Positions 1 through 64,000 of a stretch of 64,000 nucleotides of DNA are shown one piece after another. The stretch lies in the IMG/VR virus record IMGVR_UViG_3300042540_001399, positions 124,001 to 188,000 of that record, one strand, 5' to 3'. The position numbers and the translations under genes are program-made. The notes beneath the pieces were generated by a model that saw nothing but the letters and a program-made list of their open reading frames with translations, made no database searches and was not told the DNA's origin. Within the stretch, counting starts at the first letter, position 1; the number at the start of each line of letters is the position of its first letter.

Positions 1-58
1 AAACAAGGGTAGAATATTTCAAAACCTTGGAACAAATAAAAGAAATAGAGTTTTAAGT

Positions 59-83
59 AAACCCCCTTAAATGGGGGTTTTTT
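59..83. terminator. Bidirectional intrinsic terminator between convergent genes
   Basis: AAACCCCC-loop-GGGGGTTT followed by T tract. Confidence 0.65.
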
Positions 84-622
84 TATTGTAATGAAATCCA
101 TTTAGATTTATAATCTAAATTGGTGGCACAATATCTACCATAGTCATTTACAACTGGCCTACCTGTATTGTACCAACCACAAACAATTGACCAATTACCA
201 TACTTTTTGTGCAAGTAATTAAGAAGTTTCATACTTGTCATGACATTTAATTCTAAATCAGACATTATTTTATTTTTACTGTAGTTTGAATTGTTGATCC
301 AATTACAAGTTTTTGGTAAAACTTGCATCGGACCAACAGCTCCAACAGAAGAAACCTGATTCGGATTGTAATTCCAATGAAACGGTCCCATATATCTTGT
401 TTCTTTAAACGCAACATTGTAGGCGATGTATTTTGGAACTGAATATTCATCAGAATATTTTTCTATTAAATCAAAAAGAACCATAGAACTAAATTGTTTA
501 GTTTTGAAATTACTTTTGTTGTCTAATGGTTTGTAATCGTTGGAAAAACTATCGAATGAAAATGAAAAATATATCAAAAATGAACAAAAAAGTCCGTAAT
601 AAAAAACTGTTTTTATCTTCAT
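83..622 (-). CDS. Soluble lytic transglycosylase (SLT) domain protein with N-terminal membrane anchor
   Basis: AFKETR (catalytic Glu), GAVGPMQV and WYNTG motifs; hydrophobic N-terminus. Confidence 0.8.
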   Translation of the reverse strand: MKIKTVFYYGLFCSFLIYFSFSFDSFSNDYKPLDNKSNFKTKQFSSMVLFDLIEKYSDEYSVPKYIAYNVAFKETRYMGPFHWNYNPNQVSSVGAVGPMQVLPKTCNWINNSNYSKNKIMSDLELNVMTSMKLLNYLHKKYGNWSIVCGWYNTGRPVVNDYGRYCATNLDYKSKWISLQ

Positions 623-623
623 A

Positions 624-941
624 CTATTTTTCCGATTTGACTATAACATTTCTGGCGTACATATTAAAAATTGCAACACCAATTGAATCTTCATAAACAG
701 TGTAATTACCATTATTCTTATCAATTATGATTAAGTGGTTATTTTCATCAATTGCCAAATTAACCTGTGACTTGTCCAAAGAAATCATTTCTATGGTTGG
801 TGATTTGGGACCATAAATTCTGTGGTAAAGATAACCAACAGAAAACCCACTAACAATGGAAAGTGAAAGTACAGTTATGACTGTGACTTTTTTGATCATT
901 GGTTTTGAATTCTCGATTAAAGCTTTGATTTTTTCTTTCAT
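624..941 (-). CDS. Single-pass membrane protein, unknown function
   Basis: One hydrophobic segment; TATATTTG on the minus strand upstream at 968-975. Confidence 0.6.
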   Translation of the reverse strand: MKEKIKALIENSKPMIKKVTVITVLSLSIVSGFSVGYLYHRIYGPKSPTIEMISLDKSQVNLAIDENNHLIIIDKNNGNYTVYEDSIGVAIFNMYARNVIVKSEK

Positions 942-1031
942 AATATATTTTTTTTATTGGTTTGATACAAATATAATAATTTTATCAACAATTTACAAAA
1001 TTTAATCTTCAACAATCGATATTTATGTTAT

Positions 1032-2414
1032 ATGAAAAAAGGAATATTAGTAGAATCAGGAATTAGGGACATTAAAAAGCTTGCTGATAGATACAAAAAG
1101 GCTAAAATTTATTTTCATCAAGATTTGGATGGTGTAACTACTGCAATTGCTATGAAAGAATATTTGGAAGATAATGGTATTGACGTTGTTGACGCCGAAA
1201 TAATACAATATGGTGATAAAGAATTTGCAATAAAAAAACTTGACGCTGAAGGTGATACGATGCCGGTTTTGGTTGATTTTGCCCACGGAAAACCAATGTT
1301 TGTAATTCACACAGATCACCATGATACACAAGCTGGTGTAGAAAAAGGAACATCTACATCATTCAAAAGTTCAAGGTCTAACGTTGAAACAATATCTCAA
1401 AGTTTATCACCTAAAGAAATTTTTACACAAGAAGACATAACGTTAATATCAACTGTTGATTCTGCAAATTTTGCTCAATACAATATATCAGTTGACGATG
1501 TAATGAAGTATATTTTCAAATTAGATAAGAATTCTGATGTTAAAAGAAATAAAATGTTGTTAGGATTAGTTGCTAATAAATTACTTTTAGCGTTCAAAAA
1601 TAAACCCGGATTTCTTGAAGAATTAGTATTAGACTGTAAACCATCGTTACTGAATATTTTATTAAAGATCAAATCAATTATGAAACGAGAAGGTTTTGAT
1701 GATGAAGAAAAACTCACACAAAATCAACAGGCCTACATCCAAAATATGAATGTTAGCCCCAACGTTAATGTTAGCGGTAACATATTAGTTCAATACGGAG
1801 GTGGATACATGACACCACAAGGTTCATATGATAGATATACACCATTTAAAAACAATCCAGACGCTGATTTTTTAGTAATTGCATGGCCGTTGGGATTAGT
1901 TCAAGCATCATGTAACCCATACAAAAAAGAACGAGCACTTAAGGGTGTTGATTTGGGTGAAATCAAAAATGAAGTATTGGATGAAATGAATCCAGAATTA
2001 CAAAGTATTATTGTACCATTATCAGTTTTGAAAAGAATATCTGAAACAAAAGCAACCTTCAAGTCTGTTGGTTTTACATTTAAGGATTTTATGGCAATTT
2101 ATGGTAACAGTCCATCTTTGAAAGTTTTGGGTAGAAAAGAAAGTTTATTCCCAATATTGGATAACATAATGAATAGACCTTACAGAAAACTAAGTGAAAA
2201 ACAAATTGCTTTATTAGATAAAGTTGTACTAAATGGTAGAGATATCATAAATGCAAATTCTGGGGGACATAAATGTATTACCAATATTTCAGGTATTAGT
2301 TTTCTTTACAGAAAAAAAGATGGTGGAGAACAAAAAAGTTATGTAGATTTAACAAAGCAGATACAAAGTAAGTTTTACGAAATTTTACAGGCAAAAATCA
2401 GTTCTGAAAAATAA
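1032..2414 (+). CDS. DHH-family phosphoesterase with short leader (MKKGILVE)
   Basis: FHQDLDG, LVDF, TDHH and C-terminal SGGHK motifs; TATTTAT at 1020-1026. Confidence 0.7.
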   Translation: MKKGILVESGIRDIKKLADRYKKAKIYFHQDLDGVTTAIAMKEYLEDNGIDVVDAEIIQYGDKEFAIKKLDAEGDTMPVLVDFAHGKPMFVIHTDHHDTQAGVEKGTSTSFKSSRSNVETISQSLSPKEIFTQEDITLISTVDSANFAQYNISVDDVMKYIFKLDKNSDVKRNKMLLGLVANKLLLAFKNKPGFLEELVLDCKPSLLNILLKIKSIMKREGFDDEEKLTQNQQAYIQNMNVSPNVNVSGNILVQYGGGYMTPQGSYDRYTPFKNNPDADFLVIAWPLGLVQASCNPYKKERALKGVDLGEIKNEVLDEMNPELQSIIVPLSVLKRISETKATFKSVGFTFKDFMAIYGNSPSLKVLGRKESLFPILDNIMNRPYRKLSEKQIALLDKVVLNGRDIINANSGGHKCITNISGISFLYRKKDGGEQKSYVDLTKQIQSKFYEILQAKISSEK

Positions 2415-2745
2415 TTTCGTCACCTTCATTTATGTTATATTTTTTACATTCACCACCTGGTAATTCTAAAACAATATCGCCATTTCCATTATATGTCTGA
2501 CACTTACCTTGATTACATGGTTTACAATTGTGATGAATTTTAGTTATAACATCTTCATTTATAAAAATAATATCAAGTGGTATAATACAATTTTTCATCC
2601 AAAAGGAGTGATCCCTACCGTCTAACATGAATAACATACCATCAAAGTCTTCATCAAATTTTTTATTCATCATACCATTTGAAATATCTTTATTTGTCAA
2701 TGCCGACTTGACCCTATAACTATTATTATTTATTACTATGTTCAT
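2398..2745 (-). CDS. DUF192 family protein
   Basis: GMLF, FWMKNCIIPLDIIFI and VLELPGG motifs. Confidence 0.8.
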   Translation of the reverse strand: MNIVINNNSYRVKSALTNKDISNGMMNKKFDEDFDGMLFMLDGRDHSFWMKNCIIPLDIIFINEDVITKIHHNCKPCNQGKCQTYNGNGDIVLELPGGECKKYNINEGDEIIFQN

Positions 2746-2757
2746 ATTTATAAATAT
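2744..2757. promoter_or_regulatory. Palindromic bidirectional TATTTAT-type promoter element
   Basis: ATATTTATAAATAT places TATTTAT on both strands between divergent DUF192 and NUDIX genes. Confidence 0.55.
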
Positions 2758-2763
2758 TGTATT

Positions 2764-3186
2764 ATGAAAGAATTCAAAAGGTATTCGGGTATTGTTATAA
2801 AAAAAGGTAATGAAGTTTTACTATGTAAAAGAAGCCCAAAAAATTCCTTACCTAATGAATGGTCCATTCCATCAGGAGGTATGGAAGGAAAAGAAACGCC
2901 AAAAGAAACCGCAATCAGGGAATTCAAGGAAGAAACAAATATTCAAATAAAAGGGGAATTAAAGTTAGTCGACATACTTAACCTGTATGAGGATGAAGAT
3001 ACAAAAAAAGGTTTAATGTATATTTTTCTTCATGAAACAAATAGATATGTGTTTCCTGAACTTGAATCAGCAAAAGATGGTCATGAACACACAGAATGTG
3101 GGTACTTCAACTTAAAAAACAATCCTATAAGTAAAAAAAATCAAGAATTTGGTAAAATAATTACAAATATTTTGAAAAAATATTGA
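2764..3186 (+). CDS. NUDIX hydrolase
   Basis: Nudix box GGMEGKETPKETAIREFKEET. Confidence 0.9.
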   Translation: MKEFKRYSGIVIKKGNEVLLCKRSPKNSLPNEWSIPSGGMEGKETPKETAIREFKEETNIQIKGELKLVDILNLYEDEDTKKGLMYIFLHETNRYVFPELESAKDGHEHTECGYFNLKNNPISKKNQEFGKIITNILKKY

Positions 3187-3216
3187 TTTTTACCAATTTA
3201 TCACATATTTATTTAA

Positions 3217-3308
3217 CACAAAAAAACATTACACCCCTTTCACTTACTGTAATGGTTTATCAAAACCCAACCCACAAATTAAGTAAAATTTCTTTGTGGG
3301 TTTTTTTA
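3217..3308 (+). ncRNA. Candidate short late non-coding transcript
   Basis: TATTTAT at 3206-3212, CATTACA/TGTAATG hairpin, then AACCCACAAA/TTTGTGGGTT terminator; no credible ORF. Confidence 0.35.
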
Positions 3309-3324
3309 TATACAAAATTTCCCT

Positions 3325-3332
3325 TATATTTG
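3325..3332 (+). promoter_or_regulatory. Bacteroidota primary-sigma -7 element (TAnnTTTG), representative copy
   Basis: TATATTTG. Other copies before genes at 3876, 4272, 8127, 9479, 10455, 21576, 26875, 29469, 47203 (+) and 968, 36651, 41635, 56015 (-). Confidence 0.75.
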
Positions 3333-3346
3333 TATAAATAAAAAAA

Positions 3347-3538
3347 ATGAAATCAATTCCGTTGTATATTGTAATAAACAGTCACTTGAGTGACTCACTT
3401 ATTGAAATTTCCTTCAACCCTGAACTAGCAAGAAATAGGATTCAATTTGTAAAAGTTTTAACAAACATGTTTACCGATCTGACAGAAAGAATAAGTGAAG
3501 AAGAATTGAATAAAATTTGGGATGAAAAAATAAATTAA
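3347..3538 (+). CDS. Hypothetical protein
   Basis: ORF directly behind TAnnTTTG. Confidence 0.6.
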   Translation: MKSIPLYIVINSHLSDSLIEISFNPELARNRIQFVKVLTNMFTDLTERISEEELNKIWDEKIN

Positions 3539-3539
3539 A

Positions 3540-3869
3540 ATGGGAACTTACATTTACACTTACAAGAAAAAATTAGATAAAAAGGCAATTCTTAACGGAC
3601 AAGAAGTTAAGGTTGGTGAAGCTACTTTTTTATGTAAACAAGATTGGTCAGGAAATTACACACCACAAGAAAAACGTGAAATGACAAGAGCCACATGTTT
3701 ACTTGAAAACGATCAACCAGAATACATTACATTTGGTGAAGAAGTTTATAAAAATAATAAACGTGGTATTTGGACTGATGGTAGTGGTTTTTGGTCAGGT
3801 ATTGATCATAAAAAAGATTTTGTTGGAACATTAAAAAAATCGGGTAAAAAATTTGTTATTGAAAAATAA
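3540..3869 (+). CDS. Hypothetical protein
   Basis: Tightly coupled ORF. Confidence 0.6.
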   Translation: MGTYIYTYKKKLDKKAILNGQEVKVGEATFLCKQDWSGNYTPQEKREMTRATCLLENDQPEYITFGEEVYKNNKRGIWTDGSGFWSGIDHKKDFVGTLKKSGKKFVIEK

Positions 3870-3887
3870 TTCATGTATATTTGTATT

Positions 3888-4163
3888 ATGAATAAAGTAG
3901 GTTTCAATATTAAAGTTATGAATGAAAAGTTTGGTGATTTAATCAACGAAACTTTTATGGACCAAGTACAGTTTAAACTTTTTTTAAAAATGGTACACGG
4001 TTGTGTAGAATTAGGCGAAGACCTAACATTCTTCAACGGAGATACTTTCTTTGTAAACATACCAAACAAAATCCTCAAAGAATCTGTTATTGTAACTAAC
4101 GTTAAAGAAATTACAATGACTGAACAAGTTAAAAGTAAAATAGAGGCTCTTGTAACAAAATAG
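3888..4163 (+). CDS. Hypothetical protein
   Basis: Start moved to ATG 3888, 4 nt after TATATTTG (3876-3883). Confidence 0.6.
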   Translation: MNKVGFNIKVMNEKFGDLINETFMDQVQFKLFLKMVHGCVELGEDLTFFNGDTFFVNIPNKILKESVIVTNVKEITMTEQVKSKIEALVTK

Positions 4164-4283
4164 TTTCTTTGTTTCCTATAAAACAAAGTGGTGGAGTCAG
4201 TCCAATTTGGACGGCCTGAAAAAAAGGGATCTTTTACGATCTCTTTTTTTGTTTTATATTAAAATTTTTATTATCTTTGTTTT

Positions 4284-4496
4284 ATGAAATTAACTAAAAA
4301 AGAACAATTATTTTTAGACCAATTAGAAAAAAATGGTGTAGTTTGGAATTTTGACCCTATATACTTAGAAACCAAAGACAAAAAAGGTTTTGACAAGGTA
4401 ATTGGTTATAAATCTTCTTTTATTGCCTACGACTTAATTGAAAAAGGTTTGATTAAAAAAAATCCCGAAAATCCATCAAGTTGGATCAAAGCTTAA
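4284..4496 (+). CDS. Hypothetical protein
   Basis: ATG 4 nt after TATCTTTG. Confidence 0.6.
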   Translation: MKLTKKEQLFLDQLEKNGVVWNFDPIYLETKDKKGFDKVIGYKSSFIAYDLIEKGLIKKNPENPSSWIKA

Positions 4497-4500
4497 TACT

Positions 4501-4890
4501 ATGGAAAAAATATTATATATTGTAAGAGGGGTGCCGGGTTCAGGTAAAACAACTTTAGCAAAAGAATTAACTGCAAACGTGTTTGAGGCGGATCATTATT
4601 TTTATGATAATGATGGTAATTATAATTTCATTCCTTCAGAAATAAAAGAAGCACATAAAGAATGTCAACAGTTTGTTGGATATGCGATGGAATCAGGAAT
4701 TAAAAAAATTGCAGTATCTAACACATTCACTCAAGAGTGGGAAATGGAACCCTACTTTGAGTTAGCAAAAAAACATGGGTTCAAAGTTTTTACTATCATA
4801 GTTGAAAATAGACATGGTGGTGTTAATCAACATGGAGTTCCCGAAGATAAAATAGAACAAATGAAAAAACGTTTTGAAATAAAATTATGA
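4501..4890 (+). CDS. P-loop kinase, AAA_33/polynucleotide-kinase-like
   Basis: Walker A GVPGSGKT; EAD, VSNTF and HGVP motifs. Confidence 0.8.
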   Translation: MEKILYIVRGVPGSGKTTLAKELTANVFEADHYFYDNDGNYNFIPSEIKEAHKECQQFVGYAMESGIKKIAVSNTFTQEWEMEPYFELAKKHGFKVFTIIVENRHGGVNQHGVPEDKIEQMKKRFEIKL

Positions 4891-5789
4891 ATAGATTAGA
4901 AAGACTTAAGCAACAACATCAAGATCTTGATGTTTCTTTGATTGATATTATTTCTTTTTTAGACCCAACGGATTCATATAAATATTTAGAATTTTTAATC
5001 AAAAATTTCAAAAATGAAAATGATTACTACAGCCCAAACAAAGAAGAATTTATGGGGTATATGGGTGTATTTTTATTTGGGTCTGGTGAAATTGAAACTT
5101 TGAATGAATTTGAAAGACATTCCAAGGCCAACCGAATTAAAAACAAAGATATTAGTTCATATAATGATTTCTTAGAATTACATGAAGTTGTCAAGAAAGC
5201 TGAAGAAATTGAAAAAAGAAAACGTATTGAAAAAGAAATTATAAAAATACATGAAGATGACATTTGGTTAGTTTTGACACCATTAAGTTTTGAATCTGCT
5301 AAAATTTATGGGTCTAATACGAAATGGTGTGTCACTCAAGAAAAGTATTGGGTAGATTATTTATCAACACACAGACTGATATATCTTATAAATAAAGAAA
5401 ATGGGTGGAAGATGGCTTTTTCAAGAAATTTCAGATTAAATAATGGAAGAAGAAGTTTTGGGAATGAAGTACAAGCTTGGGATCAACAAGATAAAGAACA
5501 AGATCCCATGTCCATAGAAAATATACCTGATGAAATCTTTTTGAAAATAAAAAAAGAGTTGCAAATCTATAAAACTACTGGTGAGTTATGTGGAATAAAA
5601 AATGAAACGCTTTTGACTACTTCAGATTCTTTTCATGGTACAATTCATCATAATTCTCATATAACAACAACAAGGTCTTTTGGTGAAATAATGGGTTTAT
5701 ACACACCAAATTCTCCAATAGATGGTTTAACATATAATAGTCCATGGTCACAATCGTCCGATATCATCGAATTGGATGATTTACCTTAA
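4887..5789 (+). CDS. YGxxTKWC-motif protein, paralog 1
   Basis: LTPLSFESAKIYGSNTKWCV...LIYLINK, shared with 11673 and 39452. Confidence 0.65.
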   Translation: MNRLERLKQQHQDLDVSLIDIISFLDPTDSYKYLEFLIKNFKNENDYYSPNKEEFMGYMGVFLFGSGEIETLNEFERHSKANRIKNKDISSYNDFLELHEVVKKAEEIEKRKRIEKEIIKIHEDDIWLVLTPLSFESAKIYGSNTKWCVTQEKYWVDYLSTHRLIYLINKENGWKMAFSRNFRLNNGRRSFGNEVQAWDQQDKEQDPMSIENIPDEIFLKIKKELQIYKTTGELCGIKNETLLTTSDSFHGTIHHNSHITTTRSFGEIMGLYTPNSPIDGLTYNSPWSQSSDIIELDDLP

Positions 5790-5800
5790 AAATAAATTTT

Positions 5801-6454
5801 ATGGGATTCAAAAAAATTTTAACAACAGGAAAAGTATATATAACTTCAGATATACATTTTGGTCATAAAAATATCTGTCGAGGTGTTACTAATTGGAGAA
5901 CACAAAATGGTGAAATACCTGTAGAATCAACTAGGGATTTCCAAACAATAGAACAAATGAATCAAAGATTAGTTGATGGGATTAACCACTTTGTTGGTCA
6001 AGACGATACGTTAATTATTTTGGGGGATGTTTCATTTGGTGGATTTGATAATGTAGGGATTTTTTTAAGTCGGTTAGTTTGTAAAAATATTCATTTAATA
6101 CTTGGGAACCACGACCATCATATTGAAAATGATAGAATGGGAATACAAAGTAATTTTTTAAGTGTACAACATTATTTGGAAGTTAATATTAATGGGGAAA
6201 ATTTTGTATTATGTCATTACCCATTACAAAGTTGGCACGGAATGAATAAAGGGGTTATTCACCTTCACGGTCACGTTCATTTACCAGAAAGCCGTAAATT
6301 TGGGAATGGTAAAAAAATGGATGTTGGCGTTGATGGTAATGGTATGGATCCATATGACATCGATGAAATTATTAAAATTATGAACAGAAGAAATATTTTT
6401 TCTGACATGGATGGCGACCATCATATGGATAATTTGGTTGGAATTGTTGGTTAA
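5801..6454 (+). CDS. Calcineurin-like metallophosphoesterase
   Basis: SDIHFGH, LGD, GNHD, LCHYP and HGHVH motifs. Confidence 0.9.
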   Translation: MGFKKILTTGKVYITSDIHFGHKNICRGVTNWRTQNGEIPVESTRDFQTIEQMNQRLVDGINHFVGQDDTLIILGDVSFGGFDNVGIFLSRLVCKNIHLILGNHDHHIENDRMGIQSNFLSVQHYLEVNINGENFVLCHYPLQSWHGMNKGVIHLHGHVHLPESRKFGNGKKMDVGVDGNGMDPYDIDEIIKIMNRRNIFSDMDGDHHMDNLVGIVG

Positions 6455-6481
6455 ACTTTTTTTTTAGATATTTATCTGAAT

Positions 6482-7738
6482 ATGAAAACTTTTATTTTAA
6501 CAGAAAAACAATTTGATAAATTAAGTAAAAAACTTATTAGCGAAGCGGTTGGTGTACCTCAAGGTATTTTAGAAGCTTCAGAAAAACTATACAAGTTGAT
6601 ATCTGAAGAGTTAAAAAAAATAAATACTAAAGAGACAGAATATACTTTTTACATCAGGAATCAAAAATTAAAAATATCTGACATAGTTATAAAAACTATA
6701 CATGTAACGATCAACGTTGAAGAGTTGGAAAGTTATGACGGTAAACCCGTAATTGCGTCCATGGGTGTTGCTAATGAATTTAATTTTGATGAAGGTATTA
6801 TGATGCAGGTAAACAAAGTAAGTAAAGAAGTGCAATTAACCTTAAATTATATTGTTTCGGAAAATTGGGAACCAAATGAATTATACGATAATTTTGTTTC
6901 AGATGAAATACAAACTATTTCGGTTATGTCTCATGAATTGAAACACAAATATGATAGGACTAAAAAAACAAAAGGTTTTGTTGGTGATATTTCAGACTAC
7001 CAAGCTTATTCATCAGGTAGGCTTAGGTTTGGCATTCCTATAATTGATCAATTTATGAGATATAGTTATTACATTCAAAATGTGGAAAATCTAGTTAGAC
7101 CAACTGAAGTCTCAACAAGAATGATCAAGAAAGGTATAAATAAAGAAACTTTTTATGATTTCATCACAAATGATGAAACCTTTTTAGAATTAAAGGAAAT
7201 TCAAAATTTTTCATATGATTATTTTATTAAGAGTTTATATGAACAAATGGAAGATATTGACAGTTTAATTGAACATGCTGGTGGGGATCCATCAACTATG
7301 TCTGAAGAAGAAAAGGTGGAAGGTGTTTTACAATTGGTTTATGTTAATTTGGCTAATCTTAAAACTGATTTATTTGATCATTATTTTTATACTTCAAAAG
7401 AAAAAATTGATAAAATGTTTGGGGGTATGTTGAGGTCTCTTTTTGGTCAATCAGATAATTCCAATGAAGGTAAAGAAAAAATTAGAAATAAGTATTGGAA
7501 TTACGTTATGAAATATAAAAATAACGAAATAAAATTTTTCGAAGATGAATGTGAAAGATTTAATTATGTTTCAACAAAACTTCTTAAAAAAATTAGTAAA
7601 ATATATTCTTTAATTCCTGATGATAAAGAAGTTACCAATGAATCAATTATAAATTGGGAACTTCATCACAAACTAATGGAAAAAAAATATGGTAAAAGAA
7701 AAATTCAAACAACATACAATTACAAAAATTTTAAATAA
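6482..7738 (+). CDS. Leader-bearing protein with HExxH motif (possible zincin)
   Basis: SHELKH; leader MKTFILTEKQF; TATTTAT at 6469-6475. Confidence 0.5.
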   Translation: MKTFILTEKQFDKLSKKLISEAVGVPQGILEASEKLYKLISEELKKINTKETEYTFYIRNQKLKISDIVIKTIHVTINVEELESYDGKPVIASMGVANEFNFDEGIMMQVNKVSKEVQLTLNYIVSENWEPNELYDNFVSDEIQTISVMSHELKHKYDRTKKTKGFVGDISDYQAYSSGRLRFGIPIIDQFMRYSYYIQNVENLVRPTEVSTRMIKKGINKETFYDFITNDETFLELKEIQNFSYDYFIKSLYEQMEDIDSLIEHAGGDPSTMSEEEKVEGVLQLVYVNLANLKTDLFDHYFYTSKEKIDKMFGGMLRSLFGQSDNSNEGKEKIRNKYWNYVMKYKNNEIKFFEDECERFNYVSTKLLKKISKIYSLIPDDKEVTNESIINWELHHKLMEKKYGKRKIQTTYNYKNFK

Positions 7739-8102
7739 AGTATTTCTAATCTTAATTTCTTTATTTCTTTTGTCTTTTATTTTTTCTGAATTTAAAGAAT
7801 ACAAAGGAACCGCAACTTACTACGGACAACATTGGACAGGAAGACTAACTTCATCAGGGGAAAGATTCCATGCAGATAGTTTGACTGCAGCCCACAAATA
7901 CTTTAAGTTTGGAACAATTCTTAAAGTAACTAATACAATCAATGACTCAGTTCGTTATGTTAAGGTGAATGACAGACTACCAAAAAGTTCAAAATTTATA
8001 ATTGATCTTAGTTATGGAACGGCAAAAGAACTTAACTTTTTGAAAAGAGGTGTAATTCCAGTCATCTTAGTTCCTGTTGACACCGTAAAAATTGTAAAAT
8101 AA
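7689..8102 (+). CDS. rlpA: RlpA-like DPBB lytic transglycosylase
   Basis: GTATYYG, TSSGE, TAAH, VKVNDR and IIDLS motifs; signal anchor. Confidence 0.85.
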   Translation: MVKEKFKQHTITKILNKVFLILISLFLLSFIFSEFKEYKGTATYYGQHWTGRLTSSGERFHADSLTAAHKYFKFGTILKVTNTINDSVRYVKVNDRLPKSSKFIIDLSYGTAKELNFLKRGVIPVILVPVDTVKIVK

Positions 8103-8139
8103 TTTTTCTAATCCAATTTAATTTCCTATCTTTGTTTCT

Positions 8140-9489
8140 ATGTGGACAACTAAAGAAACTAAAAGAGAGTATCGTGGGGTAACAATATGGAAGTTTGAAG
8201 GATCAAAAGTTAAAGACTCCTTCAGAAAAAGAGACCCACGCACATTTCAAAAAGACGACAGTAGATTTACCAAATGGCATTCCTATCAGGTTGAACTATT
8301 TGGTGTTAAATACGAATCAGAATTGTTAAGAGATGTAAAAGAGTACATTGATTCAATCTTTGATAAAATATGAAAAACCCCTGTAAAGAGTGTCCCCACT
8401 TTATTCGTAATCGTCATAATGATATGATTGTGGAGTTTGGAAAAAGAACTGGAAAAAAACACAATTGTCATATGACTGAAGGAGTAAAAGATTTATGGAA
8501 TGTTAAGAATGAAAAATTAGAATGTTATGGTTCAAAGAAAGATAATTTACGGAGTGTGTGATAAGACAGGATCTTGTGATTCATATTTTGGTTTTTTTAA
8601 AACCAAGTCAGACGCAGAACACGAAGTTGAGATACAAGCAAAACGACTCAAAGAAGACTTGGGTATGATGGATATTGAAATCAAATCAGACCGAGCATTG
8701 TTCGGAGGTAAAGTAGTAATTGTTATTCACCAGTATATGTTAAGGTGATGAAAAAAGTACAAACTAAATTTGGAACCTATATAGATATGGAAACAAAAAG
8801 TAATACAGAATTAACCGGTGATAAAATCAAGGTATTTGTAGAGAGATTAAAAAAGATTGGTATTGAAGTTAAACTTGTGGGTAACTATCCTTGGGTTTAT
8901 ATTGATGAAATCTGTGGTATCAAAGTAAAAGAAAAGTTTGAAGGAAATCATGGGTTTACTCTAATATTCTTACCTGCAAAAACTGACTCACCACCATCCG
9001 ACTTCACAGATATAACGGAGATATTCAAACTAATACGAAAGTATATTAGACAAGCGAATCTTATTGAATTAATGAAAATAGACGAAAAAGACGGAATGTA
9101 TGACACTGAATGAATTAAGAGTTGGTAGTATTGTAACCCACCCAATTTTTGGAACACCTGTTGCTGTAAGGGCGATTGCTTTTAACGGATTATATATCGG
9201 AACTGAAAACGGTCTTCCACTTCATATCGATGACTTCAAACCTGTCGAAATAACTGAACAGATATTAGAGTTGTTACATTTTGTTAGAATGGAAGCCGAA
9301 GCACCTGGTATTGGTGAATACGAGTGGTGGGAAACAGATACCTTTTCCCTAACGCACCTTTATAAAGGTTTATATGGTGTTGAAGGATTAAGTGGTATCA
9401 ACCCAATTAGATATGTTCATCAACTTCAAAATGCGGCATTTGTTATTGATGGAAAAGAATTAGATACGAAAGAATTATTATATTTGTAA
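8140..9489 (+). other. Run of five small overlapping hypothetical ORFs (8140, 8370, 8527, 8745, 9100)
   Basis: Coupled ORFs behind TATCTTTG (8127-8134); 8370 has CxxC...HxCH. Confidence 0.6.
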
Positions 9490-9494
9490 AAGTT

Positions 9495-9908
9495 ATGGAA
9501 AAGAAAAGAATTTATTTAGATGATGTTCGTACACCAGTCGATAAAGACAATTGGATTGTGGTTCGTTCTTATGATGAGTTCGTTCAAAAGATTAATGAGG
9601 TTGGTATGGAGAATATTGAACTCATATCTTTGGATCACGACTTGGGTGATAGTGCGATGAAAGAGTGGTTACATGGTGTTGTAAGAAACTATGAAATCAA
9701 CTACGATAATATCACCGAAAAGACTGGTATGGATTGTACTAAGTGGTTAGTGAATCAGTGGATGGATGGTAAACCTATTGTTGATGTTGTAGTTCACTCC
9801 GCAAACGCTATTGGATCTGCAAACATGATGGGTTACATCAACAACTACCGACACATCAATCGACTACCACAGAATTGTAATAGAATATTTTGGGAACACA
9901 CAGTATAA
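9495..9908 (+). CDS. Cyclic-phosphate-processing receiver-domain protein
   Basis: IYLDDVRTP, ISLDHDLG, TGMDC and VHSAN motifs. Confidence 0.75.
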   Translation: MEKKRIYLDDVRTPVDKDNWIVVRSYDEFVQKINEVGMENIELISLDHDLGDSAMKEWLHGVVRNYEINYDNITEKTGMDCTKWLVNQWMDGKPIVDVVVHSANAIGSANMMGYINNYRHINRLPQNCNRIFWEHTV

Positions 9909-9918
9909 AAAATTAGTA

Positions 9919-10443
9919 ATGGAATTAGAAAAATTAACAATGGACGAACTTATTTCTTTAAGAAATAAAATTGAAGGACTTATTCATTCATATGAGGACG
10001 GTTATATCTACATATGTTCTGTTCGTCAGTTCGGTAGTGTTTGGGAAGAAAGACCTTCTAGTTTATATTCTTTAAGGGAACTGTGTGATTCTTATTACGG
10101 AGATAATGGAATTGTGGATGTTTATACCAACAACCCGAATTTAGAATTTCCTGAAATGGAGTTTGAAAATTATGGTGATGTTATGTATATTGAATCTGAG
10201 TATGATTACAGAGAGTGGATTAAACACACTAAAGCTAAAAATCTTATTAAAGATGTGACACAACGACTTGATGAGTGGGATGAAAGTAAAAATTTACCAT
10301 TTAAGTACCGTCCTTCTTTTGCGCCACATTGGACAAGAGAAGATGTTAATGGATGGATTGAAGAATTTGAAAATACTAAGTGGGATTTTGTTGAACCAAG
10401 ATCAATAAAAATAAATTATCTTGAAGAAGATACTGACGAATAA
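9919..10443 (+). CDS. Hypothetical protein
   Basis: 174-aa ORF in operon. Confidence 0.6.
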   Translation: MELEKLTMDELISLRNKIEGLIHSYEDGYIYICSVRQFGSVWEERPSSLYSLRELCDSYYGDNGIVDVYTNNPNLEFPEMEFENYGDVMYIESEYDYREWIKHTKAKNLIKDVTQRLDEWDESKNLPFKYRPSFAPHWTREDVNGWIEEFENTKWDFVEPRSIKINYLEEDTDE

Positions 10444-10466
10444 AAAAATATTATTATTTTTGTAAA

Positions 10467-11600
10467 ATGGAAAATTTAAATAGTGTATGTTATGTTGGTT
10501 TTATAGGTGAAGTTCTATCAATAGAAGGCGCAGATAACATAGAATTGGTCTTAGTTAGTGGATGGCAAGCAATTACAAAAAAAGGTGAATACCAGGTTGG
10601 GGATAAGGTTGTAATTGCAACCACTGATGCTGTGATCCCAAAGGATTTATCTGATCTTATGCAGGTGACTAGCTACCTTCGTAAAGGTCAGCGAGTTAGA
10701 ACCGTTAAACTTCGTGGGGTATATTCTGAATGTTTGTTAATACCGTTTAAGTACTTGGCACCAGAGTCTTTAGAGACAAATGTTGAAGAAGGTCACGACA
10801 TGATGGGTATCTTAGGTATCACTAAATACGAACCTCCTGTTAAGATGGTTGAGATGAGTGTTGGTGGTAGAAAAATAAAATATCACCAAAACCCAAACTT
10901 CCATGTTTACTACAAGTTTCCTAACTTGAAGAATGTTCCTGAGTTATTTACTGAAGAAGATAAGGTATCTATAACTAGAAAAATTCATGGTACAAACGCA
11001 AGATACGGTATTGTTAAAAAGAAAAAAATTACAATTATTGATCGTATAAAAAAGTTTTTTGGTAATGAATGGGCATTTTACGAATATGTTTACGGATCTC
11101 ACAACGTTGAAAAAGGTTCTGATTCGCAAGGTTTCTATTCTACCGATGTTTGGAGAACAATTGCTGAAAAATACGAAATTAAACAAAAACTTTGGAAATA
11201 TGTGAAATCTTATTATAGTCATAGAACATTTAAAAGTGGAATTATTATTTACGGTGAAATTTACGGACACGGAATTCAAAAAAATTACGATTATGGATTA
11301 CAAGAAATAAAATTTGTTGGATTTGATGTCGAAGTAGATGGTGAATACAAAAGTTTTTTTACTGAAAGAGGTATATTTGAAAGTTTGTCTTTACCTACGG
11401 TGGAACTTTTGTACACAGGATATTGGTCTAAAGAAAAACAAGACAAGTATGTGTTTGGAAATTTTATCGAAGGAACTAAAATTCCGCACGAAGGTATTGT
11501 TGTTAAGTGTTTAAGTGGTGATCGTCACAAAGTGGCAAAAGTTATAAATCCTGATTACTTAATCTACGGAGAAAAAAATAATGTTGGTGACTCCCATTGA
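10467..11600 (+). CDS. ATP-dependent RNA ligase, DRB0094/Rnl5-like (N-terminal OB module)
   Basis: Motif I KIHGTN; YGE, FDV, EGIV and AKVIN; N-terminal IEGADNIE...LRGVYSE. Confidence 0.85.
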   Translation: MENLNSVCYVGFIGEVLSIEGADNIELVLVSGWQAITKKGEYQVGDKVVIATTDAVIPKDLSDLMQVTSYLRKGQRVRTVKLRGVYSECLLIPFKYLAPESLETNVEEGHDMMGILGITKYEPPVKMVEMSVGGRKIKYHQNPNFHVYYKFPNLKNVPELFTEEDKVSITRKIHGTNARYGIVKKKKITIIDRIKKFFGNEWAFYEYVYGSHNVEKGSDSQGFYSTDVWRTIAEKYEIKQKLWKYVKSYYSHRTFKSGIIIYGEIYGHGIQKNYDYGLQEIKFVGFDVEVDGEYKSFFTERGIFESLSLPTVELLYTGYWSKEKQDKYVFGNFIEGTKIPHEGIVVKCLSGDRHKVAKVINPDYLIYGEKNNVGDSH

Positions 11601-11616
11601 TGGGGTCACCTTTTTT
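11586..11616 (+). terminator. Intrinsic terminator
   Basis: GGTGACTCCA/TGGGGTCACC-type stem plus T tract. Confidence 0.7.
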
Positions 11617-11672
11617 ACTTATAATTAAAAACAAACTATAATGGGAGAAGAAAACGACCAAAATAAAATAAA

Positions 11673-12638
11673 ATGGGAATTAAAAAAATTAAAAAAGAAA
11701 ATGATCAATTAAATTTAAATTTAATTGAAATGTTGGGGGCTTTTGATACAAGTAAAACAAAAAAATACACTCAATTCTTAATCAAAGTTTTGAACAAAAG
11801 AATAAAAGAGTATGAAAATTACCCTCAACTTGTAGAAAATGAAAATGTTATTGATAAAATTTTACCTTTGAATTCTTGGAAAAATTTACAGATTAGGAAT
11901 TATGTTTGTGATTTTTTATTTTCTTGGAATCAAATGAAAACTTTCATTGAATTTTGTGAATTAATGGAAAAAGGGTTAATTGAAGAAAATGACATCAGTA
12001 AATACGATTCATGGGAAATGTTAGAACATAATCTTTTTTATGCTAAAAATAAAGAAATGTTTAAAAAATCAAAAAAAGACATTAAGGTTATATTCGAAGA
12101 TGAAAAGTATCTGATTTTCAAACCAACAAGTTATTTGGCATCATGTTCCTATGGTTATCAAACTAAATGGTGTACCGCAATGGTGAATGATCCAGATTAT
12201 TTTTATCGTCACAGTCACAATGGTATTTTAATTTATTTGATTGATAAAAAAGAAAATAAAAAGTTTGCGTTTTATAAAAGAGTTTCTGATAATGATGTGG
12301 ATGATCATGAACAGTATATTTTTAAAACTTTCAATCAGCAAGATAAACAAATAGATACTATTCAAACAGGATTACCTGTTGAAATATTGAAAGTAATAAT
12401 GTTAGAAATGGACATTACGAACCCGACTAACTTACCAAATTATAAATTATTTTCTGAAGATGAAATTTCAAAAATGAAATATTACATCAACTTGAATGAA
12501 GAAGTTACTGAAAATGTAACACGACCACGTTTTAGAAATATATACCGAAGGTTAGAAGTTCTAAGAAACAATGAAGAGATTAATGAAGCTGAAATTGTTT
12601 CAGAATCTGAAGAAAATGTTGAAAACACATCAATTTAA
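11673..12638 (+). CDS. YGxxTKWC-motif protein, paralog 2
   Basis: FKPTSYLASCSYGYQTKWCTA...LIYLIDK. Confidence 0.65.
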   Translation: MGIKKIKKENDQLNLNLIEMLGAFDTSKTKKYTQFLIKVLNKRIKEYENYPQLVENENVIDKILPLNSWKNLQIRNYVCDFLFSWNQMKTFIEFCELMEKGLIEENDISKYDSWEMLEHNLFYAKNKEMFKKSKKDIKVIFEDEKYLIFKPTSYLASCSYGYQTKWCTAMVNDPDYFYRHSHNGILIYLIDKKENKKFAFYKRVSDNDVDDHEQYIFKTFNQQDKQIDTIQTGLPVEILKVIMLEMDITNPTNLPNYKLFSEDEISKMKYYINLNEEVTENVTRPRFRNIYRRLEVLRNNEEINEAEIVSESEENVENTSI

Positions 12639-12974
12639 TTATAATATTATATGAAAAAAGTAGAAATAAAAGTTAGGTTTGCTAATGAAAGTAATTACTA
12701 CAATAAAATAACTATTGACCCCCAAAAAATAGAAACCCCAACAATCCTGAATAAAGAAGTTTTTTTTACAATTGACGGTATAAGAGTTGCGACTAAATCA
12801 GAAGATTGGGAACAAATAAAAAAATTAATTAATTAATATGAAAAAATTGGATACATTTTTAACATTTGTTTTTTTAATAAATGTAATAGGATCATTTTTT
12901 ATGAGTGATTTGTTTGGTACTTTAGGATGGAGCTGTGCTTTACTAACACAATTAAGAATTAAAGAACTATTTTA

Positions 12975-13406
12975 ATGAGATATCATGCTAATTTTTATGT
13001 AAACAGATTAGTTTCTGAATGGTTAGAAAATGATAAGATAATCATTGCTTGTGATTTAGATGATACTATCATACCCAAAAACAATGAAATAAAGACAAAC
13101 TGTGATAAGATGGTAAAACTTATCCTTGATTGTCAAAAAGAAGGTATTATATTTCTAATTAACACTGCTAGAAGTAAAGAACAGTTAAAAACTGTAAAAG
13201 AAGAAGTTGAAAATCTTGGAATAAAAGTACATGGTGTGAATGAGATGCATCCCGAATGGAATAAAGACTATGGTGTAAATGGAAAGTTGTATGCTAACAT
13301 TTTTTTAGATGATCGTGGAGGTTTTTGGGATTCATATTGGACACTATTTACAACTTTAACACATGTAAAAATTAACAGAAAAAAAATATCAACAAGTAAT
13401 GATTGA
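12975..13406 (+). CDS. HAD-superfamily phosphatase-like protein
   Basis: CDLDDT, NTAR, K and FLDDR motifs. Confidence 0.75.
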   Translation: MRYHANFYVNRLVSEWLENDKIIIACDLDDTIIPKNNEIKTNCDKMVKLILDCQKEGIIFLINTARSKEQLKTVKEEVENLGIKVHGVNEMHPEWNKDYGVNGKLYANIFLDDRGGFWDSYWTLFTTLTHVKINRKKISTSND

Positions 13407-14028
13407 TAATTATGAAATATTAGAAAACGGTCTTATTAGACAAATTAAAATATTGGATAAAATACAAAGTTATGATTTCCAATACGTTGACGAAAGATAT
13501 AATAAATATGGCGAAAAGGGCCCGCAAATGGCCGGTTTACGACTTGGTTATTTAATAGGTAATCTTGGTTATATTCCTAAATCTATTTTAGATATTGGAT
13601 ATGGTAATGGTGATTTTTTAAAAGTAACAGAACAGGGAATTGAATCATATGGAAATGACATTTCAGGATATCCAATCCCAACGGGATCCAAGTTTGTTAA
13701 TAATATTTTTGATAAACACTATGATGTTATCTGTATGTTCGATGTACTTGAACATTTTGAAGATATTTCATTCGTTAAGGACTTAAGTTGTGATTATATA
13801 TATATAAGTTTACCTTGGTGTCATAATTTTTCTGATGATTGGTTTGAAAATTGGAAACATAGAAGACCAGACGAACATTTGTGGCATTTCAATGAAACAT
13901 CCATAACTAATTTTTTTAAAGAAATGGGATTTGAATTAGTAATACATTCAAACGTTGAAGATATAATAAGAAAGTCAACAGATAATAACCCAAATATATT
14001 AACTTGTTTATTCAAAAAGACAAAATGA
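13399..14028 (+). CDS. Class I SAM-dependent methyltransferase
   Basis: ILDIGYGNG, FDVLEH and EHLWHF motifs. Confidence 0.8.
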   Translation: MIDNYEILENGLIRQIKILDKIQSYDFQYVDERYNKYGEKGPQMAGLRLGYLIGNLGYIPKSILDIGYGNGDFLKVTEQGIESYGNDISGYPIPTGSKFVNNIFDKHYDVICMFDVLEHFEDISFVKDLSCDYIYISLPWCHNFSDDWFENWKHRRPDEHLWHFNETSITNFFKEMGFELVIHSNVEDIIRKSTDNNPNILTCLFKKTK

Positions 14029-14957
14029 GATTTGGATTCAAAATATCTGGATGTTTTGGAGATGTCTTATATTCAACACCAGTATTAAAATATCTCAGTC
14101 AGTGTCACCAAGATAAATTGGATGTTGAAACAAATTATCCTGAAATATTTGAAAATAATCCTTATGTTGGTTTGATTTATAATCCTGAAAAAGGTGAAAT
14201 TATGCCTCATGATCAAATTTTTTATGATTGTAATGGTCACAATTTTGGTGACATACAAAAACAAATAAGAAAAATGCATTTAACTGATTATTGGTCAACT
14301 CATTTAGGATTTATTTTATCTCCCAAAGAAAAAACAATTGAATATTATCCATCCGAAATTGATTTTGAATTACCTGAAAGTAATTATGTGGTTATAAATC
14401 CATCAAAAACATGGGAATGTAGAACTTGGTCAAAAGAAAATTGGGAAAGACTTACAGAAAAAATATTGAATTTGGGAATCAAGGTTGTAGTTACTGGTAA
14501 AAACATTGTTTACGGAGATAATGATCAAAAAACATTTTTAAAAGTTGATAATTCAAATGTCATCAATTTGGTCGATAAACTTAACCTATCACAACTTTGG
14601 CACCTACTACAAAATAGTTTAATGGTCATAACAATGAACGCTGGTTTGCTACCTTTTGCAGGTTCTACAGACTGTAATATCTTACAACTTGGCGGAGCTA
14701 TCGACCCAAGTTATAGAACTCCATTCAGACATGGTACACAAGATTATAAACATAAATTTATTGGTGGGTCTTGTAAGTTACTTTGTCAATCAGATATGAA
14801 ATATAATGTTTTAGAGGACAAAAAAATAACAAGATGGAATGGATATCGATCACCTGGTTGTTATGAAAATAAACCAACTTTCGAATGTCATCCATCCGTA
14901 AACGGGGTTTTTAATGAAGTTTTAGAAATTTTAAAAAATGAAAAAAAAATATATTGA
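14025..14957 (+). CDS. Glycosyltransferase family 9-like (heptosyltransferase fold)
   Basis: FGDVLYSTP, NPYV, RTWSKENW and INLVDKLNL; start moved to 14025. Confidence 0.7.
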   Translation: MRFGFKISGCFGDVLYSTPVLKYLSQCHQDKLDVETNYPEIFENNPYVGLIYNPEKGEIMPHDQIFYDCNGHNFGDIQKQIRKMHLTDYWSTHLGFILSPKEKTIEYYPSEIDFELPESNYVVINPSKTWECRTWSKENWERLTEKILNLGIKVVVTGKNIVYGDNDQKTFLKVDNSNVINLVDKLNLSQLWHLLQNSLMVITMNAGLLPFAGSTDCNILQLGGAIDPSYRTPFRHGTQDYKHKFIGGSCKLLCQSDMKYNVLEDKKITRWNGYRSPGCYENKPTFECHPSVNGVFNEVLEILKNEKKIY

Positions 14958-15561
14958 TAGAATAGAACTTGTTAAGGATTTAGATACTTTTTATCCAAAA
15001 GGGAAAGGTGTTGAACTAGGTTCTTTTAAAGGGGAATTTGCTAAAATTATTTCAGAAAATTGGAGTGGTAAACTTTATCTTATAGATGTTTGGAGACCAT
15101 TAGATTTTGACGAATATGACGACACATCTAACCATTTTAATCATTCAGACGCTTATAGAACCTGTATTGATAATTTAAAAGGTTATGAAAATAAAACATT
15201 TATGTTACGGATGGATGGAAACGAAGGGTCTAAACTATTTTCAGATGAATCATTAGATTTTGTTTATATTGATGCCAATCACACTTATGAATCGGTGAAA
15301 AATGATTTAGAAATTTGGTATCGTAAAGTTAAATCAGGTGGAATGATTATGGGTCATGATTATTTACCTGATTATTTTTATGAAGGTAAAGAAGGGAAGG
15401 ATCAAGCTCTTTACACTTTTCCGAATGGAAAACCTGAAGAAGCTAAATACGCGGGCATGTTCGGTGTAAATCCGGCGGTTAATGAATTTTGTGAAAAAAA
15501 TGATTATGAACTTAACAAAACTGAAGAATTTTTGGCTACATGGTGGTTCGTTAAAAAGTAA
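14938..15561 (+). CDS. Methyltransferase (Methyltransf_24-like)
   Basis: GVELGSFKG, FVYIDANHTY and GHDY motifs. Confidence 0.8.
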   Translation: MKKKYIDRIELVKDLDTFYPKGKGVELGSFKGEFAKIISENWSGKLYLIDVWRPLDFDEYDDTSNHFNHSDAYRTCIDNLKGYENKTFMLRMDGNEGSKLFSDESLDFVYIDANHTYESVKNDLEIWYRKVKSGGMIMGHDYLPDYFYEGKEGKDQALYTFPNGKPEEAKYAGMFGVNPAVNEFCEKNDYELNKTEEFLATWWFVKK

Positions 15562-15566
15562 TTGAA

Positions 15567-16703
15567 ATGAAAAAAATACCCATAGTTTTACATTGTACTG
15601 AAAATTATCTGAAAAATTCTTTGAATCTGATTAAATCGCTCCAATCATTCCACGACGACCTTATTTACTATCTTTATACTGTAAATTTTTTATACGAAAG
15701 TAATGATGAAGATATTGTAAGTATATACTACAATAAAACAGGTATAGAAAATAGTATGTCATTTGTTGGAAATAAAAATGATACTGCTAACTTAAACATG
15801 TTTAAATCTGTTTTCTTGAAAAGTGAAATAATTTTGGACTCATTAATCAATCAAAAGTTAGATCAGGCAATTTACATTGATTCAGACATGATACCAACTG
15901 GGAATATTTCGTATTTGTTTCAATTTTTTACTGAATTAGAAGATTACCCCTTAATCCAAAAAGGTTTGTTTGAATATCAAATAAACTATGGTAGGGGAAA
16001 TCCGTTTCATAACGGGGGATTTGATAAAACAAATATTTTAGAATTTCCTCTTATGGATTTATCTTACGTTCCTATTGAAAATAGAAGTCATTATTCGGTA
16101 TCATCAATTATGATCTATAATCAAAAATGTTTACAATTTATTAGAGAATATGATTTTATAAATAAATTATCCAACAAATTAGATATAGAAAAAATCAAAT
16201 ATTATTTTCCATTTAGTGATGAAACAACAATCAATGTATTGTTATGGAAATACAAATTTGACAAAAGGTTACCCACCCTTCAAATGAACATTGACACATT
16301 AGAAAACGTAATTGAATTTTATGAATCAAATAATGACAGTGAAAAAGAAATTAGTCCATTTATCAGAGTACCTGACAAAAAAAATCGTAAGAACATACTT
16401 TTTTTTCACGGAGTCAAAGGAGAACTTTCAAATAAATTATCTAATTACCAAAGTGAAATATTTGATTTTAAAATAGATTTTATTCAGAATAAAATTTTCA
16501 TTTTAAGTAATTGCGATTTCCAAAGGGTGTTAAAATTTGTCGTGTTTGATCAAAATAAAGAAGTATATACCTTTGAAAGTTACATTAGTAAAAATGAAGA
16601 ATATTGGGTTTCCACTAATAAACTTCTGATTGACTATCAAAAAATAAAAATAAAAATTTTTGATGAAGACAAACTAATTTATAATTATGAAAATATTGGG
16701 TAA
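15567..16703 (+). CDS. GT-A fold glycosyltransferase (GT8-like)
   Basis: IYIDSD DxD motif, SDETTIN and FFHG. Confidence 0.6.
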   Translation: MKKIPIVLHCTENYLKNSLNLIKSLQSFHDDLIYYLYTVNFLYESNDEDIVSIYYNKTGIENSMSFVGNKNDTANLNMFKSVFLKSEIILDSLINQKLDQAIYIDSDMIPTGNISYLFQFFTELEDYPLIQKGLFEYQINYGRGNPFHNGGFDKTNILEFPLMDLSYVPIENRSHYSVSSIMIYNQKCLQFIREYDFINKLSNKLDIEKIKYYFPFSDETTINVLLWKYKFDKRLPTLQMNIDTLENVIEFYESNNDSEKEISPFIRVPDKKNRKNILFFHGVKGELSNKLSNYQSEIFDFKIDFIQNKIFILSNCDFQRVLKFVVFDQNKEVYTFESYISKNEEYWVSTNKLLIDYQKIKIKIFDEDKLIYNYENIG

Positions 16704-16732
16704 TATAAAATGTTAATTCAATATTTATATTT

Positions 16733-17362
16733 ATGAAATTTTTATTGAAAGAATCACAAATTGACAGTTTATCAAAAGAAATATTAAAATCTGTAAATAA
16801 CATAGGTTATTTTGATACTTTATTAAGATACAAATTTCCATTTAAAGCCGCAAGTATATTTTTAAAACCAAAAAATAAAGAATATTTCACCCCGAAGGAA
16901 TTAACTGAAATAATGTATTATTATGTTTTTTATGCAAAACAAATACCTAGCAGAATAGAATATAAAAATTTTATTATTGAAAACAGGGAAACCGATTCTG
17001 AAGGTTTTTATTGGGACACGGACATAATAAAAAATCCAAAAAAAAAGTCATTAACTGAAACTTGTTTTGGATATGCCCAACCATTTTGGGAAGACAAAAA
17101 AATTAGTTATTTTGGTAATTTAACCCAAATGCTTTTAGTCGCTCGATTTGATTTCTATACTAAAGGTGATTGGGCTGATCCTGATGAAGAATACATCGAA
17201 GAAGATAAATTTTCCAAAAGTTACCAATTTGATATGTCAGGTCTAAAGTTTAGAACCTTGGATGAAGCAAAAAATTGGTATTTGAATGATTACCCAAAAT
17301 TAGTAGTTGAATTTGCAAATGATTTTTTTGAAAGTGCAAGAACTTTTGAGGAAAATAACTGA
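16733..17362 (+). CDS. Leader-bearing hypothetical protein, paralog of 63560
   Basis: MKFLLKESQI; FDTLLRY and AQPFWE match YETLRRY and ATPYWD in 63560; TATTTAT at 16722. Confidence 0.6.
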   Translation: MKFLLKESQIDSLSKEILKSVNNIGYFDTLLRYKFPFKAASIFLKPKNKEYFTPKELTEIMYYYVFYAKQIPSRIEYKNFIIENRETDSEGFYWDTDIIKNPKKKSLTETCFGYAQPFWEDKKISYFGNLTQMLLVARFDFYTKGDWADPDEEYIEEDKFSKSYQFDMSGLKFRTLDEAKNWYLNDYPKLVVEFANDFFESARTFEENN

Positions 17363-17407
17363 TTATTTTATTTGTAAAATTACTTTTTGTTTATTATATT
17401 TACATCC

Positions 17408-17992
17408 ATGAAGATAATCTTTTTAGATAACGACGGTGTAATTTGTCTTTCTACTAATTGGGGGGGACGAACAAAAAAATGGGCGAAATACCGTTCAGCA
17501 AATCCCGACAGTAGTAGGGAAAAGAAAGACGCCCCTGTATTTGTTCGATTTGACGACTTTGATAAAAAGGCGATTAAGATTCTTAATGAGATAATTGAAG
17601 AAACAGGTTGTGAGATTGTTGTAAGTTCTGATTGGAAGTTACATGCGACATTAGAAGAACTTGGGGATTACTACGAAAGTCAGGGAATAATCAAACGTCC
17701 AGTTGCCGTAACACCAAACATTCAAAATTGTACCGTTCATGGTAATTTATTCATATGGTCACCACGATGGGATTTAGAACAAACAAGAACTATTGAGATC
17801 AGACAATACCTACACGATCATCCTGAAGTAACACACTGGGTTTCAGTTGATGATTTGAACATGGGTAAGATTGGTGAACCATGGAAAGACGAATGGGCGA
17901 TTGATAACTTTGTTCTTACATCAAGATCAAGTGAAGGAATTAAACAATCTGGTGTTAAAGAAAAAATAATTAAATATTTGAAAAATGACTAA
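17408..17992 (+). CDS. HAD domain protein, RNA-repair (Swiss Army Knife) type
   Basis: IIFLDNDGV, VVSSDWK, R..EI..YL and WVSVDD; start moved to 17408. Confidence 0.75.
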   Translation: MKIIFLDNDGVICLSTNWGGRTKKWAKYRSANPDSSREKKDAPVFVRFDDFDKKAIKILNEIIEETGCEIVVSSDWKLHATLEELGDYYESQGIIKRPVAVTPNIQNCTVHGNLFIWSPRWDLEQTRTIEIRQYLHDHPEVTHWVSVDDLNMGKIGEPWKDEWAIDNFVLTSRSSEGIKQSGVKEKIIKYLKND

Positions 17993-18368
17993 GGAAGAAA
18001 TGAATGATTATCTTGAGTCCATAGGTGGACTTGAGAATGGTTTTTATTTGGATAGACCTCCGATAAAAGATTGTGGTTTTTTTAGTGTTAACAGTGGATG
18101 GTATCCATTAATTAAAGATCTAATAAATGATCTGATAAAGTTAGGTTGGAACAAACAAGTTTGTCAAGTGAAAGAAAAGTTTGGTGGTTTAAGATTCTAT
18201 ATAAATGAAGGTTCGGAAGAAATACACAACAGAATCTCAAACGCCGAAAAACTTAGTTACGAAATATGTGAATTATGTGGTCAAAAGGGTGAATTAAGAA
18301 CCAAAATAAGATGGTTCACAACTTTATGTGATGAACACTTTGAAAAAAAACATCAACCATTTATATGA
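17985..18368 (+). CDS. Conserved phage protein with zinc ribbon
   Basis: QVKEKFGGLRFY; CELCG...TLCDEH. Confidence 0.65.
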   Translation: MTKEEMNDYLESIGGLENGFYLDRPPIKDCGFFSVNSGWYPLIKDLINDLIKLGWNKQVCQVKEKFGGLRFYINEGSEEIHNRISNAEKLSYEICELCGQKGELRTKIRWFTTLCDEHFEKKHQPFI

Positions 18369-19672
18369 AATGAAAAGTATTTGGCAAATATTCAAGGGAA
18401 ATGAGCATTTGATGGATTTAGCTCCTGTAGAAGAACTTATAGACTATACTCAAGAACTTGAAGGACAAGTAATGGAAAAAAAAATTGAAAATAACTATGA
18501 TAAACAACATATGTTAAAATCGATGTTATCTGATATATTAACAAGTTGTAAGGAATATGAAGAAAATAAATTACTACAAGACAGATATCCTGAAATTTAT
18601 CAAAAAATGGAAGCGGATACTTTAGTTAAAAACTTAATGGATTATATTATAACTATGAATGCTAAAAATGATTTGAGGTTGTGAAAGAAATTATTATAAG
18701 TGAAAATTGTTTTGGTCCTGATGTTTTAATTGATCAAGAAAGTTTATTTGTTCATAAATATGAAAACAGGGATCTGAAAAAAATTGATAATATAAAAAAA
18801 ATTTTAATAAAAGAGTTAAATGAGTTGAGAAATGATTTGACTATAAATGATTGGACTAAAATATTAGAAATAATAATTGATAAGCCCAATAAATATGAAT
18901 ATGATGTAGATAACTCGACTGAAATAAAAAACTGTGAACAATGTGGAAATTGGAATCATAAATATGTTTTTAAAAAAATAAAATGAGAAAAACTGTAAAA
19001 TTATTTAATATAAACAATGAAAATTATTTAGTTTCAGCCGACCCAATCAAAGTTGGTGATTTGGCGGTTGTGACAGTTGGTGGTGAATATCCAAATATAG
19101 TTAAGTGTGAAAATGAAATGGTTTTGAATTTGATTACAGATTCTAAACTTTCCCTAACTAAAGCATTCAAAGTTGTTGCAGAACCGAATCAGTTAGATCT
19201 TTCGATTGATGAACTATCAAAAATAGAAGAAAATCAATGGTTTTGTTTGATTGAAGAAGACGAAAGTGAACTTGATGAAAGAAAAGATTGGGGGTTTTCT
19301 TTACCAACAACTAAAAAAGTTAAAGTCATAGTAGAATAAAATGTCAGAATTATCTATTTTAACACCGAAAGGTTACGGAAAAGTTGATCGAATTTTTTTA
19401 TCAGAATTAGGTTTTTTTATGTTGAAAATTAGTTTTGAAAATGGTACATTTACAACATATAACCTCGGAAAACATAATATAGATGATAATATTTTTACAA
19501 ATGAATTAATGATTTATGAAGAAAAAGAAAATTAAAATTTTAGTGGATGGTAAAATAGTTTCGGCAAAAATCGAAAATGACTTCCATTATTTAGGTGGAA
19601 AAAAAGTAGTTTATGTATTACCAAATAATGTTACTGGTAACACTTCTTTAGAATTAACAAAAATAGTCGAAG

Positions 19673-19930
19673 ATGAAAAAGTTAATTAGTTTTTTATTTT
19701 TAACTATTGTTTTTTATTCTTGTGAATTCAAACAATATAGATATGAAATTAAAGGTAAAGTTTACATACCAACAGGTGGTGTAAGTGGATTACATGATGC
19801 GGTTTGGTTTACTGACACAATAAGTTTTGATGGTGATACCGCTTATTATTTCAATAGTGACGGAAGCGAAGTCAGAATCCAACCACCATTCACAATTATC
19901 GATCATTCATCCAAAACCCAAAAAAAATGA
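19673..19930 (+). CDS. Putative lipoprotein
   Basis: MKK, hydrophobic core, FYS-C lipobox. Confidence 0.6.
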   Translation: MKKLISFLFLTIVFYSCEFKQYRYEIKGKVYIPTGGVSGLHDAVWFTDTISFDGDTAYYFNSDGSEVRIQPPFTIIDHSSKTQKK

Positions 19931-20145
19931 AATACTTTTATCTACTGTTACTTTTAGTTTTATTTTCTTGTGTGCCAAAGTACAAATACAAAATAATTAA
20001 TTCCAAAGGGGATAAATTTTATTGTAACTTCTATAACGAAACGAGTCAAGGATGTATACTTTTTAATAAAAACCCTGGTTTGAATAATACACCAGGAGAA
20101 CCATTCATTATTTGTGGTAATTACAAAATTGAAAAATTGAAATGA
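19927..20145 (+). CDS. Putative lipoprotein
   Basis: Hydrophobic core and LFS-C lipobox. Confidence 0.6.
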   Translation: MKYFYLLLLLVLFSCVPKYKYKIINSKGDKFYCNFYNETSQGCILFNKNPGLNNTPGEPFIICGNYKIEKLK

Positions 20146-21587
20146 AGAAAATAAAAATAGACCCAAAAAAAGTTATTAAAACTGAACCAAAAATGGTTAA
20201 ACAAGGGGCAGATGCCGGGATTTTATTGGTAATGATATTAGGATTTTTGTTAGGAATGACATTGATATCTTTATAAAAAATGAGTTTTGACAAAAAAATA
20301 TTAAACCTTAGTAGAACAATTTATCAAACTTCGATTATGTCACATGGTACAAAAGAAGATCCATCAAAACAAATTGAACAGATAAAAAATTTGATCAGAG
20401 AATTTATAAGGGTTGAAGTGGTTCCATATGAACTTACTGATTCTGAAAAAATGTCTTTTATCCTTAAAAATGAAATGAATATTTGTGAAGCGATATCCAA
20501 GGGACATAAAGCAACAGATCAGGATGAATTTGCTGAAGTTAGAAAAAAAATAAATAAGTACAGAAAAGATTTAAAATTAATATGAGTGCAAACAAAATAC
20601 CACATCTTTCAGACGATTTACAAAATGGACCAGATGGTGTATTCGAAGACCAAAATGGAAAAAACCCTTTAATTGGTTTAGATAGATATCACTACAATGA
20701 TGAAGATATGTCAATTTGGGATAATACTTTAAGAGATGGATTAGAAGATTTTGAAGTTTACGAAACAATTCAAAAAATAAGAAACTATTATAATGGTCAT
20801 CACAATATTGATGGAAGGCCACCATCTAAAAAAGATTTCAATGATTATCTTGATTCATTACAAAAAGTTTAAGATATTTAAAATAAAAAAAAACAATGAC
20901 AGAAAAAGAACTAACCCTTTTGGGATTCAAAATGGAAGAAATCAAAGAATATGATGAAGATAAGTCTTACTATTACGTATTAGACATTGTTGATGGATTA
21001 ACATTGATTACACCAACTAACGAAGAAATAAAAAATAATGATTGGCATGTAGATTTTTTCGATACCGAACCTTTAGTACGATTCAAAAACTTTGGCGAAT
21101 TACAGGCATTGATAAATCAATTAACTAACGCAATTGTAAAATAAAACTCATGAACGATAAAAGAGAACTCCAAGGTAAACTTATGGATAATCATAGAAGA
21201 ATTCTTAATGAAATATCCGATATAAAATCCAAAAATTATGAATTATCACAAGAAGATAAGTTAAAAATTCAGGAATTGGAAAAACAACTCAAGTTGGTTG
21301 CAGGTAGTCTTTACAATCTTTATAAACAATAAAATGTCTGATTTTGGTAAAGTAAAAATATGGATTGAAAAAGTTATTTTATCTTGTAAAACTTGGGACC
21401 AAATAATCACTTCAGAAAAACTTGTAAATAATTTCCAAAAACAAATGGAAATTGACAACTTCGATAAAATGTTATTAGAACCTTACTTAATCCATTTACA
21501 AAATCTTATTCACCTACAAAAAAAAGAAATATTTCAAAAAACTATAGTAAGTAACTTTAATTAATTTTTTTCTTTTATATTTGTGTT

Positions 21588-22862
21588 GTGATAATAGAAA
21601 AACTTTCAAATATTCCACAATCTAGTGGTTGTTACCTTTTCAAAAATGAAAAGGGTCAGATCATCTATGTGGGTAAGTCAAAGTTTTTACCCAAACGAGT
21701 TAAGTCTTATTTTCAAAAAAATCACAAAGATCAAAAGACAACTTTGTTGGTAAACGAAATTCGTGATGTCGAGTTCATGACTACTAACGACGAATCACAG
21801 GCTCTTTTGTTGGAGGATGAACTTATCAAGTCTTTGAAACCCAAATACAACATCAAGGCAAAAGATGACAGATCTCGTCGTTGGTTTATTACTTTGACTG
21901 ATGAGGAGTTCCCAAGACTTTTGGTTTGTAATCCTTCTAACTTTTTAGGTGAAGTTCTTTTGGAATCTACAAGTTCCAACTCTTGTTATGAGATCTATGA
22001 AATGGTTCACGACATCTTTAATCTTCGTTCTTGTTCTTACAACTTGACTGAAGAAAACATTTCAAACGAAAAGTTCAAGACTTGTTTGGAGTTTCATCTT
22101 GGTCGTTGTAATGCTCCTTGTATTTCAAACATTCTAAAATTCTCCTACAAAAAGATTGTAAGTGAAATGAAAGAAGTATTTTCTTTTGAGTTTGACAAGG
22201 TTCGTAACCGTTTGAAAAGATCTATGAAATACTTTTCTGAATCTATGGAGTTTGAAAAAGCTCAAGAGTTCAAAACTAAAATTTCTGTTATTGATTTACT
22301 TCAGAAGAAACTTGAGCCTTTTCGCGTTCGAAAGTATAATGATTTTGCTCGCCAGTTCAAAGAGTCTTTGGGTCTAATCAATGTTCCTACTTTGATCGAA
22401 GCGTTCGATAATTCACACAATGCTGGTGACTGTCAGGTGTCCGCTCTTGTTCGTTACAAGAATGGTAAAACTGATAAGTCAAACTATCGTAAGTTTAACA
22501 TCAAAACTGTTGAGGGTCCTGATGATTACGCATCTTTTTCTGAAGTTCTTTCTCGTCGTTTTACAAGACTTTTGAATGAAAAACAAGAGTTACCTTCACT
22601 TGTTGTTATTGATGGTGGTAAAGGTCAGTTGGGTGTTGCAAAACAAGTATTTGAATCTCTTGGTTTGTTGTCTCGTATTGATTTGATTTCTATTTCTAAA
22701 AACGACAAACACCAGTCTCAAACAATTCATTTGATTAATGGGTCATCATATGACATTCCAAGAAATGAGTTTGGGTTTTTATTAGCTGAAGTTCAGAATG
22801 AAGTTCACAGATTTGTGATTTCATTTCATAGAAATAAAAAAAGTAAAAAATTATTTTTGTAA
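21588..22862 (+). CDS. uvrC: UvrC-like excinuclease (GIY-YIG, UVR and RNase H-like domains; no C-terminal HhH)
   Basis: GCYLF...IIYVGKS, MEFEKA, EAFDNSH, DDYAS, IDGGKGQ and EVHRF; GTG start 4 nt after TATATTTG. Confidence 0.9.
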   Translation: MIIEKLSNIPQSSGCYLFKNEKGQIIYVGKSKFLPKRVKSYFQKNHKDQKTTLLVNEIRDVEFMTTNDESQALLLEDELIKSLKPKYNIKAKDDRSRRWFITLTDEEFPRLLVCNPSNFLGEVLLESTSSNSCYEIYEMVHDIFNLRSCSYNLTEENISNEKFKTCLEFHLGRCNAPCISNILKFSYKKIVSEMKEVFSFEFDKVRNRLKRSMKYFSESMEFEKAQEFKTKISVIDLLQKKLEPFRVRKYNDFARQFKESLGLINVPTLIEAFDNSHNAGDCQVSALVRYKNGKTDKSNYRKFNIKTVEGPDDYASFSEVLSRRFTRLLNEKQELPSLVVIDGGKGQLGVAKQVFESLGLLSRIDLISISKNDKHQSQTIHLINGSSYDIPRNEFGFLLAEVQNEVHRFVISFHRNKKSKKLFL

Positions 22863-23142
22863 AATGGGTTTTAATAAAAGATTTTTAAGTCAAAAAGGTA
22901 TTCTAAATAACTTGGATAACATAATGAAGTATTTAGACGCCGATGCGGTATATCTTACAGATGAGTTTTCAAGGAACGTTTATAAAATTTACAATTCAGC
23001 TGGATCAGAAACCGAAGTCAGAAAAAAAATAGAGCAATTATTGTCTGAAGAAAAAAAATATTAAAAAAATGTAAAACTTTGTTTTTTATATTTGAATTTT
23101 TTTGAAAAATTTGTTATTATTTTATTGAATAAAAAAAATTAT

Positions 23143-24267
23143 ATGAAGTTAAAATTAGAATATGTTTGGTTAGATGGTTATAAACCTGAACCAAATCTTA
23201 GAAGTAAAGTTAAAGTCGTTGAATACGAAAAAGTTAGAAATGCTCTTTTAGATGGAAATTTTCCTGTTTGGAATTTTGATGGGTCATCAACATTACAAGC
23301 AGAAACAGGAAATTCAGATCGTTTATTAAAACCTGTTAGACATTACATGAAAGACATGCAATCTACAGTTTATGTATTGTGTGAAGTTCTAAATCCTGAT
23401 GGTACACCACACGAATCAAATAAAAGATCTCAAATTGGTGAAAATTATGAAGATTTATGGTTTGGATTTGAACAAGAATATTTTATTCGTGAAGAAATTA
23501 ACGGAAATATTTTAGGTCATAAAAGAAATATTCTTAAGGGTCAAGGTGAATATTATTGTGGTGTTGGGCACAATGTTGTTGGACGTGAATTTGTTGATGA
23601 ACATTTGAACATGTGTTTAAATTATGGAATTGATGTTACGGGAATTAATGCCGAAGTTGCATTAGGTCAGTGGGAATATCAAGTTTTTTCCCAAGGTAAA
23701 TTGAAAGGTGGTGATGATCTTTGGATGACTCGATATTTTCTTTATAAAGTTGCTGAAAAATATAATTATCATATTGAACTCCACCCTAAACCATTGACCC
23801 ACGGTGAATGGAATGGATCAGGACTTCATACAAATTTTTCAACAGACAAGATGAGAAATGAAGGAAATGAAGACTATTTTAAGGCACTATTCAATGCATT
23901 TGAATCAAGACATGATGATCATATCAAAGCTTATGGTTCACAAAATCATTTAAGACTTACTGGTGAATATGAAACCCAATCAATTGATAAATTTAGTTGG
24001 GGTGTATCCGATCGTGGGGCGTCAATTAGAGTTCCTCAGGACACGGCAAAAGAATGGAAAGGTTACATCGAAGATCGCAGACCAGGATCAAATGCCGATC
24101 CATACAAGATAATTCGTGAAATAGTTAAGTCCTTGGATGCAACAAAAGAAATCTACGAAATGAAAGGTATGATGACTTCGTTTGTTGATATGGATGGTCT
24201 GAGTGGTAAATATGGCACAATGACTAATGAAGAGTTATTAAAAGAATACAGATCTGATGAAAACTAA
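23143..24267 (+). CDS. glnII: Glutamine synthetase type II
   Basis: LEYVWLDG, WNFDGSST, FGFEQEY, NAEV..GQWEYQ, WNGSGLHTNFS and EDRRP; start moved to 23143. Confidence 0.9.
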   Translation: MKLKLEYVWLDGYKPEPNLRSKVKVVEYEKVRNALLDGNFPVWNFDGSSTLQAETGNSDRLLKPVRHYMKDMQSTVYVLCEVLNPDGTPHESNKRSQIGENYEDLWFGFEQEYFIREEINGNILGHKRNILKGQGEYYCGVGHNVVGREFVDEHLNMCLNYGIDVTGINAEVALGQWEYQVFSQGKLKGGDDLWMTRYFLYKVAEKYNYHIELHPKPLTHGEWNGSGLHTNFSTDKMRNEGNEDYFKALFNAFESRHDDHIKAYGSQNHLRLTGEYETQSIDKFSWGVSDRGASIRVPQDTAKEWKGYIEDRRPGSNADPYKIIREIVKSLDATKEIYEMKGMMTSFVDMDGLSGKYGTMTNEELLKEYRSDEN

Positions 24268-24546
24268 ATTTTATAATATTACCAAATGGTTTGAAATCAA
24301 TTTTGGATGGTTTTTTATAAACTGTAGAAAACAAGCCGCTTGGGCGGAATACTTAAGAAAAAAATATAAAAATGAAAGTAATTGAAGTTAATTTAGGGAT
24401 TGGGATAAATATGTTTTTTGTTGAACCTGTTAAAATTATAATTGAAGATGAAACTGATTCTGAAAAACCAAAAAAAAGAAAAAAAACCGTCAAACCCATC
24501 AAAAAGGAAATAGAAATAGAAAAAGAATAGATTCAATACAAATAAA

Positions 24547-25665
24547 ATGAACACATTAGATAAAAATTACCAAGAACTTCTTTTTGAATTAATTGAAAAA
24601 GGAATAAAAAAAAACGATAGAACTGGAACAGGAACTCGTTCACTTTTTGGTCGTCAGATTCGACACAATATGAATGAAGGATTCCCTTTGTTAACAACCA
24701 AAAAAATGTATTGGAAAGGAATTGTAACAGAACTATTATGGTTTTTAAGAGGTGATACAAATATTAAATATCTTGTTGATAATGATTGCCATATTTGGGA
24801 TGGTGATGCATATAAGAACTATTCTAAAATTGCTGGTTCTGTTGAAGAACCTGATTATGACATTCACGTAGATGACCCTAATCAGAATTGTACTCGTTTG
24901 ATGACACAAGAAGAATTTATCAACAAAATCAAAACAGATGATGAGTTTGCTGAGAAGTGGGGTGATTTAGGTCCTGTGTATGGTAAACAATGGAGAAGTT
25001 GGGGTGGATTTGAAAAAAAAACTATTGGTTGGCATCACGGGTCACCGTCTGAATTTGATTTTATCGCGGTAAATGATCAAATCACAAACCTAATAAACGA
25101 CCTTAAAACAAATCCAGACTCAAGACGATTAATGGTTTCTGCTTGGAATGTAGGTGAATTAGACCAAATGGTTCTTCCTCCTTGTCATTATGGATTCCAA
25201 GTTTATACAAGAGAGTTGACATGGGAGGAACGATATGAGTATATGTACAATACTAATGTTAGGGCCGAAGATGGGTTTAGACCACCACTAACTCCCGAAA
25301 TGTTGCAACAATACAACATCCCGACCAGAGCAATCTCTCTAATGTGGAACCAAAGGTCGGTAGATACATTTTTAGGTTTACCATTCAATATTGCTTCCTA
25401 CGGACTTCTTCTAACTATTTTGGCTAAAGAAGTGAATATGATCCCTGACCAACTTATTGGTAATTTGGGTGATGTACATTTATATGAAAACCATGTGTCT
25501 CAAGCATCACAACAGATTACAAGAGAACCATTTAAGTTACCAACATTAAATTCTTTTCCAATTTATCAAGGAACTAAACTGGGTATCGAATGTTATGTGG
25601 TTAGTGATTTTACACTAAAAGATTATCAATCACATGAATCAATAAAGGCACCATTATCAAATTAA
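24547..25665 (+). CDS. thyA: Thymidylate synthase with loop insertions
   Basis: DRTGTGT, FPLLTTKK, ELLWF, LPPCH, QRSVDTFLGLPFNIASY and HLYENH. Confidence 0.97.
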   Translation: MNTLDKNYQELLFELIEKGIKKNDRTGTGTRSLFGRQIRHNMNEGFPLLTTKKMYWKGIVTELLWFLRGDTNIKYLVDNDCHIWDGDAYKNYSKIAGSVEEPDYDIHVDDPNQNCTRLMTQEEFINKIKTDDEFAEKWGDLGPVYGKQWRSWGGFEKKTIGWHHGSPSEFDFIAVNDQITNLINDLKTNPDSRRLMVSAWNVGELDQMVLPPCHYGFQVYTRELTWEERYEYMYNTNVRAEDGFRPPLTPEMLQQYNIPTRAISLMWNQRSVDTFLGLPFNIASYGLLLTILAKEVNMIPDQLIGNLGDVHLYENHVSQASQQITREPFKLPTLNSFPIYQGTKLGIECYVVSDFTLKDYQSHESIKAPLSN

Positions 25666-25669
25666 AATT

Positions 25670-25906
25670 ATGAAAGAACAAAACAATTGGAATGACCCAC
25701 AATTATCAGATGGAGATTTCCCACAAACAAACAAAACAAAATTCCAAGTAGGAGACAAAGCGATAAAACTAAAAGGATATAAATTCCCATGTACTATTGT
25801 ATCAGTATTTAAAACCGTAGAAGGAAATGTTCGGGTCGTTGGTGAGATGGATGACTATGGGTTACTTCATATTTTTAACGAAGAACAATTAGAAAAGGTA
25901 AATTAA
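25670..25906 (+). CDS. SH3-fold protein resembling type II (R67/DfrB) dihydrofolate reductase
   Basis: FQVGDKAIKLKG...GLLHIFNEEQLEKVN aligns with R67 FGMGDRVRKKSG...GSVQIYPVAALERIN; directly follows thyA. Confidence 0.5.
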   Translation: MKEQNNWNDPQLSDGDFPQTNKTKFQVGDKAIKLKGYKFPCTIVSVFKTVEGNVRVVGEMDDYGLLHIFNEEQLEKVN

Positions 25907-26157
25907 TGAAAAAATTTTTTGTGATATTCCTTGCATCTTTTATATTGGAAACGGCGTCTACTATGTACATTTCTACAGTATCACAAAAAAGTATTTCTAT
26001 GATTTTTTGGGCGTTTATAGGACCTTTTTTGGCGTTACCTTTTGTCGGGTATATGGTAGAATCTAAAACTTGGACAGAAAGATCAAAAATGGCACTCGCA
26101 TCGGGAATTGGTTATATGATTGGCGCTTATTTAGTTTATTTATATTCAAATATTTAA
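25906..26157 (+). CDS. Small membrane protein (about 3 TM segments)
   Basis: Hydrophobicity pattern. Confidence 0.6.
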   Translation: MKKFFVIFLASFILETASTMYISTVSQKSISMIFWAFIGPFLALPFVGYMVESKTWTERSKMALASGIGYMIGAYLVYLYSNI

Positions 26158-26256
26158 AAGTAAAAATTATGATAAAACTTATAAAGTTTTTTATTTGGTT
26201 GGAAAAAGAAAAAATAAATGCTATGATTCATAGCGGTAAAGGGATTTATTAGTGTT

Positions 26257-26628
26257 ATGGAAAAACCTGATAATGTTGCAGAAAAACCAAATTTGTTACC
26301 ATACGGATCAAACGTAGGAGCTCCTTCGATTAGAATAGAAAACATACAGTTTTGGAAAGAAACAAAAGTGAATAAAGTAAATCATCTGTTTGATGAAAAG
26401 TTCAATTCAATCAAAAAAGATTACGAAAAACTTTTAGAAGAATACGAATGGAATAATTTGGTTTATAAATCAAATTTTAACTTCGAGCCAACTATAGGAC
26501 AAACATATTATTTATATAGTTCTGATGATGATAAAACGTTTCTATCCTTAATTGAACCGAACCAATGGAATAAAAAATATATAGGTTCATTTTTTTTGAA
26601 CCATGAATGTAAATGGGTCAAAGTCTGA
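26257..26628 (+). CDS. DUF2452-like protein
   Basis: LLPYGSNVGAPSI...FEPTIGQTYYLY...LSLIEP. Confidence 0.7.
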   Translation: MEKPDNVAEKPNLLPYGSNVGAPSIRIENIQFWKETKVNKVNHLFDEKFNSIKKDYEKLLEEYEWNNLVYKSNFNFEPTIGQTYYLYSSDDDKTFLSLIEPNQWNKKYIGSFFLNHECKWVKV

Positions 26629-26864
26629 TGTCAAAAAAAAGAATTCATGTAAACCAACATCATATTAGATCAAACAAATCTAAAAATACTGATCTACCTG
26701 TTATTACAATAAAAGAAGGTAGAAAAAACACATATTGTAACGAAGTTGAAATTTTGGGACCAAGTAGAATAGTTTATTGTGGTAGTGGACAACAAAAACC
26801 CATTCTTAGTTGTGGAGCCAGGGTTGTTATTGAAACTGAAAGTGAAATTATTATAATAAGTTAA
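26628..26864 (+). CDS. Conserved phage hypothetical protein
   Basis: IHVNQH...LSCGARVVIET; ATG overlaps the preceding stop. Confidence 0.6.
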   Translation: MSKKRIHVNQHHIRSNKSKNTDLPVITIKEGRKNTYCNEVEILGPSRIVYCGSGQQKPILSCGARVVIETESEIIIIS

Positions 26865-27087
26865 AAAAAACCATTATATTTGTAGAAAATTATTTCATGA
26901 ATGCCGATAAAGATTTTAAATTTGTATTAAGGGTGTTAAACTCAAGTGAAAACAATGAACACATTAAAACTTCAGATAAACTTTTCGAAAATTTCAAAGA
27001 CAAGTGGAAAAGAAAGATGGAATGTTTTGAATTAGTTGATTATATGTTCAAATATAAAGTAGAAAGAAAAAAAAATAAAAAAAGTAT

Positions 27088-27780
27088 ATGAAACTTACAA
27101 TAATATCAGACACTCATAATCATCACAAAAGAATTACCGATGATCTTCCTGGTGGTGACCTTTTAATTCATGCGGGTGACCTTAGTTCTATGGGTTATGA
27201 GCATGAAATAACTAATTTTGCGAAATGGTTTGATAGTTTAGACAACTACACTAGTAAAGTTTTTATTGCGGGTAACCACGATTGGGGATTTCAAAATAAC
27301 ACCGAAAAAATCAAAGGTCTTCTTACAGGTTATAAAAATATAGACTATCTTCAAGATGACTTTATGGGAATAATAGAAGGAGGGGAACCTGAAGTTAAAA
27401 TTTGGGGTAGTCCTTGGCAACCTGAGTTTTATAATTGGGCATTCAATTTACCAAGAAATGGTGATGAGTTGAAAGAAAAGTGGGATATGATTCCCGATGA
27501 TATTGACATTCTAATCACACATGGTCCTGCTTGGGGATTCTTGGATGATGTAGAAGGTCGAAGAGGAGAACATCTTGGGTGTGAATTACTTGCAGAAAGA
27601 ATCAAACAAATCAAACCAAAGATTCACATTTGTGGACACATTCATACAGGATATGGTCATTATTATAATGGACATACTCATTTCTTCAATGCATCTGTTC
27701 TAAATGAAAGATATGCTTATGCTCATTTACCTTGGAATATTGAATGGGACCCAATTACAAATGAAATTTTGTTTCTCTAA
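27088..27780 (+). CDS. Metallophosphoesterase (MPPED/239FB-like)
   Basis: SDTH, HAGD, GNHD, THGP and GHIH motifs. Confidence 0.9.
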   Translation: MKLTIISDTHNHHKRITDDLPGGDLLIHAGDLSSMGYEHEITNFAKWFDSLDNYTSKVFIAGNHDWGFQNNTEKIKGLLTGYKNIDYLQDDFMGIIEGGEPEVKIWGSPWQPEFYNWAFNLPRNGDELKEKWDMIPDDIDILITHGPAWGFLDDVEGRRGEHLGCELLAERIKQIKPKIHICGHIHTGYGHYYNGHTHFFNASVLNERYAYAHLPWNIEWDPITNEILFL

Positions 27781-27807
27781 ATTAAATGAGCCTAATATTT
27801 ATCATAT

Positions 27808-28506
27808 ATGAAAAATAGGCTCATTTTACTTTTTGAACTATTCAAACAAATAGGGGGTACTTCGGCAGATTTAGAAATTATTATGGACCGAAGTTTTATC
27901 GAAGACTGGAATCAAACCGTTTATATAAACTATAATAATTCATCACGAAGAAATGTAAAAATACCATTTTTAATGGTCAAAACTTTGAAAGACTTAGTCA
28001 AAAAGTATGATGATGTTTTTTGGGACTATAATAATTATGATAATGATGAAATTTGGTATTTATTGATTACAATAAATTATATAGAAAAAAAAATAATTTT
28101 TAGAAGTCAGTGTAAAGAAGAAACTTATAATAAATTTAGTCACGACTTTAAAAAAGATGATTTTAGTGAAATAGTACAAAATTATATTTCTGAACTCACA
28201 AATAATGCAAGTGATATTGTTGACTTTGAGTTCTTTGGTAGATGGGATGATGGTGAAATATATAATGTTAATTTGAACGGAAAAAAAAATACGGAATTTT
28301 TCTTGGGAAACGATCATGCTTATTGGGAAATTTGTAATGCCGTTATGGAAAAAATAATTAGCAAATATTGGAATTCAGAACAAGGGGCTACAGGTGAAAT
28401 AAGATTATGGGGTGATGATATTTTTGTTCGAGGTAAAGAATTATTAGAAGAATATCAATGGACTGATTTGAATCTTGTTGTAACACCTGATAACGTTGAA
28501 GATTAA
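27808..28506 (+). CDS. Hypothetical protein, divergent paralog of 30779
   Basis: FEFFGRWDDGEI...WNSEQGATG parallels FRYNGGGDSGEL...WEIDDGSSG; TATTTAT at 27796. Confidence 0.5.
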   Translation: MKNRLILLFELFKQIGGTSADLEIIMDRSFIEDWNQTVYINYNNSSRRNVKIPFLMVKTLKDLVKKYDDVFWDYNNYDNDEIWYLLITINYIEKKIIFRSQCKEETYNKFSHDFKKDDFSEIVQNYISELTNNASDIVDFEFFGRWDDGEIYNVNLNGKKNTEFFLGNDHAYWEICNAVMEKIISKYWNSEQGATGEIRLWGDDIFVRGKELLEEYQWTDLNLVVTPDNVED

Positions 28507-28555
28507 ATAATCTTTGAATTTACAAATAAACAATATATTTATTAGAAAAAAATAT

Positions 28556-29098
28556 ATGAAAACTGAAAAATTAGATTTAACAGAAAAATTAATTGAAGAA
28601 TTGAAAAAAAGAAGAATGTTCGAAGCTAAAGAATTCGAAGAAGATGATGATGATGAGGATGATGACGATGAGAATAATGATGAGGATGATGACGAAGACG
28701 AAAATGATGATGAAGATGAAAATAATGATAACAACGAAGACTTTTGTGAAATGGTTTGTAAAATTCTTCACTCAAGAAATCAAGCTCACATATATCACCT
28801 TCAGACACAATCTTTTGCTGAACACAAAGCTCTAAATGATTACTATGATGGTATATTAGGACTATTTGATGCTATTATAGAGTCTTACCAAGGTAAATAC
28901 GGTATAATCAGAACTTATAAGACATTTAAAATTGAACAGTATAAAAATAATAAAAAAACAATTTCTTATTTTGAAAGATTACTGGACGATATAGATAATC
29001 TTAGAGGATCTGTTGAAGATAGTTATCTACAAAATCAAATTGATACTGTTGAAGAATTAATTAACTCAACAATTTATAAACTTAAATTTCTTAAGTGA
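28556..29098 (+). CDS. Ferritin/Dps-like four-helix protein (DUF5856-like) with leader and acidic tract
   Basis: QAHIYHLQT.SFAEHKAL..YY...ESYQGKYG; start moved to 28556. Confidence 0.65.
   Translation: MKTEKLDLTEKLIEELKKRRMFEAKEFEEDDDDEDDDDENNDEDDDEDENDDEDENNDNNEDFCEMVCKILHSRNQAHIYHLQTQSFAEHKALNDYYDGILGLFDAIIESYQGKYGIIRTYKTFKIEQYKNNKKTISYFERLLDDIDNLRGSVEDSYLQNQIDTVEELINSTIYKLKFLK
28637..28741 (+). repeat. GAT/GAA/GAC/AAT low-complexity tract encoding about 35 D/E/N residues
   Basis: Seen directly in sequence. Confidence 0.9.
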
Positions 29099-29457
29099 AA
29101 CTAGAAATTACAGAAAATGAAAAAAATGATATTTCTTCACATCACGAAGAAATAGACAACATCCTGTTCAATTTTTTAATAAGAAGAGTAAGAATTGAAG
29201 AAAAAAATTTAGGTACAGATTGGTTTGATCAAAAACCGCTTAAAGTTACTGAATATAGATTTGAAGGATTTCCTGGTTATGGGTTTAATAGTTTTTCTTC
29301 TAAAAAAGACATGGAATATAAAATTGTTGAAATGTTGGTTGAAGGAACTGATATGGTTGGTGACTGGTTTTTTGGACCAAACAATGTTAATAATCCGGAA
29401 AGACAAAAATTTATGAAAACAGTAAGAAATTTTTTAAATTTCATTTTGACAAAATGA
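29095..29457 (+). CDS. Leader-bearing hypothetical protein
   Basis: MKLEITENEK; FLIRR motif. Confidence 0.6.
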   Translation: MKLEITENEKNDISSHHEEIDNILFNFLIRRVRIEEKNLGTDWFDQKPLKVTEYRFEGFPGYGFNSFSSKKDMEYKIVEMLVEGTDMVGDWFFGPNNVNNPERQKFMKTVRNFLNFILTK

Positions 29458-29509
29458 AAAAAAAATTCTAAATTTGTTTATTGTTTAACTTAAAATTATA
29501 AAAAAAGAA

Positions 29510-29758
29510 ATGGGTACAAAATCAGGGAAGAACGGGAGGTATATTTGTAAAGTTGGTTATTTTGACATTTATGCAAAAGATAGTCACAAACCAAAAAAAG
29601 ATTCAAAATATAAATTTTTAAAGGCAGAAGTTAAATCAACAGTTTACAATGTACTACACGCCAAAAAATTAATCCAAGGGAACTTTAAAACCAAAGATGA
29701 TGCTGTTAAAAATGCTATTGAGCTTTTGGGGGATAAAAGATTAAACTATTCATTATAA
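29510..29758 (+). CDS. Basic hypothetical protein
   Basis: ORF behind TAAATTTG (29469), followed by terminator at 29763-29788. Confidence 0.6.
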   Translation: MGTKSGKNGRYICKVGYFDIYAKDSHKPKKDSKYKFLKAEVKSTVYNVLHAKKLIQGNFKTKDDAVKNAIELLGDKRLNYSL

Positions 29759-29793
29759 AACAAAGTCGGATCAAAAATCCGACTTTTTAATTT

Positions 29794-30351
29794 CTAATCG
29801 TCCCATTGAGAAGTTACATCTAAATAATTTAAACCAAAATCAAGTTGTATTGTGTGAACGTAACCTTCAATCTCACCACGTAACCAATTTACAACATCCA
29901 AATAAATATCATCATAGTGATCATCCATAAGTTCTTCATAGGTTAATTGTCCATCACTTGTATCAAAAGTACCATTTATAATATAAAAACCAAAATTAAG
30001 TTCACCATCTTCCATGTAGAATTTTTCAAAACTACGGGTAATCATAACCTCGAAGTGGTCATTTGAATAAATATTTTGATCTGAGTTTCTTAGGTCTTTA
30101 TCTGTTACCTTTAAATTTGTAATGTATTGGTCAAAAAGTTCGAAAGCCTTATCCTTACCACCAACAAATTCATAATACCATTTATCAATTTGATCTATAT
30201 ATTTAGATAATTTTTTTCTATATAGATCAACGTAACCTATCCTTGGTATTTCACCTGAATTTACTTGGCGTTCCCATAGATTGAAAAAATACTTTTTTAA
30301 TGTATCCATTTTAGAATCTTCTCTTAATATGGTTTTGATAAGATCTTTCAT
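29794..30351 (-). CDS. Leader-bearing hypothetical protein, paralog of 37266
   Basis: MKDLIKTILRE; LKKYFFNLW matches LKRFFYNKW; minus-strand TATTTAT upstream. Confidence 0.65.
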   Translation of the reverse strand: MKDLIKTILREDSKMDTLKKYFFNLWERQVNSGEIPRIGYVDLYRKKLSKYIDQIDKWYYEFVGGKDKAFELFDQYITNLKVTDKDLRNSDQNIYSNDHFEVMITRSFEKFYMEDGELNFGFYIINGTFDTSDGQLTYEELMDDHYDDIYLDVVNWLRGEIEGYVHTIQLDFGLNYLDVTSQWDD

Positions 30352-30412
30352 ATTTAAATAAATACTACAAAAAACTGAAGTAAAAAACTATATTTATTAA
30401 AAATATAAAGTT

Positions 30413-30766
30413 ATGGCACATCCACAAGTACACGCAAAAAGCTCTGTAAAAAAATATGGTGGTAAAGTTGAAGATTACATAAAAATTCATGAGTGGTTTG
30501 ATGAAACTAAAGCATGGATCGGACATTCATATCACAGAATGTTTAGACATCACAGCGAAGGAATTTTTGAATGTGAAAAAATCTTCGGACCATCTTTTGA
30601 AAATAGTGATGGAAAAACAGTTTACACTAGATATATTGGCGAAGATCATGTTAAAGAAGATTGTTTTAATTACGTCCCTTCTGCTAAAGAATGGATTAAA
30701 AATATACAAGAAAAAGAAAAACCAATATGGATGATGAGAACCTTGGATCTTAAATTTGATGATTAG
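30413..30766 (+). CDS. DUF6915-like protein
   Basis: HPQVHAKSS..KYGG, IHEWFDETK, HRMFRHHSEGIF and EDHVKEDC. Confidence 0.7.
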   Translation: MAHPQVHAKSSVKKYGGKVEDYIKIHEWFDETKAWIGHSYHRMFRHHSEGIFECEKIFGPSFENSDGKTVYTRYIGEDHVKEDCFNYVPSAKEWIKNIQEKEKPIWMMRTLDLKFDD

Positions 30767-30778
30767 ATATTTATTATT

Positions 30779-31462
30779 ATGGAAAAAAGAATTTTTGAAA
30801 ATGTAATGAAGTTTTTACAGTCCTATGATAAAAAAATAATAAATTTTGAATGGAGTTCATATGGTGGTGACGGATTCAATGATATTGAATGGGAATACGG
30901 ATGGTCCAACTTAGGAAATAGAAACTTACCAACATCAATTAATAATTTAGTTATTGAAATTGTTTCCGAATACGCAGAAACAATGTTTGAAAATGTTTAT
31001 AGTGATCTCGAATCATATAAATTAAGGGCAACTTTTTTCCCTTTCGAAAAAAAAGTAGAACTTTATGTTGACGCCGAAGAAAATCAAACTGAATACCGTG
31101 AAGAACAAGGGAACTTAGGCGAAAATTCTGAAGTGGTTGCTATCATGAAACAAAATGAATATGAAGAAATTGAATTTAGATACAATGGTGGTGGCGATAG
31201 TGGTGAATTAGAATCCGTTAAAGTTAATAGTATAGACGATCAAATATATAACTGGGAAAGGGATAATGACAAAACTGTTATTTACCAAAAAGCATATGAT
31301 TTATTAGAAAGCGCGTTTGCCGGTTGGGAAATTGATGATGGATCTTCAGGTACAATATATATGTTTGCTAACGGTTCATATGTTATCGAACATGAATGGT
31401 ATACGCGAGAATTTGTTGATTCAGGTGAACAAAAAATAATTACAGTAAAAGACTTTGAATAA
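30779..31462 (+). CDS. DUF6878-like protein
   Basis: YNGGGDSG and GWEIDDGSSGT; adjacent to DUF6915-like gene. Confidence 0.6.
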   Translation: MEKRIFENVMKFLQSYDKKIINFEWSSYGGDGFNDIEWEYGWSNLGNRNLPTSINNLVIEIVSEYAETMFENVYSDLESYKLRATFFPFEKKVELYVDAEENQTEYREEQGNLGENSEVVAIMKQNEYEEIEFRYNGGGDSGELESVKVNSIDDQIYNWERDNDKTVIYQKAYDLLESAFAGWEIDDGSSGTIYMFANGSYVIEHEWYTREFVDSGEQKIITVKDFE

Positions 31463-31465
31463 AAA

Positions 31466-31966
31466 ATGAATATTTTAATAACAAAAAGTCAATATGTTAA
31501 CTTGAAAGAAAATCTTGATCAGGTATTAGATTTATATTCAAAAATGAATAGTGGTAAAGAACTTAAACCTTCCGAAAAAGACGTTTTGAGGGCTTTCAAA
31601 AGGTTTACCGACAGGGGAGGTAATCCAGAAGATTTTATATTTGATTTAGAATACATATATGATAATGATGAAAGACAAGGAATGAAGTTTAAATACGATA
31701 TCAAAGGTAAACTTTTTATTTATGAATTCTCAGAAGAAATTGATAAGGGTGATGAAATAGAATACTATGGAGAAGTAAAGTATAACGATGACGAATTCCT
31801 TGGTGTAATTGTAACAGATAAAAGAGGTTATTTGATAACCTACGATTTTTATAGTGTTATAAGTGACCAAGATATAAGATTACAAAACATTTTGAAAAAT
31901 GAAGGTACTGATTCCGAAATACAACATTTTTTCCAAGAAGAAGTTATAAATAGTTTGAAAAAATGA
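31466..31966 (+). CDS. Leader-bearing hypothetical protein
   Basis: MNILITKSQY..LKE; ENLDQVLD...GKEL module shared with 51091. Confidence 0.6.
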   Translation: MNILITKSQYVNLKENLDQVLDLYSKMNSGKELKPSEKDVLRAFKRFTDRGGNPEDFIFDLEYIYDNDERQGMKFKYDIKGKLFIYEFSEEIDKGDEIEYYGEVKYNDDEFLGVIVTDKRGYLITYDFYSVISDQDIRLQNILKNEGTDSEIQHFFQEEVINSLKK

Positions 31967-32157
31967 AAATTATTATTACAGAAAAACAAGCAGATAAGTT
32001 GTTTGGAAATAATGTTGAATGTAAAAAATGTTCACACAGTTGGGAAATAGAAAAAAATGATAAAAACCCTTTTCTGTGTCATAATTGTGGGTGGGATCAA
32101 AAAATTAAAAAATATAAAGATAAAGAGTTGTTAAACTTTTGGAAAAAATATGAGTAG
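31963..32157 (+). CDS. Leader plus small zinc ribbon
   Basis: MKIIITEKQ; CKKC...CHNC. Confidence 0.65.
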   Translation: MKIIITEKQADKLFGNNVECKKCSHSWEIEKNDKNPFLCHNCGWDQKIKKYKDKELLNFWKKYE

Positions 32158-34648
32158 TTTAATTTCGGAAATAAACAGAATGCGAGATTTGATGGGTATT
32201 AAAACTCAAATCAATGAAAACTACTTCAAAAAAAATATTTTGCTTTTGGAAGAAACTGGATATGGTCAAGCCATGGATATTTACAAGGGCATGTTGAAAA
32301 AAGTTGGAATAGAACTTTCAGAGGAAGAACAGAAATATCTTAAAGCTTTTGTCGATGAATTTAACAGAAAATTCCCGTCAGAAAAAATTGATTTTTCTGG
32401 TGGACTAGATAATTTAACAAGAAAAACTTTAAATAATTTTCTGACTAAAGAAACAGAAGAAGTTGTTGGTGAAGTTTTTGAAAGAGCTATAAAAAATATT
32501 GAAGCCGATATTGCTATAAAACAAATTCAAACACCAACAGAAGTTTTAAGAACAAAACTAACAAATAATAATATTTTGAGTTCAGGTGGGGAAGCAAAAT
32601 CCTTGACGGATTACATTTCATTTATTTATCAAAAAGGGGGCGTAAAAAATTCAAACATTCCGCCCGATACATTAACTTTTTTGAAAATGGATTTAGAAGA
32701 AGCGGCAAAAAAATTAGTATCTACAGGAGAAGAAACTGTAAAAAAATATGTTAATGACTTAATAGGACAGATTGATGAATTAGAAGGAACTTCAGTAAAA
32801 ACTATAGATCCCGAAATAAAAAAATCAGTCACTGATTTAAAAACATCTTTAAAACCAGCGGTTGAAACCCAACTTTCGAAAGTAGATATTTCTAATAAAT
32901 TAAAAAGTTTGGCGGATGCAGACCAATCTATGAGATTAGGTAATGAAATGGATGTTGAAGTTGATTTGTCAAATCAAACAGATCTTAAAAACTTAATGGG
33001 TAACGATCCTGAAAGTTTTATTAAAAGTTTAGATTCTATGGAAGACCTTCAAAATGTTTGGATCATTGTTCAACATTCTGATAACGACATAAACTTTCAA
33101 AAACAAATTCTTAGTATACTACAAAAAAATCAACAATTTCTTGAAACTAAATTTACAACAGAAGCATCTCAGATAAAATCGGGAATTGCAATGTTAGAAG
33201 ATAGGGTTATGGTTAATTCGAACACAAGTGTGACAGGATATAGGGAAACTGGAATGGATGATTTTGGGGATTTAACCAAAGGTAAACAAACATATGGTTC
33301 ACAAGGTGGAATGACACCTGACGGTAGTTTTTGGGTCCCAAGACCAATAGAATTAGATGGAAAAATATATTTTTTCGAAACACCTCAAAAACTTTTAGAT
33401 GACACTGAATTTCTGAATAAACTAAACGCAAAAAGAACTTCTATGGGATTATCCAAAATGGAAGATTATTTGAAACTTATGAACGATGAACTTGGTGTGG
33501 TTGATGAATTAGTTGACGATTTGGTTCCTGCACAATATCTACCTAAAAATCTATCGGATAAAACAGTATTTTCGATTTTTTCAAAAAAGGGAATTTTTTA
33601 CTCAGAAGGTATCAATCTTACTAGAGAACTTATTGATAAATTTTTATCTGAATCACAAAAACTTTATGTGGATGCCATTACAAAAAAAGAATTACAGGAT
33701 TACATAACCGCATTAAATTATCTAAAAAATAAATTTGGTAACGGAAAAATATATGTTACTTCACTTTTAGATGGAAAAACAATAGAAAAAAAGACCATAG
33801 GTGAGTTTATTACCGATGTTGAAAATAATTTCAAAAGAATTTATGATGAACAGGGAAATTGGTCTCCTTTGAATAAGTTGGATACAAATTATAACGACAT
33901 GCCCAAAGAGATGACAACCTTTATCAAAACAGTTTTGAATCCTGAAGAATACGAAAATTTTGTAAAAAAAATACAAGATTTTGAAAATGCCCCTGCTAAT
34001 TCAATTGAAAAAGAACAGGCAAAAAAATTATTGGAAGACGAATTTAAAAATATTAAATCAAAACTTTTGACAAATGAAAACTATGTAAAAAATTGGACAA
34101 AAAGAGTTGACGAATTAACCCAATCAATTAAAAATAACAGCGCTTTAGGTAATTTATCAGAAACAAAGGTTAATGAAACTTTAAAAAATAATAATTTCAA
34201 AATTTTATTCACCGCTAGTGATGGATCACCAATTGACGTTTTACTCAATATAGATCAAATTGTAGAAGACACATCAGGAGTTTTTGGTGGTGGTATTAAA
34301 ACGGTTCAGACAAAAACAGCTAACTCAATCCAAGAAGGAAAATTTGTTGGTGTTGGTAAAGACAGAAAATTTGTACCTGAAGAAGGAACGGGCATATTTA
34401 AAGTTGAAATAACGGCAAATAAACGGATTGCGAAACAAAGTCAAATTGACCTTGCTGGGTTCTATGACCCTCAAACAGGTAAAACTTTAATTGTTGGTAA
34501 ACAACCAAAACTAAGTGGAACTTACAATCCGGACGGTACACCTCAGTATCTTTCACAGTTAGAACTACCTGGATCTACAATACCAGTTACAAAATCACCA
34601 ATTAAACCAATTATAATTGACAAAGATACGCCGAAGATCTTCCAATAA
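32150..34648 (+). CDS. Large leader-bearing multidomain protein (DUF6624-like middle, possible PD-(D/E)xK C-terminus)
   Basis: DADQSMR...WIIVQHSD...LEDR...QTYGSQ; GNLSE...IDQIV...VQTKT. Confidence 0.55.
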   Translation: MSSLISEINRMRDLMGIKTQINENYFKKNILLLEETGYGQAMDIYKGMLKKVGIELSEEEQKYLKAFVDEFNRKFPSEKIDFSGGLDNLTRKTLNNFLTKETEEVVGEVFERAIKNIEADIAIKQIQTPTEVLRTKLTNNNILSSGGEAKSLTDYISFIYQKGGVKNSNIPPDTLTFLKMDLEEAAKKLVSTGEETVKKYVNDLIGQIDELEGTSVKTIDPEIKKSVTDLKTSLKPAVETQLSKVDISNKLKSLADADQSMRLGNEMDVEVDLSNQTDLKNLMGNDPESFIKSLDSMEDLQNVWIIVQHSDNDINFQKQILSILQKNQQFLETKFTTEASQIKSGIAMLEDRVMVNSNTSVTGYRETGMDDFGDLTKGKQTYGSQGGMTPDGSFWVPRPIELDGKIYFFETPQKLLDDTEFLNKLNAKRTSMGLSKMEDYLKLMNDELGVVDELVDDLVPAQYLPKNLSDKTVFSIFSKKGIFYSEGINLTRELIDKFLSESQKLYVDAITKKELQDYITALNYLKNKFGNGKIYVTSLLDGKTIEKKTIGEFITDVENNFKRIYDEQGNWSPLNKLDTNYNDMPKEMTTFIKTVLNPEEYENFVKKIQDFENAPANSIEKEQAKKLLEDEFKNIKSKLLTNENYVKNWTKRVDELTQSIKNNSALGNLSETKVNETLKNNNFKILFTASDGSPIDVLLNIDQIVEDTSGVFGGGIKTVQTKTANSIQEGKFVGVGKDRKFVPEEGTGIFKVEITANKRIAKQSQIDLAGFYDPQTGKTLIVGKQPKLSGTYNPDGTPQYLSQLELPGSTIPVTKSPIKPIIIDKDTPKIFQ

Positions 34649-34811
34649 CATCAACTATAAATCAAACCAACAGTATAATAAACTACCACACAATATAAAA
34701 TATACATGTTAATGTAAAACCATTTTTTTTCTGAACTACTCATAATTTGTTTTTTGAACAAAAATATGGGTTCTAATTAACAATACAAAATATTTATTAA
34801 AAAAATAAAAG

Positions 34812-35537
34812 ATGAAAATTAAAATTACGGAAGATCAATTCCAAAGACTTTTGGAAAACAAATTAAATGGTAACCAAATTAATGAAGGCGTTTTCGGTAT
34901 ATTAGGAAAAATTGCTAAGTACGCTTTAGGTGGTGCGGCAATTTCATATATATTAAAAAAACTAATAGATAAGTTCAAGGATAAAGAACCTACAAAAGCG
35001 GAAGTAGAAAAAGAAATTGAAAGACTTGGAAATGATGTAAAAAAATCTGAAGAATCAGAATCCAAAATAGATAATAAAAACATAATAATAGGAGATTCAC
35101 AAGTACCTTACATTGATATGAATACAAAAAAGGCCAGTAAAATATCAACCAAAGGTGGTGAAGAATCTTTGTGGTTAGGTGGTGTTGGGTTAAACTGGTT
35201 AAAAAACGCAGTTAGAAATTATAAAACGGATAATACAGTCAAAAATGTAATAATCAGTATTGGGACTAATGGTGGTTTTAACACTAATGAAGATATTAGT
35301 GGATTATTTGATAATTTGAAAAAAACATTTCCTAAGGCAAATTTTTATGTTGTACAAGGATCATGGGGATGGGGTGGAAACAAAGACATAGAACAATCTG
35401 AAGTTGATAGGTATTACAGAGTCTTCAAAAACCAAGGGGCAACAATTATAGAACCACCTATAGGTAAAGTTTCGGACCCACACGGTGATTTATCTGTTTA
35501 TGGTGAAATAGGTAAAAACATCGATTCCAAACTATGA
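34812..35537 (+). CDS. Leader-bearing SGNH hydrolase-like protein
   Basis: IIGDS, SIGTNG and SDPH motifs; MKIKITEDQF. Confidence 0.65.
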   Translation: MKIKITEDQFQRLLENKLNGNQINEGVFGILGKIAKYALGGAAISYILKKLIDKFKDKEPTKAEVEKEIERLGNDVKKSEESESKIDNKNIIIGDSQVPYIDMNTKKASKISTKGGEESLWLGGVGLNWLKNAVRNYKTDNTVKNVIISIGTNGGFNTNEDISGLFDNLKKTFPKANFYVVQGSWGWGGNKDIEQSEVDRYYRVFKNQGATIIEPPIGKVSDPHGDLSVYGEIGKNIDSKL

Positions 35538-36004
35538 AAAAACCTAATGTAAAAATGTTGATAGAAAATCGGAATATTTACGACTATCAGTTCGGATTTT
35601 GTCATTACTTCGCCACAAATATTAAAGATAAGTTACAGGAAATTCTTTCACATAAAAAAGTTACTTATTATTTGATTGTTTCCGAAGAACTGGTAATTGA
35701 CACCAATGAAATTATTGAATATCATCTAATTCACGTTTATTTAAAAGTAGATGAATATTTTTTAGATTCAAAAGGAATACACGGATATGATGATGTTATT
35801 TCCAAAATAGAAAAATATGAAATGGAAGCGATTAAATATCTTCCTGACTTCATGGAACTTACAATAAAAGAAGGTGAATCAGATATCATACCCAATTTAT
35901 TTTTTGATGACAACGAATGTGATCAAGTACAGGTAAAAAAAGACGTTGAAGAATTTATGTCTAATCCTGAAATAAAAAAATTCATAAAACAAATGAAATC
36001 ATAA
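35534..36004 (+). CDS. Possible papain-fold (Cys-His-Asp) protein
   Basis: YQFGFCHYFA...IHVYL...FLDSKG. Confidence 0.45.
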   Translation: MKKPNVKMLIENRNIYDYQFGFCHYFATNIKDKLQEILSHKKVTYYLIVSEELVIDTNEIIEYHLIHVYLKVDEYFLDSKGIHGYDDVISKIEKYEMEAIKYLPDFMELTIKEGESDIIPNLFFDDNECDQVQVKKDVEEFMSNPEIKKFIKQMKS

Positions 36005-36646
36005 GTCGTACTGATCACTAATTTCAACTAAACATTTATCTAAGTCTAAAAAATTGAATTGTCTTCTAAACATCCTAACAAATTGGGATGATATTTTTGA
36101 TTTTTCGAATTTCCAATAACTTGACCGACAACAAACTTTTATAGTTAGTTTAGTATCAATTTCTCTGCCTGAATGAGTAACATCTCCATAACCAAAAAAA
36201 TCATCAATTTCGTAAAAAAAAGTTTTTTGTTGAAATCTTTCAATATTAATCGATTCGATGCCTACAATATCACCAAAAGTAATTTCTTTTAAAAAAATAT
36301 TGAAAATTGGAAAACAGTTCAAAATTTTATCTACGTTATCGCCAATATACTTATCATGACTTGAGGATATAAGATTACACATTTGTTAATTTTACATATT
36401 TTTTATCACAGCCTCAAGTATTCCTATAGATTCTAAATCTTTTTTAGTCTTCAATTTTTTACTTTTCAAAAATAAAAGAGACTCCATAAGTTCATCTTTT
36501 TTTGTTCGTTTACCTGAGCTACAAGTGTAATCGGCATCGTTTGATTTTTTTGTATCATCTGAATAAACTATTTTCAAAACCTTGTTGGTTTTTTTTTCAC
36601 ATTTAGTCAAATGTAAAACGATCATTCTAAATAGTTCCTTATCCAT
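35999..36646 (-). other. Two small minus-strand hypothetical ORFs (36392-36646 and 35999-36382)
   Basis: TATCTTTG on the minus strand at 36651-36658. Confidence 0.55.
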
Positions 36647-36691
36647 ACTACAAAGATAACGAAAATACTCTGTAATACAAAAAAATCCACC

Positions 36692-36820
36692 TTACGATGG
36701 ATTTTTAATTTGATCGTAGAAGAACTTTAACAACCTATCATTATCTTTTATTAACTTCAAAGTTTTGTTAATGCTTTTTCTACTTTTCTTTTTTTTACCT
36801 TCCTTTTTTGCTTTTGCCAT
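36692..36820 (-). CDS. 42-aa very basic protein (below the ORF-track cutoff)
   Basis: MAKAKKEGKKKKSRKSINKTLK...; minus-strand TATTTAT near 36860; hairpin at 3' end. Confidence 0.55.
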   Translation of the reverse strand: MAKAKKEGKKKKSRKSINKTLKLIKDNDRLLKFFYDQIKNPS

Positions 36821-36891
36821 TTTGATTGTTTAAAAGGATTTATGAGTAAAAACACAGTGATAAATATATTCCTTATGGTATTTATATTATT

Positions 36892-37266
36892 ATGAAAGTT
36901 CTGATAATGGAAAATCAACTAATATCTACAGTTCAAGGAATGGTAGATAATACAATTGACGAGTTCACAAAAGATTGTGAAAATATAGACGCTGAAAATG
37001 GGCCACCATATTTATCATTTGATGACTGTGATTTATTGGATAGTCTCGAAGAACTTGAAATTGTAGAAGTAACAAAAAGTGATCAAAATAAAGGTAAGTA
37101 CTTACTTTTCGACGCAAAGGTTAATGTTTATTATAGGAATGTTTTTGAATATCAGGACTATAGTAATTTTTTACATAGTTTAAGATTAAGAATAAAAGAA
37201 AAATATAAAATAACTGTGATGTTTACTGTTGCTGATGAAGTAAATAATCAACCAAGAGAATGGTAA
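36892..37266 (+). CDS. Leader-bearing hypothetical protein
   Basis: MKVLIMENQL; TATTTAT at 36879. Confidence 0.6.
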   Translation: MKVLIMENQLISTVQGMVDNTIDEFTKDCENIDAENGPPYLSFDDCDLLDSLEELEIVEVTKSDQNKGKYLLFDAKVNVYYRNVFEYQDYSNFLHSLRLRIKEKYKITVMFTVADEVNNQPREW

Positions 37267-37883
37267 TGAAAGGTATTATTAGACAAATATTGAATAACGA
37301 AATTAAGAATAATTTATATGAAGGAAAACCTTCAAATTATAAAAATATAGAACAACTTAAAAGATTTTTTTATAACAAATGGGATAAAGAAAAAAATGAA
37401 GGAAAAACACCATCAATTGGGGATATATCCAAATTAGGGTTGAATAGGGCTAAAGATCAAATAATTTCCTTATATGTTGAATATATGGGTTATGATTCTG
37501 AAATTAGTAAAATCACCGCTATTAAAAAATATTTGACATCGAATATTTTCACTGAAAAAGACATTACAGAAATGGATAATTTTAGTGAAGGTAAAATAAC
37601 TGTAAAATTTGATAAAGTTGATTTTTCCGAATATGAAAGTGATCGTGACAATGTTATGGATTTAGATGTTAGTTTTATAGTTCTTAATGGATCCTTCTAT
37701 AATAGTGAAGAAGACGAAATATATAACTTTTCAACTGGAAATAACCCATTTGATGACTTTGTTACATATTTTGAGTTTAAAGAAGAAATTGAACAGATTG
37801 TGGAAAGTTTTGTTCACAGAACAATAGAAAATTTTGGATTAGATATAAACCGTAATTTTGATTATATAAGTGTTAAGTGGTAA
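37266..37883 (+). CDS. Leader-bearing hypothetical protein
   Basis: MKGIIRQILNNE; paralog of 29794. Confidence 0.65.
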   Translation: MKGIIRQILNNEIKNNLYEGKPSNYKNIEQLKRFFYNKWDKEKNEGKTPSIGDISKLGLNRAKDQIISLYVEYMGYDSEISKITAIKKYLTSNIFTEKDITEMDNFSEGKITVKFDKVDFSEYESDRDNVMDLDVSFIVLNGSFYNSEEDEIYNFSTGNNPFDDFVTYFEFKEEIEQIVESFVHRTIENFGLDINRNFDYISVKW

Positions 37884-38383
37884 TGAAAAAAATCATAAGA
37901 AATATACTACATGAAGAAAATAAAAATAGTCGTTTATTATCTGATATGATAGAAAATGAAGGTCTTCTTATGACATGTAAAAAAGTTGGTGGTATAGAAA
38001 GGTTATCAAAAATTTTAGGTGTAAGAGATTATAAAATAGTTGAAAATTATTTTGTTGGAAGACAAATATCAACAAATAATTTTGAATTTCCATTAGAAGT
38101 TGGGGGATATGATTTTGTTTTTGAAGTAACCCATGTTAATTATGACTTAACTGACGATTTTATGGAAATAAGATTCAAAATAGTAGAAGGGGAAGTCACA
38201 CTTATAATGACAACGGATGAAACTTATGATCTTTTAGGTGATGATCTAAAAGAAAATGAATATTTGGTTTGGGAAATAAGATATGAAGTTAGGGAGGTTG
38301 TACGTGAATATTTCAAACTATATTTTGAATATATTAGATATAGATTATTTAGCGGTTTAGATGTTGAAGTAACAAATATGTAA
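37883..38383 (+). CDS. Leader-bearing protein with KxVGG module
   Basis: MKKIIRNILHEE; KKVGGIERLSKIL. Confidence 0.6.
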   Translation: MKKIIRNILHEENKNSRLLSDMIENEGLLMTCKKVGGIERLSKILGVRDYKIVENYFVGRQISTNNFEFPLEVGGYDFVFEVTHVNYDLTDDFMEIRFKIVEGEVTLIMTTDETYDLLGDDLKENEYLVWEIRYEVREVVREYFKLYFEYIRYRLFSGLDVEVTNM

Positions 38384-38388
38384 AATAA

Positions 38389-38415
38389 GTTTACAGTAAA
38401 CTGTTTACTGTAAAC
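38389..38415. repeat. Perfect nested palindrome
   Basis: GTTTACAGTAAAC-T-GTTTACTGTAAAC. Confidence 0.85.
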
Positions 38416-38430
38416 AAAAAAAATAGAAAT

Positions 38431-39426
38431 ATGAAAAATATTATAAGAGATATATTAAAAGAAGAAACTTTTTTAATAAGCGAGATAGATATAAAACCAT
38501 CTCAAGTCGCTTTGGACAATGTATGTAAATCAAAAAAGTTTTGTAATGCTCAAGGTAAAATTACATTTGGGCAATTAAGGGAACTTGTAGAAAAAGGTAG
38601 ACTCAAAAGAATAGGAACACACATTGGAGAAGGTGGTTATAAAGCGACACTTAGGTTGATACCTTGGTTTATACCACAATTAGCACTTTTAGGTTTTGGA
38701 GCAACATGGGTTAGGGTTGCAAACAAAATATTCAGACCAGCTTTAGAAGAAACTACAGGATATAAAACATGGTGGGGAAAAACCATAATGAAAATATTTG
38801 ACATGGTAGAAGGTGAATTAAAGGCCGAAGACCCTTTGTCAAAAATATTTTTCATTTCTGATGGTTTGATGACAATGTTGGATGAAAAATATAAAGTTAA
38901 ATTTGCAAATTACATTTCTCAAGTGGCTGATGAAAAACCCAACGATGAAATAGTACCTGATTATTTTGTGGAAAATGAATTAAGAAATTGGTTAAATCAA
39001 AAGTTTCTTTTGGATCCGCCATTACAACCTAAACAAATTACAACATACGTGGATAATGATACAAAATCAGAAGTTGAATTAAAAGAAAACAAAGATTCGA
39101 ATTATGATAAAAAAAATATGGCATCGAAAGTTCTTGATGAATTGAATTTATCACCATGGAAAAATGATACCTATGGTATGGAATATTTATCAACACCAGG
39201 AAAAACAATTATTTTTTTGAATATCAAACCCGATAAGGAAGTTGTAATATTGGATACAATTTATAAAGTCCTGAACAGGATCTTCAAAGAAGAACAGGCA
39301 CTTGAAAACTTTATTTTCGAGTATATCGAATATTTTGGATTGAATGTAAGAATAGGAAGTTTTTTAACTATTTCACAAGACGTTGGTACGTTAGAAGAAG
39401 ATGATGAACCATTAGACTTTGATTAA
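38431..39426 (+). CDS. Leader-bearing two-module protein
   Basis: MKNIIRDILKEE; internal ELKE before a second module. Confidence 0.6.
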   Translation: MKNIIRDILKEETFLISEIDIKPSQVALDNVCKSKKFCNAQGKITFGQLRELVEKGRLKRIGTHIGEGGYKATLRLIPWFIPQLALLGFGATWVRVANKIFRPALEETTGYKTWWGKTIMKIFDMVEGELKAEDPLSKIFFISDGLMTMLDEKYKVKFANYISQVADEKPNDEIVPDYFVENELRNWLNQKFLLDPPLQPKQITTYVDNDTKSEVELKENKDSNYDKKNMASKVLDELNLSPWKNDTYGMEYLSTPGKTIIFLNIKPDKEVVILDTIYKVLNRIFKEEQALENFIFEYIEYFGLNVRIGSFLTISQDVGTLEEDDEPLDFD

Positions 39427-39451
39427 TTAAAAAATAATAATATTTATATAT

Positions 39452-40666
39452 ATGAACCTGAAAAATGAACTATTGAGAATTGCTCAACTTTCCAAAAAAA
39501 TAATTGGTGAAGGTTCATTCAAAATGACTATTATATCAGAAGATAAAAAAGATGATCTTTTAAAACAGTATGGTGAAGATTATGAATGGTTAATTGATTA
39601 TTTGTATGATGAAGATCCATCCCCTTCTAAAAAATATGTTAATTGGATGGTCAAAACTTATTTAAATAACGAGTCAATTGACCAAACCAATATGGCTGGC
39701 ATGATTCAATATTTTGATAAAAATCAACACAAGTTTCAAAAAAAAGATATCTATCAATACACTTATGACGAGCTAGTTAGAGCTTATGAACAAGCGTTAA
39801 CAAAAATTTCGAAAAGAGAAATTTCTTCAGCTGGTGTAGAAAAACTTTATGAAGACGAAAGATATGTTCTGGTAAGACCCAAAAACGAAGAAGCTTCCTG
39901 TAAGTACGGTGCAAACACCAAATGGTGTATTGCATCAAGAATGAATAACTATTTTTATTCCTACAGCGATGAAAATCTTTTCTTTTTCATAATTGACAAA
40001 TTGAGACAACCAATAGAAGGAAAAAAAAAGTCTTCTAACTATTTCAAAATTGCGGTTCAATATTCGCCTAATAAAGAACTATCTTGGGACCATGGTGGAG
40101 TGTCAGATTTTAGTAAACAAATGTTTTTGAAACAAAGTCAAAAAGGTGTTATACAATATTGGAATTCGGTTGACGAAAATATTACAAAAAAAACTGTTGA
40201 AAAATATTTACCCGATCAACTGTTAAGAACATTTATAGATTTGATTAAAAAACATACATATCAAGTTTATTTAAATTATTACGAAAAACAATTAGCAGAA
40301 AAACAAAAATTTGATTATGATTACTTTAAAAAGTTAAAAAAATCACTTAATACCAAAAAGAAAAATTTTAAAATCTTTTCTGATAAATATTTCAGTAATC
40401 CATCTGTAATTTTTGTGTATCAAACTAATGATTTATACGAAACGTTTGTACATTTTATGAAAAGTATACAAATGGAACCAAAAACATTCGATGAACTTTT
40501 GGAGTTTAAAAAAATTAAAGAAAGATATTACAAAGAAAAAAAAATACAAACTGATTTACAAACTCAGCTTAATGATTTATCTGAAGATGTCAAAAGGACC
40601 CAAAAAGAATATGATGAACTTCTAAAAATAGCAAAATCGTTGGAATTAAATATAGAATTCAGATAA
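39452..40666 (+). CDS. YGxxTKWC-motif protein, paralog 3, with leader and C-terminal coiled coil
   Basis: ASCKYGANTKWCIA...FFIIDK; MNLKNELLRI; TATTTAT at 39441. Confidence 0.65.
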   Translation: MNLKNELLRIAQLSKKIIGEGSFKMTIISEDKKDDLLKQYGEDYEWLIDYLYDEDPSPSKKYVNWMVKTYLNNESIDQTNMAGMIQYFDKNQHKFQKKDIYQYTYDELVRAYEQALTKISKREISSAGVEKLYEDERYVLVRPKNEEASCKYGANTKWCIASRMNNYFYSYSDENLFFFIIDKLRQPIEGKKKSSNYFKIAVQYSPNKELSWDHGGVSDFSKQMFLKQSQKGVIQYWNSVDENITKKTVEKYLPDQLLRTFIDLIKKHTYQVYLNYYEKQLAEKQKFDYDYFKKLKKSLNTKKKNFKIFSDKYFSNPSVIFVYQTNDLYETFVHFMKSIQMEPKTFDELLEFKKIKERYYKEKKIQTDLQTQLNDLSEDVKRTQKEYDELLKIAKSLELNIEFR

Positions 40667-40717
40667 CTTTTTCAGTGAAGAATATATTTATTATTATAAA
40701 ATAAAAAAAAACAAATT

Positions 40718-41143
40718 ATGAAAAGAATAGTTAGATTAACAGAATCAGATTTGGCTCGTATCGTTAGACGAGTTATCAGGGAAGAAGCTGAAGGTCAAGG
40801 AACAGAAAACAGAGAACAATATTACGAAATGATGAGAAATGGTAAATGTCCTAACGTTGTTTTGTCATACAAAAAAGATGGTGATTGGTTTGATAATCAT
40901 ACAAGTACATCTTTGTTTGACATGGCTTCTCGTGTAAATGGTTTGGACTTAAGTCAAAAACAAGGAAATGGTACCCTTGGTGAGTATCTTCTTATGATGG
41001 TAAGAAAAGGGAAACATGGTTTGAAATGTGGTAGTAACGGATATTACTTTTTGAAACCTGAAGAACAAGAAGTGGCTTCTGATGAGTATGGTATCACTAA
41101 GAAACTAGAAAGAAAATTCCAAGGACAAGGTGGACCAAGATAA
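40718..41143 (+). CDS. Leader-bearing hypothetical protein
   Basis: MKRIVRLTESDLARIVRRVIREE. Confidence 0.65.
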   Translation: MKRIVRLTESDLARIVRRVIREEAEGQGTENREQYYEMMRNGKCPNVVLSYKKDGDWFDNHTSTSLFDMASRVNGLDLSQKQGNGTLGEYLLMMVRKGKHGLKCGSNGYYFLKPEEQEVASDEYGITKKLERKFQGQGGPR

Positions 41144-41620
41144 TTAGTCCACCTTTATATCATATTTACTAAAAACGTATAGGTTAAATTCTGATTCAAA
41201 ATCCAAATTAATTTCAGTATAAGTTACTTGATCATTATTTTGGTCAATACGAATAGTTGAATATATTTTGGAAACATTTTGGTAAATATCATTATCGTAG
41301 TAAGAAATTTCGTAAATGTTATTTTTTTCTGATACTGTTACAGAATCAAACATTACAACACTACCATCGGAGTGAGTTACTACAACAATTTTAGATTTAA
41401 GATCAATTGTATACTTTGTATCGGTTGATCTTTTTTCGTTTAAATAAGATTTACCATCGATGTTTCTAGAATAATCAACTTCTGTGACATGTATACTTAT
41501 TGTATCAATTATATTTTGAGAAACAGAAGTGTTTATAGTATTGTAAATTTTAGTTGAGTCATTCATAAATGCAAATGAAGACAAAATAAACATAAGACAG
41601 ATTAAAAATAGATTTTTCAT
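41144..41620 (-). CDS. Secreted beta-rich protein
   Basis: Signal peptide; TATCTTTG on the minus strand at 41635-41642. Confidence 0.6.
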   Translation of the reverse strand: MKNLFLICLMFILSSFAFMNDSTKIYNTINTSVSQNIIDTISIHVTEVDYSRNIDGKSYLNEKRSTDTKYTIDLKSKIVVVTHSDGSVVMFDSVTVSEKNNIYEISYYDNDIYQNVSKIYSTIRIDQNNDQVTYTEINLDFESEFNLYVFSKYDIKVD

Positions 41621-41704
41621 AAGGGTTTTTTTTACAAAGATATTATTTTTATTTGGTTAATCAAACTTTTTTTAAATAACTTTCTGATTTATATTTATAA
41701 TAAA

Positions 41705-42145
41705 ATGAATAAAGTAAAAAATATTGTAAAAATTATTGTCGAAAGTGTTTCATTACAAGACTCATTAAAAAAAATGATTCGTGATTCAGGAATTGTAACA
41801 GCGGCAAAAGCTGTCGGTGGCATAAATAATGTTACAAAAATATTAGATATAGATTTTGAAAATAAAGACGATGTTGAAATGTTGATCAAAAATTACATTT
41901 ATTTTTGGAATGATAGCGATGTAGAAATTTCCTTTTTAGAAACACGAACATCAAAAAACGGAAACAGAATAATCAATATCCACTTTAATTCAGATAGTAA
42001 TGCTTCAAATATAGAAAGTTGGTTGGCAAGAACCTTGTCTGACGAAATGAATCAATTTTTTCCTTTCAGAATAGGGGTTACGTGGGAACCCTTTTTTGCA
42101 TCTAGAAATGTTAAAATATTTATTGATGCAACAAAACTCAATTGA
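41705..42145 (+). CDS. Leader-bearing protein with KAVGG module
   Basis: KNIVKIIVE; AAKAVGGINNVTKILD; TATTTAT at 41692. Confidence 0.6.
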   Translation: MNKVKNIVKIIVESVSLQDSLKKMIRDSGIVTAAKAVGGINNVTKILDIDFENKDDVEMLIKNYIYFWNDSDVEISFLETRTSKNGNRIINIHFNSDSNASNIESWLARTLSDEMNQFFPFRIGVTWEPFFASRNVKIFIDATKLN

Positions 42146-42173
42146 TCTTATAATCAAATCATAAAAACTAAAT

Positions 42174-42233
42174 GTTAAGGGAAAGTTAAGTCGTTACCTT
42201 TTTGTTAAGTATTGTAAATGAATTGAACTTAAC
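42174..42233. promoter_or_regulatory. Pho-box-like direct repeats with 11-bp period
   Basis: GTTAAG at 42174 and 42185; GTTACC/GTTAAG at 42193 and 42204; inverted CTTAAC at 42228. Confidence 0.4.
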
Positions 42234-42281
42234 AAAATGGTTTACTATCTATTGTTAGATATAAACAATAAAATTAAAAAA

Positions 42282-43847
42282 ATGAAACAAATTTATCTAA
42301 CAATTTTTTCTGTAATGATGACAGTTTTGTCTTATTCACAGAATTCTTTTTGGACACCTACAACATACAGAGGTGCTTTTCCTATAACAGATAACACACC
42401 ACAAACAGATTGGACTCATGGTTGGTCTAATTGGGATCCACAAAATACACAGTACCCAACAACTCAATTGGTAATTAATACTGATGTAACTACTGATGCA
42501 ACTTGGTCAGGTGTTATAAAATTACAAAACAAAGTTTATATTAAAAATGGTGCAACACTTACAATACTTCCAGGAACTATAATTAGAGGTGATTACAATA
42601 GTCAAGGAACTCTAATTGTAACAAGAGGATCAAAAATTATTGCTGATGGAAATGTGAACCAACCAATCGTCTTTACCTCAAACAATCCTGTCGGAAGTAG
42701 AAACGAAGGAGATTGGGGAGGTTTAGTTCTTTTGGGGCATGCCATTAATAATCAACCTGGTGGTGTTGTTAACATAGAAGGATTACCACCATCTACAAAC
42801 ACTCAACATGGAGGAGGTAATGATAATGATAACTCAGGAGTGTTAAGATATGTAAGAATCGAATTTGCAGGAATTCCACTTGAACCAAACAAAGAAATTA
42901 ACGGATTAACATTCGGTTCAGTTGGAAGTTTAACTACAGTGGATTATGTACAAGTAAGTTTCTGTGGAGACGACTCGTTTGAGTGGTTCGGAGGAACGGT
43001 AAACTGTAAACATTTAATTTCATATTCAACAATAGATGACGATTTTGATACTGACTTTGGATACAGAGGTAAGGTTCAATTCGGTTTGGCGATTAGAAAT
43101 GAAAATTTGTCAGACGCAGCGGGCGACTCAAATTGTTTCGAATCGGATAATGACGCACAGGGTAGCGCTTCTCAACCATTGACGGCACCTATTTTTTCTA
43201 ACTTCACGATTATTGGGGCTAAGGGTGATGGGACTGTAATTCTTCCAGTGGGTGAAAAATTTGAAAAAGCTTTCAGATTAAGAAGAAATACTGCAACTTC
43301 TGTTTTCAACTCAATTGCGACAGGATGGGAAAAAGGATTATCTTTAGAGGGTGTTCCTGTTGAAAATAACATAACTTCAGGTGTTATGAACTTTAATAGT
43401 AACATACTTTCAAACTTTAATACTGGGACAGTTTGTTATACAACAACACCAAACTTTCTTTCATCTTATTTTTCTCAAAACTTGAATGACTCAACTTTAA
43501 CGAATCAAGACATCAATTGGGTTAACCCATTTGTTCAAATAGGATCAACACCTGATTTTAGATTGAATGGGTTCTCGTTTGCGGCAATTGGTGCCAACTT
43601 CCCTTTAAACATATTTGGAAATATTGCGTCAGTCGATGAACTTAATAATGGGTACACAATTTATCCTAACCCGGCAACCAATCAAATTACGGTTAATGAA
43701 AAAACTAATATCGAAGTTATGGATCAAAACGGGAAATTATTAGTAAGTTCTTTTGATAATCAAGTTGAATTGATAAATCTACCAAATGGAGTTTATTTTG
43801 TTAGACTAAACAACTCCAAGGTTGAAAAGTTAATAATTAGAAAATGA
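42282..43847 (+). CDS. Secreted beta-helix-like protein with T9SS (Por) C-terminal sorting domain
   Basis: Signal peptide; GDWGGLVLLG, DNSGVLRYVRIEFAG and DDSFEWFGG; C-terminal IYPNPA...GVYFVRL...KLIIRK. Confidence 0.85.
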   Translation: MKQIYLTIFSVMMTVLSYSQNSFWTPTTYRGAFPITDNTPQTDWTHGWSNWDPQNTQYPTTQLVINTDVTTDATWSGVIKLQNKVYIKNGATLTILPGTIIRGDYNSQGTLIVTRGSKIIADGNVNQPIVFTSNNPVGSRNEGDWGGLVLLGHAINNQPGGVVNIEGLPPSTNTQHGGGNDNDNSGVLRYVRIEFAGIPLEPNKEINGLTFGSVGSLTTVDYVQVSFCGDDSFEWFGGTVNCKHLISYSTIDDDFDTDFGYRGKVQFGLAIRNENLSDAAGDSNCFESDNDAQGSASQPLTAPIFSNFTIIGAKGDGTVILPVGEKFEKAFRLRRNTATSVFNSIATGWEKGLSLEGVPVENNITSGVMNFNSNILSNFNTGTVCYTTTPNFLSSYFSQNLNDSTLTNQDINWVNPFVQIGSTPDFRLNGFSFAAIGANFPLNIFGNIASVDELNNGYTIYPNPATNQITVNEKTNIEVMDQNGKLLVSSFDNQVELINLPNGVYFVRLNNSKVEKLIIRK

Positions 43848-44056
43848 TTTTAACTTGGGGGTTATTTTTGGTATTGATTATACCAAGAATAATCAAAGAT
43901 AGAAAAGAATATCTCAAGTGGTCAAAAAAATAATAAAAGTCCTCACCAACAAGGTGGGGATTTTTGTTATCATAGATCAATCAATAAATGATTTACATGT
44001 TGATTCAAAAGGCCTATTATTTCCATACGAAAATAAACCAAAAACAAATATAAAAA

Positions 44057-44599
44057 ATGACAAAACTTGTAATTGACCCGTCCCACTCTGATTTGGGTTT
44101 TAAAATCAGACACTTAATGGTATCTAATGTAAAAGGTACATTAACTAATTACTCAGGAGGTATGACATATACCGCTGAAGATATGAGTGACGCTCAAGTA
44201 AGATTTGATGCCGAAGTAAACTCTATTTCTACAGGAAATGCTGACCGTGACGCACACTTAAACGCTGAAGACTTCTTCAACACAGAAAGATTCCCAAGAA
44301 TGTATTTTGAATCTACAATGGTAAATGTTGAAAACGGAAAGATGAAAGGTGAAATGACAATCAAAGATACAACAAAAGAAATCGAGTTGGATATTGAGTA
44401 TAACGGTAAGAGTGTTGATCCATGGGGTAATACGAAACATGGGTTTGAAATTACAGGAGTAATCAATCGTTCTGATTTTAATCTTACATGGAACGCACCT
44501 TTAGAAACAGGTGGTGTATTGTTGAGTGATGAAGTTAGATTAACACTTGATGTTCAGATGATGGAAATGGTTGAACAAACTGAAGAGCAACCCGCATAA
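44057..44599 (+). CDS. yceI: YceI family lipid/polyisoprenoid-binding protein
   Basis: IDPSHS..GFKIRHLMVSNVKG, RDAHL and DPWG...INRSDF. Confidence 0.92.
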   Translation: MTKLVIDPSHSDLGFKIRHLMVSNVKGTLTNYSGGMTYTAEDMSDAQVRFDAEVNSISTGNADRDAHLNAEDFFNTERFPRMYFESTMVNVENGKMKGEMTIKDTTKEIELDIEYNGKSVDPWGNTKHGFEITGVINRSDFNLTWNAPLETGGVLLSDEVRLTLDVQMMEMVEQTEEQPA

Positions 44600-44693
44600 T
44601 ATAGTTTTAGAATAACACTAAAATATAGAAATCCCCACCAAAAAAGTGGGGATTTTTCTTTTTTATATCATTTACATTTACTATATTTTGTAT

Positions 44694-45011
44694 ATGTTAA
44701 GACACCAAAACCCAATTCAGATCAATTCTACAACAACAGGATTTGCTTCACCAGCGGAAACATACGTTGACAAACGATTAGATCTAAATGACTTGATTGT
44801 GAAAGATCACTACACAACATTTTATTTTAGATATTCAGGACCATCAGTCTTTGGAATCAATCAAGGTGATACAATAGTAATTGATCGAACTGAGAATCCA
44901 AAAGATGGGGATTTGGTAATCTTAACTGATAAGAATCATTTCAAACTTCGAGAGTTCAAAGGACAAAAAAACTTATGGGGAAAAGTAACATGGGTATTAA
45001 AGAAAATGTAA
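44694..45011 (+). CDS. umuD: UmuD-like (S24) protein, short and degenerate
   Basis: GFASPA...LDLNDL...SGPS...GDTIVIDR; directly upstream of umuC; start moved to 44694. Confidence 0.8.
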   Translation: MLRHQNPIQINSTTTGFASPAETYVDKRLDLNDLIVKDHYTTFYFRYSGPSVFGINQGDTIVIDRTENPKDGDLVILTDKNHFKLREFKGQKNLWGKVTWVLKKM

Positions 45012-46207
45012 AAAAGATTGGAATAATTGATTGTAACAACTTCTATGTTAGTTGTGAAAGATTATTTAATCCTGAATCTATTGGAAGACCAACCGTTGTA
45101 TTATCAAACAATGACGGATGTGTAATTGCCAGATCACAAGAAGCAAAAGACCTTGGAATTAAAATGGGGGAACCATTCTTTAAGAGTCGAGAGTTCATGG
45201 ACCAACATAGATTTTGTGTATACTCATCAAACTACAACCTGTATGGTGATATGTCAGATAGGGTTATGAAAGTAATCTCGGAGTTTGGAAATGATATTGA
45301 GGTATATTCAATTGATGAAGCGTTTGTTGATTTTTCAAACATACCTTTAGAAGATCTCACAGAAACATTAATAGCAATTAAAGAAGAAGTTAGAAAGAAA
45401 GTTGGAATTCCTGTATCAATTGGTGTTGGCCCAAACAAAACTTTAGCTAAACTAACATCCTTTTTAGCTAAACAACAGCTAAACTATAATGGTGTATGTT
45501 CATATTGGGACTTACCAAACTTTAGAAATATGTCTTATGGGATTAATGTTGATGAGGTTTGGGGTATTGGTAGAAAGTGGGCAAAAAAACTAAAAAACAT
45601 TGGGGTAGAATCAGTAGGTCAGTTTATTAACACAAACGAATATACTGTTAGAAAGTTGATGAATATCAATGGAGTAAAAACTCAATTGGAGTTAAAAGAA
45701 ATGTATTGTTTTTTAATTCAAAAGAAGTCCAAACCAAAAAAAAATATTGCATCTACTCGTTCTTTTGGAAAAGATGTACAGGACTTTGATCAACTGGGTG
45801 AAGCGATGTATACATACATTAAAAACGGTGTGAAGAAATTAAGTCAAAACAAGTTGTTTGCAAATAAAGTAACTATATTTGTTTCAGGAAATTATCATAA
45901 AGGTGATAAGTATTACCATTCTAAAACAATCAAACTTCAAAATCCAACTAGAGATCCTGACCTTATTTGGTCACAGATTCACGAACAATATAAAGTTCTT
46001 TGTGACAAATCTGAAAAGTATAAAAAGTGTGGAATAGTATTTAATGAACTTACTCCTGATACAATTATCCAAACTTCTTTATTTAGTGACGATGTTAAAG
46101 TTGTAAACGCCCCACAGAATGAAAACCATGAGTGGGAAATGAAACAAGACTATATTACTCAAAAGTACACAACATCATGGAATGAGTTACCACTTGTTTT
46201 TGTTTGA
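44990..46207 (+). CDS. umuC: Y-family DNA polymerase V catalytic subunit
   Basis: DCNNFYVSCER, SNNDGC, YSIDEAF and STRSFG; C-terminal YTTSWNEL. Confidence 0.93.
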   Translation: MGIKENVKKIGIIDCNNFYVSCERLFNPESIGRPTVVLSNNDGCVIARSQEAKDLGIKMGEPFFKSREFMDQHRFCVYSSNYNLYGDMSDRVMKVISEFGNDIEVYSIDEAFVDFSNIPLEDLTETLIAIKEEVRKKVGIPVSIGVGPNKTLAKLTSFLAKQQLNYNGVCSYWDLPNFRNMSYGINVDEVWGIGRKWAKKLKNIGVESVGQFINTNEYTVRKLMNINGVKTQLELKEMYCFLIQKKSKPKKNIASTRSFGKDVQDFDQLGEAMYTYIKNGVKKLSQNKLFANKVTIFVSGNYHKGDKYYHSKTIKLQNPTRDPDLIWSQIHEQYKVLCDKSEKYKKCGIVFNELTPDTIIQTSLFSDDVKVVNAPQNENHEWEMKQDYITQKYTTSWNELPLVFV

Positions 46208-46224
46208 CGTAGTATTTATAGTTA

Positions 46225-47166
46225 ATGAAAAATTTAATTAGATCAATACTAAATGAAGAATTACACCGTGAAGTTATACATGAATGTACTATAGCTGCGG
46301 TAAGACTCGAAGATGGTGTTGTTTTGGCGAAAAATAGAGATCGTGGATATAAAGCAAGAGTTGAAATCATTCATGAAATAGTCAATGATGTTGAAATGGT
46401 TTATTGGAGAGATGTTGACACTGATTGGAGTGAAGGAATGAATGAATTTGGTATCGGGATTGTAAATTCAAGTTTATTAGTCGTTCAAGACGAAAAGGAA
46501 GGTAAAGGGGTTGAAAAAGAAAGAAAATCTGATGGAAAAGATAAGGACAAACCAGCAAAAAAAAGATTCGCGGCTGACGGTGGTAAAATTAGAAAGGCTC
46601 TAACTTATAAAACTTTACCTAAAGTTATCAAATCAATTATTTCTTTCAGAGGTGAAGATAAAAAAGATGTTGGCCTCAAAGGGGAAACAATAGTGTCCAA
46701 TAATGAAAATGTTTACGTAGTTGAAATGACCGCAAAACATTCCCCTGTGATCAAAAAATTGAAAAAAGAATCAAAATTAGTTGTCAGAACTAATCACGGC
46801 ATTTATCAGAAAAGTGCTGGTTATACCAGTGGTAAAAAAAGAAAATCTTCAGTTTCAAGGATGAAATTGGCTCAGGATCATCTCAAAGATGTAAAAAATG
46901 ATATGGATGTTATTGATGCTATGAAAAAGAAATACAAAAAAGATCCATTTTTGAATCCATACAGAACAAAAAATATGTATCACATGCAAACAACGGGACA
47001 AATTATGATGAATCTTGATAAAAAACTTGTTGTTGTAAGAATGGATAATGAAATGGGTGAATTTGTTGGAATAGAAAACAAACTTCCTAAAGATTATGAA
47101 CCCAAAATCAAAATCAAAGTCGAAAGTGAAAAAACACATGATAACGGTAAAAAACTACCAACTTAA
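46225..47166 (+). CDS. Leader-bearing Ntn (N-terminal Cys nucleophile) hydrolase
   Basis: CTIAA...LAKNRD, EGMNEFGI and RTNH motifs; Cys21 follows I-H-E; TATTTAT at 46213. Confidence 0.75.
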   Translation: MKNLIRSILNEELHREVIHECTIAAVRLEDGVVLAKNRDRGYKARVEIIHEIVNDVEMVYWRDVDTDWSEGMNEFGIGIVNSSLLVVQDEKEGKGVEKERKSDGKDKDKPAKKRFAADGGKIRKALTYKTLPKVIKSIISFRGEDKKDVGLKGETIVSNNENVYVVEMTAKHSPVIKKLKKESKLVVRTNHGIYQKSAGYTSGKKRKSSVSRMKLAQDHLKDVKNDMDVIDAMKKKYKKDPFLNPYRTKNMYHMQTTGQIMMNLDKKLVVVRMDNEMGEFVGIENKLPKDYEPKIKIKVESEKTHDNGKKLPT

Positions 47167-47416
47167 TTTTTGAAACATTCTTGTTTTTTAATTTTTTATT
47201 CTTATCTTTGTCAAACTTATGGAAACACAATTTGAAGATTTAGAAAAAAAAATACGTGAAAAATTTGCTGAAAGACAAAAAAATGTCCCTAGAGTTGTTG
47301 ACCGTTATTTAAGAATCAAATTCAAACAAAAACTTAAACAGTTTACAGGAATAAAACTGAAATAACAAAACCCCACCATCTTGTGGGGTTTTTTATTTAC
47401 TCTAATATTTATCATT

Positions 47417-48304
47417 ATGGGATTAAATGAATCAATATATAGAATAATTAGAGAAGAAACTGAAACCGATAAAAATATTGATGGTGGTAAATTAAAAGTT
47501 TGTTCTCGTAACCCAATTACAGGTTTTTATAGAGATGGATACTGTAGAACAGGTGATGATGATAAAGGTAGTCACACGGTATGTTCTAAGGTGACAAAAG
47601 AATTTCTTAAATTTACAAAGTCACAGGGAAATAATCTTGATATGTTACAACCTGGTGACAAGTGGTGTTTGTGTGCAAAAAGATGGGAAGAAGCAAATGA
47701 AAATGGGGTAGCTCCAAAAATTATCAGAAGTTCCACCAATATTAAAACTTTAGATATTATTAATAGTGTAGACGAAGAATTGGATGAATATGCAAGAACC
47801 TTAAAAAATGCTAGAAGACAAGGTGTTGGTATAAGATTTCCACAATCCGCAATCAAAAGTAATCCAAGTAGATTTAGACCTTCAGTTAGAAAATCAATTT
47901 CAGAAATCTACGACAACTTTAGCTTATTAAGAAGATTAAATAGATCAATTGATGACACAACGATAAAAAGGTTAGTAAAACAAAAAATGTATGACCTTGA
48001 ACCCACTGAATATAATTCCAAATATGGTTACGCGGATGATGTTATTTTTTATGTTACTGATGAATTTATCAAACCTTCAGATGATCCACAATACAGTAAA
48101 ATTTACGATATTTTATACGAATATATTAGAATGAATTTTTCTAATATCATTTATAATTATTGGACGGAAAATCAGTTGGAAAATGATGACGAGTTATATG
48201 AAAACAAAGAAATAACAGAAAGATGTTGGAAGGGATACACTCAAAAAGGTATGAAAACTATGTTTGGTAAAAAGTATCCTAATTGTGTAAAAATAAAGAA
48301 ATGA
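47417..48304 (+). CDS. Modular protein: leader, DUF2237, basic peptide, LRR-motif helical module and CWKGY peptide
   Basis: TGFYRDGYC...HTVC...PGDKWCLCA; C-terminal RCWKGY...PNCVK; start moved to 47417. Confidence 0.75.
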   Translation: MGLNESIYRIIREETETDKNIDGGKLKVCSRNPITGFYRDGYCRTGDDDKGSHTVCSKVTKEFLKFTKSQGNNLDMLQPGDKWCLCAKRWEEANENGVAPKIIRSSTNIKTLDIINSVDEELDEYARTLKNARRQGVGIRFPQSAIKSNPSRFRPSVRKSISEIYDNFSLLRRLNRSIDDTTIKRLVKQKMYDLEPTEYNSKYGYADDVIFYVTDEFIKPSDDPQYSKIYDILYEYIRMNFSNIIYNYWTENQLENDDELYENKEITERCWKGYTQKGMKTMFGKKYPNCVKIKK

Positions 48305-48305
48305 A

Positions 48306-48716
48306 ATGAACCTACAAGAAAACATACAAAGAATCAAAGAAATGATGAAAATAAATCATTCATTTTTGAACGAATCGCAAAGTTTAGGAGTTACCAAAAT
48401 TTTGGGTAGACCATTCCAATTAGTTAAAACTGAAGTACCTTACAAATTTGAAATCCAAGATAACAAAAATGACATGATTAAAATGCAAATAACCGCACCT
48501 AATGGTTCTTTTATTAATATAGATGAAGTTGACCATGTTTTGGAAGAAACTGACGGTGGTGGAAAAAAATTGATTGGTTATAATTTCAAGGGTAAGAGCG
48601 GAACTGTAAAGTTGATAGATGTTCCAAATGTTAAAAGAATTATTGAGTTTGTTGATAATTCAGAAAAAAAATCAATAACAATTTCTTTTGTGACATTCGA
48701 AAAAGTACTTGAATAA
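48306..48716 (+). CDS. MNLQE-leader hypothetical protein
   Basis: Leader repeat followed by an unrelated body. Confidence 0.7.
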   Translation: MNLQENIQRIKEMMKINHSFLNESQSLGVTKILGRPFQLVKTEVPYKFEIQDNKNDMIKMQITAPNGSFINIDEVDHVLEETDGGGKKLIGYNFKGKSGTVKLIDVPNVKRIIEFVDNSEKKSITISFVTFEKVLE

Positions 48717-49198
48717 TGAACCTACAAGAAAACATACAAAGGATAAAAGAAATGATGGGAATAATAGTTGAAAATTACTATGACCCAAAAAAGTTGTATG
48801 TTGACATGGGTGGAGTTTTATTCAAAAAAATGGGTGCCGATGAAGGTGGATCAGGTAATGAAACTGATTATATAGGGAGCGAATTATGGGAAAGTATTAA
48901 AAAATATTACCCAATAATTCTTACTTCCACAGGATCCAAAAATATAGAAAATTCAGAAAAAATAAAAACCAAACAAGTTCAAGACTATTTAAACCCAATT
49001 CCAAAAATTGAATTTGTTGTCTTTGGGGCTGATAAAAAAACTTTTGCCACCACAACTCAAGACGATTTAGTTTATCCAAATATTTTAATAGATGATTCTG
49101 AAACAAACATAAACGGATGGGTAAACAATGGAGGTATTGGAATACTTCATAAAAATAATCAAACAACTTTGGAACAATTAAAAAGTTATATCAAATGA
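48716..49198 (+). CDS. MNLQE-leader HAD/5'(3')-deoxyribonucleotidase-like protein
   Basis: LYVDMGGV, ILTS, KK and ILIDD...GGIGILH. Confidence 0.7.
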   Translation: MNLQENIQRIKEMMGIIVENYYDPKKLYVDMGGVLFKKMGADEGGSGNETDYIGSELWESIKKYYPIILTSTGSKNIENSEKIKTKQVQDYLNPIPKIEFVVFGADKKTFATTTQDDLVYPNILIDDSETNINGWVNNGGIGILHKNNQTTLEQLKSYIK

Positions 49199-49950
49199 AC
49201 CTACAAGAAAACATACCGGTACATATAAAAAGAAGAATTCATTTAATTGATAAGGTAATAGATAATTTGTTACCCAATATGTATCCGTGTGATTATAATT
49301 CTTATGACCATTTTGTGGAAGGAGTATTAGATGAAATTAGATGGTTTTTAATTGATGTAGAAGAATTACAACGTATTGAAAGATCGGATATTGAAAACTA
49401 CATTCTTGATTACAAATATGATGAATTAACTGAATACTTCAATGAAAGGTGTATTGTTTTAAAAAATGATAAACTACAAGAAAACATAAGAAGACTTTCA
49501 AGAGAAAATTCACTAAAGAATGATTTGATGAATCTAATTGATAATGTTGGTTTAAAAAAAGCGTCAAAGGCTGTGGGAGGGATGGTTAGATTATTAAAAA
49601 TATTAGATCTTGATCAACAAGAAATTAATAATTTTATTTACCAGTATCTAAAAGAAGAGTTTTATCCTGATTATAATTGGGGACCTGAAATACATGATTT
49701 TTATAAAAAAGAAATTGAACAGTATGGTATATATGATTTTTTGATTAATGATGATCCGGCATATTCATATTTAGGTGAGTGGGATGGATATGAATATCTA
49801 TACACACTATCAATTGGTAAACTTGTCAGGGATGAACTTACAAAACTGTTTGGGGATAAGTGGATTCCAATTTTTAAGAAATGGTTTGAAGAAAACTCAG
49901 GTCTTGAAGTAAGAGAAATAGACTTAAATAATAAATTTTTAGTGTATTGA
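49195..49950 (+). CDS. MNLQE-leader two-module protein (RR/YPC module and KAVGG module)
   Basis: Internal second leader KLQENIRRLSRE. Confidence 0.7.
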   Translation: MNLQENIPVHIKRRIHLIDKVIDNLLPNMYPCDYNSYDHFVEGVLDEIRWFLIDVEELQRIERSDIENYILDYKYDELTEYFNERCIVLKNDKLQENIRRLSRENSLKNDLMNLIDNVGLKKASKAVGGMVRLLKILDLDQQEINNFIYQYLKEEFYPDYNWGPEIHDFYKKEIEQYGIYDFLINDDPAYSYLGEWDGYEYLYTLSIGKLVRDELTKLFGDKWIPIFKKWFEENSGLEVREIDLNNKFLVY

Positions 49951-50297
49951 TTGAGGTGAACAAAAAAGAATTTATAAAAAGACTATTAAGGGAAAATAAT
50001 TCAAATCCAATTAATCCAATTTTAAGAAGATTGGATGTCGTTGATTGGTTGGTTGAGTTTTCAGTAAGAGAAATAGAAAGACAATATAATGGTATATGTA
50101 AAGTAAGAACCCCTGAAAACTTTTTGGAAATTGTAATAGAAAAGACTGGGGATGGAATGTATTGGGATTATTTTTCTGACACACTAGATGATGATTCAGA
50201 AGAGTGGGCGGAAATGTATAGATTCATATCCATATATGTGTATAATAAATTTGGTGATAAGTTAAGAGAACATTTTCACACACAGTGTGGAGATTAA
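49947..50297 (+). CDS. LRR-motif helical module protein
   Basis: NPILRRLD...C...C; exact start uncertain. Confidence 0.6.
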   Translation: MIEVNKKEFIKRLLRENNSNPINPILRRLDVVDWLVEFSVREIERQYNGICKVRTPENFLEIVIEKTGDGMYWDYFSDTLDDDSEEWAEMYRFISIYVYNKFGDKLREHFHTQCGD

Positions 50298-50311
50298 CAT
50301 AATTATATAAT

Positions 50312-51094
50312 ATGAACCTACAGGAAAACATATTAAGAATTAAACAAATGATGGGACTTGTTACAGAAGTTACTAATCCATACAAAGTTGAATGGTTGGA
50401 ACCTACACAAGAATACTTTACACAAGAGTTAAGTGAGTTATTGGGCAATCCTATTAGGTTTACAGACAAAGAGTTTTTCAACCCTGAAAACTATGATACG
50501 GTTTATAACATTATGCCACACACATTCAAAACGATTGCTGAATTTTCTAAAGGTGAATATGTGGAAGGCGAAGATAAAATTAAGGACATACTTCTAAATC
50601 AAAATATAATATCTCTTTTAAAAGAAGAAGAAAGATGGAATGAATTGAAAAACATTTTAATGAATGACCCGCAATCAATCCAAGAAGGTTATGATTTCTT
50701 CAGTCGTGGTCAAATGACGATATGGAAAGGAACTAACCCTGAAACAGGTGAACATATTGATAATGTAAACAACACTGATTACATGGGTGAATTAACAAGT
50801 TTTCTTGAACCATTAAAAAAAACCGTATCTTCCAAAATGTCATCACATTTGAAAAAAGTTGGTGACGGAGAAGGTAATAAAGATTTACACGCTTTTGCAG
50901 GAAACATCGACCAATATAGAGAATTTGCAAAGAAAAGTGAAACAAGAAAATTACCAGCACCATTTGTTGTTAAATACTACACAAAGAAAAATGATAAAGA
51001 TTATGTTTTAATAGGTGGATTCAAAAGAAGTTCAATCGCATTACAAATGGGTATTGAACCAATAAAAGTTTGGTTAATAGATTTAACAATATGA
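50312..51094 (+). CDS. MNLQE-leader protein with C-terminal ParB/Srx-like motif
   Basis: LPAPFV...LIGGFKRSSIA. Confidence 0.55.
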   Translation: MNLQENILRIKQMMGLVTEVTNPYKVEWLEPTQEYFTQELSELLGNPIRFTDKEFFNPENYDTVYNIMPHTFKTIAEFSKGEYVEGEDKIKDILLNQNIISLLKEEERWNELKNILMNDPQSIQEGYDFFSRGQMTIWKGTNPETGEHIDNVNNTDYMGELTSFLEPLKKTVSSKMSSHLKKVGDGEGNKDLHAFAGNIDQYREFAKKSETRKLPAPFVVKYYTKKNDKDYVLIGGFKRSSIALQMGIEPIKVWLIDLTI

Positions 51095-51840
51095 ACCTAC
51101 AAGAAAACATACAAAGGATTAAACAAATGATGGGGATCATTAACGAGAATATAGATGATGTTCTTGACAAAATGAGCCGAGGTGAAGAATTGTCACAGGA
51201 AGATAAAAATAAAATGTCAGTATTTCAAAAACATCTTTTTTCAGGAAAAAAAGAAAATGATTTCAAATATCACAGAGTATCTGAGTTAAATATTGCAGAA
51301 CCTAATTCAGAAAATCATGTAAATGAATCACAAATTCTTGTACACTACGATTCTAATACTAATATCAAACCAGAATACATGGTAAAAAAAATTGCACTTA
51401 TTTTAAATAAATCAAACATTGATTGTGTAGTTGGGTATTCTTTTAGATTGTTTACATTTGCCAATGGGTATTTTGTTAAGGTAAATGAGTACCAAGTCGA
51501 AAACGCAATTTATGTTTTGAATAAAAACGGGTTTAGTACGGAAATGAATCCAATGTATGATCTTTCAAATAACTATGACACAAAAAGTAACCGAGAAGAA
51601 AAACTACAAAACTTTTCTGAAAATTCAGATATAATAATTTTGAGTGACTCTGAAATTTATCAAAATTTAAATCTTACTGATACACAATTTAATGATAGAT
51701 TAGAAAAACTGTTAAAAAAATTTGGTATAAATAACTTCTTTATAACAAAAAATAAAATAACCATTTCTGATAAATCAAAAATTGACGATGTGATTAATTA
51801 TTTGAATACCAAAGGATACAACACAAGAAGATCAAGATAA
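51091..51840 (+). CDS. MNLQE-leader hypothetical protein
   Basis: True start at 51091 (ATGA overlap with previous stop). Confidence 0.7.
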   Translation: MNLQENIQRIKQMMGIINENIDDVLDKMSRGEELSQEDKNKMSVFQKHLFSGKKENDFKYHRVSELNIAEPNSENHVNESQILVHYDSNTNIKPEYMVKKIALILNKSNIDCVVGYSFRLFTFANGYFVKVNEYQVENAIYVLNKNGFSTEMNPMYDLSNNYDTKSNREEKLQNFSENSDIIILSDSEIYQNLNLTDTQFNDRLEKLLKKFGINNFFITKNKITISDKSKIDDVINYLNTKGYNTRRSR

Positions 51841-51841
51841 T

Positions 51842-52249
51842 ATGAATTTACAAGAAAACATATCAAGGATTAAACAAATGATGGGACTTCTTACAGAAGG
51901 ACTTCATGACACATATTGGCAAAATGAAGATGGTGACAAAATAACTCTAATTGATTTATTAAATGCAACACAAGACATACCTGTAGAAGAATTTTCCGTA
52001 GAAGAATTAAAACCGCATCTATTAACTTGGGATGGGGATGAAGATGAGGTTAAAAAAATAGAAAGTGCCAATTTACAATACCCAATATTAATATTCGTAA
52101 ATGACGATGGTGAATTTATATCAATTATAGATGGTCATCACCGAGCACAAAAAGCGGTGAGAAAAGGGTTAGAAACAATTAAGGCGAAGGTAATACCAAT
52201 TAATTCTTTACCTAAAAACATAAGAAGAGTATTTTCACATATGAACTAA
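51842..52249 (+). CDS. MNLQE-leader ParB/Sulfiredoxin-like protein
   Basis: ANLQYPILI...IIDGHHRAQKA. Confidence 0.8.
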   Translation: MNLQENISRIKQMMGLLTEGLHDTYWQNEDGDKITLIDLLNATQDIPVEEFSVEELKPHLLTWDGDEDEVKKIESANLQYPILIFVNDDGEFISIIDGHHRAQKAVRKGLETIKAKVIPINSLPKNIRRVFSHMN

Positions 52250-52250
52250 T

Positions 52251-53531
52251 ATGAACCTACAAGAATCCATAAGAAGAATATTAAGGGAAGATTTGTTAAA
52301 TAAATCAAAATTCTTTCTAAGAAGAATTAATTTAGATGAGGTTAAAAAATTACTTCCAATCAACGCAGAACAAGTACATGGTGAAACAAAAAGTTATGAG
52401 CAATTCAAGTATGAATTAACTTTAAGAGCCGTGGAGGCAATTATGTGGAATGATTATGAACTCGGGTGGGAAGATCTACCAGAACAAGAGGAAATAGAAT
52501 TTGTTAATGAAGTTTCCAACATGTTTAATAAAACAATCAAAAAGTTATATAATTCTTATAGTGGAAGAATATTAAGGGAAGAAGATTATTCTCCGGCGGG
52601 TAAAGAAATAATACCAAATAAAATTGTGATCCACAAGTCCAATCCGATCTTCAGAAATAAGATAATGGAAAATGGTCTTAAAGTAAGGGCAGGAGAATGT
52701 TACAAAATATATGTTGGTTATGGTGTTAAGTGTAAACCTGCAATTTTTGCAACCAACTCAACGAACAAAAGAGCATGGTTTGATTCAACATACGACGATG
52801 ATATATGGGAAATAAATACAGAAATGATTCCTGATGTAAAGTGGTATAAAGATAGACACTTTGAGTCAAGGTCAAAACATATTGTTACGTTTCAAGACAT
52901 ACCAAAAGAAGCAATAACTTTAAAATATGAAGGAAGTGGAAGTGGAGATGTAGAAAAGTGGGATAAAGATTCGCCAAACATAGTTAGAGAATCCCAAATA
53001 GACCCTTATCTTCTAAGAAGATTTCATGAGTTCGACGACACTTTCAAATTGGTATCATCAAATGTTTATCCATGTGATTTCAGACATCCACAACATTATT
53101 GGAATTACACGATAGAAAGAGTACTGGAAGCTATTTATTTTAATTTTTTCTATGAAACTAAATCCGAATTAAATTGGGAGTCCCTTTCTGATGAAATTCT
53201 TTATCTTCTAAATAGAACATATTATGATGAATTAGTTTCAGACTGGGAATCCAAGTGTAATAATAATATTCATGAAGATTTTTCACCTGAGTTTTTAAGA
53301 AGAATAACTATAATTGATACGTTAATTGACGCAACCCTTTCTTCTATGTACCCATGTGAATATAGTTCTGAAAAAGCTTTTCTTCGTGGTTTATACGACG
53401 AATTATATTGGTCATTTATAGGGGAAGACTTAAAAATTATTGACTATTCAGATATTATTGATTTTATAGAAGAAAACAGAAAAGAAGACATATATGATTA
53501 TTGGGACGAATATTGTGTTCGATTATCATAA
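52251..53531 (+). CDS. Four-module protein: LRR module, ADP-ribosyltransferase-like domain, two more LRR modules
   Basis: VIHKS...IMENGL...IFAT...DIPKEAI; modules separated by ILREE, VRE and IHE. Confidence 0.6.
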   Translation: MNLQESIRRILREDLLNKSKFFLRRINLDEVKKLLPINAEQVHGETKSYEQFKYELTLRAVEAIMWNDYELGWEDLPEQEEIEFVNEVSNMFNKTIKKLYNSYSGRILREEDYSPAGKEIIPNKIVIHKSNPIFRNKIMENGLKVRAGECYKIYVGYGVKCKPAIFATNSTNKRAWFDSTYDDDIWEINTEMIPDVKWYKDRHFESRSKHIVTFQDIPKEAITLKYEGSGSGDVEKWDKDSPNIVRESQIDPYLLRRFHEFDDTFKLVSSNVYPCDFRHPQHYWNYTIERVLEAIYFNFFYETKSELNWESLSDEILYLLNRTYYDELVSDWESKCNNNIHEDFSPEFLRRITIIDTLIDATLSSMYPCEYSSEKAFLRGLYDELYWSFIGEDLKIIDYSDIIDFIEENRKEDIYDYWDEYCVRLS

Positions 53532-53532
53532 T

Positions 53533-53610
53533 TAACTATGGTTTTCAATTACTCGGTTCATAGTCCTTCACTTCGTTCGGAATTCACCTCATAATTTAAT
53601 ACCATAGTTA
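53533..53610 (-). other. Hairpin with three tandem G.A pairs and a C-GAA-G triloop
   Basis: Minus strand: TAACTATGGT...GA-GGT-GA-AT-TCC-GA-AC-GAA-GT-GA-A-GGA-CT-AT-GA-ACC-GA...ACCATAGTTA. Confidence 0.7.
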
Positions 53611-53650
53611 TATTTATTATACATAAAGGATAACAAATCAAAAGACAACA

Positions 53651-53974
53651 ATGTCACTTAAAAAAATAATTAGAAAAGTATTGATTCAAGAATCGGGAAA
53701 CATAGATCCTTACATACTTCGAAGACTTGATTTAGATAAGTTCAATGATCTCTTAGATAAAGGAAAAGTATATATGTTTTATGAATCCAATTCATTAGAA
53801 GAATTCAAATGGAAGTTAGTTACGGCAACATTAGAAAACTATCATTACTACAAGTATGAAACTGATATAGATACAAGTGATGGATATTTCGATCAAACAA
53901 TACAAAGTCTTATCAACTTATTTGAGCCCAAGTTAGAAACTATTTATAACAGATTAAAAAATGAAAGAGGATGA
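53651..53974 (+). CDS. Leader plus LRR-motif module
   Basis: KKIIRKVLIQE; IDPYILRRLD. Confidence 0.65.
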   Translation: MSLKKIIRKVLIQESGNIDPYILRRLDLDKFNDLLDKGKVYMFYESNSLEEFKWKLVTATLENYHYYKYETDIDTSDGYFDQTIQSLINLFEPKLETIYNRLKNERG

Positions 53975-54594
53975 ACAAACAATTAAATCCATTTTTGTTA
54001 CGTAGAGTTGATCCTAAAGTGTTAGACGCCGAATTTGAGGATTGTTTAGATACTGCCACAAACATGTACAACAGGGGAAAAGACAAAAGTTCGGTATCAT
54101 TACCTCAGTTTAGAAATAGAGTCATATCCATGTTGATAGACTCAATTCACTATGATATACATAGCTCTGTTCCAGAAGAACTTCAGTGGTATGATGATGT
54201 CTTTTATATGTTAAAAGATTATTATGGGGGTAAGATTAAAAAAAGATTAGATCAATTAAATTCCAAAACTATAAATGAATCCAAGTTACAAATTTATATG
54301 TTAAGAAGAATAGATGTTGTTGAACATTACCTTAACAATTTAAGTTCAAAAGATGTTTGTATACACTGGTCAGACGATGAGGCTTTAGAATATTCTAGTC
54401 AAATACTTTCAGACATGTCAAGAATTATTATTGATGAACTACACTATGTTGATTCAGAATCATATGTAGACAAGTATGATGAAATATATCAATTTTTAAT
54501 TGATCTTGATTATCCGAAAAGAATAGTAGACTTCTTTTATGATTCATTAAAAACTTGTGAAGATAGACATAGATATAAATTTAGAAAACCATAA
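53971..54594 (+). CDS. Two LRR-motif modules
   Basis: NPFLLRRVD and INE-SKLQIYMLRRID. Confidence 0.65.
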   Translation: MNKQLNPFLLRRVDPKVLDAEFEDCLDTATNMYNRGKDKSSVSLPQFRNRVISMLIDSIHYDIHSSVPEELQWYDDVFYMLKDYYGGKIKKRLDQLNSKTINESKLQIYMLRRIDVVEHYLNNLSSKDVCIHWSDDEALEYSSQILSDMSRIIIDELHYVDSESYVDKYDEIYQFLIDLDYPKRIVDFFYDSLKTCEDRHRYKFRKP

Positions 54595-54676
54595 AATAAT
54601 ATAACACATTCACTCATTACAAAGGGGACCTCAATCGGTTCCCTTTTTCATTCACTCATATGTTATACTATTTTAT
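54591..54676 (-). other. Second tandem G.A hairpin
   Basis: 19-bp outer stem (two G.T); ATGAGTGAAT paired with ATGAGTGAAT; inner AAAGGG/CCCTTT and ACC/GGT. Confidence 0.7.
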
Positions 54677-55796
54677 AAAACTATAATCCCCCCATTTAGT
54701 TAAGTCCTAATATATTGTCCCCCCATTTAAGTTGACCAATGATTACACATTTTGCGTAACACATTTTGTATAATGTTATGGTACAACTATCAAGACAACT
54801 TTGTACCAAAGTTATATTTTAGTGTTGTACTTGTATTATATTTTGGTGTGGTGATTAGTTACTAAATGAATGTGTATATGAAAAGGGTATAAACATACCC
54901 ACTTATTACCACTTATTAGAAGTTATTACCACTTTACTATGTGTTATTAGTTGTGTAGATTTTAGTGGTCAGGATGTTGAAAAACCCACTAAAGTGGTCG
55001 TTGAAGTTATCTATTTAATGATCTATAAGTGATCTACTAACGACATAAATGTCTGTCCACGGCAACAGTACCATTAATATATGTTTTTCGCTGGAGAATA
55101 GACATAGTGAAAAAAGTGGTTCTGTAGGGGTCAAGAAGGGGGATTTTTTAGGTCTGTAGATAGCAACAGGTACAATTTCGGTGGTAGAAAGTGGGAAGTA
55201 TAGAGTGGGGAAAAGTGGTAGAAAACCCGTAAAGAGATTGTGTCGTGTGTAACGCTCGACTGACATTTTGACAAAAACAAGTTTTTTAACATAATTATTT
55301 ATTAACAATTCCCCCTGGTGATGGAGATATTAAAAGTTTTCAACAAAGTAATTGACAAAAGTGGTGATACCATAACCCTGACATATTGTCACCAAAACTA
55401 TTCTGGTACATGTGTGTATAAAGAACATAACTTGGTTGGTAAAAATAAACCTATCAGACAAAGGTTCTACACCCTTGAGTCATCAGACATGGGGGATGTA
55501 TTAGAATATCTATTTACACAGGGACATATTAAAGATGGGGACTTCAATACCATTGGTCCCCAACTACAAGACTATTCATTAGGTCTTATATATGATCATC
55601 CATTTGATCAATAATATAACGACGAATAAAGTTAGTTATATTTGACGTGGGGAAGTAGTCCAAAAAGAAAGCACACACTGTAAGACCAAACAGAAATAAC
55701 AACGTGATTACAACATAGACCATAAGAAACATTTCCATAACAGAATAATAACACACACCATTCACCTTTTCAAGATCATTAGTATATTTATTATTA

Positions 55797-55920
55797 GAAG
55801 TTCATTTTCCCCACAGTAGGGAATTAGTTGTTCAAGACCCAGGCGGTCTGTAAAGTTCAAGATGAAGTTGACAACATAATTTTCTTAAGGATCCCTATTC
55901 GGTGATGGGGAATTTTTTAT
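55797..55920 (+). ncRNA. Candidate structured late sRNA
   Basis: TATTTAT at 55785; stems TTCCC/GGGAA, AATTAGTTG-TCAA/TTGA-CAAC-TAATT and AGACC/GGTCT; terminal hairpin with T tract. Confidence 0.4.
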
Positions 55921-56010
55921 GCTCCCTTATTTTTTTTATAAGGCATCCTGCCTCTGATTGAGCTCCACGGGTTGTTCCCCCGAGCCCGACTTAACCTTAT
56001 CATCAGTGTC
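55921..56010 (-). ncRNA. Candidate structured sRNA behind a host-sigma promoter
   Basis: TACCTTTG on the minus strand at 56015-56022; stems CTGAT/ATCAG, GGGCTC/GAGCTC, GGG/CCC and GGCA/TGCC. Confidence 0.45.
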
Positions 56011-56347
56011 AATACAAAGGTACGGGATTAATTTGACACTACCAAATTTTCCCCCATGTTTATTTGATCAAAAGTTATTAACACCACTATAGTCGTTTAC
56101 TAAGTTATCAACATGACAGTGTGTCACATGGGGGACCAATAGAGTTTGGCATACCCCTACCATAGGGGGATCCACAAGAATTACCCCCTCCCCCCTCCCG
56201 TATGCCCCCTTATATGACATATTGTCAGGGGAAAAAGGGGGGTCAATCCCAAATATAACATATTCGTAAAAAAAATTCTGGAAAAATTTTTGGGAAAATT
56301 TGGAAACTATACTATCCCATATTATACAGTAAAGTATATTTATCAAT

Positions 56348-56653
56348 ATGGAAGAAGGTTTAAGATGGTTTTTAAGAAGAACAAATGATCCTGAAATAAT
56401 AAATCACATCGAGGAACTTGTGGAAGAGGGTTTTGATTATGAAGACGTTTGTGATTACATCGGTAGGAAAAGAGAATATGTTAGGGAAATAGTTCGTGGG
56501 TCAACTATTACTTTTATAAATTCTTATGATGGATTAGATAAACTAAATGAGTCAAGTGTGTTAAGGATTTATAATTTTATTATGTCCAGATTTCTTGAGT
56601 TAATTACGGACCATTATGACTCTAATATCGAAGATTGTGATGGATTCTTATAA
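56348..56653 (+). CDS. LRR-motif module protein
   Basis: WFLRRTND...VCDY...EDC; TATTTAT at 56337. Confidence 0.65.
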   Translation: MEEGLRWFLRRTNDPEIINHIEELVEEGFDYEDVCDYIGRKREYVREIVRGSTITFINSYDGLDKLNESSVLRIYNFIMSRFLELITDHYDSNIEDCDGFL

Positions 56654-56715
56654 TGTGTAAAGTAAAACCCTTACAATCTGTAAAGTGAAACCCTTATAAT
56701 CTGTAAAGTCGACCC
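56647..56715 (+). repeat. Three tandem 23-bp repeats
   Basis: CTTAYAATSTGTAAAGTnnAcCC; TGTAAAGT at 56656, 56679 and 56702. Confidence 0.85.
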
Positions 56716-56812
56716 CTTTTTAATTTACCTTCAAATACTAAAAAAAATTTCTGGAAAAATTTTTCAAAAATATAGGTTTTAGACATTCTACATATTTATT
56801 GGAAAATACATT

Positions 56813-57526
56813 ATGGAACTAAATAGATTTAAACAATTATTGGAATCAAGCTTGGGGGATGTTAGACCACTTATATCTGAACAAGAAGTAAAAGATTTTT
56901 CAGCTCAGATTTTTGAAGAACTAAAAACAAACGGATTTACAATATCAAATGTAAACGCCAATCTTGTTCAAGCGTCAAAGGCGTCACTTACACTTTTATT
57001 TCAAGTACAGGTTGATAAGCAACAACAGAAATATTATAGACTAATTGAAATAGATTATATGTTGGCGGTTGATCCAAATAATGAAGGGATTTCACCTGAG
57101 TTATTAAAAACATTTACAGGTGTGGGTGCCAGTGGGGAGTACATTGGTCCTGTTTATTCTAAACCAACAGAAGAAGATAAAGAGTTTTTAAAAACTTTAT
57201 CCAACAAAGATAGGAACATGATGACCAATAGTGGACCTACAGAAAAAAGAGCAGGTTTTAAAATGTGGAAATCTAATCTTGGGGGTCTTGATCTTACGAC
57301 TTTGGGACAATCAAAAGAAACCACAAGTATATACAAGTACATGAAAGATTTTTATGCTTTGGGTGTTACCGCACAAAAATATCAAAACTTTAATAGTGCT
57401 AATTTTGCAGGTCAAGTTAAGATTGTTGGTCAGGAATTAAAATCGGCAGCCGCTCCTATGGTTGACAAGGCTAAACAAGGAATACAAAATCTGGCATCTA
57501 AGGTCAAAGGAAAACTACAACGTTAA
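56813..57526 (+). CDS. MExNRFKQLLES-leader hypothetical protein
   Basis: 24-aa leader nearly identical to 60624; bodies unrelated. Confidence 0.7.
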   Translation: MELNRFKQLLESSLGDVRPLISEQEVKDFSAQIFEELKTNGFTISNVNANLVQASKASLTLLFQVQVDKQQQKYYRLIEIDYMLAVDPNNEGISPELLKTFTGVGASGEYIGPVYSKPTEEDKEFLKTLSNKDRNMMTNSGPTEKRAGFKMWKSNLGGLDLTTLGQSKETTSIYKYMKDFYALGVTAQKYQNFNSANFAGQVKIVGQELKSAAAPMVDKAKQGIQNLASKVKGKLQR

Positions 57527-57636
57527 AAATTAATAAAAATAGAAACCCTACCTCATCGGTGGGGTTTTTTGTTATTGACAGTAGTATTTATTTTTGTTAA
57601 TATTATTTAACAAATAAACTTATAATTTAACTTACC

Positions 57637-57807
57637 ATGAAAAGTTTAACTTTGATGGGTCTTTTGTTAAGTTTTTCGTTGATGGTATCATCATGTAATT
57701 CTAAAAAAGAAGAAACAACTACAAACAATGTTTCTACTGAAAATGTTGGAACTGATAGTACTACAACCGAAAACGTATCAAATGATTCCTTGACTGTTAT
57801 TAAGTAA
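57637..57807 (+). CDS. 56-aa lipoprotein (below the ORF-track cutoff)
   Basis: MKSLTLMGLLLSFSLMVSS-CNSKKEE followed by a T/N/S-rich tail; flanked by terminators. Confidence 0.7.
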   Translation: MKSLTLMGLLLSFSLMVSSCNSKKEETTTNNVSTENVGTDSTTTENVSNDSLTVIK

Positions 57808-57886
57808 AAAATAATTTATAATCTGTGAATTATTTATCCCCCACTTTTATCGGTGGGGTTTTTTGTTTTACATTATATTTATTGAT

Positions 57887-58213
57887 ATGAAAATTATTAT
57901 AACGGAAAGACAATATAATAAAGTAATTGTTCTAAGAAGAATTAATGAAATAATGCATGAAGCCTTGTTAATGATTAGGGATGATGGGGCTTTTTATGGT
58001 GACGTAAACTTTTGTTATCATTACCCCACATTTGAAGGTTTTATGGAAGATATGGTTGAGGAAATTATTCGCAATTATGAATATTTTAATAATTTCGACA
58101 TATCGGATTTTATCTATGATGAAGTTGGTTTTGAAAACTTTATTAACATATTGATTGATGTTCACGGTGATGAGATTAGAGAGTTCTATAACTCAAAAAC
58201 AGAAGATTGTTAA
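57887..58213 (+). CDS. Leader plus LRR-motif module
   Basis: MKIIITERQ...VLRRI...C...EDC; TATTTAT at 57876. Confidence 0.7.
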   Translation: MKIIITERQYNKVIVLRRINEIMHEALLMIRDDGAFYGDVNFCYHYPTFEGFMEDMVEEIIRNYEYFNNFDISDFIYDEVGFENFINILIDVHGDEIREFYNSKTEDC

Positions 58214-58214
58214 C

Positions 58215-58544
58215 ATGAAAATCATTATCACAGAAAATCAACTATTTCTTATTAGACGGCTACAACAATTTGTTGATCTTGTTGAAGATCAGATTGATGG
58301 GTACGAAAGAAATGAAGATGGTGCTTGGTGGTGTAAATATAATACCCCCGATTCTTTTTTAGAAAATTTTAGAGATAGATGTATCGAGGAGTTTGTTAAT
58401 AACAATTGGGAATTCTTTCATGATAACAGTGAAAATGGGGGATCTAATATGGATATAAGTTTATTATATAATATTGTTGATCAAGATTACGGGAACTATA
58501 TTAAAAATCTTTTTGTTCGTAAGTGTAATTATTATCGTTATTAG
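58215..58544 (+). CDS. Leader plus LRR-motif module
   Basis: MKIIITENQ..LIRRL...WC...KC; start moved to 58215. Confidence 0.7.
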   Translation: MKIIITENQLFLIRRLQQFVDLVEDQIDGYERNEDGAWWCKYNTPDSFLENFRDRCIEEFVNNNWEFFHDNSENGGSNMDISLLYNIVDQDYGNYIKNLFVRKCNYYRY

Positions 58545-58564
58545 TAAAATTCTTCCTTTTTATT

Positions 58565-58630
58565 GGGGGCCGGATACCGCGGGTCCCGACTTCGTCGGAA
58601 AAATCGACCGACCGAACCCTTCGGGTTTTT
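58565..58630. other. GC-rich intergenic element with two GAA/TTC triloop hairpins
   Basis: CCGAC-TTC-GTCGG and AACCC-TTC-GGGTT (C-GAA-G on the minus strand); GGGGCC/GGTCCC. Confidence 0.6.
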
Positions 58631-58737
58631 AATAGTTCATATTATATCTTACTTAAGTGAATCTTTCAGAAAAAGGTGGTTTCCCTACTTGACTTAATGG
58701 TATTTACTGTTTATAATTTTATACACAAAAAAAAGTT

Positions 58738-59172
58738 ATGACAATTAAACAAGCACTGAAACAAAAAAATAAACTGATCAAACAGATCGGTGAAAATACA
58801 AAGTTGATGCAAGAGTACAACTCAATTGAAGTTGGAAATGAAAGACCATATAGCTCAAACGAACTATTGGTTGAAATAACTAAAGACACAAAGGAGTTGG
58901 CAAAGTTAAAAACAAAAATTCACATTGCAAACACACCAGTGTTAGAAGACATCTTTTTTATGTCGGAGTTAAAATCAATGACTCAATCACTTAAAAAAAT
59001 GGATTGTACCGAAGGGAAGTCAAATAGAGATAGGTACCGATTGGAAAGTGAAAGTATTAAAACCTCAGAAATATCTTTGGTTAAACGAAATGAAACAATC
59101 AAAGAGTTGGAAGCTCGAATTGAAGAAATCCAAGATCGATTGGATATATTCAACGCAACCACTCAAATTTAA
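58738..59172 (+). CDS. DUF6847/DIP1984-like coiled-coil protein
   Basis: MTIKQALKQKNKL...YNS...LKTKIHIAN...IQDRLDIFNATT. Confidence 0.6.
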   Translation: MTIKQALKQKNKLIKQIGENTKLMQEYNSIEVGNERPYSSNELLVEITKDTKELAKLKTKIHIANTPVLEDIFFMSELKSMTQSLKKMDCTEGKSNRDRYRLESESIKTSEISLVKRNETIKELEARIEEIQDRLDIFNATTQI

Positions 59173-59347
59173 TATGGTTTGTGGGTAGGGTCAAAATGAT
59201 ATGTGTTCTACAATTAGAGACTGAATAGTCAGATAATTGATCGTGATAAAGTAATGGTCCCAAACTCATTATTCAAAGACTCAAAAGTCATTTGATTAAA
59301 ATTTAAAACTCTTGATGACATAATTTTAATCCTCGAAACAAACTATA
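59173..59347 (+). ncRNA. Candidate 175-nt structured RNA in 3' UTR
   Basis: UAUGGUUUGU/ACAAACUAUA and AGGGUCAAAAU..UAUGU/ACAUAAUUUUAAUCCU long-range stems; terminator at 59351-59378. Confidence 0.6.
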
Positions 59348-59400
59348 TGGAACCCTCACAGAAATGTGGGGGTTTTTTAGTTGTAAGATATTTATTTCAT

Positions 59401-60021
59401 ATGAAAATCATTGTTACCGAATCACAGTTAAGACGATACCTTGTTAAAGAATCTACAGAAGAATCTGTTGATTTGGAAATGAATCAATCAATAGACACAA
59501 CAATAAATGAACTACACCCCAACGTTATTCCAAAATTCCAAAAATTAGTAAACGCGTGGAAAGCTAAGGGATACAAATTTAAAATTACCGACGGATTTAG
59601 AACATTTGATGAACAAGAAAACGAATTCCAAAAAGGAACTAGTAAAGCTCGTGGTGGTCTTGGGATTCACAATTATGGTCATGCGATTGATGTTTATATG
59701 TGGAATGGAAAAAATTGGGATAAACCATCTGACGCAATGTTAAAAGTTGCCGTGAACAATGGTTTTGAATCATACGGTCTTTCTTGGGGTTGGGATTTTT
59801 ATCACGTACAATATACAAAAGAATTCACAGGTCAAAAAGGTGGTGATGCTAATTTCATAAAAAAATACGGAAAACAATTAATCGATTCTTATTCCAAAAT
59901 TTCATCTGAAGACAAAAAGAAAATGAAAAAAAATATTGACGCTAAATTTAAACAGGGGAATGGCGGTTACAAAGATTTAATTAATAAATGGTTGGACTTA
60001 TATAGCCCCTTCAAAGATTAA
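59401..60021 (+). CDS. Leader-bearing M15 family peptidoglycan peptidase
   Basis: GFRTFDEQ, HNYGHAID and WDFYHVQ; MKIIVTESQL; start moved to 59401. Confidence 0.8.
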   Translation: MKIIVTESQLRRYLVKESTEESVDLEMNQSIDTTINELHPNVIPKFQKLVNAWKAKGYKFKITDGFRTFDEQENEFQKGTSKARGGLGIHNYGHAIDVYMWNGKNWDKPSDAMLKVAVNNGFESYGLSWGWDFYHVQYTKEFTGQKGGDANFIKKYGKQLIDSYSKISSEDKKKMKKNIDAKFKQGNGGYKDLINKWLDLYSPFKD

Positions 60022-60268
60022 AATTTTTTTGACAAATATTTTTTTTATCATTAATTTTAAATTTGAAGATGAAAAATTTAGGATTGTTTATTGCAGGAAT
60101 TGTTACCGCAATTTTGGCTTTGTTATATTTACCACCATTTATAATTTATCTTATTGGTTGTTTTCAGATTGGGTCATGGATTGGATCTTATATTCAAAAC
60201 AAAAGATTTGAAGATTAATTAATAATTGGTAACTTATACTGTTTTTATTTCACAAATATTTATTTTAT

Positions 60269-60568
60269 ATGGTGAATATACCCACATTTTTACTCAGAAG
60301 ATTTGACGGTCACAAGATAGAAAAGACGATGAAAAAAATTGCCGGTCAAGTTTATTTTGGTACTGACAACAAACAAGAATTCAAAGATGAACTTGTTTAT
60401 AGAACTCTTTCTAATTATTTTTGGACAAAATATAATTTCGATATTACACAACTCAGTGACGATGAATTGATATCTATGAATGAATTAATTTTTAAAATCT
60501 TTGAACCACTTATGAATGTATATTATTCAGGTCTTAAAAAAAATTACCCGAGTCCAAAAACAAATTAA
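60269..60568 (+). CDS. LRR-motif module protein
   Basis: IPTFLLRRFD; TATTTAT at 60257. Confidence 0.65.
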   Translation: MVNIPTFLLRRFDGHKIEKTMKKIAGQVYFGTDNKQEFKDELVYRTLSNYFWTKYNFDITQLSDDELISMNELIFKIFEPLMNVYYSGLKKNYPSPKTN

Positions 60569-60623
60569 TTTTATTTTATTAAAAAATTTTTGAAATTCAT
60601 AAATATTTATAATAAAAATATTT

Positions 60624-61130
60624 ATGGAAACAAATAGATTTAAACAACTTTTAGAATCAACTCTTGGAAATGTTAAACCATTAATTTCTGAACAAAGAGT
60701 AAACCAATCATCAATTCAAACAGTTGAACAATATGTTGTAAAATGTCTTACAGACATTAACAATTTCATTTTAAAAACAAACAAGGAACAAAAGAAAAAT
60801 GTACCAATAATTAAATATACCGTTAAAAGAATGAATGTTGCCGCTGATCCATCATACGGGACAAGACAAACTGTAGAAGTTCCTCAATATACCTTGATGA
60901 TAAACGGAGTACAGGCACCCGCACAATTAGATTTTGGTGTTTATTTAAATAACCCAAATACTTTTTTTAGAATTTGGAAAGATACTTTAGGTAATACAGA
61001 TTGGTTATTGAAAAACATCAAAGATACGCAAATTCTTCCTATAATACAAAATATAGATAAAAAATACTACGATTTATCTTTTAGAGCAACGCAGCAAGGT
61101 AACAAACAATCCCCTGTAAAAAAACCATAA
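60624..61130 (+). CDS. MExNRFKQLLES-leader hypothetical protein
   Basis: Leader shared with 56813. Confidence 0.7.
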   Translation: METNRFKQLLESTLGNVKPLISEQRVNQSSIQTVEQYVVKCLTDINNFILKTNKEQKKNVPIIKYTVKRMNVAADPSYGTRQTVEVPQYTLMINGVQAPAQLDFGVYLNNPNTFFRIWKDTLGNTDWLLKNIKDTQILPIIQNIDKKYYDLSFRATQQGNKQSPVKKP

Positions 61131-61218
61131 GACACATAAAGTTACTTACAGAAAAACCTCATCTTCAAAAGATGAGGTTTTTTATTTTCTTTATGTATTT
61201 ATAACGTATATATTAATT

Positions 61219-61401
61219 ATGACAAACGAACAAAAAGCACAAAAGTATAACGAACTAATGTACGAATATACTAGAACACAGAACAAAATTTCATCAATCA
61301 AAGGTGAATCATTGGAATTAAATCAAAAACAAATCCATGAAGTAAGATTATTGGAAGACAAGTTAAGGTTTTTGATGCAAATGGCAGCGAAACTTCATTA
61401 A
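61219..61401 (+). CDS. Small coiled-coil protein
   Basis: Resembles ORF 21150-21332 (ISSIKGESLELNQ vs ISDIKSKNYELSQ). Confidence 0.55.
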   Translation: MTNEQKAQKYNELMYEYTRTQNKISSIKGESLELNQKQIHEVRLLEDKLRFLMQMAAKLH

Positions 61402-61454
61402 TTTTTATTTTTTTTATTGTATTTATAATAAAAATAAATTACCAAATAAAAAAA

Positions 61455-62093
61455 ATGAAAAACTTTATAATAACTGAATCAGAAAAACAAAGAATTTTAG
61501 AAATGCACCAAAGTGCAACGTCAAGACAATATTTAAAAGAAAATGAAGATGAATGGATAGACATGTCAAATGATATGGAAACAGAATCAGATTTTTCAAT
61601 GATAGATTTAAAAAATGACAGAAATTTCAAAAGATTGGTTTCATTTCTTAAAAGAAATCCTGATGCCGCTATGGATATCAAAAATTCTTTAGAAATGAAT
61701 ATCAATGAGGCTCAAAAATACTATGATTATAGTGATGATCGTGGAAAAAAAGAAATTACTAGAAATCAGTATCTTAAAAGAAAACTAATTAATTATGGTA
61801 TATTTGGATTATTAGGGGCTGCAATTGGTGCAACAATGGGAGCCATGGCTGGTGACCAAGTTTTAGAAGCCGCTCTTCTTATGGCTGGAATGGGTGGTAC
61901 CGTGGGAGCGGAACTTGCTGGTCAGATTGGTAGAGAAAGAGTCAAAGACGAACCACCAACAGACGAAACTTCGATAGAAGATGACGAAACATTAAGTGAA
62001 CGTTGGTCACAAAAATACAAAAGATCAATAGATTGTAATAACCCAAAGGGTTTTTCACAAAAAGCCCATTGTCAAGGTAGAAAAAAAAGATAA
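61455..62093 (+). CDS. Leader-bearing protein with Gly/Ala-rich membrane hairpin and C-terminal WSxKYK...HC peptide
   Basis: MKNFIITESEKQRILEMH; GLLGAAIGATMGAMAG; LSE-RWSQKYKRSIDCNNPKGFSQKAHC. Confidence 0.65.
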   Translation: MKNFIITESEKQRILEMHQSATSRQYLKENEDEWIDMSNDMETESDFSMIDLKNDRNFKRLVSFLKRNPDAAMDIKNSLEMNINEAQKYYDYSDDRGKKEITRNQYLKRKLINYGIFGLLGAAIGATMGAMAGDQVLEAALLMAGMGGTVGAELAGQIGRERVKDEPPTDETSIEDDETLSERWSQKYKRSIDCNNPKGFSQKAHCQGRKKR

Positions 62094-62153
62094 ACCAAAC
62101 CCCGCGTTAATGTGGGGTTTTATTTTTATGTAATATTTATAAAATAAAAAATT

Positions 62154-63056
62154 ATGAAAAAAGTATTTAAAAAAATTAGTAAGTTGTTTTCCAAAAACAA
62201 AACGGTATCGGTAGATCCAAATACAATCGAAGGTGTGATTGTAAGCACACTTAACACAATTATTCAATCACCACAAGTACAGGACATGACATTCAAAGTG
62301 TCTTCGTCTTGTGATAAAACATCTGTTTTAAACGACATTGAATTTTGTAACGAAGTTTATGTTCACGATAAATATACTTGGAGTGTTGTTGATGATGCTT
62401 GTATTGATGCTTGTAATGTGGCATATGACATTTGTCATGGCGGATGCTCTGCGATAGATTGGACATGTAATAACTGTTGTACTAAAGAATGTAAACAAGG
62501 AAGAGATGCTTGTAAAAGTCTTTGTGGTTATTTAGATATGACAGGAGGTTACGAGTTCAGACTTATGAACATAAAAGGTGTTGGTGGTATTCAAGTAACA
62601 AATGTATATGATATGATACCAAAGTCTGATGTAGATAACGTATTTAGTATTACTATGGATTTAAATGTTCCAAAAGTTACCGCTCAGGCATATTATAAGA
62701 TTTGGCAAGACCCTATTCCTGCTATGACTGGAACAATTCCTGTGGTTGCATCTAATGTTACAGGAAAAGCAACCGGAACTTTAATTATTTCTTGTGATGA
62801 AAATAATCCTTCTGAATCAGGTTACTATTTACATATTGACACAATAGAAATTAACATACCTAAAAATGTATTTGATTCAAATATTTTATTAACTGCGGTG
62901 TCTATCTTTGGAATGGACATTCAATACTTAACAGGTGGTATTGTTGATCTTGATCAAATGTTGTTAGATTTAGCGGACGGTGAGTTGGCAGATGTTGTTG
63001 TTGATGTCTTAAACGATATTTTGGATGATTATAAATTAATGGATGCAAATTGTTGA
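62154..63056 (+). CDS. Cysteine-rich hypothetical protein
   Basis: Dense Cys cluster DACIDAC...CNNCC...C; TATTTAT upstream. Confidence 0.6.
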   Translation: MKKVFKKISKLFSKNKTVSVDPNTIEGVIVSTLNTIIQSPQVQDMTFKVSSSCDKTSVLNDIEFCNEVYVHDKYTWSVVDDACIDACNVAYDICHGGCSAIDWTCNNCCTKECKQGRDACKSLCGYLDMTGGYEFRLMNIKGVGGIQVTNVYDMIPKSDVDNVFSITMDLNVPKVTAQAYYKIWQDPIPAMTGTIPVVASNVTGKATGTLIISCDENNPSESGYYLHIDTIEINIPKNVFDSNILLTAVSIFGMDIQYLTGGIVDLDQMLLDLADGELADVVVDVLNDILDDYKLMDANC

Positions 63057-63059
63057 TAA

Positions 63060-63548
63060 ATGAAATCCAAATTAGAAAGTCTAAATGATACTAGTTTATC
63101 AAGATATCTTAATTATGTAAAAAACGCATTATCTAATGTTGTTGATATTGAAACGATAGAATTCACTGAATTTTATGAAAAATTAACTTATGATCTTGAT
63201 TTAGAAAGAAAAATTTTTTCCCCAATAAGAGGTGGTGATAGGTATGATGTAGAATACATCTTTGCATGTTTTTCATTAAATAATTACGGAAATAATAATT
63301 TCGACCCGAATGATTTAATGAGACCTGATCAGAAAGGGTTTACAGTTAACTATATGCTAGATGAAAGAGAATTAACTAGACGAACCTACAGGATAAAGAT
63401 GGAAACTTATCTTACGCGAAGAGATTTTGACACATCATATCTTTGGCAACTTAAAAATGAAGACGAAATCGATCCATGGTCATGGGAACATGTTGACACA
63501 GATTATTTGGATAGTGATTTTGTGGATGATGATTTTGATATACATTAA
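63060..63548 (+). CDS. Acidic hypothetical protein
   Basis: 162-aa ORF in operon. Confidence 0.6.
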   Translation: MKSKLESLNDTSLSRYLNYVKNALSNVVDIETIEFTEFYEKLTYDLDLERKIFSPIRGGDRYDVEYIFACFSLNNYGNNNFDPNDLMRPDQKGFTVNYMLDERELTRRTYRIKMETYLTRRDFDTSYLWQLKNEDEIDPWSWEHVDTDYLDSDFVDDDFDIH

Positions 63549-63559
63549 AATTTTATATT

Positions 63560-64000
63560 ATGAAGTTTATTATAAATGAAAACCAATTTGCCGGATTAAG
63601 ACAGAAACTTAGAAATTCAATTGAAACGGTAGGTGTATACGAAACTTTGAGAAGGTATAATATTACATTAAATATTTTATCGGTAATCTTCGATGGGAAC
63701 ATGCCTGACACATCTTGTTATGATTTGTATGAATTAATTAGAGTATATCTAAGACAAAAAAAGTTCAAAGAAAAAACTTATAAAAATTTGACATTTAAGT
63801 TTAGCTTCGATTCTATGGGTGGGGTTTTAGAATTTGAATGTGAAGATAAAATAAAAAATGATTTTGTAACAGCGTTTGCTACACCATATTGGGATGGAGA
63901 GTGTCACCTTCCAATAGATTTTCAATATTTTGGTTTTATTGGTGGAGGACCAGAATCCGAATTTGAAATAAGTGGTGATTATTTCTACATTGAAGATTTA
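63560..64000 (+). CDS. Leader-bearing protein, truncated by window end; paralog of 16733
   Basis: MKFIINENQF...; open to end of window. Confidence 0.65.
   Translation, partial: MKFIINENQFAGLRQKLRNSIETVGVYETLRRYNITLNILSVIFDGNMPDTSCYDLYELIRVYLRQKKFKEKTYKNLTFKFSFDSMGGVLEFECEDKIKNDFVTAFATPYWDGECHLPIDFQYFGFIGGGPESEFEISGDYFYIEDL

What the first reader, a model, noticed from the sequence alone, without database searches (positions are those of the whole stretch)
1020..62140. TATTTAT motif 4-6 nt upstream of ATG: candidate late promoter producing leaderless mRNAs
Seen: TATTTAT ends 4-6 nt before the start codon at 1020, 6469, 16722, 27796, 30768, 36879, 39441, 41692, 46213, 47406, 56337, 57876, 59389 and 60257, with longer gaps before several other genes. 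It also works on the minus strand (29794 gene). Established: T4 late promoters are a single -10 box, TATAAATA, read by gp55. Inference: a gp55-like sigma with altered specificity and near-leaderless transcripts. The heptamer is common in AT-rich DNA, so the evidence is positional only.
Basis: partly seen in the sequence, partly recalled or inferred. Interest (0 to 1): 0.6.

Follow-up and report, generated by a model that had tools for sequence, protein, structure and literature searches.

The report
Phage late promoter giving leaderless mRNAs
A strict seven-base box, TATTTAT, sits at a fixed distance in front of about a quarter of the genes of this 291-kb water-borne phage of Bacteroidota-type hosts and its many relatives, and is most likely the promoter read by a phage-made, T4-gp55-like sigma factor, often starting the mRNA right at the start codon.

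Summary
All 14 plus-strand sites and the minus-strand site are there, and I found one more. In the window 15 called genes carry TATTTAT 4-6 nt before the ATG, against 0.4 in shuffles. Genome-wide the figure is 32 against 1.2, and a second class at 12-16 nt gives 39 against 2.1. TATTTAT is the most enriched heptamer upstream of genes (91 of 360 against 6). All seven bases are near-invariant, there is no -35 element, and it marks operon starts, often just after a terminator. Box and spacing persist in 80 related viral loci, in homologues of a window gene at 26-50% identity, and in Flavobacterium phage immuto, where it mostly precedes virion genes. The genome is a T4-superfamily jumbo phage with Bacteroidota-type expression signals and no detectable RNA polymerase. 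Outside the window it encodes an unannotated 249-aa sigma-70-family protein whose region-2 domain superposes on T4 gp55 (Z 10.8). Immuto has this protein and the box but no other sigma. The geometry matches host TAnnTTTG boxes, implying leaderless or 8-12-nt-leader mRNAs. No start site or timing was measured. Verdict: a new variant of the T4 late-promoter principle.

The parts
1020..1026 (+). TATTTAT box, 5 nt before ATG 1032 (460-aa gene)
2750..2756 (-). TATTTAT box, 4 nt before the ATG of gene 2398-2745(-). It forms half of the palindrome TATTTATAAATA.
2745..2751 (+). TATTTAT box, 12 nt before ATG 2764. It is the other half of the bidirectional palindrome.
6469..6475 (+). TATTTAT box, 6 nt before ATG 6482
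16722..16728 (+). TATTTAT box, 4 nt before ATG 16733. A second overlapping copy at 16728-16734 runs into the ATG.
27796..27802 (+). TATTTAT box, 5 nt before ATG 27808
28536..28542 (+). TATTTAT box, 13 nt before ATG 28556 (A-rich leader)
30358..30364 (-). TATTTAT box, 6 nt before the ATG of gene 29794-30351(-)
30391..30397 (+). TATTTAT box, 15 nt before ATG 30413; divergent partner of the previous box
30768..30774 (+). TATTTAT box, 4 nt before ATG 30779
34791..34797 (+). TATTTAT box, 14 nt before ATG 34812
36879..36885 (+). TATTTAT box, 6 nt before ATG 36892
39441..39447 (+). TATTTAT box, 4 nt before ATG 39452 (404-aa gene). Box and spacing are kept in at least 37 of 57 distinct relatives of this gene at 26-50% protein identity.
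40685..40691 (+). TATTTAT box, 26 nt before ATG 40718 (long A-rich leader)
41692..41698 (+). TATTTAT box, 6 nt before ATG 41705
46213..46219 (+). TATTTAT box, 5 nt before ATG 46225
47367..47392 (+). Terminator-like G+C hairpin with T run, ending 13 nt before the next box
47406..47412 (+). TATTTAT box, 4 nt before ATG 47417
55296..55302 (+). TATTTAT box, 18 nt before ATG 55321
56337..56343 (+). TATTTAT box, 4 nt before ATG 56348
56793..56799 (+). TATTTAT box, 13 nt before ATG 56813
57839..57858 (+). Terminator-like hairpin with T run, ending 17 nt before the next box
57876..57882 (+). TATTTAT box, 4 nt before ATG 57887
59349..59376 (+). Terminator-like hairpin with T run, ending 12 nt before the next box
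59389..59395 (+). TATTTAT box, 5 nt before ATG 59401 (endolysin-like gene by PHROGs)
60257..60263 (+). TATTTAT box, 5 nt before ATG 60269
60604..60610 (+). TATTTAT box, 13 nt before ATG 60624
61151..61183 (+). Terminator-like hairpin, ending 12 nt before the next box
61196..61202 (+). TATTTAT box, 16 nt before ATG 61219
62097..62120 (+). Terminator-like hairpin, ending 13 nt before the next box
62134..62140 (+). TATTTAT box, 13 nt before ATG 62154
4272..4279 (+). Context, second promoter class: host-type TAnnTTTG box ending 4 nt before ATG 4284. Others at 8127-8134, 10455-10462, 21576-21583, 22852-22859 and 36651-36658(-).
   Evidence: geometry from PMC6847099 and PMC9723704

Best explanation
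TATTTAT, usually preceded by A and followed by A or T, is a single-element, -10-type promoter of a large clade of aquatic T4-superfamily myoviruses with Bacteroidota-type expression signals. No phage RNA polymerase was detected. The host core polymerase is therefore probably redirected to this box by a phage-encoded, highly diverged sigma-70-family protein of 249 aa (genome 270535-271284, minus strand, outside the window). That protein has a gp55-like region-2 domain and a further C-terminal helical domain. Transcription probably starts 5-7 nt downstream of the box, at an A. Where the ATG lies 4-6 nt from the box, the mRNA begins at or within a base or two of the start codon and is leaderless. 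Where it lies 12-16 nt away, the mRNA has an 8-12-nt A-rich leader. The box drives virion, lysis and many unknown genes, that is, a late or phage-specific regulon. Host-type TAnnTTTG boxes drive another set of genes, many of them with the same leaderless geometry. Shown: the positional enrichment, strictness, conservation, operon-start position and late-gene association of the box, and the sigma-family nature of the 249-aa protein. Inferred: that this sigma reads this box, the exact start site, and the timing.
For: Position and strictness. TATTTAT is the top heptamer in the 40 nt upstream of genes, 91 of 360 against 6.1 expected. Spacing is bimodal at 4-6 and 12-16 nt: 32 and 39 genes against 1.2 and 2.1 in shuffles. 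The exact heptamer occurs 71 times at those offsets against 6 at control offsets, and no one-mismatch variant is enriched. The logo shows only A-TATTTAT and nothing at -35.

Operon starts. Genes with the box have a median upstream gap of 55 nt, against 3 nt for genes without it. A terminator-like hairpin ends 6-25 nt upstream of most of the 16 of 81 boxes that have one within 70 nt, against 10 of 277 other genes.

Conservation. In 80 related loci it is again the top heptamer, 286 of 1821 against 21.7, with the same two spacings. The spacer after the sigma-like gene varies in length and sequence but keeps TATTTAT-N4-6-ATG in nearly all distinct loci. Homologues of window gene 39452 at 26-50% identity keep it in at least 37 of 57 loci.

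Late genes. In this genome the box precedes tail sheath, tail tube, baseplate, terminase, prohead protease, major capsid and endolysin-like genes. In Flavobacterium phage immuto it precedes terminase, portal, sheath, tube, hub, tape measure and tail spike genes: 29 genes against 2.6 expected, 20 of them in the structural half.

RNA. Metatranscriptome contigs from four aquatic runs cover genome 258643-262399 only. That span begins within about 30 nt after the box at 258613-258619 and ends after the capsid gene. Depth is zero on both sides, and it steps up about 15-fold in the 200-nt bin that holds the capsid gene's own box.

Sigma. There are no Pfam hits to RNA polymerase beta, beta' or the T7-type enzyme in six frames. 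The 249-aa protein gives Sigma70_r2 E 0.017 in the six-frame search, and 49 of 84 family members hit Sigma70_r2, best 5e-7. The family profile hits SigA region 2 (E 0.003) and T4 gp55 chain 7d7c_F (E 0.12). hhalign against gp55 gives E 2e-4 over 104 columns. The AlphaFold model has pLDDT 90. All 50 listed structural matches are sigma-factor chains; gp55 gives Z 10.8, rmsd 4.2 A, 118 residues. Immuto has this protein (E 1e-35) and the box but no other Sigma70_r2 match.

Start-site geometry. Positions +5 to +7 after the box are A in about 90% of long-spacer sites, which is exactly where the A of the ATG falls in short-spacer sites. The base before the ATG is T in 13 of 13 sites with 4-nt spacing. 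Host TAnnTTTG boxes with G at -5 (PMC6847099, PMC9723704) show the same 4-5-nt spacing to the ATG here.
Against: No transcription start site, promoter assay or infection time course exists. The RNA evidence consists of assembled contigs at one long-spacer site outside the window, which cannot give an exact 5' end. No short-spacer gene was seen in RNA; the one in the laid stretch, at genome 262699, had zero depth. The sigma-box link is co-occurrence only. Sequence similarity to gp55 is weak (hhalign probability 47%), and helical folds give middling Z scores easily (note). Unlike gp55, the protein has a second folded domain that may correspond to sigma region 4, yet no -35 element is seen. No T4-type sliding clamp and no gp33 homologue were found. 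The box also precedes some non-structural genes, such as a DnaB-like helicase at 24 nt, so 'late' may be too narrow. In the distant relative Mel-JY01, which has a homologue of the sigma, the box is not visibly enriched in the 50 kb examined.
Confidence: 0.65

Rival explanations
1. The box is a promoter, but it is read by the host primary sigma (possibly modified during infection) or by the phage's own 266-aa SigA-like sigma (genome 99846-100646), not by the gp55-like protein.
For: The phage encodes a complete SigA/RpoS-like sigma with regions 1.2, 2 and 4. TATTTAT shares T, A, T and T with four of the six fixed positions of the host box TAnnTTTG and lies at the same distance from the ATG. No experiment links the gp55-like protein to the box.
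Against: Flavobacterium phage immuto has the box before its late genes but no Sigma70_r2 match other than the gp55-like family. The box lacks the near-invariant G of the host element and fixes two positions the host leaves free (PMC6847099). None of the six promoter motifs found by start-site mapping in F. psychrophilum is TATTTAT (PMC9723704). E. coli-type -35/-10 pairs are not enriched.
Confidence: 0.17
2. The box is read by an unrecognised phage-encoded RNA polymerase, for instance one of the very large unannotated proteins of 1612-2188 aa, as in crAss-like or phiKZ-like phages.
For: Several giant proteins have no family match, and diverged phage polymerases escape Pfam. The box is strict and short, like the promoters of some phage polymerases.
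Against: Six-frame searches for the conserved beta, beta' and T7-type domains found nothing even at E <= 1. A sigma-family protein conserved at 54-90% identity across the 80 related loci implies use of a bacterial core enzyme. Immuto (160 kb) has the box, and its annotation lists no large polymerase subunit.
Confidence: 0.06
3. The heptamer acts at the RNA level: a translation-initiation or mRNA-stability signal for ribosomes that lack Shine-Dalgarno pairing, or a processing site, rather than a promoter.
For: Hosts of this type do not use Shine-Dalgarno pairing and tune initiation by sequence just upstream of the ATG (PMC6847099). The box lies very close to start codons.
Against: The box is absent from the 144 genes without either promoter motif whose upstream gap is 10 nt or less. 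It occurs at two discrete spacings rather than one. It often follows a terminator within 6-25 nt. It is T-rich, whereas the known positive determinants are A (PMC6847099). RNA contigs begin downstream of the box at the one site that could be examined. It tracks a sigma-family gene and a functional gene class.
Confidence: 0.05
4. Chance: a common heptamer in 29-31% G+C DNA that happens to lie near start codons.
For: The total count in the window is only about 2 sd above shuffles.
Against: Positional enrichment is 25- to 35-fold with p < 1e-10. Composition-matched permutations show nothing comparable. The box is conserved at orthologous sites while the flanks diverge.
Confidence: 0.01

Closest known systems
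T4 late promoters (TATAAATA at -13 to -6) read by gp55, with gp33 and the gp45 sliding clamp
   Same: Both are a single strict A/T box about one helical turn upstream of the start, with no -35 element and A/T-rich DNA downstream. Both occur at dozens of sites on both strands before virion genes (PMC2988020). The phage belongs to the T4 superfamily by its portal and gp23-type capsid proteins. It has a small diverged sigma whose region-2 domain superposes on gp55.
   Different: The box sequence is TATTTAT, not TATAAATA; previously described variants in T4 relatives change only the first two positions (PMC2988020). The sigma is 249 aa with a second folded C-terminal domain, against 185 aa for gp55. 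No gp45-type clamp or gp33 was detected. About 40% of the boxes lie so close to the ATG that there is no room for a leader.
Bacteroidota primary-sigma promoters (-33 TTTG / -7 TAnnTTTG) and Shine-Dalgarno-free translation
   Same: The genome uses such boxes too: 41 genes, clustered around genome 120-150 kb. It has no Shine-Dalgarno sequences and has A-rich leaders. The distance from TATTTAT to the ATG equals the distance from the G of TAnnTTTG to the start site, 4-5 nt (PMC6847099, PMC9723704).
   Different: TATTTAT lacks the invariant G and fixes the two free positions. In the hosts only about 5.5% of mRNAs are leaderless, and 87% of leaders exceed 10 nt (PMC9723704, PMC6847099). Here 32 TATTTAT genes and about 10 TAnnTTTG genes have start-codon-proximal boxes.
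Leaderless mRNAs of phages and bacteria (lambda cI from PRM, many mycobacterial and actinobacterial genes; from my own knowledge)
   Same: A -10 element lies a few bases upstream of an ATG, so transcription starts at the A of the start codon.
   Different: Those cases use the host sigma and are scattered. Here a phage-specific box appears to generate a whole set of such mRNAs in a phylum where they are rare.
Phage-encoded sigma cascades such as Bacillus phage SPO1 gp28 and gp33/34 (from my own knowledge)
   Same: Phage-made sigma-family proteins redirect the host core enzyme to phage-specific promoter classes.
   Different: SPO1 promoters have both -35 and -10 elements. There is no detectable sequence relationship.

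Membership tests
T4-type late transcription system (gp55 / gp33 / gp45 with a TATAAATA box) | Single -10-region box, no -35 element, strict consensus at many sites | tested here: met
   Logo and mismatch scan; about 95 genes carry the box.
T4-type late transcription system (gp55 / gp33 / gp45 with a TATAAATA box) | Box sequence TATAAATA or a close variant | tested here: not met
   The consensus is (A)TATTTAT(W). Positions 4-5 are TT instead of AA, with no tolerance seen. The reverse complement of TATTTATA equals TATAAATA, but the orientation relative to genes is fixed as TATTTAT (ATAAATA gives 3 and 3 sites at the two offsets).
T4-type late transcription system (gp55 / gp33 / gp45 with a TATAAATA box) | gp55 homologue: a small sigma with a region-2 domain | tested here: inconclusive
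   Structure: Z 10.8, 118 of 137 residues of 7d7c_F. Sequence: hhalign E 2e-4 but probability 47%, profile against PDB gp55 E 0.12, pairwise BLASTP E 0.001. No PHROG or Pfam match for the protein itself. The extra C-terminal domain is absent from gp55.
T4-type late transcription system (gp55 / gp33 / gp45 with a TATAAATA box) | gp45-type sliding clamp as activator | tested here: not met
   No match to Pfam DNA_PPF or gp45-slide_C in six frames at E <= 1, and no tblastn hit with T4 gp45. A diverged clamp cannot be excluded.
T4-type late transcription system (gp55 / gp33 / gp45 with a TATAAATA box) | gp33 co-activator | tested here: not met
   The conserved 122-aa neighbour of the sigma-like gene shows no similarity to T4 gp33. 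The rest of the genome was not searched with a profile.
Sigma-70 family | Region 2 (core binding and -10 recognition) | tested here: met
   49 of 84 family members match Pfam Sigma70_r2, best E 5e-7. The profile hits SigA region 2 in the PDB at E 0.003. The 50 listed structural matches are all sigma-factor chains.
Sigma-70 family | Region 4 (-35 recognition and flap binding) | tested here: inconclusive
   No Sigma70_r4 match by sequence. The C-terminal helical domain (158-249) is included in alignments to full-length sigmas only at high rmsd. No -35 element is seen in the DNA.
Leaderless mRNA | Primary 5' end at, or within a few bases of, the start codon | not testable with these tools
   Only contigs of metatranscriptomes were available. 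The inference rests on geometry (PMC6847099).
Bacteroidota sigma-A promoter (TAnnTTTG) | T-12, A-11, T-8, T-7, T-6, G-5 | tested here: not met
   TATTTAT(W) matches 4 of the 6 fixed positions. The G is absent, and the variants TATTTTT and TATTTGT are not enriched over control offsets.

The most novel reading that the evidence does not exclude
A very abundant, so far unannotated family of phage sigma factors recognises a strict TATTTAT box. The family has more than 1100 clusters at 50% identity, is listed as 'hypothetical protein' even in cultured Flavobacterium phage immuto, and combines a gp55-like region 2 with an extra domain. With this box, a whole clade of aquatic phages of Bacteroidota would transcribe a phage-specific regulon largely as leaderless mRNAs. 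That mode of translation is rare in their hosts and might let the phage separate its own late translation from host translation.
Probability: 0.45. Interest if true: 0.75.

Novelty: new variant of a known kind. Interest (0 to 1): 0.62.

Why it matters
If right, this gives a simple sequence rule for finding transcription units and true start codons in a very common group of large freshwater and marine phages whose genes are almost all unannotated. It names the function of a protein family seen in thousands of metagenomic contigs. It extends the T4 'one box, one small sigma' late-transcription principle to Bacteroidota-type hosts with a different box and apparently without the clamp and gp33 partners. 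It also points to a natural system in which dozens of leaderless mRNAs are made in a phylum that lacks Shine-Dalgarno pairing. That makes the question of how such ribosomes handle leaderless messages directly testable in a cultivable phage-host pair, immuto on Flavobacterium sp. LMO8.

Tried and rejected
- Megablast of 8 kb of the window against GenBank phages found no match.
- No tRNA genes and no Rfam families lie in the window.
- E. coli-type -35/-10 promoters are not enriched: 105 found against 114 expected.
- Pfam searches in six frames for RNA polymerase beta, beta' and T7-type polymerase found nothing. For the T7 family the control genomes also gave nothing, so that blank is weak.
- T4 replication and late-transcription proteins by tblastn gave only marginal hits: gp43 E 0.007, gp44 E 0.02, and none for gp45, with no hit at the sigma-like gene for gp55.
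- The gp55-like protein has no PHROG or Pfam match by itself. phmmer against the PDB gave noise only. tblastn against GenBank phages gave one weak hit, in Mel-JY01.
- Foldseek alone gave no match at E <= 0.001, although its top hits were nearly all sigma factors.
- The 122-aa neighbour shows no similarity to T4 gp33.
- PHROG scans of ten window genes behind short-spacer boxes gave one functional assignment, an endolysin-like protein at 59401.
- A single-protein search for related loci found only two identical copies; the alignment query was needed.
- Scanning for what drives the sigma-like gene itself was uninformative, because TAnnTTTG is too common inside coding DNA.
- The Mel-JY01 segment shows no visible TATTTAT enrichment.
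- Of four fragmentary or complete contigs with TATTTAT before the 39452 homologue, three hold the sigma-like gene. The fourth is only 56% complete. This is suggestive only.
- Complex prediction was not used, because the host polymerase is unknown.

Full report
**Observation.** The heptamer TATTTAT occurs 68 times in the window, 46 on the plus and 22 on the minus strand. That total is only about 2 sd above dinucleotide-preserving shuffles. The minus-strand example is real (box 30358-30364, gene 29794-30351). A further one exists at 2750-2756 for gene 2398-2745. Three of the ATGs (47417, 57887, 59401) lie inside ORFs that the mechanical list starts further upstream. Those upstream starts fall within terminator hairpins, so the ATG behind the box is the credible start.

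The position is what is non-random. In the window, 15 called genes have the box 4-6 nt from the ATG, against 0.42 on average (maximum 4) in 2000 shuffles of the same upstream 60-mers. The whole genome has 32 against 1.2. Composition-matched permutations of the heptamer show nothing similar.

**What the genome is.** The window is bases 124001-188000 of a single 290,887-bp viral contig, 31% G+C, rated 99% complete. It has a T4-type portal and a gp23-type major capsid protein, a contractile tail sheath and a terminase, prohead protease and baseplate wedge. Genes lack Shine-Dalgarno sequences and have A-rich upstream regions. Many are preceded by TAnnTTTG, the -7 box of the Bacteroidota primary sigma (PMC6847099, PMC9723704). 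The nearest cultured relatives by capsid protein are Flavobacterium phage vB_FspM_immuto and 'Microcystis' phage Mel-JY01, at about 43% identity. Metatranscriptome and metagenome runs holding the sequence are aquatic, riverine and freshwater. I take it to be a jumbo T4-superfamily myovirus of a Flavobacterium-like host. The host itself is inferred.

**Anatomy of the element.** Genome-wide, TATTTAT is the most over-represented heptamer in the 40 nt upstream of genes, 91 of 360 genes against 6.1 expected. Aligning 83 sites shows information only in A-TATTTAT, a weak T-rich patch 13-16 nt upstream, nothing at -35, and A-richness downstream. The box is unusually strict. The exact heptamer occurs 71 times at the two preferred offsets against 6 at control offsets, and no single-mismatch variant is enriched.

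The box marks operon starts. Genes with it have a median upstream gap of 55 nt, genes without it 3 nt. Sixteen of 81 boxes have a G+C hairpin with T run within 70 nt upstream, most ending 6-25 nt from the box, against 10 of 277 other genes. In the last 20 kb of the window such terminator-box pairs occur at 47367/47406, 57839/57876, 59349/59389, 61151/61196 and 62097/62134. At 2745-2756 two boxes overlap as the palindrome TATTTATAAATA and face two divergent genes.

**Conservation.** I fetched 80 viral loci around homologues of the candidate sigma, 54-90% identical to it. There TATTTAT is again the top heptamer upstream of ORFs, 286 of 1821 against 21.7, with the same two spacings. The intergenic spacer after the sigma-like gene varies in length and sequence between these loci. 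It nonetheless keeps TATTTAT, 4-6 nt, then the ATG of a conserved MPRP... protein in nearly all distinct loci, with rare TATTTAC or TATTTAA variants.

For a gene of the window itself (39452-40666) I collected homologues at 26-50% protein identity. At least 37 of 57 distinct loci carry TATTTAT upstream, mostly 4-5 nt from the ATG. Five more scored as negative are TATTTAT-GAAT-ATG with a mis-called first ATG. Box and spacing are therefore under selection, independently of the flanks.

**Which genes, and RNA.** First genes behind the box include a terminase large subunit, head maturation protease, baseplate wedge, virion proteins and endolysins. They also include the tail sheath and, in the window, an endolysin-like protein at 59401. 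Mapping onto the annotated immuto genome gives the same picture. Sheath, tube, baseplate, terminase, protease, capsid and two structural-protein homologues carry the box, or follow a gene that does. Recombinase, exonuclease, primase, thymidylate synthase and phosphoesterase homologues do not. A DnaB-like helicase is an exception, with a box 24 nt upstream.

In immuto itself the box is enriched, 29 genes against 2.6. It lies before terminase, portal, sheath, tube, hub, tape measure, tail spike and a gene next to the lysis genes, and 20 of the 29 sites are in the structural half of the genome.

Four aquatic metatranscriptome runs hold contigs that cover genome 258643-262399 only. That is from just after the box at 258613-258619 (ATG 258639) through the capsid gene (260464-262353). 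Depth is zero upstream and downstream, and it steps up about 15-fold in the bin that holds the capsid gene's own box 41 nt before its ATG. The sharp limits argue for RNA rather than contaminating DNA. They are consistent with initiation at the boxes and termination after the capsid gene. Contigs cannot give an exact 5' end, and the short-spacer gene in the laid stretch was not covered.

**Who reads it.** Six-frame searches found no RNA polymerase beta, beta' or T7-type domain. Two sigma-family genes exist, both outside the window.

- The first is a complete 266-aa SigA/RpoS-like sigma with regions 1.2, 2 and 4 at genome 99846-100646. It lies in an operon behind a host-type box.
- The second is a 249-aa protein at 270535-271284(-). 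It has only a marginal Sigma70_r2 signal of its own and no Pfam or PHROG family.

The family of the second protein is very large: more than 7950 hits among 8000 scored candidates, and 1162 clusters at 50% identity. Of 84 aligned members, 49 match Sigma70_r2, best E 5e-7, and no other family recurs. The family profile finds SigA region 2 (E 0.003) and T4 gp55 (E 0.12) among solved structures. hhalign against T4 gp55 gives E 2e-4 over 104 columns at 47% probability. A confident model (pLDDT 90) finds only sigma-factor chains among its 50 listed structural matches. T4 gp55 in the late open complex ranks second: Z 10.8, rmsd 4.2 A, 118 residues, model residues 25-149. Residues 158-249 form a second helical domain that gp55 lacks.

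Immuto has a homologue, gp118, annotated as hypothetical (E 1e-35). It sits at the border between the small early-type genes and the structural module and is followed by a TATTTAT-driven small gene, as here. Immuto has no other Sigma70_r2 match. So the box occurs without the SigA-like sigma but, in everything I examined that has the box, with the gp55-like one. This is co-occurrence, not proof.

**Leaderless geometry.** In F. johnsoniae and F. psychrophilum the primary-sigma box TAnnTTTG occupies -12 to -5, so the start site lies 4-5 nt after the G (PMC6847099, PMC9723704). In this phage about ten such boxes end exactly 4-5 nt before an ATG, six of them in the window. By established geometry that puts +1 on the A of the start codon. 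TATTTAT shows the same distance distribution.

In the long-spacer class the 5th to 7th bases after the box are A in about 90% of sites, both in this genome and in relatives. In the short-spacer class those are the positions of the A of the ATG, and the preceding base is T in 13 of 13 sites with 4-nt spacing, a pyrimidine-purine start context. If the box is a -10-type element, short-spacer genes can have at most a 4-6-nt leader and most likely none. Long-spacer genes have 8-12-nt A-rich leaders. In the hosts, leaderless mRNAs are about 5.5% of the total, and 87% of leaders exceed 10 nt (PMC9723704, PMC6847099). The phage's usage is therefore atypical. Fifteen of the 32 short-spacer genes lie in this window.

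**Rivals.**
- Chance is excluded.
- A translation or RNA-level signal fits poorly. The box is absent from tightly coupled genes, has two discrete spacings, follows terminators, is T-rich where the known positive determinants are A, and lies upstream of the RNA limit at the one site seen.
- Reading by host sigma-A or by the SigA-like phage sigma cannot be excluded for this genome. It is disfavoured by immuto, by the missing G, and by the absence of such a motif among mapped Flavobacterium promoters (PMC9723704).
- An undetected phage polymerase is unlikely, given the conserved sigma.

**Comparison and novelty.** Functionally this is the T4 late-promoter principle: one strict A/T box at -10, no -35 element, a small diverged phage sigma, dozens of sites on both strands before virion genes (PMC2988020). 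It fails membership in the T4 system on the box sequence, and no gp45-type clamp or gp33 was detected. The sigma has an extra domain. Full-text searches found no paper that describes TATTTAT as a phage promoter or discusses promoters of immuto-like phages. The sigma family is annotated as hypothetical in the isolate. I rate it a new variant of a known kind. The systematic leaderless layout in a phylum without Shine-Dalgarno pairing is the most interesting part.

**Limits.** There are no start sites, no timing data, and no biochemical link between sigma and box. The host is inferred. Gene starts are from my own simple ORF calls. 

Noticed in passing
window 4272-4279, 8127-8134, 10455-10462, 21576-21583, 22852-22859, 36651-36658(-); genome-wide 41 genes: A second promoter class, the Bacteroidota primary-sigma box TAnnTTTG, is clustered around genome 120-150 kb. 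Many boxes end 4-5 nt before the ATG, which by the published geometry (G at -5) also gives leaderless mRNAs.
   Followed up: partly
genome 99846-100646 (+), locus L001:1330-2130, outside the window: The phage encodes a complete 266-aa SigA/RpoS-like sigma factor (regions 1.2, 2 and 4, no region 1.1) in an operon behind a host-type box. Flavobacterium phage immuto lacks it.
   Followed up: partly
window 48306-53531: Six consecutive genes begin with the same 15 nt (ATGAACCTACAAGAA, ATGAACCTACAGGAA or ATGAATTTACAAGAA, all giving MNLQE...). This looks like a tandem array of paralogues with a shared N-terminus.
   Followed up: no
window about 54600-56330: A stretch with little coding potential and locally high G+C, including C runs (around 56185). 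It has no Rfam match. It could be an origin, a packaging or terminal region, or an uncharacterised RNA.
   Followed up: partly
window 2745-2756; also genome 286223/286237: The palindrome TATTTATAAATA places two overlapping boxes back to back and serves two divergent genes. TATTTATA is also the reverse complement of the T4 late box TATAAATA.
   Followed up: partly
window 39452-40666: This 404-aa protein of unknown function belongs to a widespread viral family (255 tblastn-confirmed stretches in IMG/VR) with invariant motifs such as YGANTKWCI and LFFFIID. Most members are expressed from a start-codon-proximal TATTTAT box, but one lineage uses a TAnnTTTG box with a leader.
   Followed up: partly
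L111 (Microcystis phage Mel-JY01, PP395634.1, 140002-190001): This phage, recorded as infecting Microcystis, shows TAnnTTTG-like boxes (for example gtaagtttgta and tatatttgt) and no Shine-Dalgarno sequences upstream of its genes. It shares the sigma-like gene and its small neighbour. Its expression signals look Bacteroidota-type, so the recorded host may deserve a check.
   Followed up: no
genome 270146-270514 (-), locus L002:713-1081: A conserved 122-aa protein (MPRP.KKEI...) always follows the sigma-like gene, also in immuto (gp117) and Mel-JY01, and is always behind a TATTTAT box 4-6 nt from its ATG. It has no family match and no similarity to T4 gp33. It is a possible partner of the sigma.
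   Followed up: partly
L020 5397-5461 (genome 260397-260461): Metatranscriptome contigs of related strains replace the 67-nt spacer before the capsid gene with different A-rich spacers of about 15-38 nt that lack TATTTAT. In some relatives the capsid gene is therefore probably co-transcribed with the upstream 585-aa gene.
   Followed up: no

Follow-up and report, generated by a model that had tools for sequence, protein, structure and literature searches.

Short interchangeable N-terminal leaders ending in a T4-type cutting site on unrelated late proteins of a large freshwater phage, most likely for loading into the virus head

In phage T4 the internal proteins IPI-III, Alt and gp24 carry N-terminal capsid-targeting sequences (CTS) that are removed by the prohead protease gp21, which cuts after L/I-x-E (PMC9026906). 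The T4 literature describes diverse internal proteins that share only a CTS (PMC3012670; PMC5694885) and already sees the CTS as a way for T4-like phages to load varied proteins (PMC3012670; PMC9026906). In the giant phages phiKZ, SPN3US and 201phi2-1, dozens of head proteins are present, head and ejection proteins are processed by gp175/gp245-type proteases with cleavage C-terminal to Glu, and paralogues share conserved N-terminal propeptide starts (PMC5694885). Encapsulation peptides of bacterial microcompartments and cargo-loading peptides of encapsulins work alike: a short amphipathic helix, joined by a poorly conserved linker to unrelated enzymes, addresses them to the inside of a protein shell. 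At the DNA level, T4-type phages shuffle gene cassettes through conserved regulatory motifs (PMC2839356), including promoter-terminator cassettes (PeSLs).

The 64,000-nucleotide stretch analysed here (the window) comes from a roughly 290-kb freshwater phage, probably of Flavobacteria-like hosts (phylum Bacteroidota), with 29% GC. A first-pass annotation had proposed that about 35 unrelated proteins in the window carry short leaders of four classes ending in (I/L/V)-x-E, tagging them for packaging into the head and ejection into the next host. The observation was confirmed, and the leaders were found where the annotation had placed them. The count was lower: strict profiles identified 27 leader genes in the window and three more were loose matches, 30 in total, while 36 of 230 ORFs in 149 kb of the same genome carried strict leaders. 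Five classes were distinguished rather than four, and classes B and C graded into each other. Of the body functions named in the annotation, M15/VanY, Ntn hydrolase, 5'-3' deoxyribonucleotidase/HAD and ParB/Srx-like could be supported, as could a DUF2237 domain and a weak DHH match (1032); SGNH, ferritin-like and ART-like assignments were not reproduced by Pfam or PHROGs.

Among 92 proteins of at least 80 aa, 24 had an N-terminal 12-mer with a partner scoring BLOSUM62 >= 25, while internal 12-mers gave 0-4 and shuffles gave 1.4 (maximum 9). The bodies were unrelated: residues 31 onward formed only three small BLASTP groups. Pfam domains started after the leaders (DUF2237 at residues 19-20, P-loop kinases at 29-32, M23 at 74), and AlphaFold2 (AF2) models gave the leader as a separate, lower-confidence helix. 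The possibility that there is no system, and that the similar starts are leftovers of one ancestral domain in a large paralogous family or a composition effect, is remote. MK.. starts and I/L/K/E/N-rich sequences are expected in so AT-rich a genome and a few bodies are related, but shuffles and internal controls exclude composition, the unrelated bodies include complete domains, and one body family carries leaders of different classes; these results already contradict that reading.

All 36 strict leader proteins had an [ILVM]xE site with E at positions 5-30, against 84 of 173 other proteins (p = 2e-10); the motif is thus common in this AT-rich proteome, occurring in 49% of non-leader proteins. 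Of 64 class C '..MMG' leaders, 57 had the site within 6 residues of the G, against 4 of 64 twenty residues further on. In the coordinates below, all genes and motifs are on the forward strand unless stated, and a slash within a sequence marks the candidate cut.

Class A was defined as MKIIITExQ[LYF]xx[IL]. It contained 6482-7738 (418 aa; MKTFILTEKQ..LISE/A; TATTTAT at -13, positions 6469-6475), which stands alone inside an early region; 16733-17362 (209 aa; profile score 19.1; TATTTAT at -11); 31963-32157 (64 aa, Cys-rich body; MKIIITEKQ; in the operon behind TATTTAT at 30779); 34812-35537 (241 aa; MKIKITEDQ..QINE/G; TATTTAT at -21); 36892-37266 (TATTTAT at -13), the first gene of an operon with three class B genes; 57887-58213, behind a terminator-like hairpin and TATTTAT at -11; 58215-58544; 59401-60021, with a VanY/M15 peptidase body (Pfam VanY from residue 37; PHROG endolysin families); 61455-62093 (212 aa); and 63560-64000, which runs out of the window (183 aa in L127, a sequence base-identical to window positions 53060-64000). 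The gene at 29095-29457 (GTG start, MKLEITENEK, body of the FLxRR family) was a loose member below the strict threshold. The conserved block of class A runs to position 13, past the first ITE. That E is therefore probably not the cut, and the functional cut is probably at a second [ILV]xE 10-20 residues further on, in contrast to the cut at the first ITE implied by the first-pass annotation.

Class B, MK[DE]LI[RK]xIL[KR]EE, contained 29794-30351 on the reverse strand (185 aa; MKDLIKTILRE; TATTTAT at -13); 37266-37883 (205 aa; MKGIIRQILNNE); 37883-38383 (166 aa; MKKIIRNILHEE); 38431-39426 (331 aa; MKNIIRDILKEE); 46225-47166, with an Ntn hydrolase body (TATTTAT at -12, positions 46213-46219); and 53651-53974, with an FLRR-type body.

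Class C, MNLQENIxRI..., had the subtypes ..RIKxMMG[ILV]x[NT]E and ..RILREE. A tandem array was headed by 47417-48304, a class C/B hybrid leader with a DUF2237 body (Pfam match from residue 19), which is preceded by a terminator-like hairpin and by TATTTAT at -11 (positions 47406-47412). The array continued with 48306-48716 (136 aa); 48716-49198, with a 5'-3' deoxyribonucleotidase-like body (phrog_2643, E = 1e-15); 49195-49950, a loose member with only the first seven residues of the leader (MNLQENI, then divergent) but the same 21-nt start as its neighbours; 50312-51094 (260 aa; ..MMGLVTE/V); 51091-51840 (249 aa; ..MMGIINE/N); 51842-52249, with a ParB/Srx-like domain (DGHHR); and 52251-53531 (426 aa; RILRE subtype, FLRR-type body). 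In the AF2 model of 51842 (pLDDT 86.9) the leader formed a helix at residues 3-14 and the first body strand began at 25; Foldseek returned ParB, Noc and Srx, and 117 of 117 homologues had E before GLHDT. Outside the array were a class C-like gene at 32150-34648 (832 aa; ..INRMRDLMGIKTQINE), with a paralogue downstream at position 18132 of sequence L217 of the same genome, and a loose class C gene at 39452-40666 (404 aa; MNLKNELLRI; TATTTAT at -11), whose body is related to 4887 and 11673.

Class D contained 56813-57526 (237 aa; TATTTAT at -20, positions 56793-56799) and 60624-61130 (168 aa), which share a 24-residue leader. The gene at 40718-41143 (141 aa; MKRIVRLTESDLARIVRRVIREE), placed in class A by the first-pass annotation, was split off as class E, MK[RK]I[VI]RLTESDLxRIVxRVIxE. 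Three further strict copies on other bodies lie downstream of the window at window-frame 69316, 100728 and 116736, together with one weak match at 79942.

TATTTAT, a late-promoter-like motif, peaked at -11 to -13 and -20 to -23 from the ATG. Leader genes comprised 34 of 135 genes in TATTTAT units and 2 of 57 in host-type TAnnTTTG units (p = 2e-4). Both exceptions are likely artefacts: they lie in the operon behind 36892, and one rests on a motif inside the upstream gene. Many late mRNAs would have almost no 5' UTR, four tandem class C genes share an identical 21-nt start, and several leader genes are terminator-promoter-gene cassettes. These features could suggest that the conserved starts act at the nucleic-acid level, as translation-initiation signals in a host without Shine-Dalgarno pairing or as recombination linkers that let cassettes be swapped. 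This is very unlikely. Across relatives, synonymous codons at conserved leader residues varied freely, with the same frequencies as in the bodies, indicating conservation at the peptide level; internal cistrons carry the same leaders as 5'-proximal ones; and early genes with the same short spacing have no leaders. Recombination may spread the leaders but does not explain why the peptide is conserved.

Walking along the metagenomic contig that carries the window revealed the phage's own T4-type head module about 70 kb downstream. Sequence L276 of this contig holds TerL, a T4-type portal (Portal_T4), bS21 on the reverse strand, a Peptidase_S77 protease at 15296-16012, an acidic 585-aa scaffold-like protein and a gp23-type capsid protein. 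The protease matched Pfam S77 at E = 1e-22, with Peptidase_S80 matching only below threshold. It is 33% identical to T4 gp21 and keeps the ELNHP His and the SSRG Ser, equivalent to T4 H85 and S140; a relative's protease matches PDB 5JBL. Most genes of the module follow TATTTAT, which precedes the protease, scaffold-like, capsid and other head-module genes in this phage, and also occurs in this position in relatives and in the cultured Flavobacterium phage immuto. The capsid protein has an invariant ..LINE/A.. candidate maturation site. This candidate does not align with the T4 gp23 site (..FLTE/AE..), as T4's GSFLTE aligns with GSFET. A ClpB-like gene lies near the head module.

The strongest evidence for cleavage came from the Ntn hydrolase at 46225, with a predicted propeptide at residues 1-20 and nucleophile Cys21. 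Its AF2 model (pLDDT 85.7) has an Ntn fold whose first strand starts at C21, and Foldseek returned AAT, BSH, NAAA and PVA. In 117 of 117 homologues the Cys follows E at P1 and I/L/V/M at P3, while P2 and the leader class (A, B, C or other) vary. This is the T4 gp21 rule, and the family shows, on predicted fold and conservation, that removal of the leader exactly at this junction is required for function. Ntn hydrolases can process themselves, however, so the E/C junction could serve autoprocessing. Because the propeptide masks the nucleophile, and because several bodies are cell-wall hydrolases that would be harmful if active early (VanY/M15, M23, NlpC/P60), the leaders could instead keep enzymes inactive or soluble until removed in the cytoplasm or autocatalytically, without addressing them to the head. 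This zymogen reading is unlikely. Most bodies (ParB/Srx-like, DUF2237, kinases, pterin dehydratase) have no reason to need a pro-form, five stereotyped classes shared by unrelated proteins fit a common binding partner better than protein-specific inhibition, and in T4 the same kind of leader is a proven targeting signal (PMC9026906).

The favoured explanation, held with moderate confidence, is that the leaders are N-terminal propeptides of a T4-type capsid-targeting system. In this view the genes are transcribed late from TATTTAT promoters together with the head genes, and a 10-25-residue leader docks the protein onto the scaffolding core of the assembling prohead. Classes B, C, D and E are predicted amphipathic helices, and class A is a short hydrophobic stretch followed by a helix. 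The S77 protease would then cut after [I/L/V]-x-E at the end of the leader, freeing the mature protein inside the head, from which it could leave with the DNA. For at least the Ntn hydrolase the cut would also create the catalytic N-terminal Cys, so that the enzyme would become active only after head maturation. The analysis itself established that the leaders exist, are modular and under peptide-level selection, and are tied to the late-promoter-like motif, that the protease, portal, scaffold-like and gp23 genes share their genome, and that the junction before the Ntn Cys is invariant; that the S77 protease makes the cut, that this happens in the prohead, that the leader is the targeting signal and that the proteins are ejected are inferred from sequence alone.

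The interpretation of the first-pass annotation was partly supported, and every check it had proposed that could be done in silico (the promoter link, a gp21-family protease and a motif on the capsid protein) came out in favour. Thirty-six or more cargo types per genome, many of them metabolic-looking enzymes (kinases, pterin dehydratase, nucleotidase), far exceeds any described head cargo. Only 25% of late genes carry a leader, and paralogues of one body family exist with and without it. The predicted helices separated from the body, the class A conservation past the first Glu and the ClpB-like gene would also fit permanent docking helices that recruit late proteins to another structure or partner (tail, baseplate, membrane, or a chaperone such as the ClpB-like ATPase). 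This is unlikely, since the Ntn hydrolase cannot work unless its leader is removed exactly before Cys21, and most '..MMG' leaders end in [ILVM]xE.

Compared with T4, both phages have a T4-type head module with an S77 protease and N-terminal leaders of 10-25 residues, ending in L/I-x-E, on otherwise unrelated late proteins; T4's own leaders, taken from the T4 record, have the same style and length. The scale is greatly enlarged, with at least 36 candidates in 149 kb against about 5-8 in T4, and with at least five distinct classes rather than one loose type. The leaders are often longer, with a proposed targeting block, a spacer and then the cut site. The cargo bodies are mostly enzymes or orphans rather than small basic DNA-binding proteins, the host phylum is Bacteroidota, and the late promoter word is TATTTAT, not TATAAATA. 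The T4 system rests on experiment, whereas the present one is inferred; this expanded form is widespread in bS21-type jumbo phages. In the phiKZ-type phages the motif is S/A/G-x-E or A-x-E, while here P3 is I/L/V as in T4; their propeptides are often longer than 100 residues, and the protease here is a clear Pfam S77 member. The microcompartment and encapsulin peptides are an analogy only: there is no homology, those peptides are not removed by a maturation protease, and the shells are not virions. As with PeSLs, several leader genes (47417, 57887, 59401) are single-gene units bounded by a terminator-like hairpin and a promoter motif. PeSLs, however, are early-promoter DNA elements outside the coding sequence, while the conserved element here is a translated peptide behind a late-type motif.

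The window had a GC content of 29%, contained no Shine-Dalgarno sequences, and carried nearly all of its genes on one strand. Two short words recurred just before start codons: TAnnTTTG, which the first-pass annotation took for the host-type (early) promoter, and TATTTAT. The window was 100% identical to three IMG/VR contigs of 274-291 kb, and its proteins occurred on many lake metagenome contigs. No close relatives were found in the GenBank phage collection, as a megablast search with window 46-54 kb and a tblastn search with the 832-aa protein both returned nothing.

The short N-terminal leaders reported by the first-pass annotation were present at the positions it gave, and the observation held. 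N-terminal 12-mers were far more alike than internal 12-mers or shuffled sequences. Of 92 proteins, 24 had an N-terminal 12-mer with a partner scoring at least 25, against 0-4 for internal 12-mers and 1.4 for shuffles, and an explanation by composition was rejected on this basis. The bodies after residue 30 were unrelated, apart from three small groups. Pfam and PHROGs returned nothing for most bodies. Five leader classes were recognized. Classes A, B, C, and D were as described in the first-pass annotation, with B and C joined by hybrids such as MNLQENIRRILREE, while the fifth, class E, was MK[RK]I[VI]RLTESDL.. at 40718. Using profiles and decoy-based thresholds, 27 window genes qualified strictly and 3 loosely, and 36 of 230 ORFs qualified in 149 kb of the same genome. 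The same leaders sat on many other bodies in dozens of related viral contigs.

The leaders behaved as a peptide signal and not as a nucleic-acid signal. Conservation started exactly at the ATG, and at conserved leader residues synonymous codons varied with the same frequencies as in the gene bodies; this codon test led to rejection of an RNA-level explanation. Pfam domains began after the leader: DUF2237 at residues 19-20, P-loop kinases at residues 29-32, and M23 at residue 74. Two AlphaFold models showed the leader as a separate helix of lower confidence ahead of a well-predicted body. Four tandem class C genes (48306, 48716, 49195, and 51091) shared the exact 21-nt start ATGAACCTACAAGAAAACATA, which occurred in this genome only at these four copies inside the window. 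In gene 49195 the leader broke off after seven residues. This arrangement looks like recent duplication or gene conversion.

TATTTAT starts clustered at -11..-13 (28 genes) and -20..-23 (20 genes), while TAnnTTTG clustered at -12 (9 genes). Assigning genes to units gave 34 leader genes among 135 genes in TATTTAT (putative late) units and 2 leader genes among 57 genes in TAnnTTTG (putative early) units (p = 2e-4). Both exceptions lay in the operon behind 36892, and one rested on a motif inside the upstream gene. TATTTAT preceded the portal, protease, and scaffold genes in relatives, and the protease, scaffold-like, and capsid genes in this phage. Late transcription of the head genes of the clade has been reported (PMC9723584), whereas late expression in this phage is inferred from the motif alone. 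In the cultured Flavobacterium phage immuto (locus L277, MW353175 110411-160410; L numbers designate fetched loci), TATTTAT preceded the terminase (TerL) and portal genes and lay near the sheath gene. Immuto (vB_FspM_immuto, a cultured relative grown on Flavobacterium sp. LMO8) also had leader-like starts, including a pair of proteins sharing M..NF.L..FL.ENKLT, making it a possible laboratory model. Both promoter-like words ended only about 5 nt before the ATG, and many early and late mRNAs would therefore be leaderless or nearly so, which may connect to the phage-encoded ribosomal protein bS21. At about 47381-47417, 57840-57887, and 59350-59401 of the window, a G+C-rich hairpin with a T-run was followed by TATTTAT and then a leader gene, forming single-gene cassettes resembling morons or shuffling units.

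The presence of a prohead protease in the genome had been named beforehand as a test of the head-targeting reading. Loci fetched through the class C pattern included T4-like head modules in the order TerL, Portal_T4, bS21 on the opposite strand, Peptidase_S77, scaffold, and Gp23, which is the arrangement of the freshwater bS21 phages predicted to infect Bacteroidetes (PMC9723584). Similarity searches could not single out the copy belonging to this phage: neither the best 80 loci nor the best 120 proteins matching a relative's protease included this genome, and the family formed a dense cloud at 80-88% identity. A 124-aa marker gene that sits next to the capsid gene in relatives was not syntenic here. 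The module was reached by walking, 10 kb at a time, along JGI contig Ga0453182_0000022, whose first fetched piece was base-identical to window 53060-64000.

This walk passed more leader genes, 17 tRNA genes, two-component genes, a GH19 endolysin with a holin, and a ClpB-like gene. The 17 tRNA genes formed a cluster (L218:17430-21822) about 35-40 kb downstream of the window, which itself had none. At L219:15110-19319 and L275:10800-12860 (reverse strand), the phage carried GAF/PAS histidine kinases, a response regulator, and a ClpB-like double AAA+ protein. Near the GH19 endolysin and holin, a 513-aa protein (L273:13600-15141) combined Peptidase_M23 and Phage_lysozyme2 domains behind a class C-like start (..LTRIRSLMSINE).

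About 70 kb beyond the window the walk reached TerL, the portal (Portal_T4), bS21, a 238-aa Peptidase_S77 (L276:15296-16012), a 585-aa acidic protein, and a 629-aa Gp23 protein. The bS21 gene (L276:14532-14717, reverse strand) lay between portal and protease and places the phage in the bS21 jumbo-phage clade of PMC9723584. The protease scored 80.9 bits against S77 (Pfam E = 1e-22) and was 33% identical to T4 gp21, with the equivalents of the catalytic H85 and S140 conserved. A relative's copy matched the solved T4 gp21 structure 5JBL. The acidic protein between the protease and capsid genes was scaffold-like but had no family match.

T4 gp21 cuts after L/I-x-E (PMC9026906), and the T4 gp23 site read ..FLTE|AE.. 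in an alignment. All 36 leader proteins had an [ILVM]xE site with E at positions 5-30 (2.1 on average), against 84 of 173 (49%) of the other proteins (0.64 on average). Of 64 class C '..MMG' leaders, 57 (89%) ended in such a site within six residues. The capsid protein had an invariant ..LINE|A.. 16 residues before the conserved core. This is only a candidate maturation site, as it did not align with the T4 site, and conservation of the capsid protein's N-terminus was uniformly high and could not single out the site.

The decisive case for cleavage was gene 46225. AlphaFold (pLDDT 85.7) and Foldseek placed its product among the Cys-Ntn hydrolases, with a predicted alpha-beta-beta-alpha fold and hits to isopenicillin N acyltransferase (AAT 2x1c, E = 4.5e-9), bile salt hydrolases (BSH), NAAA, penicillin V acylase (PVA), and acid ceramidase; a PDB sequence search with the Ntn family profile returned nothing. 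The first predicted strand began at Cys21, the putative nucleophile, and such enzymes need a free N-terminal nucleophile. In 117 of 117 homologues with a recognizable CT[IV]A motif, the residue before the Cys was Glu and P3 was I (75), L (35), V (6), or M (1), while P2 varied. P3 was never S, A, or G, and the junction therefore did not follow the S/A/G-x-E motif of phiKZ-type propeptide processing. The 17-28-residue propeptide belonged to class A, B, C, or other variants, and E20 and C21 were invariant in 78 aligned sequences. Ntn precursors are not known to need Glu at P1, and the pattern is that of the gp21 rule, although the junction could in principle serve self-processing. A second family, that of 51842, was ParB/Srx-like with a DGHHR motif and had Glu before the conserved body start in 117 of 117 homologues, but these were close relatives.

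The T4 leaders, read from the T4 record, were similar in length, style, and pattern, for example T4 gp24 and class B, or T4 Alt and classes A and D, with sequences too short for a significance test. The T4 literature already describes internal proteins as a diverse set sharing only a capsid-targeting sequence (CTS), and states that the first 10 residues suffice for packaging and are then removed (PMC3012670; PMC9026906; PMC5694885). The mechanism proposed here is thus already known from T4. What differs is the number of tagged proteins, the several distinct and exchangeable leader classes, enzyme cargo, the host phylum, and a two-part grammar consisting of a targeting block, a spacer, and then the cut site. 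This grammar was clearest in class A, where conservation ran to position 13 and the predicted cut in Ntn homologues with class A leaders lay 15-20 residues further on. A literature search found no prior description of such leaders in Flavobacterium or jumbo phages, though it did not extend to virion proteomics in the papers on immuto.

The first-pass annotation interpreted the leaders as tags for packaging enzymes into the head and ejecting them into the next host, and this interpretation was partly supported. The analysis itself establishes modular leaders conserved as peptides, a gp21-family protease within a T4-type head module on the same contig, and an invariant Glu-Cys junction in the Ntn family; processing in the prohead, sufficiency of the leader for packaging, presence in the virion, ejection, and catalysis by the Ntn hydrolase are inferred. 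Dozens of enzymes as head cargo would be unprecedented, and [ILV]xE is frequent in this proteome. In addition, a body family beginning with F[FL][LK]RR[VLI][DN], common in relatives, occurred with leader B, with leader C, or with no leader (window 49947-50297, 52251-53531, 53651-53974, 53971-54594, 56348-56653, 60269-60568, and 29095-29457). On balance, a model of targeting plus cleavage is considered more likely than not, and cleavage alone is held with somewhat more confidence.

If the leaders are true capsid-targeting propeptides, this clade holds by far the largest and most modular set of addressed head cargo known. Its protease family had 5,849 relatives in public metagenomes at E <= 1e-20 and 565 matching stretches of viral contigs. 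A simple sequence rule (late motif, leader class, then [ILV]-x-E) would mark proteins that a phage brings into the cell before any gene is expressed, and such proteins are a main hiding place of anti-defence and takeover functions. The Ntn hydrolase would be an example of enzyme activation coupled to capsid maturation, and the T4 protein-packaging technology would be extended to phages of Bacteroidota. In this view, the system also explains a large share of the orphan late genes in bS21-type jumbo phages. A more far-reaching and doubtful possibility is that these abundant freshwater jumbo phages carry a pre-made enzyme kit of several dozen different proteins in the head, with the five or more leader classes acting as distinct addresses (different docking partners, copy numbers, or ejection order) and maturation cleavage doubling as an activation switch. 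Leader profiles would then predict virion cargo directly from metagenomic sequence, and the leaders could serve as protein-delivery tags for Bacteroidota.

An 818-aa protein at L130:13449-15905 contained SprB, PKD, and CHU_C domains. CHU_C was read as a Bacteroidota type-9-secretion C-terminal signal, which would support the host assignment. Within window 44057-46207, 44646-45011 and 44975-46207 resembled by eye a UmuD/UmuC-type pair (S24 peptidase plus Y-family polymerase), and 44057-44599 resembled a YceI-like protein.

Follow-up and report, generated by a model that had tools for sequence, protein, structure and literature searches.

A predicted Ntn hydrolase of a giant phage whose putative catalytic cysteine directly follows a predicted cut site of the head-maturation protease

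A giant phage encodes a predicted amide-cleaving Ntn hydrolase whose putative catalytic cysteine sits directly behind a sequence matching the cut site of the phage's own T4 gp21-type (S77) head-maturation protease, and the best reading of our results is that the enzyme is kept off until the capsid matures and is then carried into the next host (probability about 0.55). The gene lies in a 64,000-nucleotide stretch of DNA (the window) corresponding to positions 124001-188000 of a single 290,887-bp virus record with 31% G+C (IMG/VR IMGVR_UViG_3300042540_001399). The record is a jumbo phage, and a T9SS-type C-terminal domain ORF in the window, together with the fact that the only cultured relatives are Chryseobacterium phages, points to a Bacteroidota host. 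A first-pass annotation, made from the sequence alone, had described a Cys-Ntn hydrolase here with its Cys codon at 46285 immediately after I-H-E, and that observation is confirmed: the ORF starts with ATG, and the KNRD, EGMNEFG and RTNH motifs named in that annotation are all present. The features of the gene are as follows.

46225-47166 (+): ORF of 313 aa plus stop, predicted precursor of a Cys-Ntn hydrolase (AAT/C45-like, choloylglycine-hydrolase-like fold)
46225-46284 (+): 20-codon leader or propeptide (M1-E20), with residues 2-13 predicted helical and residues 10-20 of low model confidence
46249-46257 (+): L9-N10-E11, a first candidate L/I-x-E site, closing an 11-residue segment that we infer to be capsid-targeting-like by comparison with the 10-residue targeting sequence of T4 IPIII (PMC9026906)
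46276-46284 (+): I18-H19-E20 (ATA CAT GAA), predicted P3-P2-P1 of the activating cut
46285-46287 (+): Cys21 codon (TGT), predicted N-terminal nucleophile of the mature enzyme, at the first residue of the first core strand
46330-46344 (+): K36-N37-R38-D39-R40 (KNRD at residues 36-39), an invariant motif 15-19 residues after the Cys
46432-46452 (+): E70-G71-M72-N73-E74-F75-G76, with E70, G71 and N73 invariant (N73 is a candidate oxyanion-hole Asn)
46525-46584 (+): Lys-rich insert (about residues 101-120) between helices, of low model confidence (pLDDT 55 and 70 for its two blocks)
46786-46797 (+): R188-T189-N190-H191, with N190 invariant across the whole family
46963-46965 (+): R247, an invariant Arg 226 residues after the Cys

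The assignment to the Ntn hydrolases rests on a structural model, as sequence comparison alone gave little. The protein scores 22.5 bits (E 1e-4) against Pfam PF03417 (AAT, peptidase C45), below the gathering threshold of 23.2 bits, and although some homologues do carry PF03417 and one of them (P0230) scores 25.0 bits, we regard the protein as a distant relative of that family and not a member. A profile of 54 homologues found nothing relevant among PDB sequences, and PHROGs has no family for this ORF. An AlphaFold2 model built on 52 homologues is confident overall (pLDDT 85.4, pTM 0.86) and shows a four-layer alpha-beta-beta-alpha sandwich, with a helix at residues 2-13, a low-confidence linker, and the first core strand (residues 21-28) starting exactly at Cys21. 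The top Foldseek matches are all Ntn hydrolases (probability 1.00), namely isopenicillin-N acyltransferase (AAT; E 3e-9), CV2077, bile-salt hydrolases (BSH), penicillin V acylase (PVA), NAAA, acid ceramidase and proteasome subunits. VIA-align gave Z 20.7 to CV2077 (PDB 3gvz) and 19.0-19.4 to AAT (19.4 to 2x1c), with Z 16-21 across AAT, BSH and PVA, and its alignments to mature chains begin at model residue 21 opposite residue 103 of AAT, residue 2 of BSH and residue 1 of PVA. The KNRD, EGMNEFG and RTNH motifs are invariant or nearly so in 52-54 homologues, and C, K-N-R-D-R, E-G-x-N, N-H-G and a distal Arg stay invariant across 37 sequences at 33-51% identity. R38/D39, N73, N190 and R247 are candidates for the partners of the nucleophile in BSH and AAT, although this equivalence rests on spacing (Arg/Asp about 17-18 residues after the Cys, and a distal Arg at the Cys2-Arg228 distance of BSH) and on background knowledge of those enzymes rather than on a residue-level structural alignment.

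The junction between leader and nucleophile is far from chance. A search of a large protein database returned 1,022 clusters at E <= 1e-3, and of the best 120, the 117 with an intact N-terminus all have Glu at -1 and I, L, V or M at -3, while P2 takes more than a dozen different residues; by comparison, 49% of the ORFs of this genome have any [ILVM]xE within residues 4-30. The leaders upstream vary freely and fall into several unrelated and interchangeable types (MKNLIRSILNE-like, MNLQESIRKIL-like, MxNINEEINRIQNIMGI-like and MKIIITESQL-like), which are the same types that head many other ORFs in the window. Most long-leader homologues, like the protein studied here, carry two L/I-x-E sites. 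Among 160 IMG/VR loci, 138 have [ILVM]-x-E before the Cys, including a large clade whose entire propeptide is four or five residues (M-I-N-E, M-L-N-E or M-K-L-T-E) and proteins in which 90-360 residues precede the site. In the cultured carriers, Chryseobacterium phages MA9V-1 and MA9V-2 (proteins WIC41446.1 and WNN12488.1), the junction is F-L-N-E before the Cys. Asp was never seen at -1 in any of the junction censuses.

At the level of the whole family, however, the -1 residue is not invariant. An exhaustive search with the mature domain gave 455 hits, and the 150 representatives listed show three discrete states: [ILVM]-x-E before the Cys in 46, [K/R]-x-[A/G/S] before the Cys (hereafter K-x-A) in about 55, and Met directly before the Cys in about 20, with P3 and P1 coupled without exception. 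A tree of 139 domains places the Glu state deep and paraphyletic, whereas the K-x-A state forms a single derived clade (SH-aLRT 97) and Met-Cys arose at least three times, twice within a Glu background and once within K-x-A. We considered that the Met-Cys forms might be gene-calling artefacts, but this was rejected for the one locus checked at the DNA level (L165), where stop codons lie just upstream of the start. The enzyme therefore needs neither the leader nor the Glu, and what is conserved is that something must expose the Cys. Many K-x-A proteins are polyvalent-type proteins of 700-2800 residues that combine the domain, often as the first, with RNA ligase, topoisomerase IB, nucleotidyltransferase, HAD, 2H phosphoesterase, superoxide dismutase and zeta-toxin-like domains, and they carry a recurring R-V-A-[S/A]-R-[Y/W/H] element at several domain borders, one copy of which sits 7-14 residues before the Cys.

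The genome encodes a protease with the appropriate predicted specificity. The gene, at 257574-258290 of the virus record, matches PF03420 (at 257724-258149; 80.7 bits, E 1.4e-23) and phrog_207 (E 2e-43) and lies within a T4-like head module that reads terminase, T4-like portal, head-maturation protease, a 585-aa acidic scaffold-like ORF and a gp23-like major capsid protein. In T4, gp21 cuts after Glu in L/I-X-E; in the 10-residue targeting sequence of IPIII, residues 8 and 10 govern processing and Asp at position 10 blocks it, and propeptides range from 7 residues, in the packaged enzyme Alt, to 65 (PMC9026906). Core-like ORFs beside the protease are rich in [ILVM]xE (6.25, 8.3 and 4.6 per 100 residues, against a genome mean of 2.2), and the capsid protein has F-L-I-N-E followed by A at residue 60, much as in the gp23 cut of T4. 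An S77 match was found in 14 of 16 records with the Glu junction, comprising this genome, 5 of 5 short-propeptide contigs, 4 of 5 long-leader contigs and 4 of 5 further records that include both complete cultured Chryseobacterium phages, and the two misses are only 71% and 33% complete. In contrast, none of five K-x-A contigs had an S77 match, nor was an S78 (HK97-type) or ClpP protease found in them, although these contigs are only 27-79% complete and, as K-x-A is a single clade, the link between junction class and protease amounts to essentially one independent evolutionary contrast.

If the junction served Ntn autoproteolysis, it should be private to this family, and it is not. Two further ORFs of the window with leaders, unrelated to the Ntn family, were used as comparators.

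1032-2414 (+): DHH-like ORF (some homologues carry PF01368) with a short leader ending L-V-E directly before the conserved S-G-I-R
48716-49198 (+): ORF that we read as HAD-like from its sequence, with an MNLQENIQRIKEMMG-type leader ending I-V-E

In the DHH-like family, all 69 distinct N-termini among 120 homologues have [I/L]-x-E immediately before S-G-I-R, with leaders of 4 to 24 residues of the same interchangeable types. In the HAD-like family, all 47 distinct N-termini have [ILVM]xE 4-12 residues upstream of the domain anchor, and only one has [ILVM]xD. The distance to the domain floats in the HAD-like family but is fixed at zero in the Ntn family, the only one in which the site is locked to one position, as would be expected if the site is a cleavage site in all three families and only the Ntn hydrolase needs the cut at one exact bond. 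These two deep family searches replaced a test of conserved [ILVM]xE columns near N-termini in 20 small families from flanking DNA, which was underpowered and poorly controlled (0.0075 against 0.0050 per column). In the genome as a whole, N-terminal 24-mers resemble each other far more than internal ones do (103 against 16 pairs at score >= 35). By our regular expressions, leaders of these types head at least 32 of the 308 called ORFs, and in these 32, [ILVM]xE outnumbers [ILVM]xD 60:13 within the first 30 residues, against 120:145 in the rest of the same proteins, although this comparison is partly circular, as the expressions themselves contain Glu at some positions, and is only supportive.

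Taken together, the reading we favor is that the gene encodes an inactive precursor whose leader, a short amphipathic helix followed by L/I-x-E sites, resembles a T4 capsid-targeting propeptide. In this view, the precursor would be built into the prohead, the S77 protease would cleave between Glu20 and Cys21 and so free the alpha-amino group that a Cys-Ntn hydrolase needs for catalysis, and the mature enzyme would travel in the capsid and enter the next host with the DNA, where it would hydrolyze an as yet unidentified amide substrate. The analysis itself establishes the Ntn fold (from the model), the position of the nucleophile, the invariant junction among close homologues, the presence of the protease and the occurrence of the same junction in unrelated leader-bearing proteins, whereas which protease makes the cut, the start of the mature chain at Cys21 in vivo, enzymatic activity, packaging in the head, ejection into the host and the substrate are inferred. 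The paper on the cultured carrier Chryseobacterium phage MA9V-1 (WIC41446.1) offers only an SDS-PAGE gel as regards packaging. The proposal of the first-pass annotation that the leader is a zymogen propeptide and that head maturation switches the enzyme on is thus supported in part. Of the conditions set there, the fold is Ntn and Glu is invariant at -1 among phage homologues that share the T4-type protease, but not across the family, and cleavage by the head protease rather than by the enzyme itself is inferred from co-occurrence. Its further claim that this is the sharpest evidence for Glu-specific processing of the leaders also holds, as only here must the cut fall at one exact bond.

Autoproteolysis of the Glu20-Cys21 bond is the main rival and, although less likely, it is not excluded. 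AAT, the closest solved relative, as well as NAAA, acid ceramidase and PVA, remove their propeptides autocatalytically; the leader here likewise directly abuts the nucleophile, and in the match to the AAT precursor 2x1c_B, model residues 14-20 were aligned with the precursor segment 96-102 leading into Cys103. The conserved aliphatic P3 and Glu P1 could then serve the intramolecular reaction by docking the propeptide in the substrate groove or by acting as a general base, with the head protease playing no part or only trimming the leader upstream. The persistence of the motif in propeptides of 4-5 residues, which cannot be targeting signals and whose packaging would need another route, and the clade specificity of the junction classes, as expected for a trait co-evolving with the enzyme, are consistent with this. 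In addition, the scissile bond leads straight into a core strand, and a folded precursor may not offer it to an outside protease, a point on which the model is no guide, as pLDDT is about 55 for residues 11-20. However, the same kind of junction is invariant in the DHH-like and HAD-like families, which have no Ntn fold or nucleophile, the motif equals the known specificity of the protease family these phages encode, known autoprocessing relatives have Gly or a hydrophobic residue rather than Glu at -1, and the absence of Asp, the most conservative replacement for Glu, from -1 in the junction censuses matches the block by Asp in T4.

Other readings are less likely still. In a two-step hybrid, the prohead protease would remove the targeting helix at L9-N10-E11 inside the head and the remaining nine residues would be shed autocatalytically, so that head maturation licenses activation without completing it. 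The two sites in this leader and in most long-leader homologues would fit, and the steric objection is avoided, but the invariance of P3 and P1 at the second site, and the retention of only that site in short-leader forms, are not explained. It is more doubtful that the Ntn domain is itself the leader or polyprotein peptidase, cutting after Glu in [I/L]-x-E, or after [A/G/S] in the K-x-A clade, both at its own N-terminus and in other leader-tagged or polyvalent proteins. The residues before the Cys do change together with the general linker motif of the lineage, no S77, S78 or ClpP protease was found in the K-x-A contigs, and the domain often comes first in giant multi-enzyme proteins, but this genome has a protease of a family with exactly this specificity, which is the simpler explanation, the closest folds are small-molecule amidases and acyltransferases, and phages with the Met-Cys form would still need leader processing. 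Least likely is a binding protein or pseudo-enzyme that keeps its leader for an unrelated role, for which we found no direct evidence; the invariance of the full putative catalytic set across clades at 33-51% identity, including forms that start Met-Cys, argues for a working Ntn active site that needs a free N-terminal Cys.

Comparison with known systems indicates that what is new is the combination of the propeptide logic of T4 cargo with the N-terminal-nucleophile logic of Ntn hydrolases. AAT (IAT, MEROPS C45; PDB 2x1c/2x1d/2x1e) and CV2077 share the four-layer fold, the position of the Cys and, in AAT, a propeptide abutting it, but at only 12-16% sequence identity, and AAT cuts itself at the Gly102-Cys103 bond after a 102-residue alpha chain that stays bound, whereas the leader here is 20 residues, interchangeable and ends in Glu. 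The family is also virus-restricted as far as tested, as a search of 185,579 prokaryote species genomes with the K-x-A alignment found a single relative, on a MAG contig. BSH and PVA (choloylglycine hydrolase family, C59) match in fold and have similar motif spacing, and some phage homologues start Met-Cys as BSH does, but there is no detectable sequence match, and in those enzymes the nucleophile is exposed by Met removal or by autocleavage of a 3-residue propeptide rather than at a Glu-specific site. The T4 internal proteins and Alt have short N-terminal propeptides ending in L/I-x-E, and Alt is a precedent for a packaged, ejected enzyme with a 7-residue propeptide, but in T4 the cut releases the cargo from the core and is not known to create a catalytic residue, whereas here the new N-terminus would itself be the nucleophile. 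The giant phages phiKZ and SPN3US load many proteins into the head and cut them after Glu in a short motif by means of diverged gp21 homologues (PMC9026906). The P3 preference there is for Ser, Ala or Gly, and no Ntn hydrolase cargo was found in the papers searched. The protein in the window is a single domain and thus not itself a polyvalent protein in the sense of Iyer et al. 2017 (PMC5512222), in which a term search found no mention of an Ntn domain, although its distant homologues sit in such proteins. Our literature searches found no description of a phage-packaged Ntn hydrolase, of trans-activation of an Ntn hydrolase by a viral maturation protease, or of these leader families. As to the substrate, language-model neighbors include CBAH/AAT-like 'conjugal transfer' proteins of Bacillota (scores 0.90-0.91), which would fit a role at cell entry but is only a weak lead.

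A broader possibility, which we put forward tentatively, is that the creation of a catalytic N-terminus by the maturation protease, as an on-switch for a packaged enzyme, is one visible case of a much larger system. The leader-bearing ORFs make up about a tenth of those called in this genome, which would mean that a large and varied enzyme cargo is loaded, trimmed and injected, and in a sister lineage of megaphages the same logic seems to use a different leader and cut motif (R-V-A-S-R-Y ... [K/R]-x-[A/G/S]) inside giant polyvalent proteins.

The enzyme family is widespread, with over 1,000 clusters, and is a biochemical lead in its own right, while the interchangeable leaders could be used to load foreign proteins into capsids, as the T4 targeting sequence has been. 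For phage biology, the junction gives a precise, testable read-out of the specificity of the prohead protease of an uncultured phage, and it also offers a way to predict capsid cargo from sequence alone in jumbo phages, where most genes have no annotation. Ntn hydrolases are textbook self-activating enzymes, and a family whose nucleophile is unmasked by a different, virus-encoded protease would be a new activation route. It would also show a phage timing the activity of an enzyme to capsid maturation, which protects the producing cell and arms the virion.

Runs of adjacent, otherwise unrelated ORFs in the window begin with the same few leader types, namely MNLQENIQRIKEMMG..., MKxIIRxILxEE..., MKRIVRLTESDLxRIV... 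and MKIIITESQ.... These ORFs are found in the following parts of the window:

48306-53531, ORFs at 48306, 48716, 49195, 50312, 51088, 51842 and 52251
29794-30351 (-)
37260-39426
40718-41143
32150-34648

Based on our regular expressions, at least 32 ORFs in the genome carry such a leader, and N-terminal 24-mers match each other far more often than internal ones do (103 against 16 pairs). The DHH-like leader-bearing protein encoded at window 1032-2414 occurs in some phages fused to a C-terminal SET domain (PF00856) or a GNAT acetyltransferase, as seen among its homologues P0310, P0315, P0330, P0331, P0337, P0340 and P0341, and this hints at a modular cargo of host-modifying enzymes.

A recurring element of a different type was found in the sister clade with the [K/R]-x-[A/G/S]|Cys junction, where giant multi-enzyme proteins, including P0213, P0216, P0245, P0253, P0261, P0266 and others, as well as loci L085-L092, carry R-V-A-[S/A]-R-[Y/W/H], often after H-A-D-P-A, at several domain borders. 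This element looks like a repeated targeting or processing signal of megaphage polyproteins. Searches of five such contigs detected no S77, S78 or ClpP protease.

In the genome that contains the window, the ORFs flanking the S77 protease, at 8091-8813, 10297-10515 and 10639-12396 of locus L004 (positions 256091-260396 of the virus record, G000:C1), are unusually dense in [ILVM]xE, with 6.25, 8.3 and 4.6 per 100 residues, respectively, against a genome mean of 2.2. The 585-aa ORF among these also has long acidic repeats, and these ORFs are candidates for multiply-cleaved core or scaffold proteins. A very high [ILVM]xE density was also observed outside the window at G000:C1:20-7471, where the longest ORFs called here translate as M-E-L-Q/M-V-Q-type repeats, but this is probably the wrong frame or strand of a repetitive, possibly collagen-like, gene, and these ORF calls should not be trusted. 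In the cultured Chryseobacterium phages, the S77 protease match (29-30 bits) lies at the start of a 1,213-1,349-codon open frame annotated as 'prohead core protein serine protease' (locus L001, record OR050627.1 126501-130544, MA9V-1 ORF151; and OR513085.1 near 167084-167422), and the protease therefore seems to be fused to a long core or scaffold protein in these phages.

The region upstream of the gene for the predicted Ntn hydrolase contains several other ORFs, with the UmuD-like, UmuC-like and YceI-like assignments below being putative readings of the translations only:

44646-46207, an ORF pair read as UmuD-like (S24 peptidase) and UmuC-like (Y-family polymerase), ending 17 bases before the Ntn gene
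44057-44599, an ORF read as YceI-like
42237-43847, a 536-aa ORF with an N-terminal signal-like segment and a C-terminus that looks like a type IX secretion sorting domain

The last of these supports a Bacteroidota host, and such a protein is an unusual thing for a phage to encode. For the Ntn protein itself (window 46225-47163), the protein-language-model neighbors beyond the viral clusters are CBAH/AAT-like 'conjugal transfer' proteins of Bacillota (scores 0.90-0.91). These matches are no more than a lead at this point. Ntn amidases may be a shared tool of invading elements.

Follow-up and report, generated by a model that had tools for sequence, protein, structure and literature searches.

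Why would a freshwater jumbo phage carry many diverged copies of one small acidic domain, and what might these proteins do? The window analysed here, a 64,000-nt stretch of the phage genome (IMGVR_UViG_3300042540_001399:124001-188000), had been read from sequence alone as holding an expanded family of short acidic helical modules, with the proposal to build a profile HMM and count the copies. When the whole genome was scanned for the pattern hydrophobic-hydrophobic-RR-hydrophobic, matches clustered at 47.4–60.6 kb of the window. A total of 13 modules were identified across 10 genes of the window: genes 47417, 49195, 49947, 53651, 56348, 57887, 58215, and 60269 encode one module each, gene 52251 encodes three, and gene 53971 encodes two. 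The earlier list names the same genes with the same counts, and all listed copies have domain E-values of 1e-16 to 1e-26 with an HMM built from the modules. When the 290,887-bp genome was searched with this HMM, three extra copies were found 6 kb downstream of the window (genome 193,752–194,629), giving 16 diverged copies of an acidic helical-bundle domain of ~90 residues; no other genome match was better than E 0.09. A profile search retrieved at least 390 metagenomic clusters at 50% identity, all unnamed and containing 1 to 3 modules per protein, and module arrays were also found in related phage contigs. The module family is phage-specific and expanded. The module-bearing genes and their domains in the window are as follows.

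47417–48304, plus strand: DUF2237 + module fusion gene; ATG start at 47417, protein begins MGLNESIYRIIREE, same start Met in homologue P0044; terminator (47367–47392) and TATTTAT (47406–47412) upstream
~47471–47767, plus strand: DUF2237 domain of gene 47417 (Pfam PF09996, E 2.7e-38)
47909–48193, plus strand: module 1 (SLLRRLN...), without the Cys pair (HMM domain E 1e-18; alignment)
49207–49482, plus strand: module 2, gene 49195–49950 (HMM E 1e-22), directly after leader MNLQENI by motif positions; followed by leader-like KLQENIRRLSRE (49474–49506) and a further C-terminal region
50004–50294, plus strand: module 3, gene 49947–50297 (TTG start, ...FIKRLLRENNSNPINPILRRLD; HMM E 7.8e-25), identical to metagenomic representative P0010
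52299–52580, plus strand: module 4, first of three in gene 52251–53531 (HMM E 3.3e-24), behind leader MNLQESIRRILRED
52563–53000, plus strand: conserved middle domain of gene 52251–53531, predicted ADP-ribosyltransferase fold (homologues, fold matches); ILREE before it, IVRES after it
52992–53276, plus strand: module 5 (DPYLLRRFH..YPC..SKC; HMM E 1e-26), the sequence used for the structure model
53277–53528, plus strand: module 6 (SPEFLRRIT..YPC..EYC; HMM E 4.1e-21), behind linker NNIHED
53699–53968, plus strand: module 7, gene 53651–53974 (leader MSLKKIIRKVLIQES; HMM E 9.7e-25); TATTTAT at 53611–53617 upstream of the gene
53980–54279, plus strand: module 8, first of two in gene 53971–54594, no leader (HMM E 4.1e-22)
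54283–54570, plus strand: module 9, gene 53971–54594 (HMM E 1.1e-16), behind linker TINES (54271–54282)
56357–56638, plus strand: module 10, gene 56348–56653 (HMM E 4e-21; TATTTAT 56337–56343); a 33-nt direct repeat on both sides of the gene (56259–56291 and 56732–56764)
57914–58210, plus strand: module 11, gene 57887–58213 (leader MKIIITERQ; HMM E 7.8e-22); terminator 57839–57858 and TATTTAT 57876–57882 upstream of the gene
58233–58529, plus strand: module 12, gene 58215–58544 (leader MKIIITENQ; HMM E 1.3e-23)
60275–60550, plus strand: module 13, gene 60269–60568 (starts MVNIPTFLLRRFD; no Cys, pI 8.1; HMM E 5.4e-26); TATTTAT at 60257–60263 upstream of the gene

The modules are 84–100 aa in length, close to the ~90 aa given earlier, and are rich in Tyr and Phe. 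Their D+E content is 21%, compared with 13.5% in the proteome, and their Tyr content is 7.7%, compared with 4.6%, in agreement with the reported Tyr/Asp/Glu richness. As also reported, the copies are highly diverged: they share 11–26% pairwise identity, and two Arg are the only invariant alignment columns. This RR is kept without exception in 238 modules. Many copies had been noticed earlier to have a mid Cys and a terminal Cys; 8 of the 13 window modules have both, the mid Cys as PC, IC, VC, FC, or WC and the other at the C-terminus. In the wider family (247 modules) the pair tends to be present or absent together, with both Cys in 136 modules, neither in 91, and one in 20 (Fisher p ~4e-47, uncorrected for the relatedness of modules). 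The hydrophobic core, RR, and aromatics are conserved, the acidic residues are not at conserved positions, and the surfaces are variable, which fits the earlier description of one scaffold with variable surfaces. The RR is invariant in all paralogues and therefore points to one common partner or step, a point absent from that interpretation.

Module 5 was modelled with AlphaFold as a confident helical bundle (pLDDT 90.9), with helices at residues 5–9, 11–23, 33–53, and 62–93. The module has no significant sequence match in Pfam, PHROGs, NCBIfam, PADLOC, or PDB, and its model has no significant fold match in PDB. Good structural neighbours are limited to unnamed viral proteins, with TM 0.70 in the ESM Atlas and TM 0.66 in BFVD. 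No match to a known structural protein family, which would have spoken against the sequence-only reading, was found in the databases searched, and the modules are a previously undescribed domain outside the described families searched. Two other explanations of the motif were rejected. Leucine-rich repeats are tandem 20–29-aa LxxLxLxxN/C repeats that form a beta-strand/helix solenoid; the modules are ~95-aa units, all-helical in the model, without a Pfam LRR match, and 'LRR' here is Leu-Arg-Arg, as the earlier exclusion of such repeats had it. A Tat signal peptide has S/T-R-R-x-F-L-K at its N-terminus, then a hydrophobic h-region and a cleavage site. In the modules, RR is followed by an acidic amphipathic helix with no hydrophobic stretch, and the motif is also internal, at residues 254, 348, and 110 of multi-module proteins, which contradicts a Tat role.

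The acidity of the modules could suggest DNA mimicry, in which the bundles would pass for the phosphate backbone and block restriction enzymes or other DNA-binding defence proteins, like Ocr, ArdA, and Arn. Net charge is −2 to −22 per ~95-aa module, pI is 4.1–5.7 in 12 of the 13 window modules, and T7 Ocr is among the fold matches of the module model (Z 5.3). However, the best match has a Z of 6.4 and the alignment tool's own note sets the bar for a fold match at ~Z 13, placing Z 5.3 far inside helical-bundle noise. One module is basic, and the proteome as a whole is acidic, with a median pI of 5.7 and one third of proteins below pI 5. T7 Ocr, T4 Arn, and ArdA are, like the modules, small and strongly acidic phage proteins, but the modules share no significant fold or sequence match with them and conserve RR, aromatics, and the Cys pair, not an ordered acidic array. 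DNA mimicry is improbable, and nothing singles out either it or the receptor decoys that had also been proposed.

The family had further been described as diversifying. Module orthologues in a related phage contig are 64–75% identical, inside the range of neighbouring non-module genes (49–88%). The orthologues of module 12 in contigs L002 and L004 share 66–75% identity, and that of module 13 in L004 shares 70%. Near-identical strains from other lakes have 0 substitutions in two module genes versus 7 in an adjacent 714-bp gene. Ongoing rapid diversification of the modules is not supported. Weak contig joints give no more than a hint of recombination.

The phage carries a head gene block of T4 type, and its host is probably a member of the Bacteroidota. 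Near-identical DNA was found in ~18 lake and freshwater data sets. A Peptidase_S77 protease gene of T4 gp21 type (PF03420, E 1.4e-23; genome 257,724–258,149) is adjoined by the portal, TerL, and MCP genes in T4 order, and a putative scaffold gene lies between the protease and MCP genes. Module genes are arranged in cassettes of terminator, promoter-like TATTTAT, and ATG. TATTTAT also lies upstream of the TerL, protease, scaffold, and MCP genes; it stands ahead of 90 genes genome-wide, probably including the DNA polymerase operon, and is therefore not assignable as late-specific. Two module genes are covered by RNA-library contigs, a coverage that is a sign neither of transcription nor of packaging. 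The modules are located in gene-content-variable islands of small unknown genes, and copy content varies between related phages. In T4-type phages, early genes are shuffled by PeSLs, which are promoter/stem-loop cassettes. The module genes resemble them in their terminator-promoter-like cassettes, and leaders conserved in nucleotides could drive recombination; unlike in PeSLs, the promoter motif is another one and the conserved element reaches into coding sequence.

Short segments precede most modules. The motif [LI]xE occurs within 20 residues before RR in 197 of 250 modules (79%), compared with 24–39% in control windows, and [LI]xE[SNTDAG] in 62%, compared with 6–11%. N-termini and inter-module linkers are alike in this respect; the motif is present in 105 of 120 internal linkers, and gene 52251 has an (L/I)xE-type site at every domain boundary. 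In 56% of cases the upstream Glu has L/I at P3 (19% for Glu inside modules), and in 26% it is followed by Ser at P1'. The T4 protease prefers L/I at P3. According to the literature, prohead proteases of this type all cut after Glu. The (L/I)-x-E motif, often followed by Ser, matches T4-type prohead-protease sites, which suggests that these are candidate cleavage sites. The product of the putative scaffold gene (pI 4.3), which has thousands of metagenomic homologues, carries three conserved (L/I)xES sites at its C-terminus, where ILRRFD or VLRRFD is also found in 116 of 120 homologues. The likeness between modules and scaffold is confined to an 8-residue motif spotted post hoc (hhalign P 0.02). 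No upstream motif was found in 21% of modules, several genes begin directly at the RR helix, and [LI]xE shows weak enrichment at protein N-termini genome-wide (19% versus 11–16%). Short N-terminal leaders are common to unrelated proteins, including M15, M23, and NlpC/P60 peptidoglycan hydrolases; the GH19 + PG_binding endolysin does not have the shared leader. Leader and linker codons are conserved at synonymous sites, and these segments could alternatively serve as a plain structural helix or as a joint for recombination.

Enzyme-like domains are fused to some modules. The DUF2237 domain of gene 47417 scores 130.9 bits against a Pfam gathering cut-off of 25 and belongs to this family. The DUF2237-module fusion occurs in 2 of 60 homologues, and DUF2237 is the only recurring recognisable partner. 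The middle domain of gene 52251 has no Pfam or PDB sequence match; its homologues are 54–90% identical and always fused to modules. Its AF2 model is of moderate confidence (pLDDT 63). The top 19 Foldseek matches are all Tpt1/KptA (E 4e-3 to 0.3, prob 1.0), and nearly all 50 rows in VIA-align are ADP-ribosyltransferases (ARTs; Z 7.3/6.9), which suggests a predicted ADP-ribosyltransferase fold closest to Tpt1/KptA. The domain is module-flanked in six homologues, as would be expected if modules were regulatory or immunity-like partners keeping fused or neighbouring enzymes (the ART-fold domain, DUF2237, peptidases) inactive until needed. Immunity-gene arrays are tandem arrays of diverged small proteins, which the module arrays look like. 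Such a role is very unlikely, as no enzyme is fused to or encoded next to most module proteins and DUF2237 alone recurs as a recognisable partner.

The best explanation is that the module is a phage-specific non-enzymatic helical bundle, the most expanded of the leader-tagged accessory proteins of a T4-like jumbo phage of freshwater Bacteroidota. We give a probability of roughly 0.4 to the modules being protease-processed head-internal or ejected proteins, like the T4 internal proteins and Alt. Module proteins would be expressed from the phage's own TATTTAT promoters alongside the head genes and taken up into the prohead, where the invariant hydrophobic-LRR-hydrophobic-D helix may serve as a common docking element; this motif recurs as a conserved ILRRFD in the putative scaffold. 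The Peptidase_S77 prohead protease would cleave after the (L/I)-x-E preceding nearly every module, trimming short leaders and splitting multi-module proteins and fused enzymes into ~95-aa units. In the virion, after it has left the cell, the Cys pair may hold the bundle together like a staple. The units would be ejected with the DNA, and their acidic, divergent surfaces would act on host targets, as would fused enzymes like the ART-fold domain. A further-reaching version appears doubtful: that the leaders and linkers are prohead-protease sites and the LRR-hydrophobic-D helix is a universal capsid-docking tag, taken over from the scaffold or common to both, with polyprotein-like arrays cut in the head into at least 16 small, acidic, disulfide-stapled bundles plus enzymes and then injected. 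As a counterpoint to packaging, strongly acidic proteins are not obvious companions of packaged DNA.

It is possible, if somewhat unlikely, that the modules are never packaged and act in the cytoplasm as host-takeover or anti-defence binders, each paralogue blocking a different host protein, like many small T4 early proteins; leaders and linkers would then be merely structural or recombination elements. Small acidic modules with one scaffold and variable surfaces, situated in the variable islands, fit such binders; the nucleotide-level conservation of leaders fits recombination joints, and some modules have no leader. However, the RR shared by all paralogues argues for one partner instead of many, and a Cys pair that is gained and lost would find little use in the reducing cytoplasm. 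Enrichment of the protease-type motif ahead of modules is strong, the scaffold repeats this motif, and the orthologues are not fast-evolving.

The proposal of processed, ejected proteins finds a close parallel in the T-even phages, whose internal proteins are diverse, counter host defence, and have only a capsid-targeting sequence in common (PMC3012670). In T4, gp21 strips the propeptides off both the internal proteins and Alt, the latter being processed by gp21 according to PMC5694885. IPI, IPII, IPIII, and the variable IP locus share with the present system a T4-type head module, a gp21-family protease, unrelated or diverged small proteins with a short conserved N-terminal leader ending in an (L/I)xE-type site, variable loci, and an injected counter-defence role, which is proposed here (PMC3012670). 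They differ in that no sequence or fold relation exists, IPI* being alpha/beta (PMC3012670) and the modules helical bundles. Here the motif also lies between domains within a protein, leaders come in several types where the T-even phages have one, and the 16 paralogues of one domain are known from genes alone. Alt is a packaged, gp21-processed, and injected ADP-ribosyltransferase; the gene 52251 product likewise places a predicted ART-fold domain after a leader, and the phage encodes a gp21-type protease, but this domain is closest to Tpt1/KptA and nucleic-acid-targeting ARTs in its pLDDT 63 model and is flanked by three modules.

Giant phages offer a second comparison. SPN3US has a head paralogue family with 20 members, including paralogues with identical N-terminal propeptides (PMC5694885). 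This family B and the PF12699 inner-head proteins of phiKZ and SPN3US resemble the modules as large paralogue families of unknown function in jumbo phages, with copy numbers varying among relatives and conserved N-terminal propeptides with protease motifs (PMC5694885). They belong to another phage lineage, protease subfamily, and specificity (A/S/G-x-E in giant phages), their virion location is demonstrated where the modules are known from genes, and the modules match neither PF12699 nor any other family in Pfam. The large head paralogue families of giant phages, which have no known role (PMC5694885), along with the same protease-site and scaffold-motif evidence, would equally suit purely structural head-internal proteins (core, inner-body, or charge-balancing filler in a large capsid) that do nothing further once ejected. 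We regard this as quite improbable: compact diverged globular bundles fit cargo better than architecture, and the enzyme-domain fusions and variable copy content between related phages favour cargo. An effector or anti-defence role of the modules is plausible, and both the ART-fold fusion and the likeness to T4 internal-protein loci would fit it.

Although it forms at least 390 clusters at 50% identity, the domain is not represented in Pfam, PHROGs, NCBIfam, or PDB. Even if the protease-site reading fails, it is a well-defined, confidently foldable new domain, and its invariant Arg pair and its covarying Cys pair recommend it for structural and binding work. If the docking-tag reading were true, a cocktail including the ART-fold domain and peptidoglycan hydrolases would be injected with the DNA, and sequence alone would suffice to read off the whole ejected proteome of this abundant, uncultured lineage of freshwater phages. 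If the protease-site reading is true, the rule of (L/I)xE-S followed by an LRR helix would predict packaged and injected proteins across uncultured jumbo phages of this kind, and the T4 internal-protein/Alt paradigm would extend to Bacteroidota phages with a polyprotein twist.

All acidic modules listed in the sequence-only reading were recovered exactly, by a motif scan and by a module-derived HMM. They number 13, are distributed over 10 genes, and span 47,909-60,550 of the window. Three more modules lie just beyond the window (genome 193,752-194,629), and no further copies were found in any frame of the genome. The modules are 84-100 aa long and share only 11-26% identity with one another, with two adjacent arginines (RR) as the sole invariant columns. 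In an alignment of 238 modules including metagenomic relatives, RR is conserved at 99-100%, and the remaining conserved positions, F37, I81, and Y85 in particular, make up a periodic core of hydrophobic and aromatic residues. Two Cys residues, one in the loop that follows helix 2 (YPC motif) and the other ending the last helix, are both present in 136 modules and both absent from 91, and 20 modules have a single one. A disulfide would be expected to produce this co-occurrence, as would a shared metal site. Relative to the remaining proteome, the modules are more acidic and contain more aromatic residues; that they act by DNA mimicry, one of the roles suggested earlier, is improbable. An exhaustive profile search retrieved 390 cluster representatives at E ≤1e-3 (50 at ≤1e-10), every one from metagenomes and either unnamed or 'hypothetical'. 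These relatives contain one to three modules per protein, with extra domains in some, and related contigs carry arrays of nine modules in 21 kb (L002) and six modules (L004).

The AlphaFold2 model of a module (16-sequence alignment) consists of four helices, with a pLDDT of 90.9 and a pTM of 0.81. The only convincing structural neighbors are unnamed viral proteins, namely an ESM Atlas cluster (100% viral, TM 0.70) and a BFVD entry (TM 0.66). Foldseek gave no PDB match at E below 2 and no BFVD match above helical-bundle noise, the best VIA-align (wide) Z-score of 6.4 is well within the stated helical-bundle noise, and an ESM Atlas feature search returned no usable match. Module sequences had no significant match in Pfam, PHROGs, NCBIfam, PADLOC, or PDB. 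The T4 Rnl2 C-domain (Z 6.2) and Ocr (Z 5.3) were rejected as noise, and a Tat signal was rejected on anatomy. As had been stated from the sequence, the modules are not leucine-rich repeats, which were likewise rejected on anatomy.

The window comes from a single contig of 290,887 bp (IMG/VR virus record; estimated completeness 99%) with a G+C content of 31% and most genes on the + strand. The genome contains a T4-like head gene block:

Genome 252,234-254,006: large terminase (TerL)
Genome 254,243-256,069: portal
Genome 257,574-258,290: Peptidase_S77/gp21-type prohead protease (E 1.4e-23)
Genome 258,639-260,396 (also numbered L010:10639-12396): putative scaffold in scaffold position, acidic, 585 aa
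Genome 260,464-262,353 (L010:12464-14353): major head protein, 629 aa, PHROG match from residue 354

The first ~350 residues of the major head protein, beginning MGALLES, form an unexplained N-terminal region. Other genes predicted in the window include:

10467-11600: RNA ligase with PHA02142 OB domain
21588-22862: UvrC-like GIY-YIG/RNase H endonuclease
23,092-24,267: glutamine synthetase
44975-46207: Y-family (ImpB/UmuC) polymerase

No tRNA, tmRNA, or Rfam family was found within the window, and a phage sigma-factor gene is present at about 100 kb. A 56-aa ORF at window 57637-57807 has a lipoprotein-type signal (…LMVSSC…), and a similar small ORF occupies the syntenic place in L004 (7584-7760). 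The phage resembles the 'moraphages' in genome size, in its glutamine synthetase gene, and in its T4-like core (PMC12619734). A probable Bacteroidota host is indicated by a Por_Secre_tail (T9SS sorting domain) at window 42,237-43,847 and by CHU_C/PKD proteins encoded on related contigs. Jumbo phages that infect freshwater Flavobacterium have been described (PMC13573597). Approximately 18 metagenome runs, from separate lake or freshwater studies, contain near-identical DNA, and no match was found among 50,697 deposited phage genomes (megablast, tblastn).

A few short N-terminal leaders are common to many proteins, homologous or not, in this genome and its relatives. The following leaders were identified (window start coordinates):

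48306, 48716, 49195, 50312, 51091, 51842, 52251 (seven consecutive genes, 48,306-52,251): MNLQE(N/S)I.RI..., also MNLQENI.RIK.MMG
57887, 58215, 59401, 61455, 6482, 31963 (listed starts): MKIII(T/S)E.Q
56813, 60624 (listed starts): ME.NRFKQLLES..G.V.PLISEQ
40718 (listed start): MKRIVRLTESDL.RIVRRVI.E

The same leaders begin many genes in related metagenomic contigs. Genes 56813-57526 and 60624-61130 are a paralogous pair without a family match, with a common 25-residue N-terminus (ME.NRFKQLLES.LG.V.PLISEQ). Leaders are also found on the VanY/M15 (window 59401-60021), M23 (genome 195,278-196,015), and NlpC/P60 (genome 196,301-196,984) peptidoglycan hydrolases, the latter two assigned by orthology. 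Unlike these, the GH19 and PG_binding endolysin (genome 234,731-235,567) has no leader.

Leader sequences recur within proteins ahead of internal modules, e.g., ...NLQESIRRILREE... and ...INES.... Among 250 modules, 79% have an [LI]xE motif within 20 residues upstream of RR, a share that reaches 88% for internal modules and compares with 24-39% in control windows inside modules. When P1' must also be small or polar, the values are 62% versus 6-11%. Of the upstream Glu residues, 56% have L or I at P3 (versus 19% inside modules) and 26% are followed by Ser at P1'. Each domain boundary of the three-module protein 52251 has an [LI]xE-type site. Across the whole genome, [LI]xE is only weakly enriched at protein N-termini. 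T4 gp21 prefers L or I at P3. The prohead proteases of T4 and giant phages all cleave after Glu, at an X-x-E motif (PMC5694885).

The MNLQE leader is conserved in nucleotides (ATG AAC CTA CAA GAA (AAC/TCC) ATA) at seven starts, 48306-48350 and six others. The conserved bases include AAC and CTA, which are less-used codons (32% of those for Asn and 12% of those for Leu, respectively), and the DNA upstream of the leader is not conserved. Over the first 13 codons, the last base excepted, gene 52251 is identical to a gene of the unrelated contig L009 (positions listed there: 9193, 10001, and 10929). This codon conservation suggests selection at the nucleic acid level or recombination between leaders. 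The main alternative to a packaged role for the modules, that they are unpackaged cytoplasmic binders with leaders serving as recombination joints, draws on this conservation at synonymous sites, both within the genome and in the unrelated contig; we regard it as somewhat unlikely.

The putative scaffold is extremely acidic and contains D/E-rich repeats. Thousands of metagenomic homologs share 74-89% identity over the C-terminal 160 aa, which hold three conserved (L/I)xES sites; the lineage is evidently very abundant. ILRRFD or VLRRFD, present in 116 of 120 scaffold homologs, resembles the LRR-hydrophobic-D helix of the modules. Domain homology between modules and scaffold was rejected because, in an hhalign comparison of the modules with the scaffold C-terminus, the alignment was confined to the 8-residue LRRFD motif (P 0.02). 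The predicted complex of the major head protein with the module of 60269 scored 0.00, which bears neither for nor against binding. A purely structural role of the modules in the head is quite unlikely.

The middle domain of protein 52251 (window 52563-53000) is fused to modules in all six homologs, with 54-90% identity among 50%-cluster representatives. It has no Pfam match, and with moderate confidence it is predicted to adopt an ADP-ribosyltransferase fold closest to Tpt1/KptA, followed by the DNA-targeting enzymes Scabin, pierisin, and DarT. Another module protein carries DUF2237, the sole recurring fusion partner in a Pfam scan of 60 longer homologs; the many single-member matches in that scan are non-recurrent and suspected to stem from the repetitive protein P0133. 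That the modules regulate such enzymes or are immunity-like domains is very improbable. The related contig L009, which carries module genes, itself encodes a GmrSD_N and HNH protein (13450-14850) on phage-like sequence. T4 IPI* is an inhibitor of GmrSD, a type IV restriction family.

Module genes sit behind strong terminators, followed by TATTTAT located 11-13 or 20-23 nt ahead of the ATG. The shortest spacing would yield nearly leaderless mRNAs. Promoter-like TATTTAT motifs in this region are:

Window 47406-47412, 53611-53617, 56337-56343, 56793-56799, 57876-57882
Window 59389-59395, 60257-60263, 60604-60610, 62134-62140

TATTTAT, often with a terminator (GC-rich hairpin plus T-run) directly before it, precedes 90 genes versus 12.8 expected, including those for TerL, protease, scaffold, and major head protein. 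It also lies ahead of the operon containing DNA polymerase; therefore, late specificity is not established. Sigma-70-type promoters show no enrichment (82 versus 89 expected). Window 54595-56347 (1.75 kb) is nearly devoid of convincing ORFs, has higher GC and no Rfam match, and is a candidate for a region that is regulatory or resembles a replication origin. It contains short repeats (TCCCCCCATTTA twice, ACACATTTTG..TA twice, and a 24-nt tandem pair). Downstream, after gene 56348, three 23-nt tandem copies occupy 56647-56715, and a 33-nt direct repeat flanks that module gene (56259-56291 and 56732-56764).

The modules had been proposed to be a diversifying family. Between this genome and the syntenic contig L004, module orthologs share 64-75% identity and their non-module neighbors 49-88%. 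Strain contigs from other lakes show no substitutions in two module genes (57,887-58,544) and seven in the adjacent gene 56,813-57,526, which accounts for seven of the eight substitutions that distinguish lake strains over a contig of 1.8 kb. Thus, current fast evolution of the locus is not supported: the paralogs are old and very diverged, the orthologs are stable, and the family is better described as one scaffold with many fixed surfaces. In runs X13, X16, and X18, lake-metagenome contigs covering window 56300-60600 break and join at the boundaries of terminators, promoters, and leaders, e.g., from 57888 to 58215, linking two MKIII leaders, and from 56697 to 58215 with a 40-nt insert containing TATATTTAT. 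These joints hint at cassette-level variation in gene content; with sides of 21-33 nt, they were rejected as reliable evidence of cassette recombination.

The T-even internal proteins are a diverse counter-defense set with only a capsid-targeting sequence in common (PMC3012670). T4 Alt is a packaged, gp21-processed ADP-ribosyltransferase, and SPN3US has a 20-member head paralog family and paralogs with identical propeptides (PMC5694885). Our favored inference, at a probability of about 0.4, places the modules in head-internal proteins, as their cargo or adaptor domains; these proteins would be substrates of the prohead protease and would be ejected into the host. RR would mediate a single common docking step, the protease would cut at the motif ahead of almost every module, the Cys pair would serve an extracellular phase, and the processed module proteins, with their enzyme fusions, would enter the host. 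This head-internal, ejected role would account jointly for the invariant RR, the motif before the modules, the Cys pair, and the enzyme fusions.
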